DNA from: a virus
Virus record (IMG/VR): IMGVR_UViG_3300005077_000565
Span: 32,001 to 96,000 of that record
Length of the DNA stretch: 64,000 bases
Direction: 5' to 3' (one strand)
Below the pieces are notes generated by a model. The model searched no databases. It saw nothing but the letters and a program-made list of their open reading frames with translations, and was not told where the DNA came from. The translations under genes and the position numbers were made by a program. The number at the start of each line of letters is the position of its first letter. Position 1 is the first letter of the stretch. Positions 1-64,000 of this stretch are shown piece after piece.

Positions 1-10
1 ACAATATAAG

Positions 11-1777
11 ATGCATAAAAGTGTAAACAAATACAGCCGTAAAGTAAAAGAAACCTACAACCAGAACATAAGTTCCAAGGGTTTGAAAATTCCTGCTGGC
101 GTCTATCGTGGTATCGTAGTAGAACACGGTGATGATCGACAGATGGGACGAATCAAAGTCAACATCAGTCAGTTTTATGGCTCAGTGGCCACCAAAGAGG
201 TCAATGAGTTGGAATCTCAGGAATTTCTGGGTGCAATCTGGTGCCGTCTAGTAGTCCCCTATGGTGGAACCTACAGCGATGAGGGCTCGGCGCAGAGTTA
301 CGGATTTCTAGGAGCGCCACCAGCAGTGGGCAACGAAGTACTAGTAGCATTCAGTGGCGACAGCGACAAGGGTTTTATTTTAGGTGTACTACCTGAAGAA
401 CAACGTATCAGCACCATGGCCGGCCCGGTTGCTCGCATGGCCATTGACGAAAATGGCGATCGTGTTTTTACACAAGCCTACGACACTGATAGAACTCGTA
501 GCACTGAAAATGATTTACCAGCCATGCACGGGCAGGCCGCCGCACTAGTCAAACAGGGTCTAGCTGGGGATCGTCTTCGTGGTCTAAACTTCAGTAACCC
601 AACAAGATCTGGAAATACAGTAAACCGAGTCACCGCTATCAGCACACCTGAAGGTCACTCTATAATCATGGACGACGGCGACATTGAAGGCAATAACTTT
701 TCGTTGATGCGTTTTAGAACCGCCGCCGGCGCACAGATATTAATGGACGACAACAATGGTTTTACCTATATTATAAGTCGTGATGGTAAAACCTGGATCG
801 AAATGAACTCCAACGGTGACCTAGATATTTTCAGTGAAAAAAGTATCAACATGAACACCAGCGGTGACTTTAACGTCAGGGCCGGTGGCGCCATTAACAT
901 GGAAAGTGCCAACGGATTCAACCTTCGTGATGTCAGCCCCGGCGGTATCAAGATGTTTGCCAGTGTTGGCACCATTGATATCAAAGCCGCCACTGATCTG
1001 CAACTACAAGCTGGTGGTAACGGTAACCTGTTAGTAGCCGGCGGCTGGAGAGAAACAGCAGCTCGCATTGATATGAACGGTCCCGTAGCCAAATCTGCCA
1101 CAGAGCCCAGTATCACCAAACACCCCGGTAACCGAACAGTCACTGAAAGTGTATCACGCCGCGTTCCAGAAAAGGAACCCTGGCCAGGGCACTTGAATGT
1201 CAGTAATGTCAGCTACGGTTCAGTAACTGGCTCCGAAGGTGTTAGCCTATCCTTCTACGAAGGAGCGCCCAGCAACCCCAATGCTGTGGAAAATACTGGG
1301 ACATTGACTGAAGCCGCCAACATCACAGATGACGCTGTGTTAAGTGGCAGCGGACTAGTAGTCTGGGCCCCGGGTGTAGATCGACGAGTAGATCAAAGAT
1401 TAATTGATATTGTAGAACGAATCGCCAAACGATTCGGAAAAACGCTGACAATCACCAGTGGATATCGTAGTCCCGGGCACAATGCCAGCCTTCGTGACGC
1501 CAGCGGCCGCCAGCTGACGGCAAAAAATAGTCAGCACATGTATCATCGAGCCGTGGATTTATCTGGTAATGAATTTACCAATGCCGAGCGTCTGCGTATA
1601 ATTGAAATTGCATCCAGTGAAGGTATAACTGGTATTGGTGTATACAACGACAAACATATTCACCTGGACATACGCGGTGGTAATCCCATCGGCTGGGGCA
1701 GTGGTAACACCTTCTCAGGAATTCCAGATTATGCAGTCAGCACCATACAGAAACACATAAGCGGGGGATTTGCCTGA
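11..1777 (+). CDS. Baseplate hub/spike protein (gp5/VgrG-like) with C-terminal peptidase M15 domain
   Basis: N-terminal YRGIVVEHGDDRQMGRIKV..PPAVGNEVLVAF resembles the gp5 OB-fold; central G/N/I-rich beta-helix-like repeats; C-terminal ITSGYRS..SQHMYHRAVD..GIGVY..HIHLD matches the M15 Zn peptidase pattern; lies upstream of gp25/gp6-like genes. Confidence 0.8.
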   Translation: MHKSVNKYSRKVKETYNQNISSKGLKIPAGVYRGIVVEHGDDRQMGRIKVNISQFYGSVATKEVNELESQEFLGAIWCRLVVPYGGTYSDEGSAQSYGFLGAPPAVGNEVLVAFSGDSDKGFILGVLPEEQRISTMAGPVARMAIDENGDRVFTQAYDTDRTRSTENDLPAMHGQAAALVKQGLAGDRLRGLNFSNPTRSGNTVNRVTAISTPEGHSIIMDDGDIEGNNFSLMRFRTAAGAQILMDDNNGFTYIISRDGKTWIEMNSNGDLDIFSEKSINMNTSGDFNVRAGGAINMESANGFNLRDVSPGGIKMFASVGTIDIKAATDLQLQAGGNGNLLVAGGWRETAARIDMNGPVAKSATEPSITKHPGNRTVTESVSRRVPEKEPWPGHLNVSNVSYGSVTGSEGVSLSFYEGAPSNPNAVENTGTLTEAANITDDAVLSGSGLVVWAPGVDRRVDQRLIDIVERIAKRFGKTLTITSGYRSPGHNASLRDASGRQLTAKNSQHMYHRAVDLSGNEFTNAERLRIIEIASSEGITGIGVYNDKHIHLDIRGGNPIGWGSGNTFSGIPDYAVSTIQKHISGGFA

Positions 1778-2490
1778 TGTTAAAAACAGTAGCCATAGAA
1801 AATCGAGTACAGTGGGAATCCTTCACTGTGGCTGATGCAAATCGAGTAAACTTAAAAATATCGTTACCAGTGATCGAAGCTTCAGCAGAAATTCTAGAAA
1901 TCGTATTAGGTAGATCATTGTATTATCCCTACAGACACCTAAATCAGAATGATCAATATGTAATTGGCTATGGTTATGGTGATACTGACCTGGAATCTGG
2001 GTATACTGAAGCTGAAGCATACAGTCAGTGGCTGGCTGCAATGAAGAAAAAACAACGAGAATTGAAGGCACAATTACCACTGTTGGCTGTTTCTCAGAGT
2101 CATTTTGATGCGTTGTTCAGCCTGTATGTTTCCACAGGGGTCTGGCGCCGAGTCGAAGGTGATCAGGGCACTTATGATATAGAATCTGCGATACTAGCTG
2201 GTTCCTGGAAAACAGTTGCTGATATGCTGGCCAATGGACGCGAATCCAGAGAGGATCGACTAGTAGAATCACGTGTGCTACAATTGGCAGATTATTCCAA
2301 TTCTAACACCAGAGAACGAGTTAAATTTCAGGGCATTCAGGATGCACGAGTCCAATATGCTAGAAACATCAGTGATCGTCTAGCTAGACGCCAACTGGAG
2401 GCCGGTTACTATCGCCAGACCACAGCATTCGTCCCCGGCATCTCCGATCTTAGAAAACGAGAATTAATAGCAAAATACGGTAAACTTTAA
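1777..2490 (+). CDS. Lysozyme-like (GH24-like fold) baseplate-associated protein
   Basis: YVIGYG and SQSHFDALFSL segments resemble phage lysozyme motifs; start overlaps the hub gene stop (TGATG). Confidence 0.55.
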   Translation: MLKTVAIENRVQWESFTVADANRVNLKISLPVIEASAEILEIVLGRSLYYPYRHLNQNDQYVIGYGYGDTDLESGYTEAEAYSQWLAAMKKKQRELKAQLPLLAVSQSHFDALFSLYVSTGVWRRVEGDQGTYDIESAILAGSWKTVADMLANGRESREDRLVESRVLQLADYSNSNTRERVKFQGIQDARVQYARNISDRLARRQLEAGYYRQTTAFVPGISDLRKRELIAKYGKL

Positions 2491-2527
2491 CATAGGCAAC
2501 TAAATATTTTAACAACACAGGCGAATC

Positions 2528-3079
2528 ATGTCCAGCACTCTATTACTAAACGCAGACTACACGCCCATGGAACTGAGTCCAATCAGTCTACTTTCCTGGC
2601 GTGAAAGTATACGGGCTTACTATACTAACAGTATTTCAATACTAAAAACCTATGATCACTGGACAGTGCGATCACCCAGTGTGGAATTTGCAGTCCCCAG
2701 TATTGTTGTTGCCAATCAGTACCATAAAAGAAATAACTTTGCTAAACTGACACGAAAAAATCTATTTGTTCGTGACGAATATCGTTGCCAGTACTGTGGT
2801 GTCAAGTTCTACTATCATGAGCTGACTTTTGATCACGTATTGCCGCGCAGCCATGGTGGGGCCAGTACCTGGGATAACATGGTTGCTTGCTGCAAATCCT
2901 GCAATCATAAAAAAGGTAACAACGCCAAAATTTTACCCATACGGCGTCCCTACCAGCCGACCTGGCACGAAATTTACAACCAGAGTAAGTGCTATCGTAT
3001 TACTATACCAGATCCAGCCTGGCAGGAATTCTTACAATGGCCCGAAGAATTGCTGGAAATTAAAATAGCACATAATTGA
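2528..3079 (+). CDS. HNH endonuclease (McrA-like)
   Basis: RDEYRCQYCG..LTFDHVLPRSHGG..WDNMVACCKSCNHKKG is a canonical zinc-binding HNH motif. Confidence 0.9.
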   Translation: MSSTLLLNADYTPMELSPISLLSWRESIRAYYTNSISILKTYDHWTVRSPSVEFAVPSIVVANQYHKRNNFAKLTRKNLFVRDEYRCQYCGVKFYYHELTFDHVLPRSHGGASTWDNMVACCKSCNHKKGNNAKILPIRRPYQPTWHEIYNQSKCYRITIPDPAWQEFLQWPEELLEIKIAHN

Positions 3080-3083
3080 AGCC

Positions 3084-3090
3084 ATAAATA
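3084..3090 (+). promoter_or_regulatory. T4-like late promoter box (ATAAATA)
   Basis: cATAAATA located 5 nt upstream of the ATG at 3096. Confidence 0.55.
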
Positions 3091-3095
3091 GTATT

Positions 3096-3461
3096 ATGGC
3101 GACATTTAGAGGCTATAGTACTATTGACAAGCGTTTTGGTAATTTTGTACTAGAAGATGTGCAGTTAGCAAAACGCGATTTATTGAATCACTTTTACACA
3201 CGCAAAGGTGAGCGCATACACGAACCTGAATTTGGCAGCATACTGCCAGATTTAGTGTTTGAGCCTCTGGTTCCCGAAGTAGTAGATCAAGTCGAAGACG
3301 ATGTACGCACAATCGTTCGTACCGACCCACGCTGGACACTTAAAGACCTTAACATCGAGATAGGTGAGCATTCTATTACATGCCACCTGGATCTGGTCTA
3401 TAATCCAACAACTACGATAGAATATCTATACTTAAAATTTACAGCAGAAGAAGAGAATTAA
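3096..3461 (+). CDS. Baseplate wedge subunit, gp25-like
   Basis: LLNHFYTRKGER..PEFGS.L.DLVFEP..DPR gp25-family signature; 121 aa. Confidence 0.88.
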   Translation: MATFRGYSTIDKRFGNFVLEDVQLAKRDLLNHFYTRKGERIHEPEFGSILPDLVFEPLVPEVVDQVEDDVRTIVRTDPRWTLKDLNIEIGEHSITCHLDLVYNPTTTIEYLYLKFTAEEEN

Positions 3462-3462
3462 T

Positions 3463-6400
3463 ATGGCCCAGAGTGTACGACAACGAAATTTGTTTGCAGC
3501 CGAAGATTTTACAGTAGTATATGACACCTTCAAGCAGGCAAATTTTCAAGCATACGACTATGACACTATTCGTCAGACCATGGTTGATTACATACGTAAC
3601 AACTATCCAGAGAATTTCAATGACTGGATTCAATCCAGTGAATTCGTAGCACTGGTAGAACTGCTGGCCTTTCTAGGACATAACCTAGCGTTCCGTGTAG
3701 ATCTTGCTGGCCGTGAAAACTTTTTAAGCACTGCTGAACGTCGAGCCAGTGTATTACGTATTGCTGACTTTTTGGGATATAATCCTATACGTGCTCTACC
3801 AGCACGAGGCCTATTGAAGATTCAGACAATCAAAACAAATCAGAACATCTACGATGTCAATGGAACTAGCCTCAAGAATAAAACTGTAAATTTCGTCGAT
3901 GAGCAAGATCAGACCAGTTATCAAAACTTCCTGTTGATTATGAATGAGGTCCTGGGTAACGCCAACAGGTTCGGTAGACCAGTTGCCAAGTCTACAATTA
4001 ATGGTGTCCGCACAGAAATTTATACCGTAAATCAAGCAGCGAACCAGGATATAACATTTAAATTCAAAGCACGGGTTAACGGAAATGAACAGTCATTTGA
4101 GTTACACGGTTCAACTATCGATGATGGGTTAATTCAGGAAACCATCCCCAATCCAGAATCTGCTTTTGGACTAGTGTATCGTAACGATAATCAGGGTATC
4201 ACTAGTAGTGACACCGGCTTCTTTGTAAGTTTCAAACAGGGAACTTTACAGTTCAGCGATTATAATGCCGATTCAGCAATCAGTAATCTACATCTGGCAG
4301 TCAACAGTACCAATATCAATAACAATGACGTCTGGGTTCAGACAGTCGATAGTCTGGGGCTAGTACTAACAGACTGGACTAAAATTGATTCCACGTACGG
4401 TGCCAGCGCAATTTTCAATGCCATAAACAACCAGACCCGTTCAGTATATTCAGTCAAAACTTTGGAAAACGATGCTATTAGTGTGAATTTTGGTGATGGC
4501 GTGTTTGCTGATGTACCACGTGGTATCATCAGAGTCTGGTACAGAAACTCAGTCAATGAGATCTACACACTTAATCCCGATGATGTAGGCACTGTAAACT
4601 TCAGCATCAAATATCTAGCAAGTGACGGAAACGAATATACCGCGGCATTTGCAGCTGAGCTTGAAACCAGTGTTAATAACGCCAGTAGTCGCGAAACTGT
4701 GGCCAGCATTAAAGAGAACGCTGGCCGTGTGTTTACAACGCAAGACCGAATGGTAACTGCTGAAGACTACAGTATTCTACCACTGACTGTCAGCAACAAC
4801 GTTAAGAAAATAAAAAGTGTAAATCGAACACACAGTGGTCACAGTCGCTTTATCAAGCCCAATGACCCAACAGCACATTATCAGAATGTTGTAATGATGG
4901 CTGAAGATGGGTATATCTACGGCGAAGATATTCTGGATCGTATCAGTATTCCATTGCCCAATGATATCACAAACTCGCAGATTTTTGATTTTTATCTGGC
5001 TCAGTTAATTCAACATCCCGAGCTACTGAATCTATACTATCAGAAATACTCACCCTTCGGTGTACCCTATGAGCCAGGTATCGTTGACAACAGTACTGCA
5101 TTCCAGTGGCAGCTAGTGTCAGCTGACACCAACGGGTGCACTGGCTATATCACACGTGCTGGTGTTCCTGAGCGTGTAGGTGACGCCATTACCAATGCCA
5201 TGGAAGATGTAAAAATTGGCAGCATCATAGAATTTACCGAAGAGCCCTGGATTGATGGTAGTCTGGGGAATCCCGGTGATGTATTTGATATAGTAAACGG
5301 TGGTTATGGTTACACTACAGCTAATGTGTTCATATATGGTACTGGTACTGGTGCCGCCGCCACCGCGGTTATAACCGACGGCAGTATTACTAGAATTAAC
5401 ATCACCAGTGGCGGATCAGGATATACTAATCCAGTATCGATTGTCATTGTTGGCGATGGCACCGGTGCACAGGCACGTGCACAAGCAAGATCCAGTGGCC
5501 GTCGCTGGGCCCGTGTTGTCAGCATCGACGATGACGGCCTTGGTGTCGACAACGTAACTGGAGTGCCCACTGGTATCGACAGCCGTGGACAGGGTGCAAT
5601 TATACTAAGCAACAGTGTACCACAAAATGCTAGAATTAGTCGCATATTTCCGGCGTTTACTACACAGTTCACCGACTCAGAAAAGGCAGCAATCATCAAT
5701 GCACTGTCGTTAAATAACTCGTTTGGTATTAGATACGATGCAGTAAATTCACTGTGGAAGATAGTGGCCACTAATGATCTCCCAGCCGCCAGTTTTAATA
5801 ACCCAAGATACTTCAGTCTTGCCAATGCTGGCATTGCCAACGGATCTACACCAGATCAGAGCTGGGTAGTTCGTGTTAACAAATACAGCGACCGCTGGGA
5901 AATACTATCTCGCCGTTACCGTATAGTCTACGGTAGTTCAGAATCTATTAGATTCTATAACCAGAATTCAAATATACGCTTCAATGTTGAAACAAACAAA
6001 CCCGAGCGTGACGAAATTAACGTACTGGGTATAAATTACAAACCCAACGGTAGCTCAGCCGCCATTGGCTCCGATTTAAAATTTTATGGATATCGTTATT
6101 ATACTGAAGCCAGTGGATACACGGATGATCACAAATTGCTGGTAACGGTCAGCAACATCAGCAACGATATGTATCCAGAAAATCCCATGGCTTTTAGGGA
6201 GCTTGTAGGCCCAGACCAAATTGGACTGGGTACTGTTAACGAAGACGGTTTCGAATACCAGGTTTATGACCCTGCAGCCACTGCAATTTATCCTGGCCGT
6301 GCTGACCTAACATTCAAATGGCGCCGTGTGGCCGAGACTGATGTTAGAATAGATCCTAGTATCAGCAACATTATTGATACATTTGTGTTGACTTCCAGTT

Positions 6401-6930
6401 ACGATCTTGAGTTCCGTGAATGGATAACTAATAACAGAAAGTCTCCGGATATGCCCAAACCACCCACAACTGAAGAACTACGTGCACAGTTTATTAGTTT
6501 AGACAGCAAGAAGAGTGTTAGTGACACTGTGGTATATCGTAGTGCCAAGTACAAGGTATTGTTCGGTGAACTAGCAGACAATACACTACAGGCCAAGTTC
6601 CGTGTGGTCAGAGTCAAAGGATCAACATTAAGTGATAACGAAGTCAAGAGTCGTGTATTGGAATCCATCAATAACTTCTTTAATGTAGACAACTGGGACT
6701 TCGGAGAAACCTTCTACTTCACCGAGCTGGCTGCATATGTACATAATCAGCTGCTGGGTATTATCAGTAGTATAGTTATAGTCCCCACACAGGAAAACAG
6801 TGCATTTGGGAATCTATTCCAGGTAACACCCTCCAGTGATGAGTTATTCATGCCAGACATTGATCTGAATAGCATTGAACTAGTCAGTAATTTTACAAAT
6901 TCTAATCTAAGAGTTTCCAGCAGCGTGTAA
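3463..6930 (+). CDS. Baseplate wedge subunit, gp6-like
   Basis: DYDTIR..YI..NYPE.FND..SSE..ELLA..ENFLSTA.RR.SV..IA..LGY and FGDGVF..P, QDRMVTAEDY motifs typical of gp6; directly follows gp25. Confidence 0.85.
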   Translation: MAQSVRQRNLFAAEDFTVVYDTFKQANFQAYDYDTIRQTMVDYIRNNYPENFNDWIQSSEFVALVELLAFLGHNLAFRVDLAGRENFLSTAERRASVLRIADFLGYNPIRALPARGLLKIQTIKTNQNIYDVNGTSLKNKTVNFVDEQDQTSYQNFLLIMNEVLGNANRFGRPVAKSTINGVRTEIYTVNQAANQDITFKFKARVNGNEQSFELHGSTIDDGLIQETIPNPESAFGLVYRNDNQGITSSDTGFFVSFKQGTLQFSDYNADSAISNLHLAVNSTNINNNDVWVQTVDSLGLVLTDWTKIDSTYGASAIFNAINNQTRSVYSVKTLENDAISVNFGDGVFADVPRGIIRVWYRNSVNEIYTLNPDDVGTVNFSIKYLASDGNEYTAAFAAELETSVNNASSRETVASIKENAGRVFTTQDRMVTAEDYSILPLTVSNNVKKIKSVNRTHSGHSRFIKPNDPTAHYQNVVMMAEDGYIYGEDILDRISIPLPNDITNSQIFDFYLAQLIQHPELLNLYYQKYSPFGVPYEPGIVDNSTAFQWQLVSADTNGCTGYITRAGVPERVGDAITNAMEDVKIGSIIEFTEEPWIDGSLGNPGDVFDIVNGGYGYTTANVFIYGTGTGAAATAVITDGSITRINITSGGSGYTNPVSIVIVGDGTGAQARAQARSSGRRWARVVSIDDDGLGVDNVTGVPTGIDSRGQGAIILSNSVPQNARISRIFPAFTTQFTDSEKAAIINALSLNNSFGIRYDAVNSLWKIVATNDLPAASFNNPRYFSLANAGIANGSTPDQSWVVRVNKYSDRWEILSRRYRIVYGSSESIRFYNQNSNIRFNVETNKPERDEINVLGINYKPNGSSAAIGSDLKFYGYRYYTEASGYTDDHKLLVTVSNISNDMYPENPMAFRELVGPDQIGLGTVNEDGFEYQVYDPAATAIYPGRADLTFKWRRVAETDVRIDPSISNIIDTFVLTSSYDLEFREWITNNRKSPDMPKPPTTEELRAQFISLDSKKSVSDTVVYRSAKYKVLFGELADNTLQAKFRVVRVKGSTLSDNEVKSRVLESINNFFNVDNWDFGETFYFTELAAYVHNQLLGIISSIVIVPTQENSAFGNLFQVTPSSDELFMPDIDLNSIELVSNFTNSNLRVSSSV

Positions 6931-6948
6931 AGAAAGCAATATTTAAAG

Positions 6949-9900
6949 ATGTCAAAATATAAAGCAAATCCACAAAAATTACCAAACAATACACAGGGTA
7001 ACGAGCAACAAATATATGTTGGCAAACGTCCCTCTGTGGAAATGTTGCCGGCAATTTTTAAAACTGACACTAATCGACGATTTTTAGATAGTACACTGGA
7101 TCAGTTACTGAGCAGTGGTAGTACCGAGACACTGGATACTTACTGGGGCAGAGTAAGCAGTAAAAATTATATTTTTGGACGAGATTTGTTCGCAGACGAG
7201 CATAGTGCTCAGCGAAGAAACTATCAGCTGGCGCCGGGCTACGGCGTGGTACAAGATCTAGAAACACAGGATGCAATAACCTATATCAGTGTTCTAAATT
7301 CATTAAAACAATCCGGAGCAGACATCACCGACGTTAATCGTCTGATGTCAGAACCTGGTTATGTTCTAGATTTGCCCATCAATGTCGACATGTTTATAAA
7401 CAACGTCAACTACTATTGGTATTGTAATGGCGATTCTCTGCCAGTGTGTGAAATTACCGCCACCGCCACAGACCCAATCGACATCGATCAGATCACGTTG
7501 CAGAGTTCCTATACTACTCCAGTGCTTGCAAATGGTAAAACACTGACTCTGGTTTCAGGTATGTTAGTTAAATTTACCGGCGACTACGTAACCACCTCTG
7601 AGTATAAACTCGATGCAGTCTACTATGTCGAAAACGTCGGCAATGATGGAATTCGATTAATTGAAAAGTATGATGAAACTGGCCGCCTGGTATTTTTGAA
7701 TGTTCAACAATATTCAGCATCGATTCCTTCTCGTAGCTGGGACCGCGAAAACTGGGATACCACTGCCTGGGACTACAGTGAATTTGGTGACGCTGGCAAG
7801 GAATATATCGTGGTCAATCGCAGCGGGCAAGATCGTAATCCCTGGGTGCGTGCAAACCAGTGGCACAGTATCTATGCCATCAAGGCAACCGTAGAATTCA
7901 ATGATCTGGAAATTAATGATTATATTTCCAGCGAACGCCGAGCACAACGCCCAATCATTGAATGGCATGCTAACTATGAGCTGTTTAACACTGGTACACG
8001 CGATCTTACACCAGTGACGCACTTAATTGACGATGTCGCAGACCCCGCCACTACAATTGTTGGTCAGGAACTCTACAGACATCATGATGACCTACTACTA
8101 GACAATGATCGAGTATTGTTTTTCAATGCCGGCACATACTCTAATAAAATCTATCGAGTAACTGGGTTCGGAACAAGCATTGCATTGGTTCTTGAAAGTG
8201 ATGAATCTACACTAGTCAGCGGCGACAAAGTACTAGTATTGCATCACCAGGGTACTGTCAGCGGCGCTGAGTATTACTGGAATGGAACAAGCTGGGTTTA
8301 CGGACAACAAAAGCAAACCCGCGGTAGCGCACCTAAATTCAACTTGTACGACAGCAGTAACATCGCGCTGAGTTCTTATGCTGACACTGACTTCGCTGGA
8401 GATTACGTATTTAAATACACTGCTAACAGCGCTGGTGTGGTAGATCGTGAACTAGGGTTCGCACCTAAATTTAACAGCGAAAGAAATAACAACGACATCA
8501 GTTTTGATCTGACGCTAAACAACACTAGATACTACCAAAATTTAGGCACTGATTTACGTGAAGAAATTAGTGGATACTACTATATTAAAAATCGCAGTAC
8601 TGGGAAATTTAACAACCTCTGGACCTTGATTCGTGAAGGGCAGCATGCACCTATACTGCAAACACATATAGTAACTGACGAAACTGAGTCAGTTAAGTTT
8701 AAATTGGCCAGCGAAGATCTAGGATACAGTACACAGTATTATGTTTCATATAGTCAAGGATATCGCTGGTCAACTTCAAATTATGCCAGTACCGATGAAG
8801 TTGGCACTGCCAACCCCCTGCTGGTATTCCAACGTGGTGTTGAATACAGTATTGTAAATCTGATTGCAGATGCTGCCCATGATCTTGAATTTGTAACTCC
8901 CCTGGGAGTTACAGATCCTGAAATCTCAGTTACCACATCAGGACAACAGGTTATAGTTACAGTCAGTGATCAATATCAATACTCATCAGTGATCTATCGC
9001 AGTCAGACTGATCCTGAAATGCGTGGAACTATTGTACTAGTAGCAGACACTGGACTGCGCCTAAGACTACTTAAAAATGGAGATCGTCTAATTCTAGGGC
9101 AGGATTTTACCATTACCGGCGACCAATTGTCAGTAATCACTGCGGGAGTACGCGGTGATGTCTACGATCTTGAATACACCACCCAGTCAGCACCAGACAT
9201 GGCAGTGGTGCAGGATATTGCACCTGTACACAAATACAATCCCATGAATGCCGCCGTGTCACAGGTTGGGTTCGCTAACCTGTTGAATCACTTTGAAGAT
9301 CAGTTATTGGCAATGCCAGGCATCGCTTCAGAAATTTTTGGTTACAATGACTACTACAAATTACCAACACTACACAGTTACGGTGGTACTATTAGACAGC
9401 AGATATATAGTCCTGCCAAGATGAGTTATCTATCTTCGCGTGCTGAAACTAATCCCTTCAACGCACTGGTCAAAGCCAGCGACGATTATAGAAATTTTAA
9501 AACTTACTTTAAAAATAAAGTAAAGCAGATCTGGGAATCAAAACGTTACCTAGGAGAAACATACAGTGTTCGTGAAATTGTTGACCAAGCACTTCATGAA
9601 ATTAACCTAGGCAAGACCAATGATTTTGCATATGCTCGCAGCGACATGGTCTATTACGAAGAGCCACACGCTCGTAACATGGCTGATTACAACAAAGAAA
9701 ATGAAGTCAAATACTATGTGATCGACGACCAGACGGTGTTTACATTACCACAAGTTGAAAATTATTACACTGATAAGAAAACTCACATCTATGTTTGGTT
9801 AACCGAATACAATGGATCTGCATATGTTGAACGTCCACTAATTCGTAACGTTGACTATACTGTTTCTGGAAACGTATTGACATTAACCAACACAGTGACA

Positions 9901-12900
9901 CTGGACGGTACAAACACACCAGCCCCACTGGTAATTAATACCTACGGATTTGAAGTTGACAGTTATGTACCCCCCAGCGCAGCCAAGTTGGGTTTTACAC
10001 CGATATTTGACGTTGAAATCGTCGACGGCGTATTGTACGGGCATGACGGCAGTCAACATGTAGCCTCGGGTTCTGAATACTTTGATGTCACCGACGATGC
10101 CATTGATATTGTCACTGCCTGTTTGTATGACTTTGAAGTTAGAGTAGTATCGAACATTGGATCAGTTAGTAACAATAACATACGAAATTTACTACCAACA
10201 CACCACATCACTAACAGCTACAGTTGGCAGGATACCACAGTCAGACTCGACGACTGGTACAACCGCTGGGCTGCTAGAAATAATGTAGTTGGTTATAACT
10301 CAGCCGACTATTACAACCCTGCTGACAAATTCACCTGGAACTACAGTACAGTCTATCCCTATATTGGTGGCTGGCGTGGCATCTACGTCTACTTCTTTGG
10401 AACTGATCGCCCACACACCCACCCCTGGGAAATACTGGGCTTAACCAGCAAGCCTAGCTGGTGGGATGCAAACTATAGCTGGACCGATCCAGTGCGTCGT
10501 AGTGCGTTGATCAACGCTATTCGCACTGGCCTAACCATGGAACCTGGAACTGGTCAGTGTAGTATATTGGCTGCTAGATGGAACTACGACTGGGACACAA
10601 ATGTACTAGTAGACATATCTGGCAACTTAAATGACCCAGTTACAGCCGGCGTCTGCGCAGACCCTGGTGCAGTCGCAGCCTCTGCGAATTTCCAATTCGG
10701 AGACTACGGACCATACGAAACTGACTGGCGCAACTCCAGTGAATACACGTTTGCATTAATGGAAGTTTTACTGCAACTAAAACCTTATCGTGTACATGAA
10801 CTGTTCTGGCAGATCAATAACATTGTAAAATTGTGTAACTCTAGTACTGAGAGTGTTCAGTATGGCCATAAATTTAACAACCGTCGCGCTGGACTCGACG
10901 GTACCGCTATTCACATGCTGCCCTATGAAAACGGAATAGTAAGATCTGTCACAGTAAATGCCGGTGGCACCGGTTATAATACATCATCAACTGCAACGTT
11001 GATAGTAAAAAATTCACGCCAACCAGAATTCGCAGTGACGACCCAGTCTGGTGCAGTTGTTGCTGTCAGCGTAGTAGATCCTGGTAATGGACTTTACGGT
11101 GATTCCAGACTAGATATTTCCGGCCCACTGGGCTCCAGCGGTGCAGACGCAACCGTTGATGTAATGACTGGCGCAGTTGAAACCGTTTGCGGTTTAACCA
11201 CCACAATTTCAGAGTGGGCATTTGGATTTGGTGTCAGTGCCGACAGTATCTATCAGACTCTAGGTGCGGTTCAATCAAAATTAATGTTACACGTCGGCGG
11301 CTACACTGACAAGAATATCGTTGATCTGATACTCGACGGTAGTTATAATCGTGGGCGTGTTAGAATACCCAAACAGGACTTTTCAGTTGTTCTAGATAAA
11401 AGTTCCCCTACAACTAGTGTATACTACAGTGCAGTGCAAGTCACTAAAGGTGATACTGGGTACACTGTACAGGGATTTGACACCAACAACAGAAAATTTA
11501 TCGTTGCTGTACCAAGCTACGGTGGTGCAGCTAAAAAAGAAGAAATCGGCAATTTAACAGTTGCTAGATACCTAAAATATACCAACGAAACACGCGAAGT
11601 TCGTTACGGAACTACTTTTGCTAAACGTCAGGAACTCTACGACTTTTTATTAGGGCTGTCTAAATATTACGAAACTCAGGGTTTTGAAGTTGATGTTCAG
11701 TGGAACATTGACGCTCGCGCAGTCATGGAGTGGAGTCTGGCAGATGATCCTGATCCCATTACTGTCAACGGTATCGCCGATGTTCTAACTTTCAGACAGG
11801 GTGCTGTTGGTTTTGTTGATAATATCGGATTCGTCTACGACGGGACCAGCAATTGTGTAGACTACGATGGCCGCCAGATCAAATCCAAAGATCTACTAGT
11901 ATTACGTAATGAAACCACCACGGAATTTAATGCTAAAGACAGTGCCAGACAGATTGCCGGGATTAGAATCAACGTCGTCGAGTTTGAACACGTTATTGCT
12001 ATTAATAACCTAACTCAGTTTAACGATTTAGTATATGATCCTGCGACCGGACTTGTACAGACACGTATTCTAGTACAGGGTGAGAGAACACGCAACTGGA
12101 ATGGACGATTAGAAGCTCCCGGCTATCTAGTTAGAACCACTGGTATCGTACCCAGCATTGAATCTAGTGTTCGTGAAGTAGAACGCGATAACATTAACTC
12201 TAGCAGTAAAACGCTGAATAAGATGACACGCGATACTGCGCGATTTAACGTAGGGTACGTTGAACCAGAATACTTGACCACCACATTTGTAGAAGATAAT
12301 GCAGCATACAAATTTGGACAAGGCATACGCAAGTACAAAGGCACACGCGATAGTATCAGCGCAATTATGCGTAATATAAATTTATTCGGAGCTGCACCGG
12401 CGCACCGCGTACATGACGAATGGATGATACGTCTAGGGGATTATGGTGATAAACGTCAGCGCAATCCAATACAGTTTAGCCTATCTGCCGATCTTATCAA
12501 GTCTAATCCACAGAGCATAAGATTTAACGCCGATTATATAAGTGATGATGTTAGCGATCGTGTCATTGACTATCATCAAGGGAGTTATCGTTTAATTTCT
12601 GGCGATATCACACAATCGCTACCTATGATGCCAGCAGTGCAGTATACCACTAACCGAACAATTGAGCAGAGTGAAATGTTCGGTAAGTTCAACAAAACTG
12701 CAGGCCTACCACTAATCACTGAGACTGATTATTTCTTAAAAAGTATCGATGATATTGGATCAGTATATGACAGTGAATCTGAATATGCAAACATACCAGC
12801 CTGGAGCGACAGTGTAAGCTATAAACGCGGAGATCGTGTCAGAATTAACGGTGATGTCTATCAATGCAACGTTGACTACACTGGTATAGTACCAGTGGTG

Positions 12901-15900
12901 AATCCGCTGACCATCAAAGGTACTGTTTACTTTCCCAGTGTACCAGTCAATTCAACTTTAATCATTGATGGAACTACAATTACGCTGGCCAAAGCAGCCA
13001 CTACGTCCACTAGAAATACCATAGAGTTAACAGGCACTGTTAATAATCCTGAACTGCCCAACAACAGTTCACTCAGCATTGACAACGCGACTATTTTGTT
13101 CGAGAAAACTCAGACAGTGGTAACGTATGACCCCATTAATGCCACTGGGTCAGTGATCAACCCCAGCTTCACTGGCGGGCTTGGAAAAACATTTGTTATT
13201 AACGGAACTGTAATTGATTTTAATCAAACTAGTAGTTTTAATACTGCTAGCTTGAATCCATCTAATTCAACCGGTGCCACTCAGGTCAACTGGTACGGCT
13301 CTGCTATATCTGGATCCGTCACCGGTGCCAGCGATCTATATATTGACAATACATCGGTTAGATTCTCAGTACCCGGTGTCACCGGCACTGGTCCGGTGAG
13401 CTATTATCGAACAATAGTTAATAGTGTACCCAGCGCCTGGATTTCTCTGGGTACCCAATCCAGTCCTATCACCGGGTACAGTGAAATTGATTCTGTGATA
13501 GTAACCATTGAACGTGCAACCTGGCCCACTGGGGCAGATTTTACTGCTAATACCAATGGTGTCACTGATTTCCAATACAATATCGCAGTTAGATTGGCCA
13601 GTATCAGCGAAGTACCAGTTAATTATACTATATCAAGTATTGTTAGTCGTATTAACTCTTATGCAATTTCCGACGTAATAGCCAGCAATTTTGAAAACCG
13701 TCTAAGAATAACCAGCACTGATACCAGTCTAGTTATCGGTGCCGGGACAATGAATTCTGCGCTGGGATTCCCAGTCACCAGTACCGTTTACACTGCCACC
13801 AGTAATACATCTGTTGTGGGTGCGAATTCAACACTGACTGAAATAGTTACTACAATTAATAACAGCAATATTGTCGGTGTTACAGCCAGCGCAGTGTCTG
13901 GAAAACTAGTGTTGACTAGTGTTAATGAGTCATTGACTGTTAACTACACAACTGCAGTGGATTTGGTCGGCATACCATCAGGAACTTTTGCAGCTTCATA
14001 TAACACAACCACAACATATGTTGACAGTACAATATATGATGTCATTGATGCCATCACTGAACAAAATCTTGTTGGTATCACTGCTACAAACGTGGATAAC
14101 CAACTAGTGATCAACAGTGTCAACGACAGTTTAAGTATTGGTGCTGGTTCTGCAAACAGTTATCTTGGACTGTCTGAAACTATTCTCAGCGCATCAACTG
14201 TTATTGAAGGTGAAACGGTGGCCGGAGGAAATGTGTTTGATGTCAATGATTGGATATCAATTACAGATCCCGCGCAGTTTAGTGTCTGGTTAGTTGACAA
14301 CCTAGGAACCACTAATATTTCTTCAGATGCGCTACCAGGCTACAATGTATATCAGGTATTTGATTTTAAACAGGGTATCGTTGAAATATGTGCTGGTAAT
14401 CTACTAAGTGATGCCGCCATGGTTAGTACATCCGCTGACCATAATGTTGAAATTGGTGACTATGTCATGATTTTAGGTAGCACCAGTACACCCAACGTTG
14501 ACGGTATTCATCGTGTAATTGGCGTGGAAAATGAAACACATTTCTACATTGATGTGTTTATTGAAGAAAAGGGTTACGGCGGCAAAATATTGCCAGTAAA
14601 ACCCACTAGATTCAGCAGCACTCGTGAATTAAATCAGACATTGACTGCCGTTTCGTATACCAATGGAGTTCTGGGCTGGCGCGATGGTATGTTGGCTTAT
14701 GTCGACGACATTAGAAATTCCGGTGTCAGCAGTAACATTGGTGGAGTATATGTCACCAAAACCAACATCCACACAGGACAAAAATACTTCGAGTTAATTA
14801 GAAGTCAGACCGTTAAAGCTGATAACCGCGCGATCAAGAATGCTGTGATTTATGATGGTGTGACGCAGGAAAAATTTGCTCAATTGGAAGTTTACGATCC
14901 AGTTAAAGGTATATTGCCGGGTTCAGTCGAGCGTGAAATAAATTATACCTACGGATTTGACCCTGCAACTTACAGCAGTACGACCGACGTCCGTTACACT
15001 GTTAACAACAATAATGCCTGGGACAACACATACGTCGGAAAGGTGTGGTGGGATACCAGCAACGCATATTATCTAGATTATGAACAGAGCACTACTGAGT
15101 ATCGTCAAGAGTACTGGGGGCAGTTGTACCCAACCAGTACGGTCGATGTCTACGAGTGGACTAAGAGTACAGTACCACCAGATCAATATGCACAGGCAGT
15201 CATTGATCTAACGGTTGTCGACGGCTCGTTGTTAACCGGTGATGCCTATTACAAAATTGGACAATATGAAGAAGTACAGTATTATTGGACTGAAGAAACT
15301 GCCTATGATGCTGCCACTGGTCGTGACGAAACCTATTACTATTTCTGGGTCAAGAATAAGACTACAACCGGCAACCCTGATCGACAACTGACAACTACAC
15401 AGATTGAAAACATGTTGTTGGACCCCACTGGGTCTGGTATTAACTGGGTGGCCGCCACAGGAGAAAATTCTGTAGTTATCAGTAATCCGGTGAATTACTT
15501 ACTGAGTGACTCAGCCGTGGTGCAGATTAATTTCCAGTCGACTGGTACAGAACTACACCAGGAGTATGCACTACTGGCAGAAAATGATCCTGCACTGCAT
15601 ATTTCAGAATGGCTACACCTAGGTTTACGTGATAGTATTGCCATGTATGATCGTAGTTCAACTGTTGTTGACTGCTCCGATTATGAAATTGGTGTAAATT
15701 ATCCTGCAGGCGCATATGTTAGAAGTACTTCTGGAAATTATTTTAAAGCCAAGCGTGATACCACAACTAATCCAGATGTATCAACACTGTCCTGGCAGCG
15801 AGTATATGCAGTGGTCGAAGATCAGGATGGATTGGTTGATGATACAATACCATATGGACATTTCCAGATCAGATTAACTACACCGAATCCGGTCCCCGAC

Positions 15901-17454
15901 AATCGTCTGCATCCTTATTCAAGATACGGTAATCAGATCAGACCTCGTCAGAGTTGGATACGTGATGTACTTTCTGCACGCCGCGTTGCGCTGGAAAAAA
16001 TCAATAAATTATTATTAGACATCAACTTAGTTGATACTATCCCAGACTGGGGTGATAACCTATTAAAACAACAGCGAACAGTCGGTGAAACCGTCTATGA
16101 CTTTACTAAATTCTGGAGCTACGCTGACTGGGTAAACCCAGTTACTGGCTATCAGATAGGCACGGTTCCTGACCGTGTAGTAATAACACGTAACGAATTA
16201 GATTTAGTTGAGCCAGTTGAAGGCGAATTGGCATTGGTTAAAATCAGTGTTGACGCTGATCGCATTAACCGCCGCCACGTATATCGTTATGTAAATGGTA
16301 CCTGGGAGATCCAGTTCAAGGAAAAGGCAACCATACAGTTCAACGACCTAATGTGGAACTACGAAAAGTATAGCTACGGCTGGGATAATGGAAGCTGGGA
16401 TTACGCCAATTGGGACCAGGATCCTGGTGCATTAATTAACGATGTACTTGACACGCTGTATTACGACGTTTTCACTGGCCAGTATAACCACATGTACACT
16501 GAATTCTGGTTCGCCATGATGAACTATATCATAAGCGAACAAGACCACGTGGACTGGATATTTAAATCAACATACATCAAGACCTATGTTGAACACGATC
16601 TAGACCACCGCCTGCGTTTATACCAAGTTCAGCATGAGCAGGAACTGATCGACTACATCAACAGCGTTAAACCCTTCCATACTAAACTGCGTGATTCAGT
16701 ATTTGTAAGGACTGCTGATGAAAACCCAAGAATTTCCATCAGTAGCGAAAATACATTTGATGTCACCATTCGTCTGAATCGCCTTGAGCAATATGAATTT
16801 GGCGGACTGATTGTCGATGGTGGCGCTAACTGGGCCAGCTCTGACAACGAAGATTATTCACTGTTCACCACTGCTGATGGTGATTACGACTGGATTTATG
16901 ATGCCACTGGACTGGTTCTAAACCCACACACTGCCATGGACAACGATCCTGAATTGGCACCAATTACTGCCGATGAATCAGTAGCCATAACTGTCACCAC
17001 CAACGTCAGCGGTTCAACAGTGACTGATGATACTGTACGTTATCGAATGTTTATAGATCCCACTGGCGAATTGCATAGCGACGTTATCAGAGAAACTCTG
17101 GAACTGGCAGTACCAATCACCGATGTCGACACTGAAATAACATTGGCAGATCTGTCAAGTGTAGTAGCATCAGATATAACTGAATTCTGGATCGGCGCCG
17201 AGTTAATCGAGTTTAGTCACTTTGTTGGCAATACCGCAGTAAATTGTCGTCGAGGTGCACGTGGGACTAGTCCTGCAGCACACGATTCTGGATCTGTTGT
17301 CTATGTGTCAGGCCCGTCTTATCGAATTCCAATACACAGCAATATAAGATCATATGTTGATAATTTAAGAACTGCGTATAATGACCCTGGTTTGAGCTTG
17401 ACTGATAACACTAGCGTCTACTACGATGCTGACTTCATTAGAAGAAACTCATAA
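6949..17454 (+). CDS. Giant (3501 aa) baseplate/virion structural protein (gp7-position)
   Basis: Uninterrupted ORF after gp6; N-terminal LPAIFKTDTNRRFL and C-terminal YINSVKPFHTKLR resemble jumbo-phage wedge proteins; internal T/S/N-rich beta repeats. Confidence 0.75.
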   Translation: MSKYKANPQKLPNNTQGNEQQIYVGKRPSVEMLPAIFKTDTNRRFLDSTLDQLLSSGSTETLDTYWGRVSSKNYIFGRDLFADEHSAQRRNYQLAPGYGVVQDLETQDAITYISVLNSLKQSGADITDVNRLMSEPGYVLDLPINVDMFINNVNYYWYCNGDSLPVCEITATATDPIDIDQITLQSSYTTPVLANGKTLTLVSGMLVKFTGDYVTTSEYKLDAVYYVENVGNDGIRLIEKYDETGRLVFLNVQQYSASIPSRSWDRENWDTTAWDYSEFGDAGKEYIVVNRSGQDRNPWVRANQWHSIYAIKATVEFNDLEINDYISSERRAQRPIIEWHANYELFNTGTRDLTPVTHLIDDVADPATTIVGQELYRHHDDLLLDNDRVLFFNAGTYSNKIYRVTGFGTSIALVLESDESTLVSGDKVLVLHHQGTVSGAEYYWNGTSWVYGQQKQTRGSAPKFNLYDSSNIALSSYADTDFAGDYVFKYTANSAGVVDRELGFAPKFNSERNNNDISFDLTLNNTRYYQNLGTDLREEISGYYYIKNRSTGKFNNLWTLIREGQHAPILQTHIVTDETESVKFKLASEDLGYSTQYYVSYSQGYRWSTSNYASTDEVGTANPLLVFQRGVEYSIVNLIADAAHDLEFVTPLGVTDPEISVTTSGQQVIVTVSDQYQYSSVIYRSQTDPEMRGTIVLVADTGLRLRLLKNGDRLILGQDFTITGDQLSVITAGVRGDVYDLEYTTQSAPDMAVVQDIAPVHKYNPMNAAVSQVGFANLLNHFEDQLLAMPGIASEIFGYNDYYKLPTLHSYGGTIRQQIYSPAKMSYLSSRAETNPFNALVKASDDYRNFKTYFKNKVKQIWESKRYLGETYSVREIVDQALHEINLGKTNDFAYARSDMVYYEEPHARNMADYNKENEVKYYVIDDQTVFTLPQVENYYTDKKTHIYVWLTEYNGSAYVERPLIRNVDYTVSGNVLTLTNTVTLDGTNTPAPLVINTYGFEVDSYVPPSAAKLGFTPIFDVEIVDGVLYGHDGSQHVASGSEYFDVTDDAIDIVTACLYDFEVRVVSNIGSVSNNNIRNLLPTHHITNSYSWQDTTVRLDDWYNRWAARNNVVGYNSADYYNPADKFTWNYSTVYPYIGGWRGIYVYFFGTDRPHTHPWEILGLTSKPSWWDANYSWTDPVRRSALINAIRTGLTMEPGTGQCSILAARWNYDWDTNVLVDISGNLNDPVTAGVCADPGAVAASANFQFGDYGPYETDWRNSSEYTFALMEVLLQLKPYRVHELFWQINNIVKLCNSSTESVQYGHKFNNRRAGLDGTAIHMLPYENGIVRSVTVNAGGTGYNTSSTATLIVKNSRQPEFAVTTQSGAVVAVSVVDPGNGLYGDSRLDISGPLGSSGADATVDVMTGAVETVCGLTTTISEWAFGFGVSADSIYQTLGAVQSKLMLHVGGYTDKNIVDLILDGSYNRGRVRIPKQDFSVVLDKSSPTTSVYYSAVQVTKGDTGYTVQGFDTNNRKFIVAVPSYGGAAKKEEIGNLTVARYLKYTNETREVRYGTTFAKRQELYDFLLGLSKYYETQGFEVDVQWNIDARAVMEWSLADDPDPITVNGIADVLTFRQGAVGFVDNIGFVYDGTSNCVDYDGRQIKSKDLLVLRNETTTEFNAKDSARQIAGIRINVVEFEHVIAINNLTQFNDLVYDPATGLVQTRILVQGERTRNWNGRLEAPGYLVRTTGIVPSIESSVREVERDNINSSSKTLNKMTRDTARFNVGYVEPEYLTTTFVEDNAAYKFGQGIRKYKGTRDSISAIMRNINLFGAAPAHRVHDEWMIRLGDYGDKRQRNPIQFSLSADLIKSNPQSIRFNADYISDDVSDRVIDYHQGSYRLISGDITQSLPMMPAVQYTTNRTIEQSEMFGKFNKTAGLPLITETDYFLKSIDDIGSVYDSESEYANIPAWSDSVSYKRGDRVRINGDVYQCNVDYTGIVPVVNPLTIKGTVYFPSVPVNSTLIIDGTTITLAKAATTSTRNTIELTGTVNNPELPNNSSLSIDNATILFEKTQTVVTYDPINATGSVINPSFTGGLGKTFVINGTVIDFNQTSSFNTASLNPSNSTGATQVNWYGSAISGSVTGASDLYIDNTSVRFSVPGVTGTGPVSYYRTIVNSVPSAWISLGTQSSPITGYSEIDSVIVTIERATWPTGADFTANTNGVTDFQYNIAVRLASISEVPVNYTISSIVSRINSYAISDVIASNFENRLRITSTDTSLVIGAGTMNSALGFPVTSTVYTATSNTSVVGANSTLTEIVTTINNSNIVGVTASAVSGKLVLTSVNESLTVNYTTAVDLVGIPSGTFAASYNTTTTYVDSTIYDVIDAITEQNLVGITATNVDNQLVINSVNDSLSIGAGSANSYLGLSETILSASTVIEGETVAGGNVFDVNDWISITDPAQFSVWLVDNLGTTNISSDALPGYNVYQVFDFKQGIVEICAGNLLSDAAMVSTSADHNVEIGDYVMILGSTSTPNVDGIHRVIGVENETHFYIDVFIEEKGYGGKILPVKPTRFSSTRELNQTLTAVSYTNGVLGWRDGMLAYVDDIRNSGVSSNIGGVYVTKTNIHTGQKYFELIRSQTVKADNRAIKNAVIYDGVTQEKFAQLEVYDPVKGILPGSVEREINYTYGFDPATYSSTTDVRYTVNNNNAWDNTYVGKVWWDTSNAYYLDYEQSTTEYRQEYWGQLYPTSTVDVYEWTKSTVPPDQYAQAVIDLTVVDGSLLTGDAYYKIGQYEEVQYYWTEETAYDAATGRDETYYYFWVKNKTTTGNPDRQLTTTQIENMLLDPTGSGINWVAATGENSVVISNPVNYLLSDSAVVQINFQSTGTELHQEYALLAENDPALHISEWLHLGLRDSIAMYDRSSTVVDCSDYEIGVNYPAGAYVRSTSGNYFKAKRDTTTNPDVSTLSWQRVYAVVEDQDGLVDDTIPYGHFQIRLTTPNPVPDNRLHPYSRYGNQIRPRQSWIRDVLSARRVALEKINKLLLDINLVDTIPDWGDNLLKQQRTVGETVYDFTKFWSYADWVNPVTGYQIGTVPDRVVITRNELDLVEPVEGELALVKISVDADRINRRHVYRYVNGTWEIQFKEKATIQFNDLMWNYEKYSYGWDNGSWDYANWDQDPGALINDVLDTLYYDVFTGQYNHMYTEFWFAMMNYIISEQDHVDWIFKSTYIKTYVEHDLDHRLRLYQVQHEQELIDYINSVKPFHTKLRDSVFVRTADENPRISISSENTFDVTIRLNRLEQYEFGGLIVDGGANWASSDNEDYSLFTTADGDYDWIYDATGLVLNPHTAMDNDPELAPITADESVAITVTTNVSGSTVTDDTVRYRMFIDPTGELHSDVIRETLELAVPITDVDTEITLADLSSVVASDITEFWIGAELIEFSHFVGNTAVNCRRGARGTSPAAHDSGSVVYVSGPSYRIPIHSNIRSYVDNLRTAYNDPGLSLTDNTSVYYDADFIRRNS

Positions 17455-17474
17455 TAACTAGTGTTTACGAAATG

Positions 17475-17482
17475 TATAAATA
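17475..17482 (+). promoter_or_regulatory. T4-like late promoter TATAAATA
   Basis: Perfect TATAAATA in the intergenic gap, followed by AGGA and the ATG at 17505. Confidence 0.65.
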
Positions 17483-17504
17483 AGTATATTAGGATTTTTG
17501 ATAT

Positions 17505-18095
17505 ATGCGCCAATTACAAGAAAAAGCCGGACTAGCAGTTGAAGGACACATCAAGATTCTGGATCCAGAATCCGGTGAAGTGTTCGTCAACAAGCACAAT
17601 GCCATCAACTATGAAAACATCAGTGTTGCCATTGCCAACCTGTTGGCCAACCTAAATTTAGGCCCCAACAGAAACTATCATATTTTAGAAATGGTGTTCG
17701 GCAACGGCGGTGTCAATGTTGACGCAACTGGGTTAGTTAACTATAAGGTAACTAATACAACCAGCGCCAGCGGAACACTGTACAATGAAACGTTTGCTAA
17801 AGTAGTAGCCAATCTCAGCAGTGTTGATCCAGAAAACAACATGGTGGTCAACCACACCGGTGGTAATCACTACAGCGACATTGTTATTACTTGTACGCTT
17901 GATTACAGTGAACCAAACGATCAGGAAACACTGGACACATCAGTAAATATGACTGGCGATTATATTTTTGATGAACTGGGTCTGCGAACACAAGCTGGAA
18001 CATTTATCAGCCATGTAATCTTTCACCCAGTTCAGAAGAGCGCCAATAGAAAAATTCAAGTTATATACACTATAAGAATTACAGCAGGATCATAA
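17505..18095 (+). CDS. Virion structural protein (baseplate-associated)
   Basis: GHIKI.D..NKHNAI..FDELGL..HVIFHPVQKS.NR..Q..YTIRI pattern; structural-module context; AGGA RBS. Confidence 0.6.
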   Translation: MRQLQEKAGLAVEGHIKILDPESGEVFVNKHNAINYENISVAIANLLANLNLGPNRNYHILEMVFGNGGVNVDATGLVNYKVTNTTSASGTLYNETFAKVVANLSSVDPENNMVVNHTGGNHYSDIVITCTLDYSEPNDQETLDTSVNMTGDYIFDELGLRTQAGTFISHVIFHPVQKSANRKIQVIYTIRITAGS

Positions 18096-18097
18096 TT

Positions 18098-19183
18098 ATG
18101 CCATATACAGTAGATTATTCAGATGGATTAAAAGCACCACTAGTAGTGGCCGATGGTACAGTCAACACTGAAACCGACATAACTTTGGTGGGTAAAAACT
18201 ATGCTCGGTATGGTGAACTTATTGCCGAAAACCTGTTGCATTTATTAGAAAATTTCGCAGGATCAGCATCGCCCGATAACCCAAGTGAGGGTCAACTGTG
18301 GTATGATAACGTCAACAATGTGTTGAATTATTTCGATGATCGAGCCAGCGCCGGCGGTGTGTGGAAACCACTTGCTACACTAATTGTATCAGAAACTGAG
18401 CCAACACACGAGATCGCCGAAGGGACACTTTGGATGGACAGTGATGGGTTCGGTGCCGGTGGTAAGGTTTATATATATTTTTCCGGTGAGTGGCTGCCCC
18501 TCCAGGTGGCCAATAAAAATAACAGTGTGATACATGCTCAGGTTTTAGATACATCATTGGTAACACACAATGTACTAAAAGTATCAGCTAATGGAATTTT
18601 AGTTGGTATTATCAGCAGCGACACCACTGACTGGGTACCAAACTACGATGTCAGTGGAGGCACTGCTGAATATTCGTTGGACGGCGTCACACTACTCAAA
18701 GACCTATTCCCAATCGTCAAAGCCGGCTATAACTTAAATGTTTCCGGCAGTGAATTTTTGTTCAACGGTACTGCTACTAGTGCGCAATATGCTGACTTGG
18801 CCGAACGTTACGAAGCCGACGCAGTCTACGACTACGGAACAGTAGTTGAGATTGGTGGTGCTAAAGAAATTACAATTTGTCATCATGATCTCTGCGATCG
18901 TGTATTTGGTGTGATCAGTACGAGACCTGGTCTGATGCTGAATTCCATGGCTGGTGACAATAACACACACCCTTATGTTGCTCTAGCTGGTCGAGTACCC
19001 TGCAAGGTGGTCGGTACAGTGCGCAAGGGCGACCGTCTAGTAACTTCAGGAGAAATGCCCGGACATGCTCGTGCGGTGAGTTTTGATGACGCAGTGTCCT
19101 ATCAACATGTAATTGGTCGCGCACTTGAATCTAAAATCAACACAGAACCAGGTTTAATTGAAATAGTTGTAGGGGCAAGATAA
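18098..19183 (+). CDS. Tail fibre/baseplate protein with C-terminal intramolecular-chaperone-like (peptidase G2-like) domain
   Basis: LVGKNY..YGE..AEN.LHLLENFA..P..EGQLWYD at the N-terminus; ADLAERY..GVIST.PG..VALAGRVPCKV.G.V.KGD.LV at the C-terminus. Confidence 0.65.
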   Translation: MPYTVDYSDGLKAPLVVADGTVNTETDITLVGKNYARYGELIAENLLHLLENFAGSASPDNPSEGQLWYDNVNNVLNYFDDRASAGGVWKPLATLIVSETEPTHEIAEGTLWMDSDGFGAGGKVYIYFSGEWLPLQVANKNNSVIHAQVLDTSLVTHNVLKVSANGILVGIISSDTTDWVPNYDVSGGTAEYSLDGVTLLKDLFPIVKAGYNLNVSGSEFLFNGTATSAQYADLAERYEADAVYDYGTVVEIGGAKEITICHHDLCDRVFGVISTRPGLMLNSMAGDNNTHPYVALAGRVPCKVVGTVRKGDRLVTSGEMPGHARAVSFDDAVSYQHVIGRALESKINTEPGLIEIVVGAR

Positions 19184-19184
19184 C

Positions 19185-20471
19185 GTGGCTCTTGTACCCG
19201 GTCAACTAATCCAGGCTGCAGACTACAACACCCTGGCAACTGTGGTCAACAAGCTGTATGCTGACAATCGTTCAGATTGTCAGTATTTTGCTGAATTTAC
19301 CAGTATTGTCGATGAGGGTACTAGTGAAGTCAGTTACGTCATTAATAACGCTACATTTTGTAATGCTATTTTTGTAATACATGAAACTGATTACCCAATT
19401 ATAAGTCCAGGATCAGGCCCATTTACGTTGTCTCCAGCACCGGTCACTGGTGATCTCATAGTAATTCAGATTGGGGATCAAGTAACAGTTGGTGTTGGAT
19501 ATATAATTGACTACAACGCCGGGACCATTACGTTTACAACGGCACTTCCAGCTGCAACTAGAGTCGTAATTTATAATAGAACACTGCATCGATTTGGCTA
19601 TGGCAACACTTCAGTTGTCAACAATCTTACTGCCGGTATACTGGTCGAAGGCGCATACACCAATGGACTAATCGACAGAACAAACATTATACTCGAGCAC
19701 GTCGGTGACGACAGTCAGTTAACTAACGTTGACATTGGGCAGATTATCACAGTAAACGAGGGGAATTTCCTTGAAAGTGTTATTAATAACTCAATTATAG
19801 CAAATAACACCTATCTAACATGTGTTGCTGGCAGTGAAATACCACATACACCGTATACTACTTATAATTCCTGGCAGGAAGTTTTAACTGCTGAATTCGC
19901 GTATACTTTCGACGATTATAACCAGGGCCGGTATTTTTTCAACAGCGGTGGTGAAATTCGATGGAAACTTGAAATCACTGGAAACGTCAATAACCTGGGA
20001 TTTATATCCTGGCACCGCGCCATATCGTCAATTGGTAAATTACGTATGACACACGACAATGTTTACCAGAGTGGGTGTGGTGGTATCAGTAATGGTTGTG
20101 GGTTCTACCATTTAACCAATGAATGGCAGTTGATTTTCACCAGTGGTTCGGGCGTATGTAGCTCATATGGTGGATATGGCGGATATGGCGGATACGGCGG
20201 ATATGGCGGATATGGCGGATATGGCGGATATGGCGGTTACACTGATTTGCGAGTTCAATTTTATGCTAGATTGACATCAACCGGCGGGTCACACCAAGTA
20301 GAAATCAAACTAGTCCTAGATGACAGTACGCATAGCAGTTACGTTATGAGTGGGTCATTAACCTACGTACCGAGTGTATTCCAACCCGACTACATAGCAA
20401 AAAATAATGTTGAATATTCTGTAACTGGACCAGTGATCAGTCAGACATCACCATTTACTGACTCTTTATAA
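19185..20471 (+). CDS. Tail fibre-like virion protein with (YGG)8 tract
   Basis: GTG start 1 nt after the previous stop; GQLIQAADYN and YFFNSGGEIR motifs; structural-module context. Confidence 0.6.
   Translation: MALVPGQLIQAADYNTLATVVNKLYADNRSDCQYFAEFTSIVDEGTSEVSYVINNATFCNAIFVIHETDYPIISPGSGPFTLSPAPVTGDLIVIQIGDQVTVGVGYIIDYNAGTITFTTALPAATRVVIYNRTLHRFGYGNTSVVNNLTAGILVEGAYTNGLIDRTNIILEHVGDDSQLTNVDIGQIITVNEGNFLESVINNSIIANNTYLTCVAGSEIPHTPYTTYNSWQEVLTAEFAYTFDDYNQGRYFFNSGGEIRWKLEITGNVNNLGFISWHRAISSIGKLRMTHDNVYQSGCGGISNGCGFYHLTNEWQLIFTSGSGVCSSYGGYGGYGGYGGYGGYGGYGGYGGYTDLRVQFYARLTSTGGSHQVEIKLVLDDSTHSSYVMSGSLTYVPSVFQPDYIAKNNVEYSVTGPVISQTSPFTDSL
20166..20240 (+). repeat. 9-bp tandem repeat (TATGGCGGA consensus) x8 encoding (YGG)8Y
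   Basis: Read directly; in frame within 19185..20471; synonymous variants present (GGT, TAC). Confidence 0.95.
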
Positions 20472-20478
20472 AAATTGA

Positions 20479-20507
20479 TTGACAACCTGATATAAATACG
20501 TTAAAGT
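20479..20507 (+). promoter_or_regulatory. Overlapping sigma70-like promoter (TTGACA-17-TAAAGT) and late box TATAAATA (20491-20498)
   Basis: Both motifs read directly in the gap before 20538, at the head of the enzyme cluster. Confidence 0.55.
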
Positions 20508-20537
20508 AGTAGTTAATACTCTTAAAGGTAATTTATA

Positions 20538-20885
20538 ATGGATGATCGTTTATCAAAAGCATTAGAGTTTTCAAATTATCGCATCACAATTGAAAACCAG
20601 AAAAAAGCCCTAAAGGCACGTGTCAGTACACTTCAGACATTCATGCATCAGGAAGGTGTCTGGACTGCTGATCTAGCAACAATTTCTTTTATACACACGC
20701 TAATCTCCAGTGGAGAAACTTCTAGTATTATTCAAGATACTCGCGGTAACCCCGTCCAAGTTGATGATCTGGCAGAATTCCTAAAATTATTAATCAGTAC
20801 CTATAACATGGCAATGAATGAGTTATCAGTGGAATTCAACAAATTGTCCAAGGCACGAAACATTAAAAAACTAATGGATTGGTAA
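20538..20885 (+). CDS. Hypothetical phage protein
   Basis: AAGG RBS; stop overlaps the next start; no recognisable catalytic motif. Confidence 0.6.
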   Translation: MDDRLSKALEFSNYRITIENQKKALKARVSTLQTFMHQEGVWTADLATISFIHTLISSGETSSIIQDTRGNPVQVDDLAEFLKLLISTYNMAMNELSVEFNKLSKARNIKKLMDW

Positions 20886-21775
20886 TGAATAACAACGGTG
20901 TGTGCTTCTTTGCATATAATAACGACCAGATCGACTATGTGAAACTAAGTTTGTTGCCGGCACTTCATGTTAAAAAATTCATGAAGAACAACAATACTTG
21001 TTTGATTACCAGCGATGGTGATTTTGCTTGGTTGGAAAAAAGTCAACCGTGTGAATTGATTGATCAGGCCTTTGATGAAGTCGTAATTGCCGACGTTGAA
21101 CATCGTCATAATATACGAACACATCACGACAGTCCCTGGACTAAATTTGATTCGCAGTTTAAAAATAGTAACAAGCATCTAATCAATAAATATTCACCTT
21201 TTGATCGAACATTGTTGTTAGACATTGACTATTTTGTGCGCAATGACAAACTGGACTATCTGTTTGATTCCGACGTAAATGTAGCTATGTATGATCGAGC
21301 GTGTGATCTTCGTCGTGATCCACCACATCTTTACGAACAATATTTAAATCCTGCCGGAATCCCCATGTGGTGGAGTACTCTAGTGTACTTTGATCGCAGT
21401 GACACCAGTGATATGTTCTTTGACCTCTGGGCACACGTTGCCGACAATTACGATTTTTATAAATTTTTATACGGGTTCCCTGGTAAAATGTTCAGGACAG
21501 ACTACTGTGTCAGCATTGTATCGCATATTATGAATGGCATGGTGCATGGTGATATTATACATCGTCCACTGGACAACTTAATGGAGTACATGGATCAGAA
21601 AGACGACATTGTTGAAATTAAATCAGCAGATGACTGGGTGTTCTTATCCAACGATCGCCGCGAAGCCTGGAATAACATTTTAGTACGAAACAAATCGTCA
21701 AATCTACACGTCATGAACAAACGAAGCATTGACCGTCATTATGATAAAATTTTAGAAAGTGTATATAATGTCTGA
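20885..21775 (+). CDS. Glycosyltransferase (GT-A fold, GT8-like)
   Basis: SPFDRTLLLDIDY contains the DxD motif; likely start is ATG 20885 rather than TTG 20879. Confidence 0.65.
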   Translation: MNNNGVCFFAYNNDQIDYVKLSLLPALHVKKFMKNNNTCLITSDGDFAWLEKSQPCELIDQAFDEVVIADVEHRHNIRTHHDSPWTKFDSQFKNSNKHLINKYSPFDRTLLLDIDYFVRNDKLDYLFDSDVNVAMYDRACDLRRDPPHLYEQYLNPAGIPMWWSTLVYFDRSDTSDMFFDLWAHVADNYDFYKFLYGFPGKMFRTDYCVSIVSHIMNGMVHGDIIHRPLDNLMEYMDQKDDIVEIKSADDWVFLSNDRREAWNNILVRNKSSNLHVMNKRSIDRHYDKILESVYNV

Positions 21776-22607
21776 AGGATACATTACACTGGCAATAACA
21801 CCGGAATCAATTCAGCGTGCAGTTGCATTGTGCGCCAGTGTCAAACTAATCGACAGCGCTCGCGAGTTTTGCTTGATCACTGATAAATTCACGTCAGTAC
21901 CAAAAAAATACGAATCCGTTTTTGACATGATCATCGAACTACCATTCGGTAACAGCGATCATACCGAAGATGAACACATCAATATCTGGCAGATGTTTTT
22001 GAGTAGCCCGTTTGACCGCACATTATTTTTAGATAATAAGGTTCTAGTTCTTAGTGATATTGAGCGCGCCTGGAGCGAGTGTGAAACTTACGATTTAATA
22101 TTCCCGCATGTCGTCAGAAATTTCCGTGGCGAACAACGTCCATTGAAATACAAATTCAATGTCCATCGAAAAAATAACATTCCTGAATTTTACACTGATG
22201 TGTTTTTCTTTGAAAAAACCGAGCGATCAGCCCAGTTTTTTAAGATGCTGGATCCGGTAATGCAGCAGCATCGTCGAGTATACTCGACTATAGTTACAGA
22301 ATCTTGCCCAGATTATTTTGACTGGAACTTATTGATTAACGTTGCGATCAGACTAGCTGGTGAAGAAACTAGAATTTTTGGTAATATTGATTATACACTA
22401 GTAAGTCTAGAAAATATTACATTGGATGATCACGATCTACCCAATGACTGGACTGATTATCTGAGTAACTGGTATAATAGTGGTAATTTAAAAATTAATA
22501 ACCATAGACTATCTGGAATAGTTTGTTATAATAGTGAAAATTTTATAGAAGAAGAAATTTTAGATGACCTCCACAGTAGGATTAACTTTAGTAAAATCGA
22601 CGTCTAA
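21768..22607 (+). CDS. Glycosyltransferase-like paralog (degenerate DxD)
   Basis: SPFDRTLFLDNK parallels the upstream gene; likely start ATG 21768. Confidence 0.55.
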   Translation: MSEGYITLAITPESIQRAVALCASVKLIDSAREFCLITDKFTSVPKKYESVFDMIIELPFGNSDHTEDEHINIWQMFLSSPFDRTLFLDNKVLVLSDIERAWSECETYDLIFPHVVRNFRGEQRPLKYKFNVHRKNNIPEFYTDVFFFEKTERSAQFFKMLDPVMQQHRRVYSTIVTESCPDYFDWNLLINVAIRLAGEETRIFGNIDYTLVSLENITLDDHDLPNDWTDYLSNWYNSGNLKINNHRLSGIVCYNSENFIEEEILDDLHSRINFSKIDV

Positions 22608-24351
22608 AGTTCGTGATTTTTTTGTATACTATAATGAATGGGATGGTTCAATTGTAACTGTGACCAGTTCCGAGTACGACAGTATTGGCCACCCATTTAT
22701 AATAACCGACAGTCCAGCGGCTGGTCTTATACTGCGCGGTGAAGCAAATGAGAATGATTATATTGTCACTTACAACGATACTAATTCTCTATGCCTGATT
22801 GAGCGTGGGAATGTAATCCGGCTACGCAGCAGTGAGAATAAACTTCATACTCTGACTAAAAAACATAGTCATGACTGGGATATACGTATAAAAGTATATA
22901 CTGGGAACAACAAAATGCTGGTAGAAATTAACAGCGAAAGTATCCGCAAACTCAGTAATATGACATTTAACAAAACTATCGAGATGAGTCCTAGTACTGA
23001 TCTAGGTCTTTATGTCATAAAGTATAATTCACCCGACTATTTTTTGGAAAAAATAAATGTTGATCCGGTTGAGTTGTTGACTGTGGGTAATGTGGTATAC
23101 GACATCAGTGATTTAAAAAAGCACATCAGTCTTCGCGATATTGGATTTTTAACCAGACGTATTTTTAAAAATTACTACTACGACATTGTACCCGACAGTC
23201 TGGATATTATCCAGCAAACACTGATTAAAAATAGAAGTTATGTGCACCGACATGCTGTTCACAATCTTGAACGTGCACATATCACAATGACACAGATTGC
23301 AGACCAGTTGACATTCACCACTAGTCTAAGCAAAACTGATTTAGAAGATCTGGGGTTGTATGAAGATGCCATCTGGTTATATGTTGTTGGAGACACTCCA
23401 GACGAGTACTACGGTAAAATACTGCTGGACATTAAAGAATTAAAAACTAAAAAAACTGTAACCATCACCAACGATGGTGATATCAGTCACGGCGTCTGGG
23501 GCAGTGATGCCGCACACAAAGCAGCCGCAGCATTAAGTGAAACCAGCAGATTTATCACTATTGATGCTGATAATATCGTGCACGATGATTTCTTCTCAGT
23601 GGAAGTAGACATGGATCGCATCGGTGAAAACGATGTGATTAGCTGGGCCGGTAAAAACGTTATTAACGGACTAGTCTACGGCAACGGCGGTATCAAATGC
23701 TGGCCAGTACATGTGGTCAACGGCATGCGCACACATGAAGCAGCACCGGCCAATGATAAGCGTGCCCAGGTTGACTTTTGTTGGAACATTAACTATGTGC
23801 AGATGAACAACATGTATTGCGACGTGCATAATAATGGCAGTCCCTATCAAGCGTACCGTGCTGGATTCCGTGAAGGATGTAAAATGAGTCTGGACGACGG
23901 TGATGTTGTAGACAAGTATGCGCTTAAAAAATTACATCGCAAAAATTATCAGCGCATGTTAGTGTGGATGTCGGTGGGTGCAGATGCCGCTAACGGACTC
24001 TGGGCCATATATGGTGCGAGACTTGGCTGTTATATGACTAACTTGGACAGAAATTCCTGGGACTGGCGCAACGTTCGAGATTTTAAGTGGCATACTGATT
24101 TCTGGAATTCCACTGTAGCACCACAGTTTGCTGATGAAAATGGTGTTTTGTGCCCGAGAACTGGCTATCGTTACAATCTAGAAAAATTACAAACAGAAAC
24201 TCTACGACTAGGTAAAATACTTCAGGATCAACTTGGACTGGAGATTGCTGACTTGGATGATAAAGCCAGCCGTTTCTTCAAAGAAACATATGTCAATCCA
24301 GCACGTGTAAGACCCATGGCACGAGAATCTGATGTAACCAACGAAATCTAA
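22564..24351 (+). CDS. Fusion of an unknown N-terminal domain and a glycosyltransferase-like domain
   Basis: C-terminal HGVWGSDAAHKAAA..FITIDAD..NGLVYGNGGIK..AYRAGFREGCKM is homologous to the ORF at 41534. Confidence 0.6.
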   Translation: MTSTVGLTLVKSTSKVRDFFVYYNEWDGSIVTVTSSEYDSIGHPFIITDSPAAGLILRGEANENDYIVTYNDTNSLCLIERGNVIRLRSSENKLHTLTKKHSHDWDIRIKVYTGNNKMLVEINSESIRKLSNMTFNKTIEMSPSTDLGLYVIKYNSPDYFLEKINVDPVELLTVGNVVYDISDLKKHISLRDIGFLTRRIFKNYYYDIVPDSLDIIQQTLIKNRSYVHRHAVHNLERAHITMTQIADQLTFTTSLSKTDLEDLGLYEDAIWLYVVGDTPDEYYGKILLDIKELKTKKTVTITNDGDISHGVWGSDAAHKAAAALSETSRFITIDADNIVHDDFFSVEVDMDRIGENDVISWAGKNVINGLVYGNGGIKCWPVHVVNGMRTHEAAPANDKRAQVDFCWNINYVQMNNMYCDVHNNGSPYQAYRAGFREGCKMSLDDGDVVDKYALKKLHRKNYQRMLVWMSVGADAANGLWAIYGARLGCYMTNLDRNSWDWRNVRDFKWHTDFWNSTVAPQFADENGVLCPRTGYRYNLEKLQTETLRLGKILQDQLGLEIADLDDKASRFFKETYVNPARVRPMARESDVTNEI

Positions 24352-24359
24352 TATATTAA

Positions 24360-25940
24360 ATGGAACTAGGAAATTTAAATTGGGACCGTAATCCCGACGA
24401 TGGTAAACAGCAGATTCGTATGAATGATTATAATGCGGGTCTGACTAAACAACTTCTAGATAGCACCGGGCCGGGTTTCTGCCTGGCCAAATGGAAACAG
24501 GTCACTGTACATCTTGGGACTGGTATGACACATAGTTGTCATCACCCCACTACACATAAGATTCCATTAGAAGAGTTAAAAAACAACGTAAGTGCACTGC
24601 ATAACACAGAATTCAAAAAGCAGCAACGAAAAACTATGTTGTCCGGGGGGCGCCCCGCAGAGTGTGATTATTGCTGGCGTGTGGAAGACAATGGTAATTT
24701 CAGTGATCGCCATTATAAGAGTATGGAATATTGGGCACTGCCAGAGCATGACAATATCGCCAAATTAACTGGTGATGAGAATGTATACCCTAGCTACCTA
24801 GAAGTGAGTTTTAGTAATGTCTGCAATTTTAAATGTACATATTGTGGTCCCGAATCCAGCAGCCAGTGGGTTGATGATTTAAAAACGCATGGTCCCATCA
24901 AGGTATTTGCTGAAACCCCGCATGAGACATGGATTCAGGGCTGGCAGAAGAATCTAGAATCGTTAAATTATAAAAATAACGAATTTAACCCCTACGTGGA
25001 TGCATTCTGGCGTTGGTGGCCAGAAGCGTACCCGCATCTTAAAGTATTCCGCATCACCGGCGGGGAACCACTGTTGAGTAAAGAAACCTTTAGGGTTATT
25101 GACTGGATTTCCGAAAATCCGAATCCCGATCTGGAATTTCACATCAATACTAACCTAGGAGTGCCGGAAAAATTATGGCAGCAGTTTCTAACCAAAATAA
25201 CTGCGATCAAGGACTCTGACAACGTTAATAACATTACGATATACACTAGTGTAGACGGCTGGGGCAAACGTGCCGAGTATGCAAGACCAGGCCTGGATTT
25301 TGAATTATTTAAGACTAGATATGAACAACTAGTGTCACTGGGAAATATTAGATGTGTGATCATGAGCACATATAATATTTTTAGTGTTACATCCTTCAAG
25401 CAACTCCTAGAGTGGCAACTGGCACTGCGTAAAAAATACAACGCCAACCCCAGTGTATATAAACTAGAAGATCTTGGATGGCGCACACGTCCTGACGTTG
25501 ACAACAATGAGTTGCGCTATAAAAATTCCAAACACAGCAGTGTCGTGGCCATTGATGTACCTTATTTACGTCACCCCAAAGTATTGGACGCTCACATCTC
25601 GTCTCATGATCTAGTCTACAACTATATGCTGCCTAGCTTGGACTTCATGTCGGACAATCAGAGTGAACCCAATTGGCGTTATCACATGGGATTTGAAGGC
25701 TATGAAATTGATAAACTTAGACGCATTGTCATGCATCGTATGTATTTTAACCAGCCAGTAAAAAACCCCACAGACATTGAGCGCGACGACATCAACCAAC
25801 TACGTGGGCAGTTCTATGATTATGTTAATATACTAGATCAGCGTAACGGAACAAATTTCTCTGAAACATTTCCAGAAATGGCCGAATTCTATCAAATGTG
25901 CAAAGAAGCCAAAGAAAAATGGTTATCCCTGCAAAAGTAA
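24360..25940 (+). CDS. Radical SAM protein with N-terminal twitch/SPASM-like Cys motifs
   Basis: CNFKCTYC, ITGGEP; N-terminal FCLAKW..SCHH..CDYCW. Confidence 0.88.
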   Translation: MELGNLNWDRNPDDGKQQIRMNDYNAGLTKQLLDSTGPGFCLAKWKQVTVHLGTGMTHSCHHPTTHKIPLEELKNNVSALHNTEFKKQQRKTMLSGGRPAECDYCWRVEDNGNFSDRHYKSMEYWALPEHDNIAKLTGDENVYPSYLEVSFSNVCNFKCTYCGPESSSQWVDDLKTHGPIKVFAETPHETWIQGWQKNLESLNYKNNEFNPYVDAFWRWWPEAYPHLKVFRITGGEPLLSKETFRVIDWISENPNPDLEFHINTNLGVPEKLWQQFLTKITAIKDSDNVNNITIYTSVDGWGKRAEYARPGLDFELFKTRYEQLVSLGNIRCVIMSTYNIFSVTSFKQLLEWQLALRKKYNANPSVYKLEDLGWRTRPDVDNNELRYKNSKHSSVVAIDVPYLRHPKVLDAHISSHDLVYNYMLPSLDFMSDNQSEPNWRYHMGFEGYEIDKLRRIVMHRMYFNQPVKNPTDIERDDINQLRGQFYDYVNILDQRNGTNFSETFPEMAEFYQMCKEAKEKWLSLQK

Positions 25941-25953
25941 TATATAATAGTAT

Positions 25954-27627
25954 ATGACTAAGAAAAAATTTGCTGATAACGTCTGGGAACGCAACGCTAA
26001 TGGCCAACTAAACATGTCTTTGGCTAATCGGCAACAAATACGTAATTTGTTGAATGAAACTGGGCCAGGATTCTGCCTAGCCAAGTGGTCACAGGTGACC
26101 ATGCATCTAGGCAACGGTCTAACACATAGTTGTCATCATCCCGGGGCACACAAAATACCACTGGAAGAACTCGCTGAAAATCCCGGTGCTCTACATAATA
26201 CAAAATATAAAAAATATCAGCGTAAATTAATGCTGTCAGGTCAACGCCCGTCGGAATGTGATTTTTGCTGGCGTGTGGAAGACAACAACGAATTCAGTGA
26301 CCGAGTTCTAAAAAGTCTCAGTGAATTCAGCAGCGACTACTATGATCAGATTGTTAATTACACCGGCGAAGAAGATCATTATCCAGCCTATGTTGAAGTA
26401 AGTTTTGGCAGGACCTGCAACTTTGCATGCTCGTACTGCGGTCCAGCATTTAGTAGTAAGTGGGAACAGGACATCAGCAAGTCAGGTCCCTACAAAGTAA
26501 TATATCAGGAGTATAACGCTGTACAGGAATCCGAAAAACACTACAACAACAACGAACATAATCCTTATATCGAAGCATTCTGGCGTTGGTTCCCCGATGC
26601 ATACAAACATATGCAGGTGTTTCGCATCACCGGCGGTGAACCACTGCTGATCAAGGACACATTCAGGGTCATGGATTTTCTATTGGCCAACCCCAACCCC
26701 AACCTCGAACTAGCAATAAATTCCAATGCCTGTCCGCCGGGAGATATCTGGGAGACATTTGTCAAGAAAGTAAAACGCCTGGTTGAAAATAACTGCGTTA
26801 AAAAATTTGATCTGTACACAAGTGCTGAAGCCACTGGTGAGCGTGCTGAGTATATTCGCGACGGCATGGACTGGAATATGTTTACAAAAAACATCGAGTA
26901 TTTTTTGACTGAAACTAGAAATACTCGGGTAGTGATAATGTCCACTTTTAACATACTCAGTGCCAGTACCTATCAGGAATTGCTGACCTGGATTTTGGAT
27001 CTCAAGCGCCGTTACAGCTATCATGGGCTGTTCAAGTGGTTTGAAGATCTGGGATTTTCACGTCATGAGCAGGGAGAGTTGCCCTACCAGGATAGGGTAG
27101 TTCCGGGATCAAATGCAGTTCATAGTCGCGTGGGCGTTGATATCCCCTACCTAAGACACCCTGCCTTTCTAGATGTTGCCATGTGTACACATGAGCAGAT
27201 AAACGACTACCTGATACCAGCGCTGGATTTTATGTATAGTAATCTCTCCAGTGCTGAATATTTTGGTACTAGTAGATTTGAAGATTACGAATGCATGAAA
27301 TTGAAACGCAATGTTTCGGATTGTATCAACAAATCAGTGCAGGTATATCCAGATGGCACACATCAAAATAAAACCATCGCATATGCTCGAGCACAATTTT
27401 ATAAATTTGTAGAAGAGTACGATCGACGCCGCAAAAAAGATTTCCTAAAAACATTTCCTGAATACACTGGATTTTATGACCTTTGCCGCATCGAGCATGA
27501 AAAATTATTTCCAGTACAGCATAGAACTATAATAGAAAAGGTAAAACAAGATGATCAAGTACAGAACACACTGGCAGTTGAACAAACAGTCGGGCCTGAT
27601 GCCAGCGACTCAGACACTAACGTTTAA
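25954..27627 (+). CDS. Radical SAM protein, tandem paralog of 24360
   Basis: CNFACSYC, ITGGEP; shares GPGFCLAKW.QVT.HLG.G.THSCHHP. Confidence 0.88.
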   Translation: MTKKKFADNVWERNANGQLNMSLANRQQIRNLLNETGPGFCLAKWSQVTMHLGNGLTHSCHHPGAHKIPLEELAENPGALHNTKYKKYQRKLMLSGQRPSECDFCWRVEDNNEFSDRVLKSLSEFSSDYYDQIVNYTGEEDHYPAYVEVSFGRTCNFACSYCGPAFSSKWEQDISKSGPYKVIYQEYNAVQESEKHYNNNEHNPYIEAFWRWFPDAYKHMQVFRITGGEPLLIKDTFRVMDFLLANPNPNLELAINSNACPPGDIWETFVKKVKRLVENNCVKKFDLYTSAEATGERAEYIRDGMDWNMFTKNIEYFLTETRNTRVVIMSTFNILSASTYQELLTWILDLKRRYSYHGLFKWFEDLGFSRHEQGELPYQDRVVPGSNAVHSRVGVDIPYLRHPAFLDVAMCTHEQINDYLIPALDFMYSNLSSAEYFGTSRFEDYECMKLKRNVSDCINKSVQVYPDGTHQNKTIAYARAQFYKFVEEYDRRRKKDFLKTFPEYTGFYDLCRIEHEKLFPVQHRTIIEKVKQDDQVQNTLAVEQTVGPDASDSDTNV

Positions 27628-28540
27628 TCTATTTGATAACCCAGTTACACATAGCTGGGTCGATGTCATTGAAAAAAAATTAGCCGAGCCTAACACCAGT
27701 GTAGAATCTCATACACCACACGGTGTATTTCCTGCATTCGACAACAAATATGAAGTAAATAAAATACTCTACGATCATGTACAGGTTGCCAAGCAGCTGA
27801 AATCTGATCTATATTGGCCAAAAAATGTCGACGACATTGATCAGGAATTATTAAATCGATTACATGAAAATTTTCATGAAGTACAGGAAAAGTATCTAGA
27901 TTCCAAATATCAGTCAGGTTATCCCGACGAAATAAAACCAGTGGCCAATGCCTTTGCTAAAATTAATCACTATGTGCATACACTGGAAAACATTTTAAAG
28001 TGGCAGGATCAGCCCGAGCAAGTACGTGCAAATCGTCAGAGCTACTACATTATTAATTTTGGATGTCAGGACGAACATTTAAGAAATCCAGTGACGGCGG
28101 AACTGCGGGAGTATTGGAAATACACCTATCATCCAGATCAAAAACGTGCACAATTAATTCTAGGTTATAATACAGTGGGGAAACATCTACTGCACTGTGT
28201 CACTGATAACGACGTTCAGGTGGTCACTGACCATATGATACGTCCGCAGACACTGGTGGGTGGTGAAGCAATGCTGGTGGTGGCCATGGGTGCAAGCATG
28301 ACTACATCACAGCAGGACGCTGATGAACGTAATCGAATAATGGAAACCAGCATAGACCGGTTTGTTGAAAATAACAAACTTCAAGATTATGTCGACTATA
28401 AAAATCCTGAAATTAGATACTGCCTGCAACCACAGCTGGGAGTTGTCAGTGATGAGCATGATAGCTGGACTGAAGAAGATTATTTTGTATTGTGTTCACA
28501 GTATAAATTTACCAGATCTGAAATTATTAGAGAAGAGTAA
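27599..28540 (+). CDS. Hypothetical protein (LH..F / N..VH..E / GK..DND family)
   Basis: Long ORF sharing motifs with 29299; start uncertain (27551 or 27599). Confidence 0.55.
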   Translation: MPATQTLTFNLFDNPVTHSWVDVIEKKLAEPNTSVESHTPHGVFPAFDNKYEVNKILYDHVQVAKQLKSDLYWPKNVDDIDQELLNRLHENFHEVQEKYLDSKYQSGYPDEIKPVANAFAKINHYVHTLENILKWQDQPEQVRANRQSYYIINFGCQDEHLRNPVTAELREYWKYTYHPDQKRAQLILGYNTVGKHLLHCVTDNDVQVVTDHMIRPQTLVGGEAMLVVAMGASMTTSQQDADERNRIMETSIDRFVENNKLQDYVDYKNPEIRYCLQPQLGVVSDEHDSWTEEDYFVLCSQYKFTRSEIIREE

Positions 28541-28546
28541 CAGTCT

Positions 28547-29302
28547 ATGAGCTTTCCTGAAAGAGTTTTGCTACTGGGATTAGCCCGCGGAGGGACTACC
28601 TATCTTCGCCAGCTACTTCGTAGTTGTATGCAACTCAATGATGGAAATACATTAATTGAACCCTACGGTGATATCGATCGTCGCTGCTGGGGGACTCGTG
28701 AAATTTCTAGGAAACAAGCCAAGGAAGAATATATTCAACTGTCTGCTAGGATTCAGAGTATACCCAATAATGAAAAATTCTTAATAAAGGACCATATTGG
28801 ACACTATGCTGACTGGTCTAAATTTTTTAATCAACCGTTTCCTTTTAGAACGATATACAAAAATTTTTATGTAATCAAACTTATACGGTATGATTTATTT
28901 GGTCTTAGTACCAGTCTATCTTTATCACAAACAACTAAAAAATATACGTATTTTGATGCTGATGCACAACCACGCGGTGTAGTAATACCCATTGATATTT
29001 TTGAACTAGCAGTGTTGACACAATGGAAATATTTATTAATGTTACATGACTGGCCAGATTGCGATATCGTTATTAATTACGACGATTTAACCGGAGACCA
29101 TCAGCTGGATCTGAAGCAACTGTTTAATGTAACTGGACACATTGATATTGATCCGCGGCAGATTAATATACAACGTAGTATCCCCTATACTGAATCAATA
29201 TCAAACTTCGATGAAATTCAGAAGAAATTTTTAGAAATAGTAACGAATTTAAAATCAGATATTTTAAATATTAACGAAAACAGAAAGGTAACTAAAAAAT
29301 GA
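28547..29302 (+). CDS. Sulfotransferase (Stf0/LpsS-like)
   Basis: LGLARGGTTYL (5'-PSB-like loop), then EP, LIR.D..STSL and YDDL; paralog of 38870. Confidence 0.6.
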   Translation: MSFPERVLLLGLARGGTTYLRQLLRSCMQLNDGNTLIEPYGDIDRRCWGTREISRKQAKEEYIQLSARIQSIPNNEKFLIKDHIGHYADWSKFFNQPFPFRTIYKNFYVIKLIRYDLFGLSTSLSLSQTTKKYTYFDADAQPRGVVIPIDIFELAVLTQWKYLLMLHDWPDCDIVINYDDLTGDHQLDLKQLFNVTGHIDIDPRQINIQRSIPYTESISNFDEIQKKFLEIVTNLKSDILNINENRKVTKK

Positions 29303-30438
29303 GCGAAAAATTCTTTATAACATTCAGGGATGCCGACAACGCATCTAAACCACACGCAAAACTGTTCCTGACCCCCACAGGGCATGCGCTGAGCCAATTC
29401 TGGGCAAAGACACTGAAGGAAAACTTCTTAAATCCCGATAATGTGTCGCAGAGCAAAGGCATCAACAAGATGTTCTGTTTCCAGGGCTGGCAAAAATCCT
29501 GGGACGATACAGCTTATACACGTAACTTGAAGGTACAATGCGACGAATTAAATATCGCCATTGCCGAAGTTAATCGCCATTATGGTCCATATGGGTATCC
29601 GCATATTGATACTGTGGTCACTGAAGAAAGGGTTCGCGGCCCAGAGTTCCGTGATATTATGAACGACCTGCACCATCACTTTGAATTATTAATCGGACAG
29701 GTCGGCAAAACCAGTGATTGGTACAATAAACCCGGGACTGATCTTAGTCGCTACTATGTAACACAATTAAATTTCTTAGTACACGAAATTGAAGCAACAG
29801 TCAAGTACCTTCGCGATGGGCTAGGTGGAAAGTGTGTGTACGTTAACTTTAATGGACCAAGACCCACAGGTAGCTATGAGCCCAAGGGTAAAATGTACCC
29901 ACTGGAGGACGAGCACTACGAGTGTTTCGTTGATCAATATCCCCAATGGGGCATGCTGACAGCCTACTATAGCCAGCTGGGTAAACAACATATTGAAGTT
30001 TTTAATGATAATGACGACTGTATACATGATGAAAACATCAGTGGAATTCAGTGGATGGTGGGTGAGAGTATTCTGTGTCTCGTAGACAACGATCCAAACT
30101 CACCCCCGGCTAATCGCATTCGTGGAGACTACTTAAATTGGTTATTGGCCAATGGATTCGACCCCATGGATAAAAGACTGGCTCTGGGTATTGGTGTATT
30201 GGCTAAAGTAGATGTCAATGATAATCAACATCTTGGATCGGATTGGCGTGAAATTGACGCCAAGTTGTCGGAATATGACGATATCTATGAAATTGGTTTC
30301 TGTGATGAACAATTAAACACCACAGTTAGCCAGGTCTATGAGTATACCTGGAAATCACGTCAACAAGAAGTAGTAGCTGCCATGGAAGAACTGGCTGGCT
30401 GGCAGAGCAACAACAAGACGGTTGCCGTCAACGAATAA
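29299..30438 (+). CDS. Hypothetical protein, paralog of 27599
   Basis: NDLHHHFE..LNFLVHEIE..YSQLGKQH..FNDND; AAGG RBS; ATGA overlap. Confidence 0.6.
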   Translation: MSEKFFITFRDADNASKPHAKLFLTPTGHALSQFWAKTLKENFLNPDNVSQSKGINKMFCFQGWQKSWDDTAYTRNLKVQCDELNIAIAEVNRHYGPYGYPHIDTVVTEERVRGPEFRDIMNDLHHHFELLIGQVGKTSDWYNKPGTDLSRYYVTQLNFLVHEIEATVKYLRDGLGGKCVYVNFNGPRPTGSYEPKGKMYPLEDEHYECFVDQYPQWGMLTAYYSQLGKQHIEVFNDNDDCIHDENISGIQWMVGESILCLVDNDPNSPPANRIRGDYLNWLLANGFDPMDKRLALGIGVLAKVDVNDNQHLGSDWREIDAKLSEYDDIYEIGFCDEQLNTTVSQVYEYTWKSRQQEVVAAMEELAGWQSNNKTVAVNE

Positions 30439-30468
30439 TTAATCGTAAATAAAGGGATCTTGTTTTTT

Positions 30469-30502
30469 AAGCTGCTCGATTTTTTGTCTGAGCAGCTTTT
30501 TT
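30469..30502 (+). terminator. Rho-independent terminator
   Basis: AAGCTGCTC-12 nt-GAGCAGCTT stem followed by a T-run. Confidence 0.7.
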
Positions 30503-30566
30503 CTACGTCGTTCGCGCAGCGGCTGTAGTATCAGATCTATTATTTTTTTAAGTAAGTTTTTCATGA

Positions 30567-30580
30567 TATAAATATTTATA
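30567..30580 (+). promoter_or_regulatory. Late promoter TATAAATA within the palindrome TATAAATATTTATA
   Basis: Perfect box at 30567-30574, 5 nt before ATG 30580. Confidence 0.6.
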
Positions 30581-31293
30581 TGACTAGTTTATACAATTTT
30601 GGTTCCAGCCACAGCATTGGCTGGAACTGTAGTACCAGTTACAGTAAAATTCTAGCACAGCAATATTCAGCTGACTGGATAGATCATGGTCACGCTGGCT
30701 GCAGCCCGGAGCATTTATTGATGTTAATGCAATTGCACGACTATAGAATAAAGCAAGAAGATATTGTGCTGATCCAACTAAGTCCCACACCACACACTAG
30801 TATACACATTGACCCGCGAAGTGATATTGTCGGGCATGAAAATTATCGTTATTATTTCTACAGTTATCGTTCAATGACAGAATTGGATTCGCAACAGGAA
30901 GATGATTTTATATATGCTCTTAAAGCCTATAAGACATTTGTAAACACGCCGGAAGATCAGTGGCTACACTACCTAGTCTATCTAAATTCTGTGATTGCTC
31001 GAATTCGAGAATTGCCCTGCAGAGTATTTGCGTTCTTTGATCAGCCGCTGCCGGATTTGAATCAGGCAGCTGAGCCAGTTGCGCAGCTATACAACAATAT
31101 TATCACCGAAGTCGAGTCGACTTTGAACGCATTAACTCTAGAGGAATTTGCTAAAGCTCTAACATCATGTGATATATATGCCAGAAATTCCGACGGCTCT
31201 CTGGACGCGGCCCACTATAATGAAGATGTGCACGCCCAGTGGGCTAACTATATTGATCAACAAATAAAATTAAAGTATGAAAAGTCTGTATAA
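30580..31293 (+). CDS. SGNH/GDSL-like hydrolase or acyltransferase
   Basis: FGSSHS near the N-terminus, GCS block, C-terminal DAAH. Confidence 0.6.
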   Translation: MTSLYNFGSSHSIGWNCSTSYSKILAQQYSADWIDHGHAGCSPEHLLMLMQLHDYRIKQEDIVLIQLSPTPHTSIHIDPRSDIVGHENYRYYFYSYRSMTELDSQQEDDFIYALKAYKTFVNTPEDQWLHYLVYLNSVIARIRELPCRVFAFFDQPLPDLNQAAEPVAQLYNNIITEVESTLNALTLEEFAKALTSCDIYARNSDGSLDAAHYNEDVHAQWANYIDQQIKLKYEKSV

Positions 31294-31936
31294 TTTTGGC
31301 GCAAGCCATGCTGCTGGTTACGGTGCCAACACCAGCTACTCGAAAATAATATCAGAACGTCTAGGAACAAAACATGTTGAACTGGCACGTGCCGGCTCCA
31401 GTACCGAACATTTATTAATGACACTGCAATTAAATGCCAGACATATTAGTACTGATGACGCTGTATTAATTCAATTGCAGCCACATTACATGCATACATT
31501 ACACTATGATGCCAGGTATGATGATAGATTGTACCACTACAATGCGATGACATTATTGGATAGAGAACCCGACAGTGATTTTGTCTACGGTTTAAAATTA
31601 TATAAAACATTTGTAAACACGCCCGTAGACCAGTTGTTGCACTATCTAATACATATTAATTCGATATTTGACATCATTGATAAACTTGATTGCAAAAAAT
31701 TTATATTTTTTGATCACATTTTTAGGTTTCCTGAAACTTCCATTCAGATAATACTTCAACTAATCGACATGGTAAAGAGTAGAGATATTGCCGATCGGGA
31801 AATATACACCGACTTTGCACGTGCTCTACCTTTTGATGATAAGTACAGTAAATTATCCGACGGATCCATGGATAATATTCATTTTAACGACCGGGTACAC
31901 ACTGAGTGGGCCCAATATATTTTAACAAAATTATGA
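31277..31936 (+). CDS. SGNH/GDSL-like protein, tandem paralog of 30580
   Basis: FGASHA, GSS, DNIH; shares YKTFVNTP.DQ.LHYL. Confidence 0.6.
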   Translation: MKSLYNFGASHAAGYGANTSYSKIISERLGTKHVELARAGSSTEHLLMTLQLNARHISTDDAVLIQLQPHYMHTLHYDARYDDRLYHYNAMTLLDREPDSDFVYGLKLYKTFVNTPVDQLLHYLIHINSIFDIIDKLDCKKFIFFDHIFRFPETSIQIILQLIDMVKSRDIADREIYTDFARALPFDDKYSKLSDGSMDNIHFNDRVHTEWAQYILTKL

Positions 31937-32484
31937 TCTGGATTTTTGGTGACAGTTTTAGTGCTGACCCACGTGGCTGGCCTGGATTAATACAAAGTAA
32001 AACACTGGGACTACGTGGTAGTTCCGAATATAGAATCTATAGAAATTATCTAGAACAACGCCACAATATTTTGGAAACTGATGTTGTAATATTCTGTCAC
32101 ACGCATCAGAGCAGAGTATTTCTCAAAGATTCAGACCGAACGTTATCAAGTCGACGACTTGAATCACATCCATGGTGTGATCTCTTGTTCAATGATGTGT
32201 TTACTAAAAACGAACGCAAATTTATTAACGTACTTGAACAAATCTGGGACGACGATTATTTTGAGTATATGTATTCAAAAGTAGTTTCAGATTGTCAGTC
32301 AGTAAAAAATAGCATACACATTACATTTTTTTCAGACATGGCTGCGAAATATAATTTTGTTGATTTTGGAGATTTTTTCCGTAGTTATCGTGGTAAAATA
32401 AATCATCTAACCGATCAGGGAAATTTAGAAATCTATAAAGAGTTACAGAAAATAATTCACGGAGATATGTTACATGTATTTTGA
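31933..32484 (+). CDS. SGNH/GDSL-like protein
   Basis: IFGDSFS, GSS, INHLT..GN; ATGA overlap gives start 31933. Confidence 0.6.
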   Translation: MIWIFGDSFSADPRGWPGLIQSKTLGLRGSSEYRIYRNYLEQRHNILETDVVIFCHTHQSRVFLKDSDRTLSSRRLESHPWCDLLFNDVFTKNERKFINVLEQIWDDDYFEYMYSKVVSDCQSVKNSIHITFFSDMAAKYNFVDFGDFFRSYRGKINHLTDQGNLEIYKELQKIIHGDMLHVF

Positions 32485-33064
32485 AAATGAGTTTCAGCTA
32501 GATGATTTCAAGAAAACACGTGGTCAACCAGAACTTCTGGGACTAGACGTTGCTGTTGGCTGTAGCTATACTTACGGGGATGGTGTTGATCCTGATCAGG
32601 CCTGGCCGTCTCTCTTGAATACATTTAACCTAGGTCAAGGTGGATCTAGTAACGATAGCATTATGCGACGTTTAGTGCATTACATTAACAGATTTAATGA
32701 TGTCAAAAATGTATATATATTATGGACACATCGACCAAGACGTGAGTATATTGATACTAATTCAAATGAATTTTGTACTTTTTATCCAAATTTAGCTGAA
32801 TCACCAAGACAGATTGACACAGGTATGAAACTGGCGTTCATGGTATTACAAAATAAAAATTACGATGAATATAACATATTAAAAAATAAATTTATAGTAG
32901 AAAGTATATGTAAAGTACACAATATAAATTTATTTCAGCTAGAAATAATAAACACAGATCCTTTTAAATTTGGTGTTGGTAGCGACGGATCACACCCAGA
33001 CCATCACTGGCATCGTCATGTTGCTGACATGTTTATTAATATGAAACGTGCGCATAATAATTAA
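32474..33064 (+). CDS. SGNH/GDSL-like protein
   Basis: GCSYTYG, NLGQGGSSND, DGSHP; GGAG RBS. Confidence 0.65.
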   Translation: MYFENEFQLDDFKKTRGQPELLGLDVAVGCSYTYGDGVDPDQAWPSLLNTFNLGQGGSSNDSIMRRLVHYINRFNDVKNVYILWTHRPRREYIDTNSNEFCTFYPNLAESPRQIDTGMKLAFMVLQNKNYDEYNILKNKFIVESICKVHNINLFQLEIINTDPFKFGVGSDGSHPDHHWHRHVADMFINMKRAHNN

Positions 33065-33078
33065 TTTTGGAGTTATTG

Positions 33079-33669
33079 ATGTTTTTTAAAGAAAAATTTA
33101 ATGAAAATAATTTATATTACCCTGTTAGATATCCTGATCGACTAGGTAGTGATTTGGCAATCGGTTGCGGGTATACATACGGTGTTGGGGTTGAAGATCA
33201 GCAAGACTGGCCGTCAATATTAGGGTTATATAATCTAGGTCAAGAAGGCGTTAGTAATGATTTCATAGTCAGATTAGCAATTCAATACATAAATCGATTC
33301 CCGAAAATTCAAAATGTATACGTGCTGTGGACCCACTACTCAAGACGAGAATATGTAGATGATTCAAAAAAAATTATACCTTATTTTCCTGAGGCAGTTA
33401 CTGACAGTCATTATAAATCATATGAGTGGCTCAACTCAATGAAAGTAATATCAACTGTTGCAAATGATCGTTATAATTATGAAAAAAATAAAGTTATGAT
33501 GGAATTGGCATGCCGGCGACACAATATACGACTGCATCAGATTTCAGTAGAAGAAACGCAGCACTGGGTCGGTCCAAGATCAAGTAACGAATTTTATCCA
33601 GATTACTCCTGGCATTTGAAAGTAGCAACCATGTTCAAAAATATATCAATTACTGGCGTACAACACTGA
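33079..33669 (+). CDS. SGNH-like paralog of 32474 lacking catalytic Ser/His
   Basis: GCGYTYG instead of GCSYTYG; NEFYP instead of DGSHP; GGAG RBS before ATG 33079. Confidence 0.6.
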   Translation: MFFKEKFNENNLYYPVRYPDRLGSDLAIGCGYTYGVGVEDQQDWPSILGLYNLGQEGVSNDFIVRLAIQYINRFPKIQNVYVLWTHYSRREYVDDSKKIIPYFPEAVTDSHYKSYEWLNSMKVISTVANDRYNYEKNKVMMELACRRHNIRLHQISVEETQHWVGPRSSNEFYPDYSWHLKVATMFKNISITGVQH

Positions 33670-33678
33670 CACTACAGA

Positions 33679-34995
33679 ATGCACAACAACTCAATGATTA
33701 CCCAACATTTCTGCTATGCGGCATTTACGCATGCCATGGTGGACAATAATAATTCATTTAGACTTTGTTGTCTGAATGAAACTCCCATGGGGTCTTTGAA
33801 TCAGTCGACCTTTTCCGAAATCTGGCAATCGGAAAAATACCAAAAAGTCAGACAGTCTATGATAGACGGGAAACCAATCCCTGGCTGTGAAATATGTTAT
33901 CGAACTGAACAACTGGGTAGCGTGTCAGACCGACAGACCTACAATCAGCGTTATAGTGATATATTTCCTGATGTAAATGTTGCGACCGGAAACAGTGAAA
34001 ACTTTCCAGTCAGTTATGATCTAAGATCCAGTAATCTATGTAATTTAAAGTGTCTGATGTGTGGCCCGGGAAGCAGCCACTTAATTTCTCGCGAAATTTT
34101 AGAAAACCAGGATTTGTTTTCGTTAAATGCCGACAATACTGGTACAATTGTTCATGATCGCCTAGCGGCAGAACCAATGCCTTTGAAAATGTCCACTAGT
34201 TGGTTTCAGGGCCTGCAGGAAAGCATCGTGTCCACTAAACCACTTAGTCTTACACTTTTGGGTGGTGAGCCCACCGTGATCCCAGAATATTATAATTTAT
34301 TAAACAAATTAATTGATGCCAATAATACCGCGGGTTATCTGATGTTTGTCACCAATCTAACAAATTTAAATGAAAACTTTAGGCGAATTATAACTGAATT
34401 TGACAGCGTTGATGTTGTGTGCAGTCTGGATGGTTTCGGTAAAACTGTAGAGTATATAAGATACCCTTTAAATTTTGAACAATGGCGAACTAATTTTGAG
34501 CGATTAGTAGAAATAGCCGCTGAAAAAAATAAAATTAAACCCAATAGTCTACGAATTGCAATACATTCTGTAATACAGATATTAAATGTACACCGACTTC
34601 CAGATTTTATAGGGTTTATAAAACAATATGAATCTTATGATTTTGTTAGATTCAGTTTCAATAATGTTATAACTGGCTACGGCCGTGGCCCATTTGATCT
34701 AAAGTATATCGATGCCACTGAGCGTGCCGCCATTGTCTCCAGGGTTCGTGCTGTATTTTCAGAAGAATTAATAAAATCCAGCAGACTTTCCAATATCATA
34801 GATCAACTGGAATTAGACCTGCCGGTGCCATCAGAGCAAGACTGGAATAACTTAACAATATTTTTACTCAAGCGCGATATTGCTCGTGGCATATCAGTTG
34901 CCGATTACGCACCCGACGTATATAAATTAATTGCTGACCGTTATAGCAAATATCATAAAATTATGTTAAAATATAAAAAAGGTATAGATCAATGA
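33679..34995 (+). CDS. Radical SAM protein with N-terminal twitch-like motifs
   Basis: CNLKCLMC, LLGGEP; FCYAAF..LCC..CEICY. Confidence 0.88.
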   Translation: MHNNSMITQHFCYAAFTHAMVDNNNSFRLCCLNETPMGSLNQSTFSEIWQSEKYQKVRQSMIDGKPIPGCEICYRTEQLGSVSDRQTYNQRYSDIFPDVNVATGNSENFPVSYDLRSSNLCNLKCLMCGPGSSHLISREILENQDLFSLNADNTGTIVHDRLAAEPMPLKMSTSWFQGLQESIVSTKPLSLTLLGGEPTVIPEYYNLLNKLIDANNTAGYLMFVTNLTNLNENFRRIITEFDSVDVVCSLDGFGKTVEYIRYPLNFEQWRTNFERLVEIAAEKNKIKPNSLRIAIHSVIQILNVHRLPDFIGFIKQYESYDFVRFSFNNVITGYGRGPFDLKYIDATERAAIVSRVRAVFSEELIKSSRLSNIIDQLELDLPVPSEQDWNNLTIFLLKRDIARGISVADYAPDVYKLIADRYSKYHKIMLKYKKGIDQ

Positions 34996-36479
34996 TTAGA
35001 TGGGGAATAACTGCGAACAGTCATGATGCCAGTGTGGCAGTTCTTGACGGTGACCGAATATTATTTGCAGCGCACAGTGAACGTTCTAGTGGGGCGAAAA
35101 ACGACCCTTTTTTAAATAAAAAAATATTATCTCAGGCACTGGAATTTGGTGAGCCTGAAGAAGTGCACTGGTATGAAACTGACTGGCTAAAACGAACACG
35201 ACAACTGTATGCCGGGCAGTGGTCCAGCGTGATAGATAACATAACCCCTGCAGAAACACTGGATGCTTTTGGTGTCAGCGCACATTTAACCCAGCATCGG
35301 CATCATGCTAGTCATGCTGCGGCCGGCTGGTATACTGCGCCGTTTCAAGAAGGTGCAATACTGGTAATTGACAGTATTGGTGAATGGGAATCACTGACAA
35401 TGTGGACTGGCCAGGGCACCAGTATGGTTAAACGATTTAGTCAGAATTACCCCGACAGTGTCGGCCTCTGGTACAGTGCCATGACACAACGTATTGGTCT
35501 AAAACCCAACGAAGAAGAATATATACTCATGGGCATGGCGGCCGCAGGCGACCCGGAACGATTTGTCACAGATATATTTGAAGACTTCTTTCATCCACTG
35601 ACGCCGGGAAGTCTAAAAATAAAATTAAAATACAACCTCCATCGCGGCTGTAGATGGTGGCGCCCTGAATTAACAGAATTTCAAGATCTTGCAGATATTG
35701 CAGCCGGAACTCAGGCAGTCTATGAAAAAATATTTGAGCATCTAGTTAAAACCACACAGGAATTGACAGGTCAGCGCAATTTAGTATTAATGGGCGGCTG
35801 TGCACTTAATTGTGTTGCCAACGGCCTAGCCTACAAATATTTTGAAAATGTCTGGATCATGCCCAATCCCGGCGACGCTGGCAGCAGTGTGGGGGCAGTG
35901 TTGAACCATATCAAAACCAAAATAGAGTATGTTACCCCCTATCTTGGCTACAGTATTGCTGGAAAGTATCCAGTTAACAGTGCATTAACGGAATTGCTTG
36001 ATACTGGTATTGTGGGCATTGCCAGCGGCGCGGCAGAATTTGGGCCCAGGGCCCTGGGCAATAGAAGTCTCATTGCCGATCCCCGCGGCCAGGAAATGAA
36101 GGATAAAGTTAATGCCATTAAGAAGCGTCAAGCCTTCCGTCCATTTGCACCAGTGATCAAACAGGAAAATCTACACCAACATTTTGAAATGCCTGCAGGA
36201 TGCAACGCCAGCCCCTACATGCAGTTCGTGGGTCGTTGCCGTCGTCCGGACCTGTACCCTGCAATAACTCACTTGGATGGCACTAGCAGGGTCCAGACTG
36301 TCACTGAACAACAACACCCTGATTTATACAGACTACTAACACTCTGGGAAGATCGTACTGGGTGCCCAATACTGCTGAATACCAGTTTAAATATCAAAGG
36401 CGAACCCATGGTTGATGACGAAGCCGACGCCAACCGCTGGGTAGAAAAATATAAAGTCAACGTAGTGACTTCAGATTAA
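34992..36479 (+). CDS. Carbamoyltransferase (NodU/CmcH family)
   Basis: HDASVA, HH.SHAA, MGMAA.G, GGCALNC.AN, GDAGSS.GA, EFGPRALGNRS, RPFAP, LLNTSLN. Confidence 0.93.
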   Translation: MIRWGITANSHDASVAVLDGDRILFAAHSERSSGAKNDPFLNKKILSQALEFGEPEEVHWYETDWLKRTRQLYAGQWSSVIDNITPAETLDAFGVSAHLTQHRHHASHAAAGWYTAPFQEGAILVIDSIGEWESLTMWTGQGTSMVKRFSQNYPDSVGLWYSAMTQRIGLKPNEEEYILMGMAAAGDPERFVTDIFEDFFHPLTPGSLKIKLKYNLHRGCRWWRPELTEFQDLADIAAGTQAVYEKIFEHLVKTTQELTGQRNLVLMGGCALNCVANGLAYKYFENVWIMPNPGDAGSSVGAVLNHIKTKIEYVTPYLGYSIAGKYPVNSALTELLDTGIVGIASGAAEFGPRALGNRSLIADPRGQEMKDKVNAIKKRQAFRPFAPVIKQENLHQHFEMPAGCNASPYMQFVGRCRRPDLYPAITHLDGTSRVQTVTEQQHPDLYRLLTLWEDRTGCPILLNTSLNIKGEPMVDDEADANRWVEKYKVNVVTSD

Positions 36480-37666
36480 TGACAACGAATAAAAAAACTG
36501 CCAATCATGTAACTGCCAGGCCTTTTGTACAGGAAACATCATTCAAGAAGGATGACTACTGGGGTGAAGTCTGGGACCGCACCAAAAACTTTGGTGCCAA
36601 CGAGCGAGTGGCCAGCACCACCGGTAAATATTGTGCTAAACCATTTACCTGGTTTGAAATACAGATCGACGGTCGTGTGTTCATGTGCTGCCCTACCTGG
36701 CTACCTTATCCTGTGGGTAATGTATTTGAAAACACCATTTCTGAAATATGGAACAGCGAACGTGTGATTAAAATCAGAGAGTCTATCTACGATGGATCTT
36801 TTAAGTATTGTAACAAACCGCTGTGTCCTGATATACAGGCTGGGTATCTGAAAGACTTAAATGAAATACCGGCCGCTGATCGTTGGATAGTTGACCAGAC
36901 TGGGTTTCCGAAAAATATAAATTTTAGCACTGACGAGAGCTGCAATTTAAGTTGCCCCAGTTGCCGTACCAGCAAAATTCTGCATAGTTCTGGTCCTGAT
37001 TACGACCATCGTCAATTATTAGACGATAAAATTTGGTCTGAAATAATGGCAAGACCCAAGGACATAGACATTAATATACACATTACTGGCAGCGGTGACC
37101 CTTTTGGTAGTAAAATATTTCGTGAGCGCCTCCTCAGTCTAGACGCCACAGAGCGCCCAAACATGCGCTTCCATTTTAAAACCAATGGTGTAATGCTGAC
37201 GCCAAAAATCTGGGAACAATTACATCGTATACATCGAAACATAAAAAATATACACATTAGTTTTGATGCCGGCACTGAACAAACCTATAACATAACACGT
37301 CGCGGTGGTGATTGGAATACATTAATTGAAAATATGCGAGCTCTGGACCCAATAGCACGCGACAACGGTATACAATTATTCTATGATTATGTAGTTCAGG
37401 CTGCTAATGCAACTGAAATGCTGGATTTTTGTAAACTAATTAATGAAATTAGTCCAAATTATTATCTCCTACATTTTACACGTATCAGTGACTGGGGGAC
37501 CTGGCCCACACAGGAATTCGAGCGTCAGGCAGTCTGGATGGAGTCACATCCCGATCATCAGGCCTGGTTGCAGCATATTGCCAATCCAGAGTTTGATAAA
37601 TATCGCATTAACTGGGCAAATAATGCGCAGTTTAGAAAAATTGCAATAGAAAAATTCCGAGGTTAA
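36479..37666 (+). CDS. Radical SAM protein with N-terminal twitch-like motifs
   Basis: CNLSCPSC, GSGDPF, KTNG; YCAKPF..MCCPTWL. Confidence 0.88.
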   Translation: MTTNKKTANHVTARPFVQETSFKKDDYWGEVWDRTKNFGANERVASTTGKYCAKPFTWFEIQIDGRVFMCCPTWLPYPVGNVFENTISEIWNSERVIKIRESIYDGSFKYCNKPLCPDIQAGYLKDLNEIPAADRWIVDQTGFPKNINFSTDESCNLSCPSCRTSKILHSSGPDYDHRQLLDDKIWSEIMARPKDIDINIHITGSGDPFGSKIFRERLLSLDATERPNMRFHFKTNGVMLTPKIWEQLHRIHRNIKNIHISFDAGTEQTYNITRRGGDWNTLIENMRALDPIARDNGIQLFYDYVVQAANATEMLDFCKLINEISPNYYLLHFTRISDWGTWPTQEFERQAVWMESHPDHQAWLQHIANPEFDKYRINWANNAQFRKIAIEKFRG

Positions 37667-37667
37667 T

Positions 37668-38873
37668 GTGTCCGAGCAAAAACCAAAACAAAAATTAGAC
37701 CACATCACAGCAAAGCCATTTGTTGATGACAATGAAATACTGAACAGCAGATTCTGGGGTAGTGTTCATACTAGAAAACGTAATTTTAACAGTACCGAGC
37801 ATCATATATCTCCGGCTGGTAAGTATTGTGACAAGCCCTTTACCTGGCTGGAGTTTAATGGACACGGTCGAGCCTTTATGTGTTGTCCAACCTGGTTGCC
37901 CTACTCTGTTGGCGACGTTTCCGTGGATAGTATATCATCAATCTGGAACGGCGTACGTGCCAAGATGATAAGGCGTTCAATTTTTGACGGTTCCTACAAA
38001 TACTGTAATGTACCACTGTGTCCGGATATTCAATCTAATATATTACCGGAATTGTCTACTATTGATCAATCGCAACGCTGGACAGTTGACCCCACTGGTT
38101 TCCCTAAACATATTATTTTCAGTACTGATGAAAGTTGTAATCTTTCTTGTCCTAGCTGCAGGATTGGAAAAGTACTGCATGCTGATGGTCCTGAATACGA
38201 AAGGAGAAAACGTCTAGACGACAAAATCTGGGATGAAATACTGGCACAGCCTCTGGATATTGACTTGACTATACATATCACTGGCAGTGGCGATCCTTTT
38301 GGTAGCAAGGTTTTTCGAGAACGTCTACTGGGGCTAGATTTAACTGAGCGTCCAAATATAAAAATAGTTCTTAAGACCAATGGGGTGATGTTAACTCCTA
38401 AAATCTGGGGGCAACTACACCGCATACACCGAAACATAACTGCTATAAACATTAGTTTCGACGCCGCCACTGAAAAAACATACAACCTAATACGTCGCGG
38501 CGGACACTGGCCCACGTTGCTGGAAAATGTCCGGCATCTGGATCCATTGGCTAAAGAACTTGGTATTCGACTTTTCTATGATTACGTAGTACAGTTTAGC
38601 AACTCTGCGGAACTACTGCCCTTCTGTAAACTTATAGCGGAAATAAGTCCCAGCTATCAGCATGTGCAATTTACACGCATCAGTGACTGGGGCACCTGGC
38701 CCAGGCCACAGTTTGAGCACGAAGCTATCTGGATGGCCACTCACCCACATCATGAAAATTGGCTAATGCATATTTCAGATCCCGAGTTCAACAAATACCG
38801 TGTACACTGGTCTAATAATTCTCAATTCAGACGTCAGGCCATTGAAAAATATGGTCCGCGGAGCAACATATGA
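37668..38873 (+). CDS. Radical SAM protein, close tandem paralog of 36479
   Basis: CNLSCPSC, GSGDPFGSK; long identical stretches with 36479; GTG start after GAGG. Confidence 0.88.
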   Translation: MSEQKPKQKLDHITAKPFVDDNEILNSRFWGSVHTRKRNFNSTEHHISPAGKYCDKPFTWLEFNGHGRAFMCCPTWLPYSVGDVSVDSISSIWNGVRAKMIRRSIFDGSYKYCNVPLCPDIQSNILPELSTIDQSQRWTVDPTGFPKHIIFSTDESCNLSCPSCRIGKVLHADGPEYERRKRLDDKIWDEILAQPLDIDLTIHITGSGDPFGSKVFRERLLGLDLTERPNIKIVLKTNGVMLTPKIWGQLHRIHRNITAINISFDAATEKTYNLIRRGGHWPTLLENVRHLDPLAKELGIRLFYDYVVQFSNSAELLPFCKLIAEISPSYQHVQFTRISDWGTWPRPQFEHEAIWMATHPHHENWLMHISDPEFNKYRVHWSNNSQFRRQAIEKYGPRSNI

Positions 38874-39640
38874 AAATTCAGTTACTGTCACTCCCGCGAT
38901 CTGGTAGTACCTATCTTTATGGAGTTCTAAGAAATGCAGTCGCCCCTGCGCAACCAGTGGACATGTTTAACGAACCCTTTAATTTTAATGCTAGGTATCG
39001 TCAAACTATGCCAGACGTCCGTAAAATTGAAATAATACAGCAAAAAATACAGCAATGTAAAAACACCACAGATTTGGTGATAAAAAATCACATAAATCAT
39101 TTTGATAATATTAACCAATATCATCTTAAAGATGAGTTTAACAGTATCAGCTGGGATACTATTGTACTAATACGGCGCGATCTTTTTAAAACTGCTATCA
39201 GCCTATCCACAAGTCGCCTAAATAAAGAATGGATAAAGTATCGAGAAGTACAAACTCCATTTAAAATTGATCCAGAATTTTTTATAGATCAATTACATTA
39301 TGTGGTTAGTATGATTCATGACATAACTCACAATGTGCACAGTTTTAGATATAGTCAGGTGTTGTTTTACGAAGGTCTAACTTTTAATCATGAGTCTGAC
39401 TTTAACCGAATTTCGTTTAATCCGCAATTTGACATTGATCGCAGGCGCGACCTTTTCCCCGATCACCCTATGTTTGTTGAAGAATTACACTGGGTTGACA
39501 AGGCCCCGGATAAGCAATTATTAATTGAAAATTATGGCGAATTGGAATCGTTGGCCAGGCAGACTCTAGCTAAAGTCCGTGATCGAAGATTTGCGATCAG
39601 GGGCACCAAGTTAGTCAATGTAGTTTGTAAAATGAATTGA
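38870..39640 (+). CDS. Sulfotransferase (Stf0/LpsS-like)
   Basis: LSLPRSGSTYL PAPS-binding loop, NEPF, LIRRD..TAISL, FYE. Confidence 0.7.
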   Translation: MKIQLLSLPRSGSTYLYGVLRNAVAPAQPVDMFNEPFNFNARYRQTMPDVRKIEIIQQKIQQCKNTTDLVIKNHINHFDNINQYHLKDEFNSISWDTIVLIRRDLFKTAISLSTSRLNKEWIKYREVQTPFKIDPEFFIDQLHYVVSMIHDITHNVHSFRYSQVLFYEGLTFNHESDFNRISFNPQFDIDRRRDLFPDHPMFVEELHWVDKAPDKQLLIENYGELESLARQTLAKVRDRRFAIRGTKLVNVVCKMN

Positions 39641-39664
39641 CTATACTGACATATATGTTATATT
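39637..39664 (+). promoter_or_regulatory. Putative sigma70-like promoter upstream of cysC
   Basis: TTGACT-16 nt-TATATT with an extended -10 TG. Confidence 0.4.
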
Positions 39665-39674
39665 ATTACTAATT

Positions 39675-40097
39675 ATGAAAATTCTTATTTTTGGATTACC
39701 CGGCAGCGGCAAGAGCACACTGGCAAAACCTTTTTCAGAACTAATTGGTGGAGTCTGGCTGAATGCCGATCAGGTTCGTGAAGAATACAACGACTGGGAT
39801 TTTACACCCGAGGGGCGTATTCGACAGGCACAACGTATGAGATATCTTGCCGACGGTGTCGTGAAAGCAGGAAAGATTGCAGTGGCAGATTTCGTTTGCC
39901 CTACAGAGAAAGCTCGTCTGGAGTTTGCACCTGACTACACCGTCTGGATGGACACCATCAAGTCTGGTCGTTTTGAAGATACCAATAAAATTTTTGAAAT
40001 CCCGGCCAACTACGACTACCATGTCGCCAATTGGTTTGACGATACACACGAGCAGCTAGCCAAAGTAGTGGCTGCCTATATGCGTCGTGGGGGTTAA
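39675..40097 (+). CDS. cysC: Adenylylsulfate (APS) kinase
   Basis: GLPGSGKST P-loop, LNAD.VR, DF..EGR, FVCP..R, FE.P. Confidence 0.8.
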   Translation: MKILIFGLPGSGKSTLAKPFSELIGGVWLNADQVREEYNDWDFTPEGRIRQAQRMRYLADGVVKAGKIAVADFVCPTEKARLEFAPDYTVWMDTIKSGRFEDTNKIFEIPANYDYHVANWFDDTHEQLAKVVAAYMRRGG

Positions 40098-40292
40098 ATG
40101 GCAGAGTCACAGCGAAGATCACTGCTTAAAGCCATTAGCTGGCGTGTAACTGGTACTGTTGACACTTTCATCATCAGCTGGTTCATCACAGGGGAACCAC
40201 TGTTGGCTACCGGCATAGCCGCCACAGAAGTAGTTACCAAGATAGTCTTATACTATGTTCATGAAAGAGTATGGAGTAAAATAAATGTTTGA
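40098..40292 (+). CDS. DUF2061-like small membrane protein
   Basis: RSLLKAISWR..GT.DT..YY.HERVW signature. Confidence 0.8.
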   Translation: MAESQRRSLLKAISWRVTGTVDTFIISWFITGEPLLATGIAATEVVTKIVLYYVHERVWSKINV

Positions 40293-40326
40293 TTGGAAAA
40301 AACCCACCACCCAGATGCTGGGCTGA
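40285..40326 (+). pseudogene. Orphaned 5' stub (MFDWKKPTTQMLG*) of the nucleotidyltransferase gene
   Basis: 13-codon ORF overlapping the DUF2061 stop; aligns to FDWQRPCTQVLG at the start of 41116. Confidence 0.75.
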
Positions 40327-40338
40327 TGCCACAAAATG

Positions 40339-40366
40339 ATAAATAACTTTGTAGGATAAAAGTTAT
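40339..40366 (+). promoter_or_regulatory. Late box ATAAATA overlapping a hairpin that covers the endonuclease RBS/start
   Basis: ATAACTTT (40343-40350) pairs with AAAGTTAT (40359-40366); the loop contains AGGA and the stem includes the AT of the ATG. Confidence 0.55.
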
Positions 40367-41129
40367 GGACTCATTTGTATATCGTTGGACTAACAAAACG
40401 CTGAATAAAATTTATATAGGATTCCACAAAGGTACGGAAGATGATGGCTACATTTGTTCGTCTGCTTCCAAAAAGTTTTGGGAAGATTTTAATAACCCCG
40501 CATACGTTTGGCAACGTGAAATATTATACAGGGGTATTATGAAAGAGTGTCAAGAAGTTGAACGTAAATTATTAGATGAGTTAGACATTACGTCAGAAGA
40601 TGTGTATAATCAACGAAATAATTTAATGTTTAATTTAGACAACGAAGTTAGAAATAAACTAAGCGAAGCGGCTAAAAAAAGAAATCAGAATCCTGAATAT
40701 ATTGAAAAGTTAAGGCAAGCAAGTAGAAAACAATGGGAGAATCCAGAACACCGACTTAACGTTAGTAAAGCAAACACTGGAAAAAAACATTCAAGTGAAA
40801 CAAAACAAAAGATAAAAGAAGCAAGGGCAAAACAATTAATCACTCCCGAATCAAGAATGAAAGCTGCTGAAAAATTAAAAGGCCATTCGGTATCAGTTGA
40901 AACACGACAAAAAATCAGTAAAGCACGTTTGGGAAGAAAGGTTGATAAGGAAACAATTTCGAAACGGTATGGAATAGAAACACCATATGGAATTTTTGAA
41001 AGTGTGTCTGCTTTTTTACGATACTCTAAAGAACATAGTTTGTATAAACTTAAAGATAAGTCATCTGTAATGAGACGGTTAAATGACTTCAATAATAACG
41101 AATGGAGATATCTAAATGAAAAAATTTGA
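40365..41129 (+). mobile_element. Free-standing GIY-YIG (Seg-like) homing endonuclease with NUMOD3-like repeats
   Basis: FVY..N..YIG.H..DDGY..SS nuclease motif; GKKHSSETKQKI and GHSVSVETRQKIS repeats; visibly AT-rich relative to the flanks. Confidence 0.85.
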
Positions 41130-41532
41130 TTGGCAACGGCCATGTACACAAGTATTAGGAAGATTTCAGCCCTGGCATGCTGGTCATACTGCTTTGTTTA
41201 AGCGAGCGCTGCTGGAGACCGGACAGGTGTGTATTATGATTCGCGATGTCGGCGGCATTGTAGGCGCAGATGCTGGTGCAGGGCGCACTGCGGCACAGAC
41301 CGACAACCCGTTTGATTTAGAAACTGTTAAAACCAACATCATTAACGCTCTGGGAGCTGAAGGATTCGTCTACAATAATGACTACATTATTATGTTGGTG
41401 CCCAACATTGTGGACATCAGCTATGGCCGTGGTGTAGGGTACACGTTTACCCAGCATGATCTTGGTGAAGAAATTCACGCTATCAGTGCTACACAAATAC
41501 GTGCGCAACTGCGTGCAGAAGGTAAACTATAA
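41116..41532 (+). CDS. HxGH nucleotidyltransferase (cytidyltransferase-like; possible minimal sulfate adenylyltransferase)
   Basis: LGRFQPWHAGH and ISATQIR motifs. Confidence 0.75.
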   Translation: MKKFDWQRPCTQVLGRFQPWHAGHTALFKRALLETGQVCIMIRDVGGIVGADAGAGRTAAQTDNPFDLETVKTNIINALGAEGFVYNNDYIIMLVPNIVDISYGRGVGYTFTQHDLGEEIHAISATQIRAQLRAEGKL

Positions 41533-41533
41533 T

Positions 41534-42244
41534 ATGTTAGATGTATTCTTCTTGAGTTATGATGAAGAATTTGCTGATGAAAACTTCGAATTGTTGAAGA
41601 TGTTTGCTCCACACGCTAAACGTGTTCAAGGAGTTAAAGGTATTTTCGAAGCACACCAGGAATGTGCACGCCAGTCCAGCACCAATAACTTTTATGTGTG
41701 CGATGCCGACTGTGTTATTGACGAGCAATTTTCCTTTAAATTCATCCCTAGTAACGTCAAAGAAGCCTATCCTGGAACCAAAGAAAAAGACTGCGTGTTT
41801 ACCTGGCGCAGTGTAAATCCCATAAACAAATTGATCTATGGATACGGCGCAGTTAAATTGTTCCCTAAAGAAAAACTGCTCAACGCCCAGCACTGGAATG
41901 TTGATATGACCACTACTATCGGTGCACCTTTTGTACCGAAGTTTCAGATCAGTAACGTTACAGCATTTAACACTGATCCTTTCAATACCTGGAAGAGCGC
42001 GTTCCGTGAATGTACCAAATTGGCCAGCGCTATTATTCCCAATGGCAATAACCTAGATAACGAGTATCGACTTGGCGTCTGGTGTACACGTGGGGAACGT
42101 GAACGGTTTGGTAAATTCTGTATTGATGGTGCTCAGCAGGGTCGAGATTTTGGCGCATACTATAAAAATAAGCCCGAGGTATTGAAATTAATCAATGACT
42201 TTTCCTGGTTGCGAGAACAATATGACAATACTTACAACGACTAA
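41534..42244 (+). CDS. Glycosyltransferase-like protein
   Basis: DVFFLSYDE..AH..CDAD..YGYGAVKL..WKSAFRECTKL; likely start ATG 41534. Confidence 0.6.
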   Translation: MLDVFFLSYDEEFADENFELLKMFAPHAKRVQGVKGIFEAHQECARQSSTNNFYVCDADCVIDEQFSFKFIPSNVKEAYPGTKEKDCVFTWRSVNPINKLIYGYGAVKLFPKEKLLNAQHWNVDMTTTIGAPFVPKFQISNVTAFNTDPFNTWKSAFRECTKLASAIIPNGNNLDNEYRLGVWCTRGERERFGKFCIDGAQQGRDFGAYYKNKPEVLKLINDFSWLREQYDNTYND

Positions 42245-43235
42245 CAATCATCCCGAAGCAGCACTGGATCTTGAAATAGACACTACTGCCACTCTGGATT
42301 TTAATCGAAGTGAAAACTTAGTTAATTTCCACTGGATGTACGGTCTAGAAGAATATTTGACTTACGTCAATCACCCACAATTGGAAAAATTCGTCAGTAT
42401 CAAGAAAGCACTGTTTCATGGCAACGCCTGGAAAATTCGAGAACTACTACTAGATGAAATTCATCGTGGACCCGTAGTATATACTGAAGAATTTACCAAA
42501 ATTATCATGGGCAATTACATTGGATATCAGTATGCTAACCACCGTAAAGTATTACGCTATGTTGCGCACTGTATTGATGATGAGTTTATCAGAAAAATCA
42601 GCGCCTGGAGTATCAAGTGGCAGATGAGGGCCAACCTAAACGATCACTTCAGTCGCGGACAGATGCAGAGTAAGCTCTGGTTAATTCAGGAATTAAAACA
42701 AGTACTGAATAACACTGACCACCAGTTACCGAAAATCAATGAAATAGTTCAATACGGTGGCTGGTATGCCACGGTTGCACATTTTATATTTAAAGAGTTT
42801 AGTCCTAGCCAATACTATAGTCTAGAGTTAGATCCAGTGTGTATAGACATTGCCGACGATTTCAATGCCGAGCAGTGTTATGACGGCTGGAAATTTAAGA
42901 GCATACCCATGGATGTCAATGACATACACTGGCGTGATCGTTCTTTCCCGGCCTATATTCATACACGCGATGGGCGAGAAATTGAATTAAAATTAACACC
43001 GGACCTGATAATCAACACCAGTTGTGAACACATGGACGACAGTTGGTTCAAAAATATCCCACGTGGAACTCTAGTTTGTCTGCAAACCAACAACTATTTT
43101 GAAAACGAGCAGCACGTTAACTGTGTAGCCAGCGTCAATGAAGCCATCTCAAAATACAAATTCAGTAAATTATTCTACAGTGGAGAATTGGACACTCAGA
43201 TGTATAAACGTTTCATGCTGATTGGAATCAGATGA
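42222..43235 (+). CDS. SAM-dependent methyltransferase-like protein
   Basis: GGWYA glycine loop, acidic ELD after the second strand, INTSCEH; likely start ATG 42222. Confidence 0.6.
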   Translation: MTILTTTNNHPEAALDLEIDTTATLDFNRSENLVNFHWMYGLEEYLTYVNHPQLEKFVSIKKALFHGNAWKIRELLLDEIHRGPVVYTEEFTKIIMGNYIGYQYANHRKVLRYVAHCIDDEFIRKISAWSIKWQMRANLNDHFSRGQMQSKLWLIQELKQVLNNTDHQLPKINEIVQYGGWYATVAHFIFKEFSPSQYYSLELDPVCIDIADDFNAEQCYDGWKFKSIPMDVNDIHWRDRSFPAYIHTRDGREIELKLTPDLIINTSCEHMDDSWFKNIPRGTLVCLQTNNYFENEQHVNCVASVNEAISKYKFSKLFYSGELDTQMYKRFMLIGIR

Positions 43236-43459
43236 AGGATATCACTGAATTAACGCTGCGAGAATTACAGACTGAGAGTGCACGTGCTCTGATAATTTTT
43301 GGTGCGACAAATAACAACATTAAAAAATTTAACGATGAAGCACGCCACGACAGCCAGAATTGGTATCGTGCCGTGATATTTGAATATTTAAAACAATACG
43401 GCGGTCTACCAAGCAACGTGGGCCCTGGCCGAGACGTAAAATTAGTCTGCGATGTATAA
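43232..43459 (+). CDS. Small hypothetical protein
   Basis: Fills the gap with overlaps at both ends (ATGA at the start). Confidence 0.6.
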   Translation: MKDITELTLRELQTESARALIIFGATNNNIKKFNDEARHDSQNWYRAVIFEYLKQYGGLPSNVGPGRDVKLVCDV

Positions 43460-44528
43460 ATTACAAGACATAAAAACAGTTCATCTGGAGATCACACAGG
43501 CCTGTCAGGCCGCCTGTCCCATGTGCGACCGTAATCAAAACGGTGGTGCACTAAATCCTCACATCAACTTAGACGAACTGACACTGGCGGATTGCCAAAA
43601 GATTTTCTCTCCGGAATTTATTCGTCAGTTGAACACTATGTATATGTGTGGTAATTTAGGTGATCCCATTGTTGCACGTGATACTCTTGAAGTATTTCGT
43701 TATTTTAGGCAGCACAATCCCAAGATGTGGTTATCAATGAATACCAATGCCGGTGCCAGAGACACCGAGTGGTGGACTGAACTTGCTAAAGTTTTTGGGC
43801 GTCAGGGGACTGTGATTTTTTCTGTAGATGGCCTTTCAGACACCAATCACATATACCGGCAAAATGTTCGCTGGGAGGCTGTGGAAAATTCCATGCGTAG
43901 TTTTATCGCCGCCGGCGGCCGAGCACGCTGGGATTTTTTAATATTCGATTATAATCAGCATCAGGTCGAGCATGCACGTGAATTCAGCACAGAGCTGGGA
44001 TTTGAAAAGTTTGTTGCCAAAAAAACCGGACGTTTCGTAACCTCGATGTTTGATAAAAAAGATCAGCATCAGGCAGTAAATCGTCGTGGCGAGCAGACGG
44101 TGATATTAAAGAAACCCAGTGAAGAGTTTCAAAATCCTGCATTAAAAAAATACGACGCAGTTGTTGAAAAGTATGGCACCATAGACGACTACCATGATCA
44201 GACTGCAATACATTGTAAAGTCAAAGATGAAGGTAACTTGTTCATCACAGCAGAGGGTCTGGCCTTGCCCTGTTGCTGGACCGCCGGACGTATGTACAAG
44301 TGGTTTCATGAAGACTACCGAGCTGAACAGATCTGGAATTATATCGATCAAGTCGGTGGTAAATCTGCTTTAGATGCCAGACTGGGTCTGGAGCGTGTTT
44401 TTGACACTGGTATATTTGATCTAATAGAGCAGAGTTGGTCTCAACCCAGTTGCAAGTCTGGAAAACTTAAAGTATGTGCGCAGAAATGCGGTGTTGAACT
44501 GGATCTGTTTAAAGAACAGTTTTCTTGA
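43452..44528 (+). CDS. Radical SAM protein with C-terminal SPASM/twitch-like motifs
   Basis: CQAACPMC, CGNLGDP; C-terminal C..LPCCW..CAQKC. Confidence 0.88.
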   Translation: MYKLQDIKTVHLEITQACQAACPMCDRNQNGGALNPHINLDELTLADCQKIFSPEFIRQLNTMYMCGNLGDPIVARDTLEVFRYFRQHNPKMWLSMNTNAGARDTEWWTELAKVFGRQGTVIFSVDGLSDTNHIYRQNVRWEAVENSMRSFIAAGGRARWDFLIFDYNQHQVEHAREFSTELGFEKFVAKKTGRFVTSMFDKKDQHQAVNRRGEQTVILKKPSEEFQNPALKKYDAVVEKYGTIDDYHDQTAIHCKVKDEGNLFITAEGLALPCCWTAGRMYKWFHEDYRAEQIWNYIDQVGGKSALDARLGLERVFDTGIFDLIEQSWSQPSCKSGKLKVCAQKCGVELDLFKEQFS

Positions 44529-45789
44529 TTAGACGATTTCGAAATTCTACTAGTTCGGGAAACGTAGTGGCAAAATCAGTGCCACGTAATCGATCATACT
44601 CAGCGACTCCACGATCAAATGCCTGACAGATTGCCGGTGTGTAAAAACTCTCATCGGCATTTTTAATTGACCTTACTGCACCAATCAGCGGATCTGTCCA
44701 GAATTTTGGTGCACCATCAGTGATAACGTTAGTGAGTTTACTAATGGCAATATCACGATATTCCTGGTCAGCTGAAAATAACGTAACTGCTACGGATCGA
44801 CTAGACCAGGGGACTATTTTTGCCGGGACCTTACTTCCTATACGGCAGTTGTCATGTAGCCATTGTGTCCATTCATCTATAGTAAGGGCGTTGAACACAT
44901 TTAAGCATGATTGTATGGCTACTTTTATGCCATTGCGTTTTATTTTATCAAATGTCTCCAGCCATTTATGATCGCGATAGCCATAACGTATATATGCGCC
45001 GCGATCGCCATGTCCATCATTGCTTAGAGTAATACTGCAACGATCGCCCCAGTGCACTAGATAGTTCTCAATGATATCAACTCCACGATAACTTGTAGTT
45101 ATACTACCATTAGTGTGAGACCATATTTTAATAGTTTTATGTAGTCCACGCTTGATCATTTCCTCTAACAATTCATGAAAGTCTTCACTCATGAAGGGTT
45201 CACCACCATTTAGGTGTATTAGACGTAGACTGTCGCTGTGGTCTAAAATGTATTTCAACATTTTTTTAGAATCATTCTGCCAGATTATTGAACTAGATTT
45301 TCTACTATCGGGATGCAGCGTATAATGTGCATGCTGATAGTTATTTGCGATAGTTGAACTCAGTTCTGGACTACACCCCAGGCAGGCAAAATTGCATTTG
45401 TTGGTCCAGAGTAGGTCTAACCAGACTGGTTTGAACTGATCAGTAGTATTGTATATAATGTCATTCAGATCATTAACGGCATTTTTATTATTAAACAGTC
45501 GGACGTCACTGATAGTATCGGATAGATTTTCCTGCCGCCAGCATGATCGGCATGCGTCAGGCCGTTCTCCTTTTAAGAATGCCGACCTTAATTTTCTGGA
45601 ATTTTCGCTATTGACTATATTTTCCAGTGAATCTGTGTTAAAATTACCCAGTGGGTATCTAGTTTTGCAACAGGGAGATACCAATCCTTCTGGTCCAATA
45701 TGAACACTGCTAAATGGTGCAGCACATAGATGGTCACCGAATTGAGTTGATATATTTTCAGGTAAACTAGACGGTGATTGTTCAGTCAT
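44509..45789 (-). CDS. Radical SAM protein with N-terminal twitch-like motifs (inverted orientation)
   Basis: CNFACLGC, LNGGEP; LCAAPF..PCC..CRSCW. Confidence 0.88.
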   Translation of the reverse strand: MTEQSPSSLPENISTQFGDHLCAAPFSSVHIGPEGLVSPCCKTRYPLGNFNTDSLENIVNSENSRKLRSAFLKGERPDACRSCWRQENLSDTISDVRLFNNKNAVNDLNDIIYNTTDQFKPVWLDLLWTNKCNFACLGCSPELSSTIANNYQHAHYTLHPDSRKSSSIIWQNDSKKMLKYILDHSDSLRLIHLNGGEPFMSEDFHELLEEMIKRGLHKTIKIWSHTNGSITTSYRGVDIIENYLVHWGDRCSITLSNDGHGDRGAYIRYGYRDHKWLETFDKIKRNGIKVAIQSCLNVFNALTIDEWTQWLHDNCRIGSKVPAKIVPWSSRSVAVTLFSADQEYRDIAISKLTNVITDGAPKFWTDPLIGAVRSIKNADESFYTPAICQAFDRGVAEYDRLRGTDFATTFPELVEFRNRLIKKTVL

Positions 45790-45802
45790 AAATATATTTA
45801 TA
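45788..45802. promoter_or_regulatory. Palindromic pair of late boxes between divergent genes
   Basis: ATAAATA on + (45788-45794) and TATAAATA on - (45802-45795). Confidence 0.55.
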
Positions 45803-45815
45803 AAATACGCACATA

Positions 45816-46940
45816 ATGAATCTAACTGACGTCAATAAGATAGAATTAGAACTTACCTCTAGATGTAATGCTGCATGCCCAGGCTGTGCCCGCACATTAA
45901 ATCCCGGAAAGTTCCCCATCGCAGACCTAACCATCGCTGATATAAAACGTTTATTTCCTGTTGAATACATAAAAGACAAAAAATTTAAACTCTGCGGAGT
46001 TCTAGGAGACCCGGTGTTCAATGATGATTGTCTGGAAATAACAGAATACATCGTAAGAAACGGTGGATACTGCCAGATTAGTACCAACGCCGGTATCCAA
46101 ACCGCCGGCTGGTGGCGTAAACTGGGTGCGCTGTCAGCTGAAACTGGTTTAGTTGATGTTGCGTTCTGTATTGATGGCCATGCTGAAACCAATCATATAT
46201 ATCGTGTCAATACCTACTTCCCTACTATATTAAGAAATCTAGAATCGTATTATCAGGGCGGCGCCGGCCAGGCCCTGGGGACCTGGGTTTACATTGTATT
46301 TGACCATAACGAACACGAAGTCGATGCTGCACGCGAAACTGCTCAGCGGCTTAATTTGAAATTCGCACTGCGTACAGGAATGCGTAATAGCATGTCTAAT
46401 TGGGTGGCCGAAGTCAAAACAAAAAAATCTGATCATGTTGTTCGAGAACAACGAACGATAACCACCACTGGTGAAAAAGAACACAGCAAAAAACAACAAG
46501 TACAACAAATCGAATCAGTGGTGACACAGTATCAGCAGTCTGTAGTAAACAGTACACCAGTTTCATCAGAAGTGCGCCAGCTGGTTGCAGAAACTGTCAG
46601 TACTATCACATGTAAGTTAGTGCACGAAGGTGAAATTTTCATTGCCAGTAATTTAACCGTCTGGCCCTGTTGTTTCCTCTGGGACAGCTATTTCAAAAAT
46701 AAAGACAGTATTGTAGACAAGTTATCGGATTTTGACTCTGACTGGAACAGTGTGGCCACTAAAAGTATCGCAGACGTCATTGGGCATCGTTGGTTCAGTA
46801 ATGAACTCGGCGAAAGCTGGAATTTTGACCATCCACGACATTTAACACGATGTGTTAAAACTTGTGCACACAACAAAGCATATCACAACGAAGTAAAGAT
46901 AATAGATCAACATGGAAAAACAACAGAAATATCCCAGTAA
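45816..46940 (+). CDS. Radical SAM protein, paralog of 43452
   Basis: CNAACPGC, CGVLGDP; C-terminal WPCCF..CVKTC. Confidence 0.88.
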   Translation: MNLTDVNKIELELTSRCNAACPGCARTLNPGKFPIADLTIADIKRLFPVEYIKDKKFKLCGVLGDPVFNDDCLEITEYIVRNGGYCQISTNAGIQTAGWWRKLGALSAETGLVDVAFCIDGHAETNHIYRVNTYFPTILRNLESYYQGGAGQALGTWVYIVFDHNEHEVDAARETAQRLNLKFALRTGMRNSMSNWVAEVKTKKSDHVVREQRTITTTGEKEHSKKQQVQQIESVVTQYQQSVVNSTPVSSEVRQLVAETVSTITCKLVHEGEIFIASNLTVWPCCFLWDSYFKNKDSIVDKLSDFDSDWNSVATKSIADVIGHRWFSNELGESWNFDHPRHLTRCVKTCAHNKAYHNEVKIIDQHGKTTEISQ

Positions 46941-48324
46941 GACATTTTGTATTTTACCCTGGGTACACTTGAGTACGCGGCCTGATGGCCAGATGCGTGT
47001 GTGTTGTACTGCCAATGCCAGTGCAGTAGGACCCACCAACGATAAATTGAACGGTGGTAACATCGGCGTCCTAAAAGACGAAGAAGGTCGTCCAAATAAT
47101 TTAAACGTGTCAGATTTCCTGTCCAGCTGGAATAGTTCATATATGAAGAATGTACGGCGTCAGATGCTCAATGGAGAGGAACCACCTAGTTGTACCAAAT
47201 GCTACAAGGAAGAACGTGCCGGCCACAAGAGTAAGCGAGAATGGGAAACCAAATACTGGAGTGAACGTGTGGATTTAGATCAACTCGTCGCCGATACTGC
47301 CGAAGATGGTAGCATACCTCCCAAACTTAGTTATATTGATCTTCGATTTGGTACCAAGTGTCAGCTGGCCTGTATAATGTGTAGTCCTCATGACAGCAGT
47401 GGCTGGATCAAAGAATGGAAAGCTATTCATCCCACCATTGAAAATAAAAATGTGCGCGAAGTCTGGCAGTGGGACAACAAGGGCAGTGTCAACGGCAGCA
47501 GTTATAACTGGCATAAAAATAATCCGGTGTTCTGGGAACAATTTTATGAACAGATACCTCATATGAAACAGGTTTATTTTGCCGGCGGTGAAAGTTTAAT
47601 CATTGAAGAGCACTACGAAATACTTGAAGAAATTATTCGACAGGGTCGTGCCAACGACATGGAAATTCGCTACAACAGCAATGGCGTTGAATGGCGTGAT
47701 GATCTTTTCGATCTCTGGAAAGAATTTAAAATTGTTAGATTTCACTACAGTGTCGATGATATTGGAGCACGTAATGAATACATACGCTATCCCAGTAAGT
47801 GGGCACGTACAGAAGAAGTATTCCGCATATTAGATGAACAGACCAGTGATAACGTAGAAGTAACAGTGGCCTGCGCAGTTAATGCATTAAATGTCTATTA
47901 TCTGCCGGATTTTCTAAAGTGGAAACTGACACAAAATTTTAAAAAGATCAACATGTGGCCACTGAGCGCCGGCGGCCTAAATTATCACTTTGTCTATTGG
48001 CCGCCCTATTTAAATGTTAAATCATTGCCACAATGGTTCAAAGATGAATGTGAGCGCAAATATGAAGAATTTATACCATGGTGGCGTGAACACTGGCAGC
48101 TTGGTGTTCCCGCGCATCTACAGGGCACAGTACCGCAGGACAAGTGGGAATCCGCTGAATATGGTATTAAAAGACTACGCGGCATAATAAGCTTCATGAA
48201 GTCCGAGGACTGGAGTGTACGGCTTCCAGAAATGCAGGAATATTTGGAAAAGATTGATGCACATCGCGGCACTAGTTTTTATGATACATTTGTTGACATG
48301 AAGGATATTTTTAAAAATGTTTGA
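46912..48324 (+). CDS. Radical SAM protein with N-terminal twitch-like motifs
   Basis: CQLACIMC, FAGGE; FCILPW..VCC..CTKCY. Confidence 0.88.
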   Translation: MEKQQKYPSKTFCILPWVHLSTRPDGQMRVCCTANASAVGPTNDKLNGGNIGVLKDEEGRPNNLNVSDFLSSWNSSYMKNVRRQMLNGEEPPSCTKCYKEERAGHKSKREWETKYWSERVDLDQLVADTAEDGSIPPKLSYIDLRFGTKCQLACIMCSPHDSSGWIKEWKAIHPTIENKNVREVWQWDNKGSVNGSSYNWHKNNPVFWEQFYEQIPHMKQVYFAGGESLIIEEHYEILEEIIRQGRANDMEIRYNSNGVEWRDDLFDLWKEFKIVRFHYSVDDIGARNEYIRYPSKWARTEEVFRILDEQTSDNVEVTVACAVNALNVYYLPDFLKWKLTQNFKKINMWPLSAGGLNYHFVYWPPYLNVKSLPQWFKDECERKYEEFIPWWREHWQLGVPAHLQGTVPQDKWESAEYGIKRLRGIISFMKSEDWSVRLPEMQEYLEKIDAHRGTSFYDTFVDMKDIFKNV

Positions 48325-49111
48325 TACATCAAATAAACTATACGACAATATAATAATAGAAAATAAAAATTTACTAAAACTTAACGTTGACGGCCTGGCT
48401 TTTGTCATTGGTAAAGACTGGCGCCGCATCGGTGTTAATTTATCTGGAAGTGCCGACAGTGCTATAGTAACAGCAATCTTGTGCAAATTGATACAGGAGA
48501 ATAATTTACAAATAAAAATATCAGCAATAAGTTTTATTCGTCGCTGGGATACACGACCCTGGCAGGCCTATATTGCCGAGCAGGTGTTTCAGGAATTAAA
48601 AAGAATGTACCCGGAAATTATTGAAGATCAACACTGGCACTACTTGCCACCAGAACTTGAAAGTGGTGCAATTGGTGAAATAATCACTGGTCGTGGATAT
48701 GACGCAATTGCTGTTGCTAGTTTTAACAGGTATATATCAAAACAATTAGACATGGATGCGGTCGTAAATGCCACCAGCATGGCGCCGACGGGCATAGAAA
48801 TAAATAAATCCAGTGAAAATTTCCGCAATAAAACAGCAACACAGGGAACCAGTGATGATTTAATTTACTGTCTAGACGGAATCTGGTACATGTATCCCCT
48901 AAGGTTTGTGACTAAAAACTGGGTAATTCAGCGATATTTCAATGCCGGTTTGCGTGTGTTATTCAATAAGACACGTAGCTGCAAAGCAGACGTAAATGAT
49001 TCAATTATTAATCCCTTTGTACCATCATATGATGATTACAAACCCGGTCAATTCGTCCCAGTCTGTGGTAAGTGTTGGTGGTGTCTAGCAGTGAACTCGG
49101 GGCAGCAGTAA
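48317..49111 (+). CDS. QueC-like PP-loop ATPase
   Basis: LSGSADS (variant of SGGxDS), TRSC and CGKCWWC Zn motif. Confidence 0.55.
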   Translation: MFDTSNKLYDNIIIENKNLLKLNVDGLAFVIGKDWRRIGVNLSGSADSAIVTAILCKLIQENNLQIKISAISFIRRWDTRPWQAYIAEQVFQELKRMYPEIIEDQHWHYLPPELESGAIGEIITGRGYDAIAVASFNRYISKQLDMDAVVNATSMAPTGIEINKSSENFRNKTATQGTSDDLIYCLDGIWYMYPLRFVTKNWVIQRYFNAGLRVLFNKTRSCKADVNDSIINPFVPSYDDYKPGQFVPVCGKCWWCLAVNSGQQ

Positions 49112-51177
49112 TGTCAGAAACCTTTTGTCCAATACCCTGGAACTTTCAGGCAATTAAATCCAATGGGGACCTGCGTGTATGCTGTCAGGCTAATGTCACT
49201 AAAAATCAGGGAGTACTGCGCAAGGATGATGGCACAGCATTCAATGCTGGTGTTGATTCACTGGGTGATTCTAGAAACAACGACATGCTACGTGCGATGC
49301 GTCTTAACATGCTTAACGGAGTCTGGAGTGAAGAATGTGGTCGCTGCAAGTCCGAGGAACAGGCCGGGTTAGTGAGTCGCCGAACATATGAAAACCAGCA
49401 GTGGCAGATGAGCATTGATGAAGTCCGTGCTAAAACCGCCAATGATGGTTCTATCGCCGATGGAGATTTTCCAGTTGTTTACTACGATCTTAGGTTTGGT
49501 AATTTTTGTAATCTTAAGTGTAGAATGTGTGGGCCCACCGACAGTAACTCCTGGTATGAAGACTGGATACAGTTAACTGGTGATAGTAAGTTTAAAGATT
49601 CTGGCAAGATTATTGAAATTAAAGATGCGACCACCAGTAGTTATAACTGGTATGAATATGAACCATTCTGGCAGCAGCTAGAGAACAACATGCATAATAT
49701 TCAGCATGTCTATCTGGCCGGTGGTGAACCACTTCTGATTGATCGGCACTACGATTTTCTAGAAAAATGTGTGACTTCGGGAAATGCTGATCATATTGTT
49801 CTAGAATACAACACTAACATGAGTACGATACCCACACGTGTAACAAATTTGTGGACTAATTTTAAACAGGTTAGAATCGGTGCCAGCATCGACGGAATAG
49901 GCTCAGTCTTCGAATACCAGCGTCACCCGGCTAAATGGGATAAAACTCTGGCAAACTTATACAAGGTTGATGCACTACCTGACAATGTCACTGGTTGGCT
50001 AGCATTCACTGTGACCGCGTATAACGTCAACCACATGATAGATTTCATGAAATGGAAACTCAGTGAAAGTGGCTTCACTAAGCTAAACAGCACTCGACGA
50101 AAACCCATCATTACGCATCATGTTGCACACCACCCACATCACTTGAATATACGAGTGCTTCCGGATGAATATAAAAAACAGATAACCAATAAATTTTCTG
50201 ATTTTATAAACTGGGTTAAACTGCAGGGCTATCCTGATCATGTAGTTAAACACGCCACTGAAATCAGCAACGGTGTGACTAATTACATGAACAGTCAGAG
50301 CTATTATGAATCTGATTGGCCGGAATTTTTAAAATATACTCGTGCACTGGACCGCATCCGTCAGGAAGACATCAGATACGTGGAACCCATGTTGGCACAG
50401 TATTTTGAAAATACCACAGACTCAGTCGCCCAAGAAAAACCTGCCCCGGTGATCGGTGCCACTGCGTCCTTTGATACAGTGGACCTGTTAACTGGAAATG
50501 TATTCCAGGTGACCTGGGATCTAGGACGCAGATGTAACTACGACTGTAGTTATTGCCCAACGCATCGTCATGATAACTTTAGTCCACATGCCACGCTGTA
50601 TGAACTTAAGAAAAATGCAGATTTTACACTTCGTTATATAGATATTTACATGCGCTATAGAAGTTATAAGCATGCTAGTATAAACTTTACCGGAGGCGAG
50701 CCCACGGTTAATCCTAATTTCATCGAGTTTATTGAATATTTGAAATCAAAATATCAGGAAAAATTTTCTGATAGATGGCGTTGTGTTTTCACTGTTACCA
50801 GCAACGGTGCAATGAGTAAAAAGATTGCCAAAGCTGTAATGAAACACTGTGATCATATTACAATAAGCTATCATACCGAGGCCGCCGACCTTATTAAACA
50901 GCAGGTTCGAGATCGCATGGTTCAGTTTTCTAAGGAAGGTCCCAAACATGGCTGTACACTTTCAATTAACGTCATGTTCCACGCCAAATATTTTGACGAA
51001 TGTCAGGAACTATGTAGGTTTTTGGATTCTAAAAATATCAAATATGTACCGCGTGTCATTGGCGAAGACCCTAGCAGTAAACCATCGTTCGCACATCAGT
51101 ATAACGATCAACAACTGGCCTGGTTCAAAGAATACTGGGATAAAAATACGCAGGAGTTGACTAATAATGCAAAATAA
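49111..51177 (+). CDS. Double radical SAM fusion protein
   Basis: Two cores: CNLKCRMC/AGGEP and CNYDCSYC/TGGEP; likely start ATG 49111. Confidence 0.85.
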   Translation: MSETFCPIPWNFQAIKSNGDLRVCCQANVTKNQGVLRKDDGTAFNAGVDSLGDSRNNDMLRAMRLNMLNGVWSEECGRCKSEEQAGLVSRRTYENQQWQMSIDEVRAKTANDGSIADGDFPVVYYDLRFGNFCNLKCRMCGPTDSNSWYEDWIQLTGDSKFKDSGKIIEIKDATTSSYNWYEYEPFWQQLENNMHNIQHVYLAGGEPLLIDRHYDFLEKCVTSGNADHIVLEYNTNMSTIPTRVTNLWTNFKQVRIGASIDGIGSVFEYQRHPAKWDKTLANLYKVDALPDNVTGWLAFTVTAYNVNHMIDFMKWKLSESGFTKLNSTRRKPIITHHVAHHPHHLNIRVLPDEYKKQITNKFSDFINWVKLQGYPDHVVKHATEISNGVTNYMNSQSYYESDWPEFLKYTRALDRIRQEDIRYVEPMLAQYFENTTDSVAQEKPAPVIGATASFDTVDLLTGNVFQVTWDLGRRCNYDCSYCPTHRHDNFSPHATLYELKKNADFTLRYIDIYMRYRSYKHASINFTGGEPTVNPNFIEFIEYLKSKYQEKFSDRWRCVFTVTSNGAMSKKIAKAVMKHCDHITISYHTEAADLIKQQVRDRMVQFSKEGPKHGCTLSINVMFHAKYFDECQELCRFLDSKNIKYVPRVIGEDPSSKPSFAHQYNDQQLAWFKEYWDKNTQELTNNAK

Positions 51178-51622
51178 AATCATACCAATTGTTGAAGACA
51201 GCGACGAACTTGGGCTTAAGTTTGGTCGCCCCTGCTGTGGTGGTCGAACCATGTGTCTGCACAGTGAAGGTGAAACTAAAAAATCTAAATTTGTGGATTT
51301 CCGTGAATTCGAAGGCTGGTACTGTAGTGTGAACTGGTTCTTCATGCATATAGAGCAGCAGACTAATCGAGTGTTCCATCATCAAACCTGCAAAGCACAG
51401 TTTGGGGGTGGTATTGGCCCGATTGGAGGCCTTGACGATGCTGAACAGATTTTACAGGACCTCGAGCGCACTCTGCAACAACAGCAGATGCCCACTATAA
51501 TATGTCCTAAAAAAACCTGCGGTTGTGGACTGTGTGCGCCCAAGAGTATTGATCAGGACAAATTTAATGCAGTACTGTCAAGTCATATTGACATGTCAGT
51601 GTTTAATTTATCTAACCGTTGA
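51167..51622 (+). CDS. Cys-rich SPASM-like Fe-S protein
   Basis: PCCGGRTMC, WYCSVNW, HQTC, CPKKTCGCGLCAPK; GGAG RBS. Confidence 0.6.
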   Translation: MQNKIIPIVEDSDELGLKFGRPCCGGRTMCLHSEGETKKSKFVDFREFEGWYCSVNWFFMHIEQQTNRVFHHQTCKAQFGGGIGPIGGLDDAEQILQDLERTLQQQQMPTIICPKKTCGCGLCAPKSIDQDKFNAVLSSHIDMSVFNLSNR

Positions 51623-51648
51623 CGTTTCAACACTACATATGCTATAAT
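51619..51648 (+). promoter_or_regulatory. Sigma70-like promoter for tctC
   Basis: TTGACG-18 nt-TATAAT with an extended -10 TG. Confidence 0.65.
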
Positions 51649-51651
51649 AAC

Positions 51652-51680
51652 ATATCTTTTAATTAAAAGATATCTTTTAA
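51652..51680. repeat. Two overlapping perfect palindromes (ATATCTTTTAA direct/inverted/direct)
   Basis: ATATCTTTTAATTAAAAGATAT (51652-51673) and TTAAAAGATATCTTTTAA (51663-51680). Confidence 0.85.
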
Positions 51681-51690
51681 GGACATTGTT

Positions 51691-52653
51691 ATGAAAAATT
51701 TTATACAAATTATTTTCGCCGCCGCCCTGTCATTGACATCTGCGGTATCTTTCGCCTGGCAGCCCAGTGGACCTGTTCATGTAGTAATTCCTGCTCCTGC
51801 AGGTTCACTACATGACAAAGCATTTAAAACAATTCAATCAGAGTTTGAACGTCAAACTGGCGTCAGCGTGATTGTTGAATATAAGCCCGGCGCCGCCGGA
51901 GCAGTTGGCACCAATGCATTTATGAAAATGCCAGCCGACGGTCATCACATGTTGGTATCTGGTAGCCTAAGTCACGCACTGGGAGAAATCGCCGCACCCA
52001 AAGTAACATCCTGGAATTTCCGCAGCGATTTTGAATATGCATCAACATTTGCATTTTCAACAATTACACTAGTGTCAGCCAAGGATTCTAAAGTAAATTC
52101 GCTGGACCGGCTACTTTCTAGAATTTCTGCAGGGGATACACTAAAATATGGTATTACCTTCCCTAATCAAGAAGCCCTGATTCGTATAATCTATGAAAAG
52201 TCCGGCGCAGATATTAATCGTGCAGTTTTTGTAAAATACAATGATCCCGCTCAGGCTTTGGTGGATGTTGTCAACAATTCATTAGATGTATTTGTTGGAG
52301 CAGTGCCAGCATCAGTACCACTATATAGATCTGGCAAGGTAGAATTTATTGCAGTGAGCGCCACCGCGCCCATTGAATTTTTACCTAATACGCCAACATT
52401 GGCATCAAAATTTAAAGGACTGACACAAGATACCAATCTAATTGTTTCGTTACGCCAGGGATCACCTGCAGGTGCCGCAGAATGGTGGAACCGTGCTATT
52501 TCGGCCGCGGCACTGTCTGAATCGGCTAAAACGTTGCGTGCCGGATCTTTTCTGTATCTAGACAAAAATACAATGTCAATGCAACAGACTGCTAAAGTTG
52601 TGAGTGATGCACACCGTGAGTGGGCCGGCGTATACCGACAAATTTATAAATGA
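51691..52653 (+). CDS. tctC: Tripartite tricarboxylate transporter substrate-binding protein (Bug/TctC)
   Basis: Signal peptide ending VSFA; WQPSGPV.VVIP.PAG..D; VIVEYKPGAAG.VG; PADGH; PNTPTL. Confidence 0.8.
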   Translation: MKNFIQIIFAAALSLTSAVSFAWQPSGPVHVVIPAPAGSLHDKAFKTIQSEFERQTGVSVIVEYKPGAAGAVGTNAFMKMPADGHHMLVSGSLSHALGEIAAPKVTSWNFRSDFEYASTFAFSTITLVSAKDSKVNSLDRLLSRISAGDTLKYGITFPNQEALIRIIYEKSGADINRAVFVKYNDPAQALVDVVNNSLDVFVGAVPASVPLYRSGKVEFIAVSATAPIEFLPNTPTLASKFKGLTQDTNLIVSLRQGSPAGAAEWWNRAISAAALSESAKTLRAGSFLYLDKNTMSMQQTAKVVSDAHREWAGVYRQIYK

Positions 52654-52673
52654 TACTTAATTTTATTAGTCAA

Positions 52674-52700
52674 AATAAAAGGGGCGTAGCCCCTTTTATT
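52674..52700. terminator. Bidirectional rho-independent terminator
   Basis: AATAAAAGGGGC-GTA-GCCCCTTTTATT between convergent genes. Confidence 0.85.
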
Positions 52701-53652
52701 ATGCTTCTTCGATGGACCTTAATAATCCAGGGCTAAAAAAGTCATAGTATTTCTGTCTTACTGGCAAACAAGCTTCAACCATACGTTGTTTTTCTTCGGC
52801 CGACATGAATACTGTTGGTATACCAACAGCAGCGGCCTCGGCCTGCACACGTGAATTATCAGCAATACTTTCTAGTCGTTCAACCTTGGCAACTTTAATA
52901 GCGATTTCTCGAATTGTTGCCTGATCTTCAGCCGACATTGAATTAAACACTGGTGCATGCATGATCATTGAAGTTAAAAATAAACTATGTTCCGTGTGAT
53001 TAATAAATTTAGCTGATGTGTTATACCCACCAGAAAAGAATCTGGCGTAGGTAGTTGATCCCATGTCAACCTCTCCGGCATCTAGTTTTTCCTTAAACAA
53101 ATCAATACTTTCAGGATATGGGGTAGCACCCAACGCAGTGAATGTATCTACACTGATTGGTGATTTACTACAAAACATAGTAGCTCCAGTAAAATCCTCT
53201 AAACGCTCAATTCTACGGTCTCCAGCAATTACACGGAACCCACCACTATAGGTAAAGGCCAGCGCCATCAAATCTGAGTCAGCCTGGTGCAACCCGTCTA
53301 GAATTATTCTTCCAATTGCCCCATCAAGAACACGTGTTGCATGGTCATCATCTCTGAATAAAAATGGAACTCCTACGCAGAAAAAATCTTTACTGATAGT
53401 GCCTAAATTTTCAACGTATGTTGTGGCGATATCAATACTGCCGGATTTAACCAGTTTGATGACTTTATGGCGATCTACCGATTTGTATGAAATATCTACA
53501 CCGCGATCTTCGGCCCACTGTGCTAGGCTTACAACATTAACGCTGTACCTGCCGGCAGTTCGTTCAGCCACCTCATCGGCAAATTGTCTGGTGGCATTTA
53601 AAAATAAATCATAGGGCTCGTGTGCAATCACCCAGGTTAATACTTGACTCAT
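52699..53652 (-). CDS. dctP: TRAP transporter solute-binding protein DctP-like, no signal peptide
   Basis: FA.EV.ERT.GR, PFLFRD.DH..RVLDG.IG, GFR, EDF.G, F.ALGA.P, T.H motifs. Confidence 0.75.
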   Translation of the reverse strand: MSQVLTWVIAHEPYDLFLNATRQFADEVAERTAGRYSVNVVSLAQWAEDRGVDISYKSVDRHKVIKLVKSGSIDIATTYVENLGTISKDFFCVGVPFLFRDDDHATRVLDGAIGRIILDGLHQADSDLMALAFTYSGGFRVIAGDRRIERLEDFTGATMFCSKSPISVDTFTALGATPYPESIDLFKEKLDAGEVDMGSTTYARFFSGGYNTSAKFINHTEHSLFLTSMIMHAPVFNSMSAEDQATIREIAIKVAKVERLESIADNSRVQAEAAAVGIPTVFMSAEEKQRMVEACLPVRQKYYDFFSPGLLRSIEEA

Positions 53653-55127
53653 GATGTCTCCTGTTGTTTATCAATTAACTTATTTAGCATAAGTTTTATG
53701 TATGAATACGCTATCACTAGTATTATAGCAGATAGCATCAAAATTGTAATCCAGTTGTGATAGAAAATTGACCAATCTCCGCCGGATATCGTTAGACTAC
53801 GCTTTAACATAGTCTCCAATTTGGGTCCCAGTATAAATCCGATAATAAATGAAACGATTTCCAGTCGTAAACTGGCAAATAGGTATCCGATGACCGAAAG
53901 TATAGCCAGTATAAGAACATCAAATGCGTTATTGCGTACACTATATACTGATATTAGAGATATACTAAATATTAATGGCAACAGGATAGTTCTGGGGATC
54001 AATAGTAAAGAAGTCCAGACACGTATTAGTGGCACGTTTAATACCAATAACAACACATTACCAATTAACATGCTGGCCGCAATCCCCCAGAAAACAGTAG
54101 AATTCTCACTGATAAGAGCTGGGCCCGGAATGATACCCATCATCATTAGTGCACCTAGCATTATTGCCATCACGGCGTTTTCTGGCAGTCCCATGCTTAA
54201 CAACGGAATATATCCGGCATGCGCACTAGCATTGTTGGCGGCTTCCGGTGCGCTCACACCAGCCACTGACCCGGTACCTAAGTCATTGGAATATTTAGAT
54301 TCCACCGAGTATGCGGCGTAGGAACTTATTGTTATACCACCGCCGGGCAGCAGACCTAAAATAGAACCCACCGCAGTACCACGTAACGCCGGCGGTATTA
54401 TTTTTAATAAATTTTGTCTGATATTATCAAATTTAAATTTTTCTTTTATAACCACTGCGACTTTGTCGTTTGAAAAATTGTAGGAGATTTCGCTGACGGC
54501 AAAAAACGCCACTGTCAGTGCAATAAAATTCACACCGTCATATAGATCTGGAATATCTAAACTAAATCTCGAAACTCCAGAAGTTATATCAACACCAATC
54601 ATACCCACTAGACTGCCCAGAAGAGAAAGCATAAATCCTGAAACTATTGTTCCACTGGAGGTCACCGCTGATATAACGATGAACGCCAGCAAAATCATCA
54701 ACGTGTACTCGGGGGGCCCAAATGCAAATGCTACATCAGCAATCGCCGGTGCAAACAAAATCAGTAATATTGTTGCCACGATACCGCCGATGAAACTAGA
54801 AACGCCAGCTGAAAAAATAGCCAGACCAGCCTGCCCGGTCTGTGCTAGACGATGCCCATCTTTGACTGTCATGATGCTAGAAGATTCCCCGGGAATATTA
54901 AATAATATTGCGGTAGTTGATCCACCGTACTGTGATCCATAGTATATACCTGACAAGAATGCAATTCCACTGATGGGTCCTAGTGTTATTGCCACTGGCA
55001 ATAATAAACTGACGGCAGTGGCCGGGCCTAGGCCTGGTAACAATCCCACTGCAGTACCCAGCAGACATCCGATTGCAGTGTAAAGCAGGTGCTGAAAGGT
55101 AAAATCAGTTATTAAATATTCAATCAT
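53649..55127 (-). CDS. tctA: Tripartite tricarboxylate transporter large membrane subunit
   Basis: GLLPGLG..YYGSQYGG..AILFNIPGE and APEAANNA..IPLL..GLP TctA signatures. Confidence 0.92.
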   Translation of the reverse strand: MIEYLITDFTFQHLLYTAIGCLLGTAVGLLPGLGPATAVSLLLPVAITLGPISGIAFLSGIYYGSQYGGSTTAILFNIPGESSSIMTVKDGHRLAQTGQAGLAIFSAGVSSFIGGIVATILLILFAPAIADVAFAFGPPEYTLMILLAFIVISAVTSSGTIVSGFMLSLLGSLVGMIGVDITSGVSRFSLDIPDLYDGVNFIALTVAFFAVSEISYNFSNDKVAVVIKEKFKFDNIRQNLLKIIPPALRGTAVGSILGLLPGGGITISSYAAYSVESKYSNDLGTGSVAGVSAPEAANNASAHAGYIPLLSMGLPENAVMAIMLGALMMMGIIPGPALISENSTVFWGIAASMLIGNVLLLVLNVPLIRVWTSLLLIPRTILLPLIFSISLISVYSVRNNAFDVLILAILSVIGYLFASLRLEIVSFIIGFILGPKLETMLKRSLTISGGDWSIFYHNWITILMLSAIILVIAYSYIKLMLNKLIDKQQETS

Positions 55128-55522
55128 ACTATAACTTGGCGCAACAAAAAGTAATCAATAACAGCAGTTAAGAGCAACGCAGCCGCCAGAGTAATAGTCA
55201 TATTTTTTATGTCTATTCCACGGTTAAACACCACTGATGATAAAATAGCAACAACAGCAACACTGGCGAATATATTTGCCTGCAACGCCTGATAGCCCAG
55301 GAAAAAAATCACAAACACACCGACGGTAGTATATACATTGATTCTCACAGTCTCACTATGCCGTAAAGACGCTGCAAGATTATATACACCATAGACCAGA
55401 CAGCCCAGTGCAACGTAAAGTGGCACTGGGTATTTTTCCTGGTAGTCTCCTAGGTAAATTTGGACTAAAAAATATGCTGAAATTAATACGTAGATTATAC
55501 CGATTAATAATTTTCTATTCAT
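55124..55522 (-). CDS. tctB: Small membrane protein, TctB-like
   Basis: 4-5 hydrophobic segments; ATGA overlap with tctA; assignment by position only. Confidence 0.5.
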   Translation of the reverse strand: MNRKLLIGIIYVLISAYFLVQIYLGDYQEKYPVPLYVALGCLVYGVYNLAASLRHSETVRINVYTTVGVFVIFFLGYQALQANIFASVAVVAILSSVVFNRGIDIKNMTITLAAALLLTAVIDYFLLRQVIV

Positions 55523-55525
55523 AAA

Positions 55526-56023
55526 TTACTCTCGACCCGATAACAATGTATACAACAGTGGATTTTTGCTTCGGTCAGTTGATTTGAAATCCAGAATCTG
55601 GTCCAGTGAATTGCCAATGGAGAATTTCTTATTTTGTTCTGAAAACGCACGAATTATTGTTCCGATTTTAACCGGAGTCAATTCCAGACCAACCTTGGGT
55701 GTCATGCCGCCACATGTGATATCAGGTATGATTAAATCGTCCATGATGAAAACATTCTTAGTTTTCGGCAGATTTTTTATAATATGTGCGGCTCCGAAAA
55801 TAATCACTGACAGGTTTTCATCTGTGGCAAGACGTTGTTCAAGACTGAATCTCAGTGAAGAATTTTTCGGGTATACTTGGTCGCAGGAATACACAACTAC
55901 GTCCACACAATAGTCGTAGACGTTTTCCATGAATGCCGCTGCGGCAACATGGTTTGGCAGTATTACTACCGTGCTATATCTGATATAATCAATATTTGTT
56001 GATTGCTGGTATCGAGAGTCCAT
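55526..56023 (-). CDS. Hypothetical protein
   Basis: Fills the operon gap on the - strand; no motif recognised. Confidence 0.5.
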   Translation of the reverse strand: MDSRYQQSTNIDYIRYSTVVILPNHVAAAAFMENVYDYCVDVVVYSCDQVYPKNSSLRFSLEQRLATDENLSVIIFGAAHIIKNLPKTKNVFIMDDLIIPDITCGGMTPKVGLELTPVKIGTIIRAFSEQNKKFSIGNSLDQILDFKSTDRSKNPLLYTLLSGRE

Positions 56024-57284
56024 TTTTTGGAAATTTCCAGGGTATAGGTGATATGATGTCTGAAAGTGCGTCCCTGAACACTTGCTTGTTAAGTTTATAT
56101 TTTGCAGGTATATTGGTTAAGTATTCAACCACAGCCCAGTCAGCGAAGGGGTGCACCCAGTTGACTGCGGTGTCCTGTGTATATGAATATAACCGAAAAC
56201 ACGACTGATCCACTGATTGGATATGCAAAAGACGATTGAAGTAATCAGCAGTTTCCGGGAATCGTTCAAAAGTAGTGCGATAGTAATCCACCGCTTGATC
56301 TGCAATCACCCGCTCGTGGTCCGATCCCAGTAATCCGGCGTCTGTTGTTGCGGCCTTGTGATGAGTCATCACATGCAGTGCCAGGTATTTGCACACACCC
56401 AATAGGTCATCTGGGCGCTGTGCTGCATATACCAACGGTGTCTGTGAGTATACACTAGGCCCAACTTCACCGGTGAATATCGTGTGATCGCTGAAATTGT
56501 AATTATTCACTACGTATTTTTTAGAGCCAAACGGATTTTCACGCCAATAAGAAAAAAAACGATCGTTTTCCTGATCTGACAAAATTTCACCACTGTATTC
56601 GGTCACCGCATACAGTGTATTGGTTCCATAATACTGGTCCAACTGTCGAACAATGTCCACGTCTGAATAAATCTGGCGAGGACTAGTTATCGTAACAGTA
56701 GATATATCACCGATATCTGCCGCCAGCATACAGCCTAATAGACTAGAACTGTCCTTGCCACCACTTAAAAATATTAAGTTTTTATCACCGGCCAGTTTAG
56801 ACACAGCCGACATCAAGAGCGATCGAAAATGATCGGGATCAAACTCATAGGCACTGGCCTGCATTATCTGGCAATAGTGTGTGATTTGTCCGTTTTTAAC
56901 ATAGGTTCCGGGTTCTACACGTAGCACACCTTGAACAGTGGTTCGATTTGATATGTTGTAGCCGCCGAACTGTCGAATAAAATTGACAATTTCTGCATCG
57001 GCCTCGATGTTATCTAAACTGTTGCGAACACGTACAAAAACATCACCTACTGCTTGGTCAGTGTAAAACAGTGATTGTGTTGCATAGTGATCCACGGCAA
57101 AAATTGTTGTCTTGGGGGATACAAATACCAGAGAAAAATTGCCACGTATCTGATGTGGAAATATACCAAGATCCAGATACTTGACTAGTGCACCGGTGTC
57201 CAGTGTTATTTCTCCGGACAGATATAAGTCACCAGTCCGTGTTTTATAATGCTGAAATTGTGTGGATTCTAATAACAGTTTCAT
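55989..57284 (-). CDS. Asparagine-synthetase-like PP-loop ligase
   Basis: GNFSLV..VDHYATQSLFY (Ntn-like remnant), LSGGKDSS, FTGE, HPF.D..V.YL..IP..K..K. Confidence 0.7.
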   Translation of the reverse strand: MKLLLESTQFQHYKTRTGDLYLSGEITLDTGALVKYLDLGIFPHQIRGNFSLVFVSPKTTIFAVDHYATQSLFYTDQAVGDVFVRVRNSLDNIEADAEIVNFIRQFGGYNISNRTTVQGVLRVEPGTYVKNGQITHYCQIMQASAYEFDPDHFRSLLMSAVSKLAGDKNLIFLSGGKDSSSLLGCMLAADIGDISTVTITSPRQIYSDVDIVRQLDQYYGTNTLYAVTEYSGEILSDQENDRFFSYWRENPFGSKKYVVNNYNFSDHTIFTGEVGPSVYSQTPLVYAAQRPDDLLGVCKYLALHVMTHHKAATTDAGLLGSDHERVIADQAVDYYRTTFERFPETADYFNRLLHIQSVDQSCFRLYSYTQDTAVNWVHPFADWAVVEYLTNIPAKYKLNKQVFRDALSDIISPIPWKFPKNGLSIPAINKY

Positions 57285-58012
57285 TACATGGCATGTAATG
57301 GGTAGTGTTGTTTAACACATCCATCCATATCAAACATTTCTGGTTTAAGTTTGATATACTTGGCAACACTGATGGCATAAAGATCATTAATGAATTCTTC
57401 AGCTAATGCATCGCAACGATCCTGTTGTTCTTGTGTAACACATAGTTCTTCTAGTTTTTTACGACCAATGCTGGAGTGGAATTTTTCATCACGAGCAATT
57501 TCTAAATATTTTTTAGCTAAAAACGGATCCTTGGCAGTACTGGCAATCATACTCCAGTTACGTGCAGCTCGACCCTCGCCGATAAAGTTATAGACTGCCT
57601 GTGCCAGTGGATCTGTTGCAGATTCATACTTGTCCATGAGTTGACTGGGGCCAACAATACCGGTCTGATTACGTTGTTTGATACGTTCGACATGCTGTTG
57701 AATATCAACCGGTGCACCTGTCAGATGCTCGATAATTTCTACACCAATTCTAAAATGTTTGGCTTCGTCCATGGCATGCTTACACAGCGTCCACATTTCT
57801 TCAGGTGTAGTATCATCTGAAAGATTGGATACACGACGTGCAACGCCAACACAATTGCCACGCTCATTGACCATACGTGGGATAAAATATTCAACTAGCT
57901 GGTCAGTGGTAGGGTTGGAATCAAAGAATGCCTTGACCCGTCCTTCAGAAAACTGAAATAGTGGTTCGCATTTTTGTTTTAATTTTTTAACATAATCTTT
58001 AGAATCAATCAT
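57284..58012 (-). CDS. Ferritin-like diiron protein
   Basis: E..DEAKH..E..DEKFH four-helix carboxylate/His pattern; AAGGA RBS. Confidence 0.7.
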   Translation of the reverse strand: MIDSKDYVKKLKQKCEPLFQFSEGRVKAFFDSNPTTDQLVEYFIPRMVNERGNCVGVARRVSNLSDDTTPEEMWTLCKHAMDEAKHFRIGVEIIEHLTGAPVDIQQHVERIKQRNQTGIVGPSQLMDKYESATDPLAQAVYNFIGEGRAARNWSMIASTAKDPFLAKKYLEIARDEKFHSSIGRKKLEELCVTQEQQDRCDALAEEFINDLYAISVAKYIKLKPEMFDMDGCVKQHYPLHAM

Positions 58013-58021
58013 CGTATATCC

Positions 58022-58474
58022 TTAAATTCTTAGAGCCACAAAAATATTTGGGCCGTATTCAACACCTTGGTTGACTACTTCTCCGACTTCGGTAAATCCA
58101 AAAGTCTTATATGCTGAAAGCGCATCTAATCGTGGTAGACTCCAGATCAGTCCGCATCCAGCCTCTATTGCAGATTGTTTAACAAAATTAAACAACAACT
58201 GAGCTACACCCTGTCGCCGATATTCGTCAAATACATATATTCCGCGACTACGGTAGTGCAATTTACTGGTCTGATGACAACTGTTTACCCCGATTATCCG
58301 GCCGTCTAATTCAGCAACTGAAAATCTCGCCGTGTATTTATTATAAATTTCGTTATCATATTCGCCTAGAAAACATAGACTGCTCATGGGACGTAAGTTA
58401 CGACTGTTGGGCCAGAGGTATTCACTCCAGACTGGCAGTACTTCGTTAAAACCAACTTCTTTAACCGTAATCAC
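58022..58474 (-). CDS. GNAT acetyltransferase
   Basis: RGIYV..EYRRQGVAQLL (acetyl-CoA motif A); YKTFGF. Confidence 0.85.
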   Translation of the reverse strand: MITVKEVGFNEVLPVWSEYLWPNSRNLRPMSSLCFLGEYDNEIYNKYTARFSVAELDGRIIGVNSCHQTSKLHYRSRGIYVFDEYRRQGVAQLLFNFVKQSAIEAGCGLIWSLPRLDALSAYKTFGFTEVGEVVNQGVEYGPNIFVALRI

Positions 58475-59136
58475 ATCAGACTCCGATACATATCTCTGAC
58501 AATTCTTTCAGTTAACCCAATATTAAACACTGCCAGTGTCATGTGATCATACATGCTAAACAGTGAATGTCGTTTGACAGTGTTCATCATGTACATACGC
58601 CCGTTTTCAAAATTTAAAATTTCTTTGTCTTGCCAGATGAAAAAACTAACATCTTTACGAAAGTTAATGGGCAAAATAATTCTGAAAGATGTGTTGTAGA
58701 TGGCGTCTCGGTGTGGTGGGAAATAACCACCGCGTGAGAGCCGTAAAAAATGGCTACGGAATAGTTGGTCGCCAATCAGCTCATTGAAAGGTTGAAAATC
58801 AGGAAGGCCGAGGCCAACTTCGGTCAGATGATGAAAATCATTTTCTATATAATGTGTGTTGTTGGCCTGGTTGTACTGCCGTATACTGTCCAGGCTGATG
58901 GGATCAATTAGACCACCATCAATGCTAGTATAGGGTAACCCATAGCGTGCGATACCACCATCGCGCTGGTTATACTTCTGCCAGCTGGATTCCCAGCGAC
59001 TGAGTTGATTAAGTAACCGATCAGGTTCAAATTTAAATTTAAGCGGTATTAAATCACCAAGAGTGAACAGTCGCTGATATAGATTATTTTTCTCTGGCCA
59101 GGCCTCGATCACTGATTGTTGTATTTGGTGCGCCAT
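58471..59136 (-). CDS. AspH-like 2OG-Fe(II) oxygenase
   Basis: GGYFPPHRD..G..Y..NT.K.HS (HxD...H triad). Confidence 0.75.
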   Translation of the reverse strand: MAHQIQQSVIEAWPEKNNLYQRLFTLGDLIPLKFKFEPDRLLNQLSRWESSWQKYNQRDGGIARYGLPYTSIDGGLIDPISLDSIRQYNQANNTHYIENDFHHLTEVGLGLPDFQPFNELIGDQLFRSHFLRLSRGGYFPPHRDAIYNTSFRIILPINFRKDVSFFIWQDKEILNFENGRMYMMNTVKRHSLFSMYDHMTLAVFNIGLTERIVRDMYRSLM

Positions 59137-59160
59137 GATATGATATTATTGGTATAACCC

Positions 59161-59219
59161 TATTTATAGAGTATTTACTATTTTACTTTACGTCATCAAC
59201 TATGTCAATAAAATAAATA
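59161..59219. promoter_or_regulatory. Divergent late-type promoter boxes
   Basis: TATAAATA on - (59168-59161) and ATAAATA on + (59213-59219). Confidence 0.5.
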
Positions 59220-59225
59220 ATTTTG

Positions 59226-59735
59226 ATGAACATTGATTCTGGAAAACGATATGCATTGACTGGACACACTGGGGGTATTGGTGCCCATCTATTCCAGCAT
59301 CTGCCAGCTGGCTCACTGGGATTCAGTAGATCCCTGGGTTATGATATAAATCGTCGCGCTGATCGTGATCGTATCATTGCTGAGTCTTCGGAAGTTGATA
59401 TTTTTATAAACAACGCATCTGATGGTTTTGGTCAAGTACAGTTGTTTGTTGAACTACTTCAGAACTGGCGTGATCAGGACAAAACGATAATAAATGTCGG
59501 TAGTCGCGTTGCCGAAATTATATTACCTGAACATCGTCTGGAACTAATGAAATACCAATCTGAAAAACTAATACTACGTGAAATGTCACTGCGTGTACCC
59601 AGTGGTATTCGGTGCCGGGTAAATTATCGATGGTTTGGTTATGTAGGCACTGAACGAATACTAAAAAAATATCCGCACTTTACTCCAGATAACTACATAA
59701 CAGTAGAGCAGGCCTGCGAAATAATACTATCATGA
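59226..59735 (+). CDS. Short SDR/Rossmann-fold oxidoreductase
   Basis: LTGHTGGIG, DIFINNA, IINVGS, Y...K; likely start ATG 59226. Confidence 0.7.
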   Translation: MNIDSGKRYALTGHTGGIGAHLFQHLPAGSLGFSRSLGYDINRRADRDRIIAESSEVDIFINNASDGFGQVQLFVELLQNWRDQDKTIINVGSRVAEIILPEHRLELMKYQSEKLILREMSLRVPSGIRCRVNYRWFGYVGTERILKKYPHFTPDNYITVEQACEIILS

Positions 59736-60325
59736 AATATTTTAAAAAATTAGACCTTCCAATATATCAGAATGTGTTGGGTGAACTAGAGCAATTGTTA
59801 AACTCTGGAAAAATAAATTGGGGGCGACAAAATCAAATTTGTCTAAATACCACAACAGATTTTCCAGACAGTTTTCTATTGGGCGCCGGTAGTCTGGAAT
59901 TTGACTGGTCCAAGGTCAATAATCAGACGGCACAGAGTGGTGTGGTAAAGCAATCGGTACCGCTCAAAGATGTTATATTAAACGAATCTGATTTCACTGA
60001 ATTGTGCCCGCAATTCGAGGGCACTGTTTTTGAAAAAATATATCATGATCTCAAGTCTAGATACCATCTTGGTAGGATCAGGATCATTAAATCAGAGCCC
60101 AAATCCTGCATGAGCTGGCATTATGATCGTACTCCTAGAATACATCTTCCCATCAAGACACAGGAAGGTTGTTTCATGGTCATCAATGATGAAGTTGCCT
60201 TCCTGGAAGCCAACACCTGGTGGGGTACTAACACTGTACTAAAGCACACTGCTTTTAACGGGTCACGGGCTAGTAGGATACACCTAGTGGCTGTAATATT
60301 AGACTGTGAATATGATAACTTCTGA
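59732..60325 (+). CDS. AspH-like 2OG-Fe(II) oxygenase
   Basis: SWHYD..RIHLPI.T..NT..HTAFN..RIHLV. Confidence 0.8.
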   Translation: MKYFKKLDLPIYQNVLGELEQLLNSGKINWGRQNQICLNTTTDFPDSFLLGAGSLEFDWSKVNNQTAQSGVVKQSVPLKDVILNESDFTELCPQFEGTVFEKIYHDLKSRYHLGRIRIIKSEPKSCMSWHYDRTPRIHLPIKTQEGCFMVINDEVAFLEANTWWGTNTVLKHTAFNGSRASRIHLVAVILDCEYDNF

Positions 60326-61010
60326 ATTAATACACGAACTTGACCTAGACCTTGACGCTTTTGAGTTCGATCCGGCCGCATTGTCAGTTCCAGAAAAGTC
60401 TAGAAGAACACTGCGCGGCGTTTCATTTTTAAGCGATACTGGTGAATCGACGTCGGGATTTAATTATACGCTGTCTATGTTCAAAGAAAATGAACAGGGC
60501 CAACGATGTTTTGATGTCGGTTATCTGAAGCAACATCAGATTAGGTCACCGAGAGCACATCGAACACCCACTGAATTGTATCATCTAGTAAAGCACAATT
60601 TTGACAAAATAGCAGCTCTGGGTATAGAACTATTCAGAGCTAGACTTAGTGTGATAGGACCCGGCCAGTCGATTCCGCGACATTTGGACTCAACTTCAGA
60701 AGGCGACTATTGTCTAAAGCTACACATACCATTGCGCACAAATCCCGATGCCTGGTTTATGTTTGACGAACATCAGTTTCATCTCAGAGAGAATCGTGCC
60801 TACATTGTCAATGTAGCGCCAGCACACTGGTTTGAAAATCGTGGCACTGTCGCCAGGTACCATATATTAGCTGATTGTATTGTAACAAATAAAAATCTAC
60901 CGTTTTATTGTGAACATTACAACCAACTAATAGAGTACTATGATGACTGGGATCGTCTAGTATTGTCAGATTCCGATCAAACTGAGTTTATTCAGAGGCT
61001 GGTACCTTGA
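60306..61010 (+). CDS. AspH-like 2OG-Fe(II) oxygenase
   Basis: IPRHLD..LHIPL.TNP..N..HWFEN..RYH. Confidence 0.8.
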   Translation: MNMITSELIHELDLDLDAFEFDPAALSVPEKSRRTLRGVSFLSDTGESTSGFNYTLSMFKENEQGQRCFDVGYLKQHQIRSPRAHRTPTELYHLVKHNFDKIAALGIELFRARLSVIGPGQSIPRHLDSTSEGDYCLKLHIPLRTNPDAWFMFDEHQFHLRENRAYIVNVAPAHWFENRGTVARYHILADCIVTNKNLPFYCEHYNQLIEYYDDWDRLVLSDSDQTEFIQRLVP

Positions 61011-61455
61011 GTGGGTCACCGACATTCTCAACAGCAATACCGAATACTGGTTTGAGTTCCTGAATAATGCGCTGTGGTTGATCAACCACCGACTGAATAA
61101 CAGCCGCTGCCTGTTCTGTAGTGAGTTCGGCAAACTCGTATGAAGCATTCAGGCCCACTGATTCAAAAGCAGCCAGATAATCATCTCTTTTAACTTCGGC
61201 AACAAACGCATCATGTGTTTCCGCGGAATCCCAGATATTGATCAGTTCTAGTTTGTTGTCAGCAACAATCACTGTTTTAGATCTGAACATGAGTCGATCT
61301 TTGTATTTCCTATAAGCCAGGTTATAGAGATTTTTAGAATCCTCATACAGCACAGGCTCCAGCATATTTTGGATTCTGTATTCTTCTTTGGTGAGATAAT
61401 TTGCAGCCCAGTCTGAAGTTGTGGTATGGACTGCTGACAGTTTTGACATAAACAT
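60988..61455 (-). CDS. Hypothetical protein
   Basis: AAGGAG RBS 9 nt upstream of the ATG; no confident motif. Confidence 0.6.
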   Translation of the reverse strand: MFMSKLSAVHTTTSDWAANYLTKEEYRIQNMLEPVLYEDSKNLYNLAYRKYKDRLMFRSKTVIVADNKLELINIWDSAETHDAFVAEVKRDDYLAAFESVGLNASYEFAELTTEQAAAVIQSVVDQPQRIIQELKPVFGIAVENVGDPLKVPASE

Positions 61456-61469
61456 TTATGTTTGCTCCT

Positions 61470-62009
61470 TTAAATTTTGTTGCCGTGTTTGAATATGTCA
61501 AACACCATAAACACGAAATCTTCATGACTATGATTCTTATATTCATGCGTCATGTACATGTTGAAATCCAGCAGGCAGTTTCCGAGTGTTGATGCATCAA
61601 AGGCACCATTGTCAATGACACATTCAACGCCTGCGGGTATATTTAAGTAAATTTGATAACGATGGCGTATTTTATCAGAAAATCCCAGTTGTTGGTCCTG
61701 GTGTGCATCAATACCACCCCCGGATGGTATACGGTGCCAGTAGGCCCGGCCATAGTCTAGTCCACCAGCGAATTTTTCAATCACAGCCCGACTCACCGGC
61801 ATCTGATCACTGCGATCAAAAGTAATATTGCATTCGCGGTCTATATTGCGTAGCCAGACAGTTTTTCCTGATCGTAGAGCCCCAGTACGTTCATATTCAC
61901 CAGTGAAGTGCGGTCGCCACCAGTTGTCTGGTACTGACATAATTTCATCAGTGATGGATTGCACTTCCTGATCGGAAAATTTATAAACTATTGTTGATGG
62001 GTATTCCAT
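61470..62009 (-). CDS. AspH-like 2OG-Fe(II) oxygenase
   Basis: GGIDAHQD..FN..HEYKN. Confidence 0.7.
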   Translation of the reverse strand: MEYPSTIVYKFSDQEVQSITDEIMSVPDNWWRPHFTGEYERTGALRSGKTVWLRNIDRECNITFDRSDQMPVSRAVIEKFAGGLDYGRAYWHRIPSGGGIDAHQDQQLGFSDKIRHRYQIYLNIPAGVECVIDNGAFDASTLGNCLLDFNMYMTHEYKNHSHEDFVFMVFDIFKHGNKI

Positions 62010-62011
62010 GG

Positions 62012-62677
62012 TTAAGCACGCAGACTTTTCGCAATTTCTGGATCCAGATCGTCGAAATGAAATCCAAAAATGGCCACCATGCGTTCCTGATCATCATGGT
62101 TGACCACACGATGACTCCATCCAGTGTTTATAAAATACATTTCACCGGGCTGCATTATCAGTGAATGCTCATCGGTTTTAGTCTTGAATTCAAATACCGA
62201 CCGAGTCGGTGTTAGACAAATTTGTGCTCGGCAGATCACACTGGGGTCGGTGTCAATATGCCAGTTGAGCTCATGATGGCCTTTCATCACTGAAATTCTA
62301 AATCTGTAGACATGCCGAAATATTTTAGCCAGCGTGGGTAAATTTTTAACTAGATCAGCGTCAGCCCATTCCGTGTAAAGGTATTCATCAACATCAGAAC
62401 CATGTACTTCTGGATCTCTGCGTTGTAGCAGAATTTGACGATAATTTTCATTGGCATTGAATACTTCTAGGTAGTGGCAGTGTTTGCTGATATTATATGC
62501 ATCAGACCCAAGATCATTACCAGTGTTGTTTTTACCCAGAGACACTAGATAATCTAACTCGTCTGCAGTGACAGTTGCCAGTTGCTTGTAGACTGCAAGC
62601 TCACGTCGTGATGGCCCAGTACCTTTAACACGCATTTTTTTTGTCTGCTCAATCAAACACTGTTCATTGTTTTCCAT
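62012..62677 (-). CDS. AspH-like 2OG-Fe(II) oxygenase
   Basis: NWHID..GEMYFINTGWSHRVVN..R. Confidence 0.8.
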   Translation of the reverse strand: MENNEQCLIEQTKKMRVKGTGPSRRELAVYKQLATVTADELDYLVSLGKNNTGNDLGSDAYNISKHCHYLEVFNANENYRQILLQRRDPEVHGSDVDEYLYTEWADADLVKNLPTLAKIFRHVYRFRISVMKGHHELNWHIDTDPSVICRAQICLTPTRSVFEFKTKTDEHSLIMQPGEMYFINTGWSHRVVNHDDQERMVAIFGFHFDDLDPEIAKSLRA

Positions 62678-63224
62678 ATCGTTTCTTCCATTCTTCTATA
62701 CTAATACTATTTAACCTAAGTGACCGTCCAGTGTAGCATACATTCTGCCAGCAATCTAGATGATCTCGCTGGCAGGTCTTTATCATATGAGGATGCACAT
62801 GCCAGTCTAACCCAGTGGCCAACTCCATTTTATTTCTAAAATTAACCATGGATTGTCTTCGACGTACATTTTCCATGGAAACAAACAGCGTGTGATATTC
62901 TGTATAATCCTGAAGTTGCCGCTGTACTAATCGCATACTCGGGCTGTAAAAATCATCGTTTTTTGGTAGTGTAGCGCGACGATATTCGGGAAATATAAAT
63001 GTCCTTGTCAGTACACGGTAACAGCCGGGATAAAATTCCTGGACTGTGGCAAATGCTGCCAGTATATCATCGTCCATTAAAAAATACCAGTTTTTATAAG
63101 ATCGATAGTTTTCCAGCAGTATTGGAAACCATCGTGCATTTCGATCAGTGTTGTTCTCCGCCAGGTCAGCCAGCACTGTTTCAAATTTTTTGTCACCAAA
63201 TTCTTCTAGAGTTATAACCTGCAT
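62664..63224 (-). CDS. GNAT-like protein
   Basis: AAFATV..YRVLTRTFIFPEYRR; likely start ATG 63224. Confidence 0.45.
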   Translation of the reverse strand: MQVITLEEFGDKKFETVLADLAENNTDRNARWFPILLENYRSYKNWYFLMDDDILAAFATVQEFYPGCYRVLTRTFIFPEYRRATLPKNDDFYSPSMRLVQRQLQDYTEYHTLFVSMENVRRRQSMVNFRNKMELATGLDWHVHPHMIKTCQRDHLDCWQNVCYTGRSLRLNSISIEEWKKRYGKQ

Positions 63225-63225
63225 G

Positions 63226-63888
63226 TTATTTTTCCAGTAGATGGTTTTCAACCCACTCGTCTCGAAGCACTGGACGTGTAACATACAGTGCTTGATCTAA
63301 CAGTAGACGATCAGTGTATTTTTTATCCTGCAAATTTCCGTGCCAGGGACTGCCCACGCATATAGTTATTTTTTCAATATCGCTGAGTTCTAAATGGTGA
63401 ACTTGCCCTCCATCCAGCACATAACATCTATGTTCTCTGCTGACTGGGTGATTCTTTAGTTCAGAGTCGACGAAGCAGAGTTTTTCTATTTCTCCCTGGA
63501 GTACAAACCGCCATTTATGTTGTATAGTGCCAACTTCCGATGGAGCGCAATCAATATGCAATGGTAACTTGTTGCCTGCAGGAGTTCGTAGTATAGTGAC
63601 TCTGCCCAGTGGTTCCATGAATGGAATAATCTGGTCTAGAACAAATTGTCTAAGTGTCGGACACTGGTCAGCCACTTCTGAAAAATCAAAAGAATCCTTG
63701 ACTGCTAGATTGATCTGGCCCAATCGCCCGCCGGGATTGAAAAACGAAAGCATGTAGCAGTTTCTAAAAGAATTAAAGTGCCAACGATCCGAATCCAGCG
63801 ACAGTAGTTCATCAAGCATGGCCTGTACCTGAGATTCAGTATAGTCTATCTGAAATGGGCAGTGGGCGAAGGAATAGGGGTCACGCAT
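63226..63888 (-). CDS. AspH-like 2OG-Fe(II) oxygenase
   Basis: LPLHID..YVLDGGQVHH..K. Confidence 0.65.
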   Translation of the reverse strand: MRDPYSFAHCPFQIDYTESQVQAMLDELLSLDSDRWHFNSFRNCYMLSFFNPGGRLGQINLAVKDSFDFSEVADQCPTLRQFVLDQIIPFMEPLGRVTILRTPAGNKLPLHIDCAPSEVGTIQHKWRFVLQGEIEKLCFVDSELKNHPVSREHRCYVLDGGQVHHLELSDIEKITICVGSPWHGNLQDKKYTDRLLLDQALYVTRPVLRDEWVENHLLEK

Positions 63889-64000
63889 TGTCAGTTTTGA
63901 TTAACTTAATAAACCAAGCTCCGAGATCAAAATGATACCAGCGACGTCCTATGCGCCAATTTTTGCCGTCCTCATGATGAAACTTATGATACCCTTCACC
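63881..64000 (-). CDS. 3' end of a membrane fatty-acid (delta-9-like) desaturase, truncated by the window edge
   Basis: Manual translation GEGYHKFHHEDGKNWRIGRRWYHFDLGAWFIKLIKTDNA*: third His box GEGxHxxHH plus R.G..W..D; not in the ORF track. Confidence 0.8.
   Translation of the reverse strand, partial: GEGYHKFHHEDGKNWRIGRRWYHFDLGAWFIKLIKTDNA

Follow-up and report, generated by a model that had tools for sequence, protein, structure and literature searches.

An uncultured giant phage carries, directly behind its tail-fibre genes, a tightly packed 31-kb late operon of genes for sugar-transferring, methyl-, sulfo-, carbamoyl- and acyl-handling enzymes together with ten iron-sulfur “radical SAM” enzymes of a never-studied family, and most likely uses it to build and edit an unusual sugar decoration. 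The block occupies positions 20538–51622 of the window, that is, of the whole 64,000-nt stretch of viral DNA analyzed here (positions 32,001 to 96,000 of IMG/VR record IMGVR_UViG_3300005077_000565). It contains 33 genes, 32 of them on the + strand (as are all genes described below except the one at 44509), and 28 of 32 junctions overlap or are no longer than 15 nt. The contig is that of a jumbo myophage of the Rak2/Atu_ph07/Phosso lineage, with phage genes of one lineage on both sides of the block. A preliminary description of this DNA had listed ten radical SAM genes with 11 domains, four glycosyltransferase (GT)-like, five SGNH-like and two sulfotransferase genes, CysC, a NodU-type carbamoyltransferase, a methyltransferase and a QueC-like protein, nearly all co-oriented and headed by a late box; this observation is confirmed, with the qualifications on individual assignments given below.

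The block is not one unit. A core, consisting of a GT8-like pair, two GT-A domains, a methyltransferase, three radical SAM types and a PP-loop ATPase, recurs in 80 of 80 related viral loci (individual members in fewer, see below) and occurs in a compact form in the culturable Ralstonia phage RsoM2USA and in chromosomes of Bdellovibrionota, where it is accompanied by genuine GT2, SDR and PP-loop genes. In contrast, a 17-kb accessory insert (24360–41129), which holds the twin radical SAM genes, both sulfotransferase-like genes, the five SGNH-like genes, the carbamoyltransferase and an APS-kinase-like gene, is shared by only three other contigs, in which the sulfo/carbamoyl/SGNH/radical SAM set is co-conserved. 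The block also holds a homing endonuclease gene, a 64-aa DUF2061 gene and a conserved 75-aa gene that the preliminary description missed.

The island is headed by a T4-type late-promoter-like box, TATAAATA, at 20491–20498 (+), 40 nt before the first ATG. An internal box precedes the SGNH-like genes (30567–30574, +), and the only minus-strand gene has its own TATAAATA at 45795–45802. All five sites of this octamer in the window fall in the 1.3% of the DNA that is non-coding, just upstream of starts. The first gene (20538–20885) encodes a 115-aa helical protein of unknown function without any family hit; it is conserved at the same position in nine viral loci and as RsoM2USA_354.

Four proteins are GT-like. 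Those encoded at 20879–21775 and 21759–22607 are distant paralogues, and their joint profile, which includes orthologues, hits glycogenin-1 (GT8) with an E value of 3.9e-6; Mannosyl_trans3 is hit in 5 of 20 members, and RsoM2USA_353 is 30% identical to the former. The gene at 22564–24351 encodes a 595-aa fusion of a unique N-terminal half and a GT-A domain (residues ~309–593), which is a paralogue of the protein encoded at 41456 (blastp, E 6e-11); only this C-terminal half is conserved, in 72 loci, and it is 43% identical to RsoM2USA_350. The core GT-A enzyme itself (41456–42244) contains an invariant DxD and is present in 72 of 80 loci; its structural model (pLDDT 88) matches SunS, GalNAc-T, RmlT, WrtF and A64R of PBCV-1 in Foldseek searches, and VIA-align gives Z scores of 11.4–9.5. 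It is followed by the core class I SAM methyltransferase with an N-terminal helical domain (42195–43235), present in 71 of 80 loci, whose best fold matches are small-molecule methyltransferases such as PsoF, BchU, DnrK and SgvM.

Ten genes, at 24360, 25954, 33679, 36479, 37668, 43452, 44509, 45816, 46912 and 49072 (double), contain 11 CxxxCxxC cores. Six domains score 243–424 bits against the NCBIfam model NF033640 (cut-off 170), with an N-terminal Cys cluster followed by CxxxCxxC. The N-terminal-twitch enzymes comprise the one encoded at 24360–25940 (305 bits), whose orthologue RsoM2USA_349 is 36% identical (E 1e-91), its twin at 25954–27627 (45% identity), those at 33679–34995 (260 bits) and, on the minus strand, 44509–45789 (243 bits), and the flagship core enzyme at 46912–48324 (424 bits), which is present in 80 of 80 loci at 70–81% identity and in Bdellovibrionota at 53–60%. 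The pair encoded at 36479–38873 (63% identity to each other) has an N-terminal SPASM/twitch-like domain but stays below the NF033640 cut-off; 40% identical orthologues lie in L129–L131 (L numbers designate related loci in the comparison). Type B, with the core first and a C-terminal Cys-rich domain, is represented at 43452–44528, present in 77 of 80 loci at a median identity of 63% and in Bdellovibrionota at 43–45%, and by a paralogue at 45816–46940. The gene at 49072–51177 encodes a fusion of an N-terminal-twitch enzyme (406 bits) with the type C core (CNYDCSYC); this C-terminal half is a separate gene in relatives and matches a bacterial 380-aa family. The 151-aa Cys-rich protein encoded next (51167–51622; 33 of 80 loci, 54% identity) is the detached auxiliary-cluster domain of type C, as its Cys spacing matches the C-terminus of the fused bacterial form. 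Between the flagship gene and the fusion lies a PP-loop ATPase gene (48317–49111; 33 of 80 loci); the protein has an SGSADS motif and a C-terminal CxxCxxC but no QueC Pfam match and is QueC-like in shape only.

Among the accessory proteins the O-carbamoyltransferase of the NodU/TobZ/NovN family (34992–36479) is strongly supported, with Pfam hits to Carbam_trans_N (1e-38) and Carbam_trans_C (7e-52), and to NovN (E 6.5e-57), GdmN and TobZ among solved structures; orthologues of 49–52% identity sit in the same position in L026, L093 and L129–L131. Assignment of the sulfotransferase-like proteins (28547–29302 and 38870–39640) rests on motifs only (a PRSGST loop, KNHIxH and RRD...S), which read PRSGST, KNHINH and IRRD...S in the latter and with which ARGGTT, KDHIGH and IRYD..S of the former align; Pfam is below its cut-off (Sulfotransfer_3, E 0.005, for the former), and the only PDB profile hit is the CurM sulfotransferase at E 0.017. 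The CysC-like, compact APS-kinase-like P-loop kinase (39675–40097) passes the Pfam APS_kinase cut-off (32.8 versus 21.1 bits) and hits PDB 2yvu at E 4.5e-5, but it has 140 aa, of which only the first ~80 align; a 58% identical orthologue lies next to the nucleotidyltransferase gene in L093. The five SGNH-like proteins show the block I and block V motifs, although their profile gives only weak GDSL hits: two paralogues (30580–31293 and 31277–31936; 42% identity) with G-x-S-x-x-x-G and D-x-x-H blocks, one protein (31906–32484) with a canonical GDS block and a 40% identical homologue in L130, and two further paralogues (32474–33064 and 33067–33669; 39% identity), the second of which lacks the Ser. 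Proteins of 329 aa (27551–28540) and 379 aa (29299–30438) gave no hit in Pfam, PHROGs or NCBIfam and are of unknown function.

At the downstream end of the insert lie the gene for the 64-aa hydrophobic DUF2061 protein (40098–40292; PF09834, E 5.6e-23) and that for a NUMOD3 homing endonuclease (40365–41129). The latter is an intruder and not part of the pathway; it is absent between the same two genes in L093, and a 13-codon remnant of the displaced N-terminus lies at 40286–40327. The following gene (41116–41532) encodes a 138-aa HxGH nucleotidyltransferase (NMNAT/TagD-like) of unknown substrate, 55% identical to its counterpart in L093.

New here is the overlooked 75-aa helical-hairpin protein encoded at 43232–43459. 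It is the best-conserved core gene, found in 61 of 80 loci with 77% mean column identity, and belongs to no family; in metagenome proteins it is fused to type B, N-terminal-twitch and type C radical SAM enzymes, to GT-A and to a UDP-sugar dehydrogenase, and so looks like a shared docking or adaptor module. It is absent from RsoM2USA and from the bacterial clusters.

The preliminary description interpreted the block as a virion-surface or host-surface glycosylation and hyper-decoration system, and this interpretation is partly supported. The gene content does point to glycosylation and decoration. It had been stated in advance that the reading would fall if the genes were not co-conserved or if the contig were a phage–host chimera; the genes are co-conserved and the contig is not a chimera. 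However, the block is a widespread core plus a rare insert rather than one 31-kb system, no result shows whether the target is the virion, the host surface or something else, and the system, put forward as the best candidate for an undescribed one, is not unnoticed: NCBIfam already defines the main radical SAM family (NF033640), and two papers mention such radical SAM cassettes next to tail-fibre and GT genes in marine T4-like phages (PMC7029224, PMC5332604), though without a function.

The reading we favor, with moderate confidence only, is a late-expressed, cytoplasmic multi-enzyme system that assembles a short glycan and then edits it heavily. In this view, the two GT8-like and two GT-A enzymes would build an oligosaccharide on an acceptor, whose hydroxyl or amino groups would then be decorated by the methyltransferase, the O-carbamoyltransferase, the two PAPS-type sulfotransferases (fed by the phage’s own APS-kinase-like enzyme) and the SGNH-like acyl esterases/transferases; the PP-loop ATPase would activate a carboxylate, for example for amidation. 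The eleven radical SAM domains, falling into three ancient types (N-terminal-twitch, C-terminal Cys-rich, and a MoaA/viperin-like core with a detached cluster domain), would abstract hydrogen from unactivated sugar carbons to oxidize, epimerize, deoxygenate or branch individual residues, each paralogue at its own position, while the 75-aa protein would hold the enzymes on one substrate. The acceptor is most likely a phage structural protein such as a tail fibre, as the cassette sits at the end of the tail-fibre operon under late boxes and has no flippase, polymerase or lipid-carrier transferase. What the analysis itself establishes are the gene identities, at the levels given above, their co-conservation, the placement of the late boxes and the absence of a transmembrane segment from every protein of 80 aa or more (only the DUF2061 protein is hydrophobic); every chemical step, the order of steps and the acceptor are inferred, neither acceptor nor radical SAM chemistry having been tested.

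In favor of this reading are the GT folds and families, the carbamoyltransferase’s solved relatives, which include enzymes carbamoylating sugar hydroxyls (NovN, TobZ), the methyltransferase fold, the sulfotransferase motifs and the APS_kinase hit, the core synteny of GT-A, methyltransferase and radical SAM genes, its recurrence in RsoM2USA and Bdellovibrionota, the co-conservation of the accessory set in three more contigs, the fusions of the 75-aa protein, the absence of transmembrane segments from proteins of 80 aa or more and the intergenic late boxes just upstream of starts; further, the N-terminal-twitch paralogues are only 20–35% identical to each other, which fits many different substrates or positions rather than one. 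On the other hand, no radical SAM enzyme of NF033640 has a known substrate and no sugar-acting activity is shown for any of the three types, SPASM/twitch enzymes being best known for modifying peptides. The top fold matches of the GT-A enzyme include peptide glycosyltransferases (SunS, GalNAc-T), so the radical SAM enzymes could act on the protein rather than on the sugar. No nucleotide-sugar synthesis gene was identified inside the island, the sulfotransferase and SGNH assignments rest on motifs and sub-threshold hits, and no glycosylated virion protein is reported for RsoM2USA, where PMC8504454 did not look for one. The core also exists in Bdellovibrionota, which have no virion, so the ancestral acceptor is cellular.

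An alternative, which appears unlikely but survives best, is remodelling of the host envelope: the same enzymes would act at the cytoplasmic face on the host’s own lipid-linked O-antigen, capsule or LPS core units, and the altered sugar coat displayed by the infected cell or its debris would exclude other phages or stop progeny from sticking to debris. This was proposed for GT-rich host-recognition clusters of pelagimyophages by Zaragoza-Solas et al. (PMC7029224); it agrees with the core’s presence in bacterial chromosomes, where the acceptor must be cellular, and GT8 and GT2 families are typical of LPS synthesis. The phage would need PAPS in the cytoplasm either way. However, there is no GtrA/B/C-type component, Wzx/Wzy, O-acetyltransferase or other membrane protein, none of the island’s proteins of 80 aa or more having a transmembrane segment, and late-type promoter boxes and coupling to tail-fibre genes fit virion assembly better than early surface conversion.

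Slightly less likely still is a RiPP-like maturation, in which the radical SAM enzymes would crosslink, epimerize or methylate a ribosomal substrate such as a tail fibre or a small protein like that encoded at 20538, the GTs would add sugars to it, and the 75-aa protein would serve as recognition element. SPASM/twitch enzymes are mostly peptide maturases, to many of which NCBIfam gives weak secondary hits; the 75-aa domain occurs free or fused to several tailoring enzymes, the pattern known for RiPP recognition elements; and GT-A fold matches include SunS and polypeptide GalNAc-transferases. Yet no precursor-like gene with a variable core was found, the 75-aa protein is a helical hairpin and not a PqqD-like winged helix and is missing from RsoM2USA and the bacterial clusters, and none of the carbamoyltransferase’s solved relatives (NovN, GdmN, TobZ) is known to act on a protein. 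Moreover, one RiPP enzyme usually handles many sites, whereas here 8–16 deeply diverged paralogues coexist.

Doubtful, too, is a diffusible glycosylated, sulfated and carbamoylated metabolite (aminoglycoside-, nucleoside- or cofactor-like), used against competitors or to reprogram the host. The closest solved relatives of the carbamoyltransferase are antibiotic-tailoring enzymes, the methyltransferase resembles small-molecule enzymes, and the combination of radical SAM, GT and methyltransferase recalls mycofactocin and aminoglycoside clusters; but no scaffold-forming enzyme (cyclase, PKS/NRPS, precursor peptide), exporter or self-resistance gene was seen, and the fixed position behind tail-fibre genes in unrelated phages (PMC7029224) is hard to explain for a metabolite. 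DNA or nucleotide hypermodification, in which the enzymes would decorate bases of the phage genome to evade restriction, is very unlikely: although such pathways use GTs, carbamoyl groups, radical SAM enzymes and QueC-type ATPases, and a QueD-like gene exists elsewhere in the contig, no TGT/DpdA was found in this contig or in four relatives (one of them 100% complete), the protein encoded at 48317 does not match QueC, the island lies in the late structural module and not with replication genes, the GTs are GT8/GT-A, and the core also occurs in bacteria.

NF033640 (N_Twi_rSAM, twitch domain-containing radical SAM protein) is a catalogue entry with no known substrate; here the family occurs in jumbo phages as arrays of 8–16 diverged paralogues, tied to GT-A, a methyltransferase and two other radical SAM types. 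The host recognition cluster of pelagimyophages (PMC7029224) and the T4-like environmental genome of PMC5332604 share a variable island next to tail-fibre genes with glycosyltransferases and swappable radical SAM cassettes, one marine T4-like genome carrying 12 radical SAM genes; those papers only list the genes, the present phage is of a different lineage (given above), and the cultured pelagiphages in the phage collection searched gave no orthologue of the protein encoded at 46912. In virus-encoded virion glycosylation (chlorovirus PBCV-1 A64R; mycobacteriophage capsid and tail glycosylation) soluble viral GT-A enzymes and methyltransferases likewise act in the cytoplasm, and A64R is among the fold matches (Foldseek E 4e-4; Z 8.1); those systems have no radical SAM enzymes, sulfation or carbamoylation, and virion glycosylation is not shown here. 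The Nod-factor tailoring set of rhizobia (NodU carbamoyl, NodH sulfo with NodPQ for PAPS supply, NodS methyl, NodL acetyl) places the same kinds of decoration on an oligosaccharide, and a NodU-family carbamoyltransferase and an APS-kinase-like gene are present here; but there is no NodC-type chitin synthase, NodB or NodA, the sulfotransferases match at motif level only, and Nod clusters have no radical SAM enzymes. The mycofactocin pathway combines a radical SAM/SPASM enzyme (MftC), a GT2-type transferase (MftF), a methyltransferase (MftM) and a small partner protein (MftB) that can be free or fused; however, matches to the MftC model are weak (25–28 bits against a cut-off of 265), no MftA-like peptide, MftD or MftE is present, and the 75-aa protein is not an RRE fold. 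Finally, ORF354–347 of RsoM2USA (MG752970), all annotated as hypothetical and in a phage whose virion proteomics covered only ten abundant bands, form a syntenic minimal cassette directly behind a tail-fibre-like gene, in the order small protein, two GT8-like proteins, GT-A, N-terminal-twitch radical SAM, GT-A and methyltransferase; it has one radical SAM gene instead of ten and no sulfo, carbamoyl or SGNH genes.

The stretch examined comprises bases 32001-96000 of a 168-kb linear IMG/VR virus record rated 47% complete by CheckV; genes are designated below by the window position at which they begin. Upstream of the island lie a baseplate hub/lysozyme, a gp25-like wedge, a gp6-like wedge (PHROG E 6e-295), a 3501-aa giant protein and a tail-fibre-like gene; an HNH endonuclease gene (2528-3079) is inserted between the baseplate lysozyme and wedge genes. 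The giant ORF (6949-17454), which was not analysed further, follows the gp6-like protein at the position of the 2541-aa virion protein ORF361 of Ralstonia phage RsoM2USA, and is a candidate acceptor for any virion modification. The wedge protein is 35-39% identical to those of jumbo myophages XaC1, SCTP-2, Atu_ph07 and the Rak2-like coliphages, and a T4-type portal lies further upstream. Downstream, a DNA polymerase and a ClpA-like ATPase match Sinorhizobium phage Phosso and Atu_ph07 at 44-49%, and a TctC-type tricarboxylate-binding protein with a hydrophobic N-terminus (51691-52653; Pfam E 3.7e-13) directly follows the island. GC content is even across the window. A phage-host chimera had been named beforehand as an outcome that would overturn the finding; the flanks show that the island is embedded in one phage genome, and this possibility is rejected. 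Megablast of the window against 50,697 phage records gave no match.

The gene counts of the preliminary description, which had seen a co-oriented tailoring cluster rich in radical SAM genes behind the tail-fibre genes, are correct. Ten genes carry eleven CxxxCxxC motifs, and PF04055 matches all of them, several below the gathering score. They fall into three types. Six domains are true members of NCBIfam NF033640 (N_Twi_rSAM), exceeding the curated cut-off of 170 bits over the full model: 24360 scores 305, 25954 293, 33679 260, 44509 243, 46912 424 and the N-terminal half of 49072 406 bits. In this family the auxiliary Fe-S (twitch/SPASM) domain precedes the radical SAM core; Pfam SPASM lies at residues 12-112, before Radical_SAM, and C13, C32, the cysteines of the radical SAM core and other columns are invariant. 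The genes 36479 and 37668 have the same layout but score only 81 and 64 bits. In 43452 and 45816 the order is the usual one, with a C-terminal Cys-rich domain (type B). The C-terminal half of 49072 is a third type (type C) with CNYDCSYC, whose auxiliary domain is the separate 151-aa Cys-rich gene 51167; the 380-aa bacterial form has both parts fused with the same Cys spacing. Four more radical SAM matches lie in the same contig beyond the right edge of the window (positions 96825-97130, 107754-107939, 109659-110057 and 110873-111415 of the record), so the total for this phage is at least 14 genes.

Among the other enzymes, 41456 is confidently predicted (pLDDT 88) to adopt a GT-A fold; Foldseek retrieves SunS, GalNAc-transferases, RmlT, WrtF and the PBCV-1 capsid glycosyltransferase, VIA-align gives Z 11.4-9.5 (11.4 to B4GALNT1, then SunS and SpsA), and the DxD motif (D83 and D85) is invariant. 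Its listed start overlaps the preceding nucleotidyltransferase by 77 nt (41456-41532), but conservation among orthologues begins near residue 27-29, so that the true start is probably the internal Met at about 41534. The C-terminal half of 22564 is a paralogue of 41456, while 20879 and 21759, together with orthologues, give a profile that hits glycogenin (GT8) at E 4e-6, with D115 invariant and D117 in at least 90% of sequences. By fold, 42195 is a class I methyltransferase; profiles of the GT-A and of the methyltransferase had no sequence hit in the PDB, and only fold searches placed them. The assignment of 34992 as an O-carbamoyltransferase of the NodU/CmcH/TobZ group is firm, both Carbam_trans_N (133.9 bits) and Carbam_trans_C (175.8 bits) being above cut-off and NovN being hit at E 6.5e-57. 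PHROGs gave nothing for the non-radical-SAM genes of the island, and NCBIfam gave nothing useful for ten of them.

Other assignments are weaker. The two sulfotransferase-like genes, 28547 and 38870, rest on the 5'-phosphosulfate loop (PxxGxT), catalytic His and 3'-phosphate Arg/Ser motifs, which are present and aligned in four homologues; however, Pfam gives 17.5 and 18.5 bits against a cut-off of 27 and the only PDB profile hit is the CurM sulfotransferase at E 0.017, which leaves membership in the PAPS-dependent family undecided. A search with 38870 alone found nothing, and the alignment found only three loci. The CysC-like 39675 passes the Pfam APS_kinase cut-off (32.8 against 21.1 bits) and its best PDB hit is an APS kinase (E 4.5e-5), but only residues 3-82 of 140 align and the general AAA_33 model scores equally, so that the evidence does not settle whether it is an APS kinase. 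Similarly, of the four blocks of SGNH/GDSL hydrolases, I (GDS), II, III and V (DxxH), blocks I and V are visible in the joint alignment of the five SGNH-like genes; 9 of 14 weak PDB profile hits are GDSL proteins, the best at E 0.028, yet there is no Pfam hit, and the data allow no decision on the family. The protein first described as QueC-like, 48317, has a PP-loop but does not match QueC.

The packing is as tight as first described: 32 of 33 genes are on the + strand, and 28 of 32 junctions overlap or are within 15 nt. The late-promoter-like box TATAAATA is not more frequent than expected by chance (6 matches at 5 sites, 5.3 expected), but all five sites lie in the 1.3% of the window that is non-coding, each just upstream of a start; three serve the island, at 20491, 30567 and, on the minus strand, 45795. 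A search of sequencing runs listed no RNA data set, only three freshwater DNA runs with about 5% of the words, and reads were therefore not mapped.

Conservation across related phages had been proposed as a test of the cluster, with loss of co-conservation as grounds for discarding it; the genes are co-conserved, but as a core plus an insert. The gene 46912 has over 3000 homologues in metagenomes at E <= 1e-5, the best 73-86% identical, and relatives on 218 viral contigs. In the 80 loci fetched, the recurring order is the GT-A domain of 22564, 41456, 42195, 43452, a variable set of radical SAMs, 46912, more variable radical SAMs, 48317, the type C radical SAM and then 51167. Some relatives, such as locus L079, run 20538, 20879, 21759, 22564, 41456 without a break, so window 24360-41129 is an accessory insert. 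The insert is itself co-conserved: three other contigs (L129-L131) carry, directly before a 70-72% identical GT-A, a 24360-like and a 36479-like radical SAM, one or two sulfotransferase-like genes and the carbamoyltransferase; L130 also carries SGNH-like genes. In the relative L093 the kinase and the HxGH nucleotidyltransferase 41116 are adjacent, whereas in the window (40286-41532) they have been split by a NUMOD3 homing endonuclease (40365-41129); a 13-codon ORF just upstream (MFDWKKPTTQMLG*, 40286-40327) repeats the N-terminus of the transferase in diverged DNA. A 64-aa DUF2061 protein (40098-40292; E 5.6e-23), which starts at the stop codon of the APS-kinase-like gene and is not present in L093, is the only hydrophobic protein of the island, and its role is unknown. 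Five related jumbo-phage records, one of them complete at 381,886 bp, hold 5-16 NF033640 matches each, four of the five 13-16.

A 75-aa ORF (43232-43459) between the methyltransferase and 43452, overlapping both neighbours, was missed in the preliminary description. It is present in 61 of 80 loci and is the most conserved protein of the core, at 77% mean column identity; it has no family, and the Atlas model is a helical hairpin. A scan of 1.84 billion representative proteins finds only 62 clusters, mostly free-standing, but in different metagenome proteins the domain is also fused to the type B radical SAM, an N-twitch radical SAM, the type C radical SAM, the GT-A or a UDP-glucose/GDP-mannose dehydrogenase. 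A small domain either free or fused to several different enzymes of one pathway is best read as a shared docking or substrate-presenting module, although this is an inference. A complex prediction with the methyltransferase (score 0.01, controls not run) speaks neither for nor against binding; the fusions point to radical SAM and glycosyltransferase partners instead. Profile searches did not find the protein in RsoM2USA or in the Bdellovibrionota loci, so it is not essential to the chemistry.

Among the 50,697 phage records, only RsoM2USA, which is culturable, has orthologues of 24360 and 20879. Its ORF354-347, all annotated as hypothetical, reproduce the order of the window after a tail-fibre-like gene: 20538-like, two GT8-like, an unassigned ORF, GT-A, one N-twitch radical SAM, GT-A and methyltransferase. 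The paper on that phage does not mention these genes and analysed only ten abundant virion bands. It was considered that the hits in bacterial MAGs might all be mis-binned phage contigs. For most this is true: the MAGs behind L092, L093 and L090 (labelled Rickettsiales MED657, Gammaproteobacteria MED685 and Crocinitomicaceae) contain contigs of this jumbo-phage clade, with baseplate wedge genes 38-44% identical to those of the window, and their taxonomic labels say nothing about the host of the island. For Bdellovibrionota it is false; 57 of 401 genomes match the 46912 profile at E <= 1e-30, and about 25 have true orthologues at 53-60% identity on contigs of up to 2.9 Mb, one locus being situated among Tad-pilus, tyrosine-catabolism and UvrD genes. 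In L094, a Bdellovibrionales MAG (1-6500 and 9159-13588), a four-gene core (GT-A plus three radical SAMs) lies next to a Tad/Flp pilus operon (CpaF-like ATPase, secretin, RcpC), but as the flanks differ in other Bdellovibrionota genomes this may be a coincidence. The bacterial clusters hold the same core (N-twitch, type C and type B radical SAMs; GT-A in 10 of 16 loci; a methyltransferase in 12 of 16) plus genuine GT2, SDR and PP-loop genes. By contrast, only 2 of 400 other Pseudomonadota genomes, and none of 14 control genomes above the cut-off, have the family.

Every recognizable non-radical-SAM enzyme handles sugars or decorates hydroxyl and amino groups; the solved relatives of the carbamoyltransferase include enzymes that carbamoylate sugar hydroxyls, the bacterial versions add textbook GT2 and SDR genes, and the 75-aa protein is fused to a UDP-sugar dehydrogenase. 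We therefore read the island as a glycan assembly and tailoring system, in which each diverged radical SAM paralogue edits a particular sugar position by hydrogen abstraction. The gene assignments, at the strengths given, and their co-conservation are what the analysis shows, while the pathway, the chemistry and the acceptor are inferred from them. Four points favour a phage structural protein as acceptor: no protein of 80 aa or more has a transmembrane segment; there is no flippase, polymerase or lipid-carrier transferase; the cassette always follows tail-fibre genes; and it carries late-type boxes. This last step is the weakest, because the bacterial core must serve a cellular acceptor, and glycans on virion proteins were not measured here. 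The initial interpretation, a surface glycosylation and decoration system, is supported only in part.

Remodelling of the host envelope cannot be excluded, but the hallmarks of Gtr/Oac-type O-antigen conversion, that is, a membrane flippase, a bactoprenol transferase or an integral-membrane acyl or glucosyl transferase, are lacking: the maximum 19-residue Kyte-Doolittle hydropathy is <1.4 in all 31 island proteins of 80 aa or more. Direct radical modification of a protein or peptide likewise cannot be excluded. A RiPP maturase system would have an adjacent precursor peptide and a PqqD-like recognition element (RRE); no precursor-like ORF was found and the 75-aa protein is a helical hairpin without a family, yet it shows the free-or-fused pattern of an RRE, so that the comparison with RiPP maturase systems points neither way. 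A diffusible metabolite is a third possibility. DNA hypermodification is unlikely. A 7-deazaguanine pathway would call for a QueC match together with FolE, QueD, QueE and a DpdA/TGT transglycosylase, but PF06508 (QueC) finds nothing in the contig, no TGT/DpdA was found in five related genomes (one complete), the QueD-like (PTPS) gene at 164111-164524 of the record, which also occurs in two relatives, lies 80 kb from the island, and the island lies in the late structural module.

If the glycan reading is right, some of the most abundant uncultured giant phages spend 5-10% of their genome on a glycan-editing machine built around radical SAM enzymes with no known reaction. This would add to carbohydrate enzymology the radical oxidation, epimerization or branching of sugars within a glycoconjugate, and to phage biology a sulfated and carbamoylated virion glycan that varies by cassette exchange; the minimal version in RsoM2USA makes the question directly testable. 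An unlikely but possible extension is that a large, abundant clade of uncultured jumbo phages, and Bdellovibrionota, use arrays of the three uncharacterized radical SAM types as a combinatorial toolkit for radical editing of carbohydrate residues, a chemistry barely known for glycans, with the 75-aa protein holding the enzymes together on one acceptor. In phages the product would then be a hyper-decorated (methylated, sulfated, carbamoylated, acylated) glycan on the tail fibres, and gain and loss of radical SAM and decoration cassettes would diversify the virion surface in the way O-antigen loci diversify bacteria. Even if the acceptor proves to be something else, the conserved core of GT-A, methyltransferase, three radical SAM types and a docking protein, shared between phages and predatory bacteria, defines a pathway that is not in any textbook.

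As for what is already known, the main radical SAM family is catalogued (NF033640) but uncharacterized, and two papers mention radical SAM cassettes beside tail-fibre and glycosyltransferase genes, or a dozen radical SAM genes, in marine T4-like phages (PMC7029224, PMC5332604) without giving a function; a literature search for phage-encoded sulfotransferase plus carbamoyltransferase found nothing relevant. The window adds the sulfo/carbamoyl/SGNH accessory module and its co-conservation, the split type C radical SAM and the 75-aa fused-or-free protein. Virus-encoded glycan tailoring is itself known, and the island appears to be a further form of it whose chemistry may be new.
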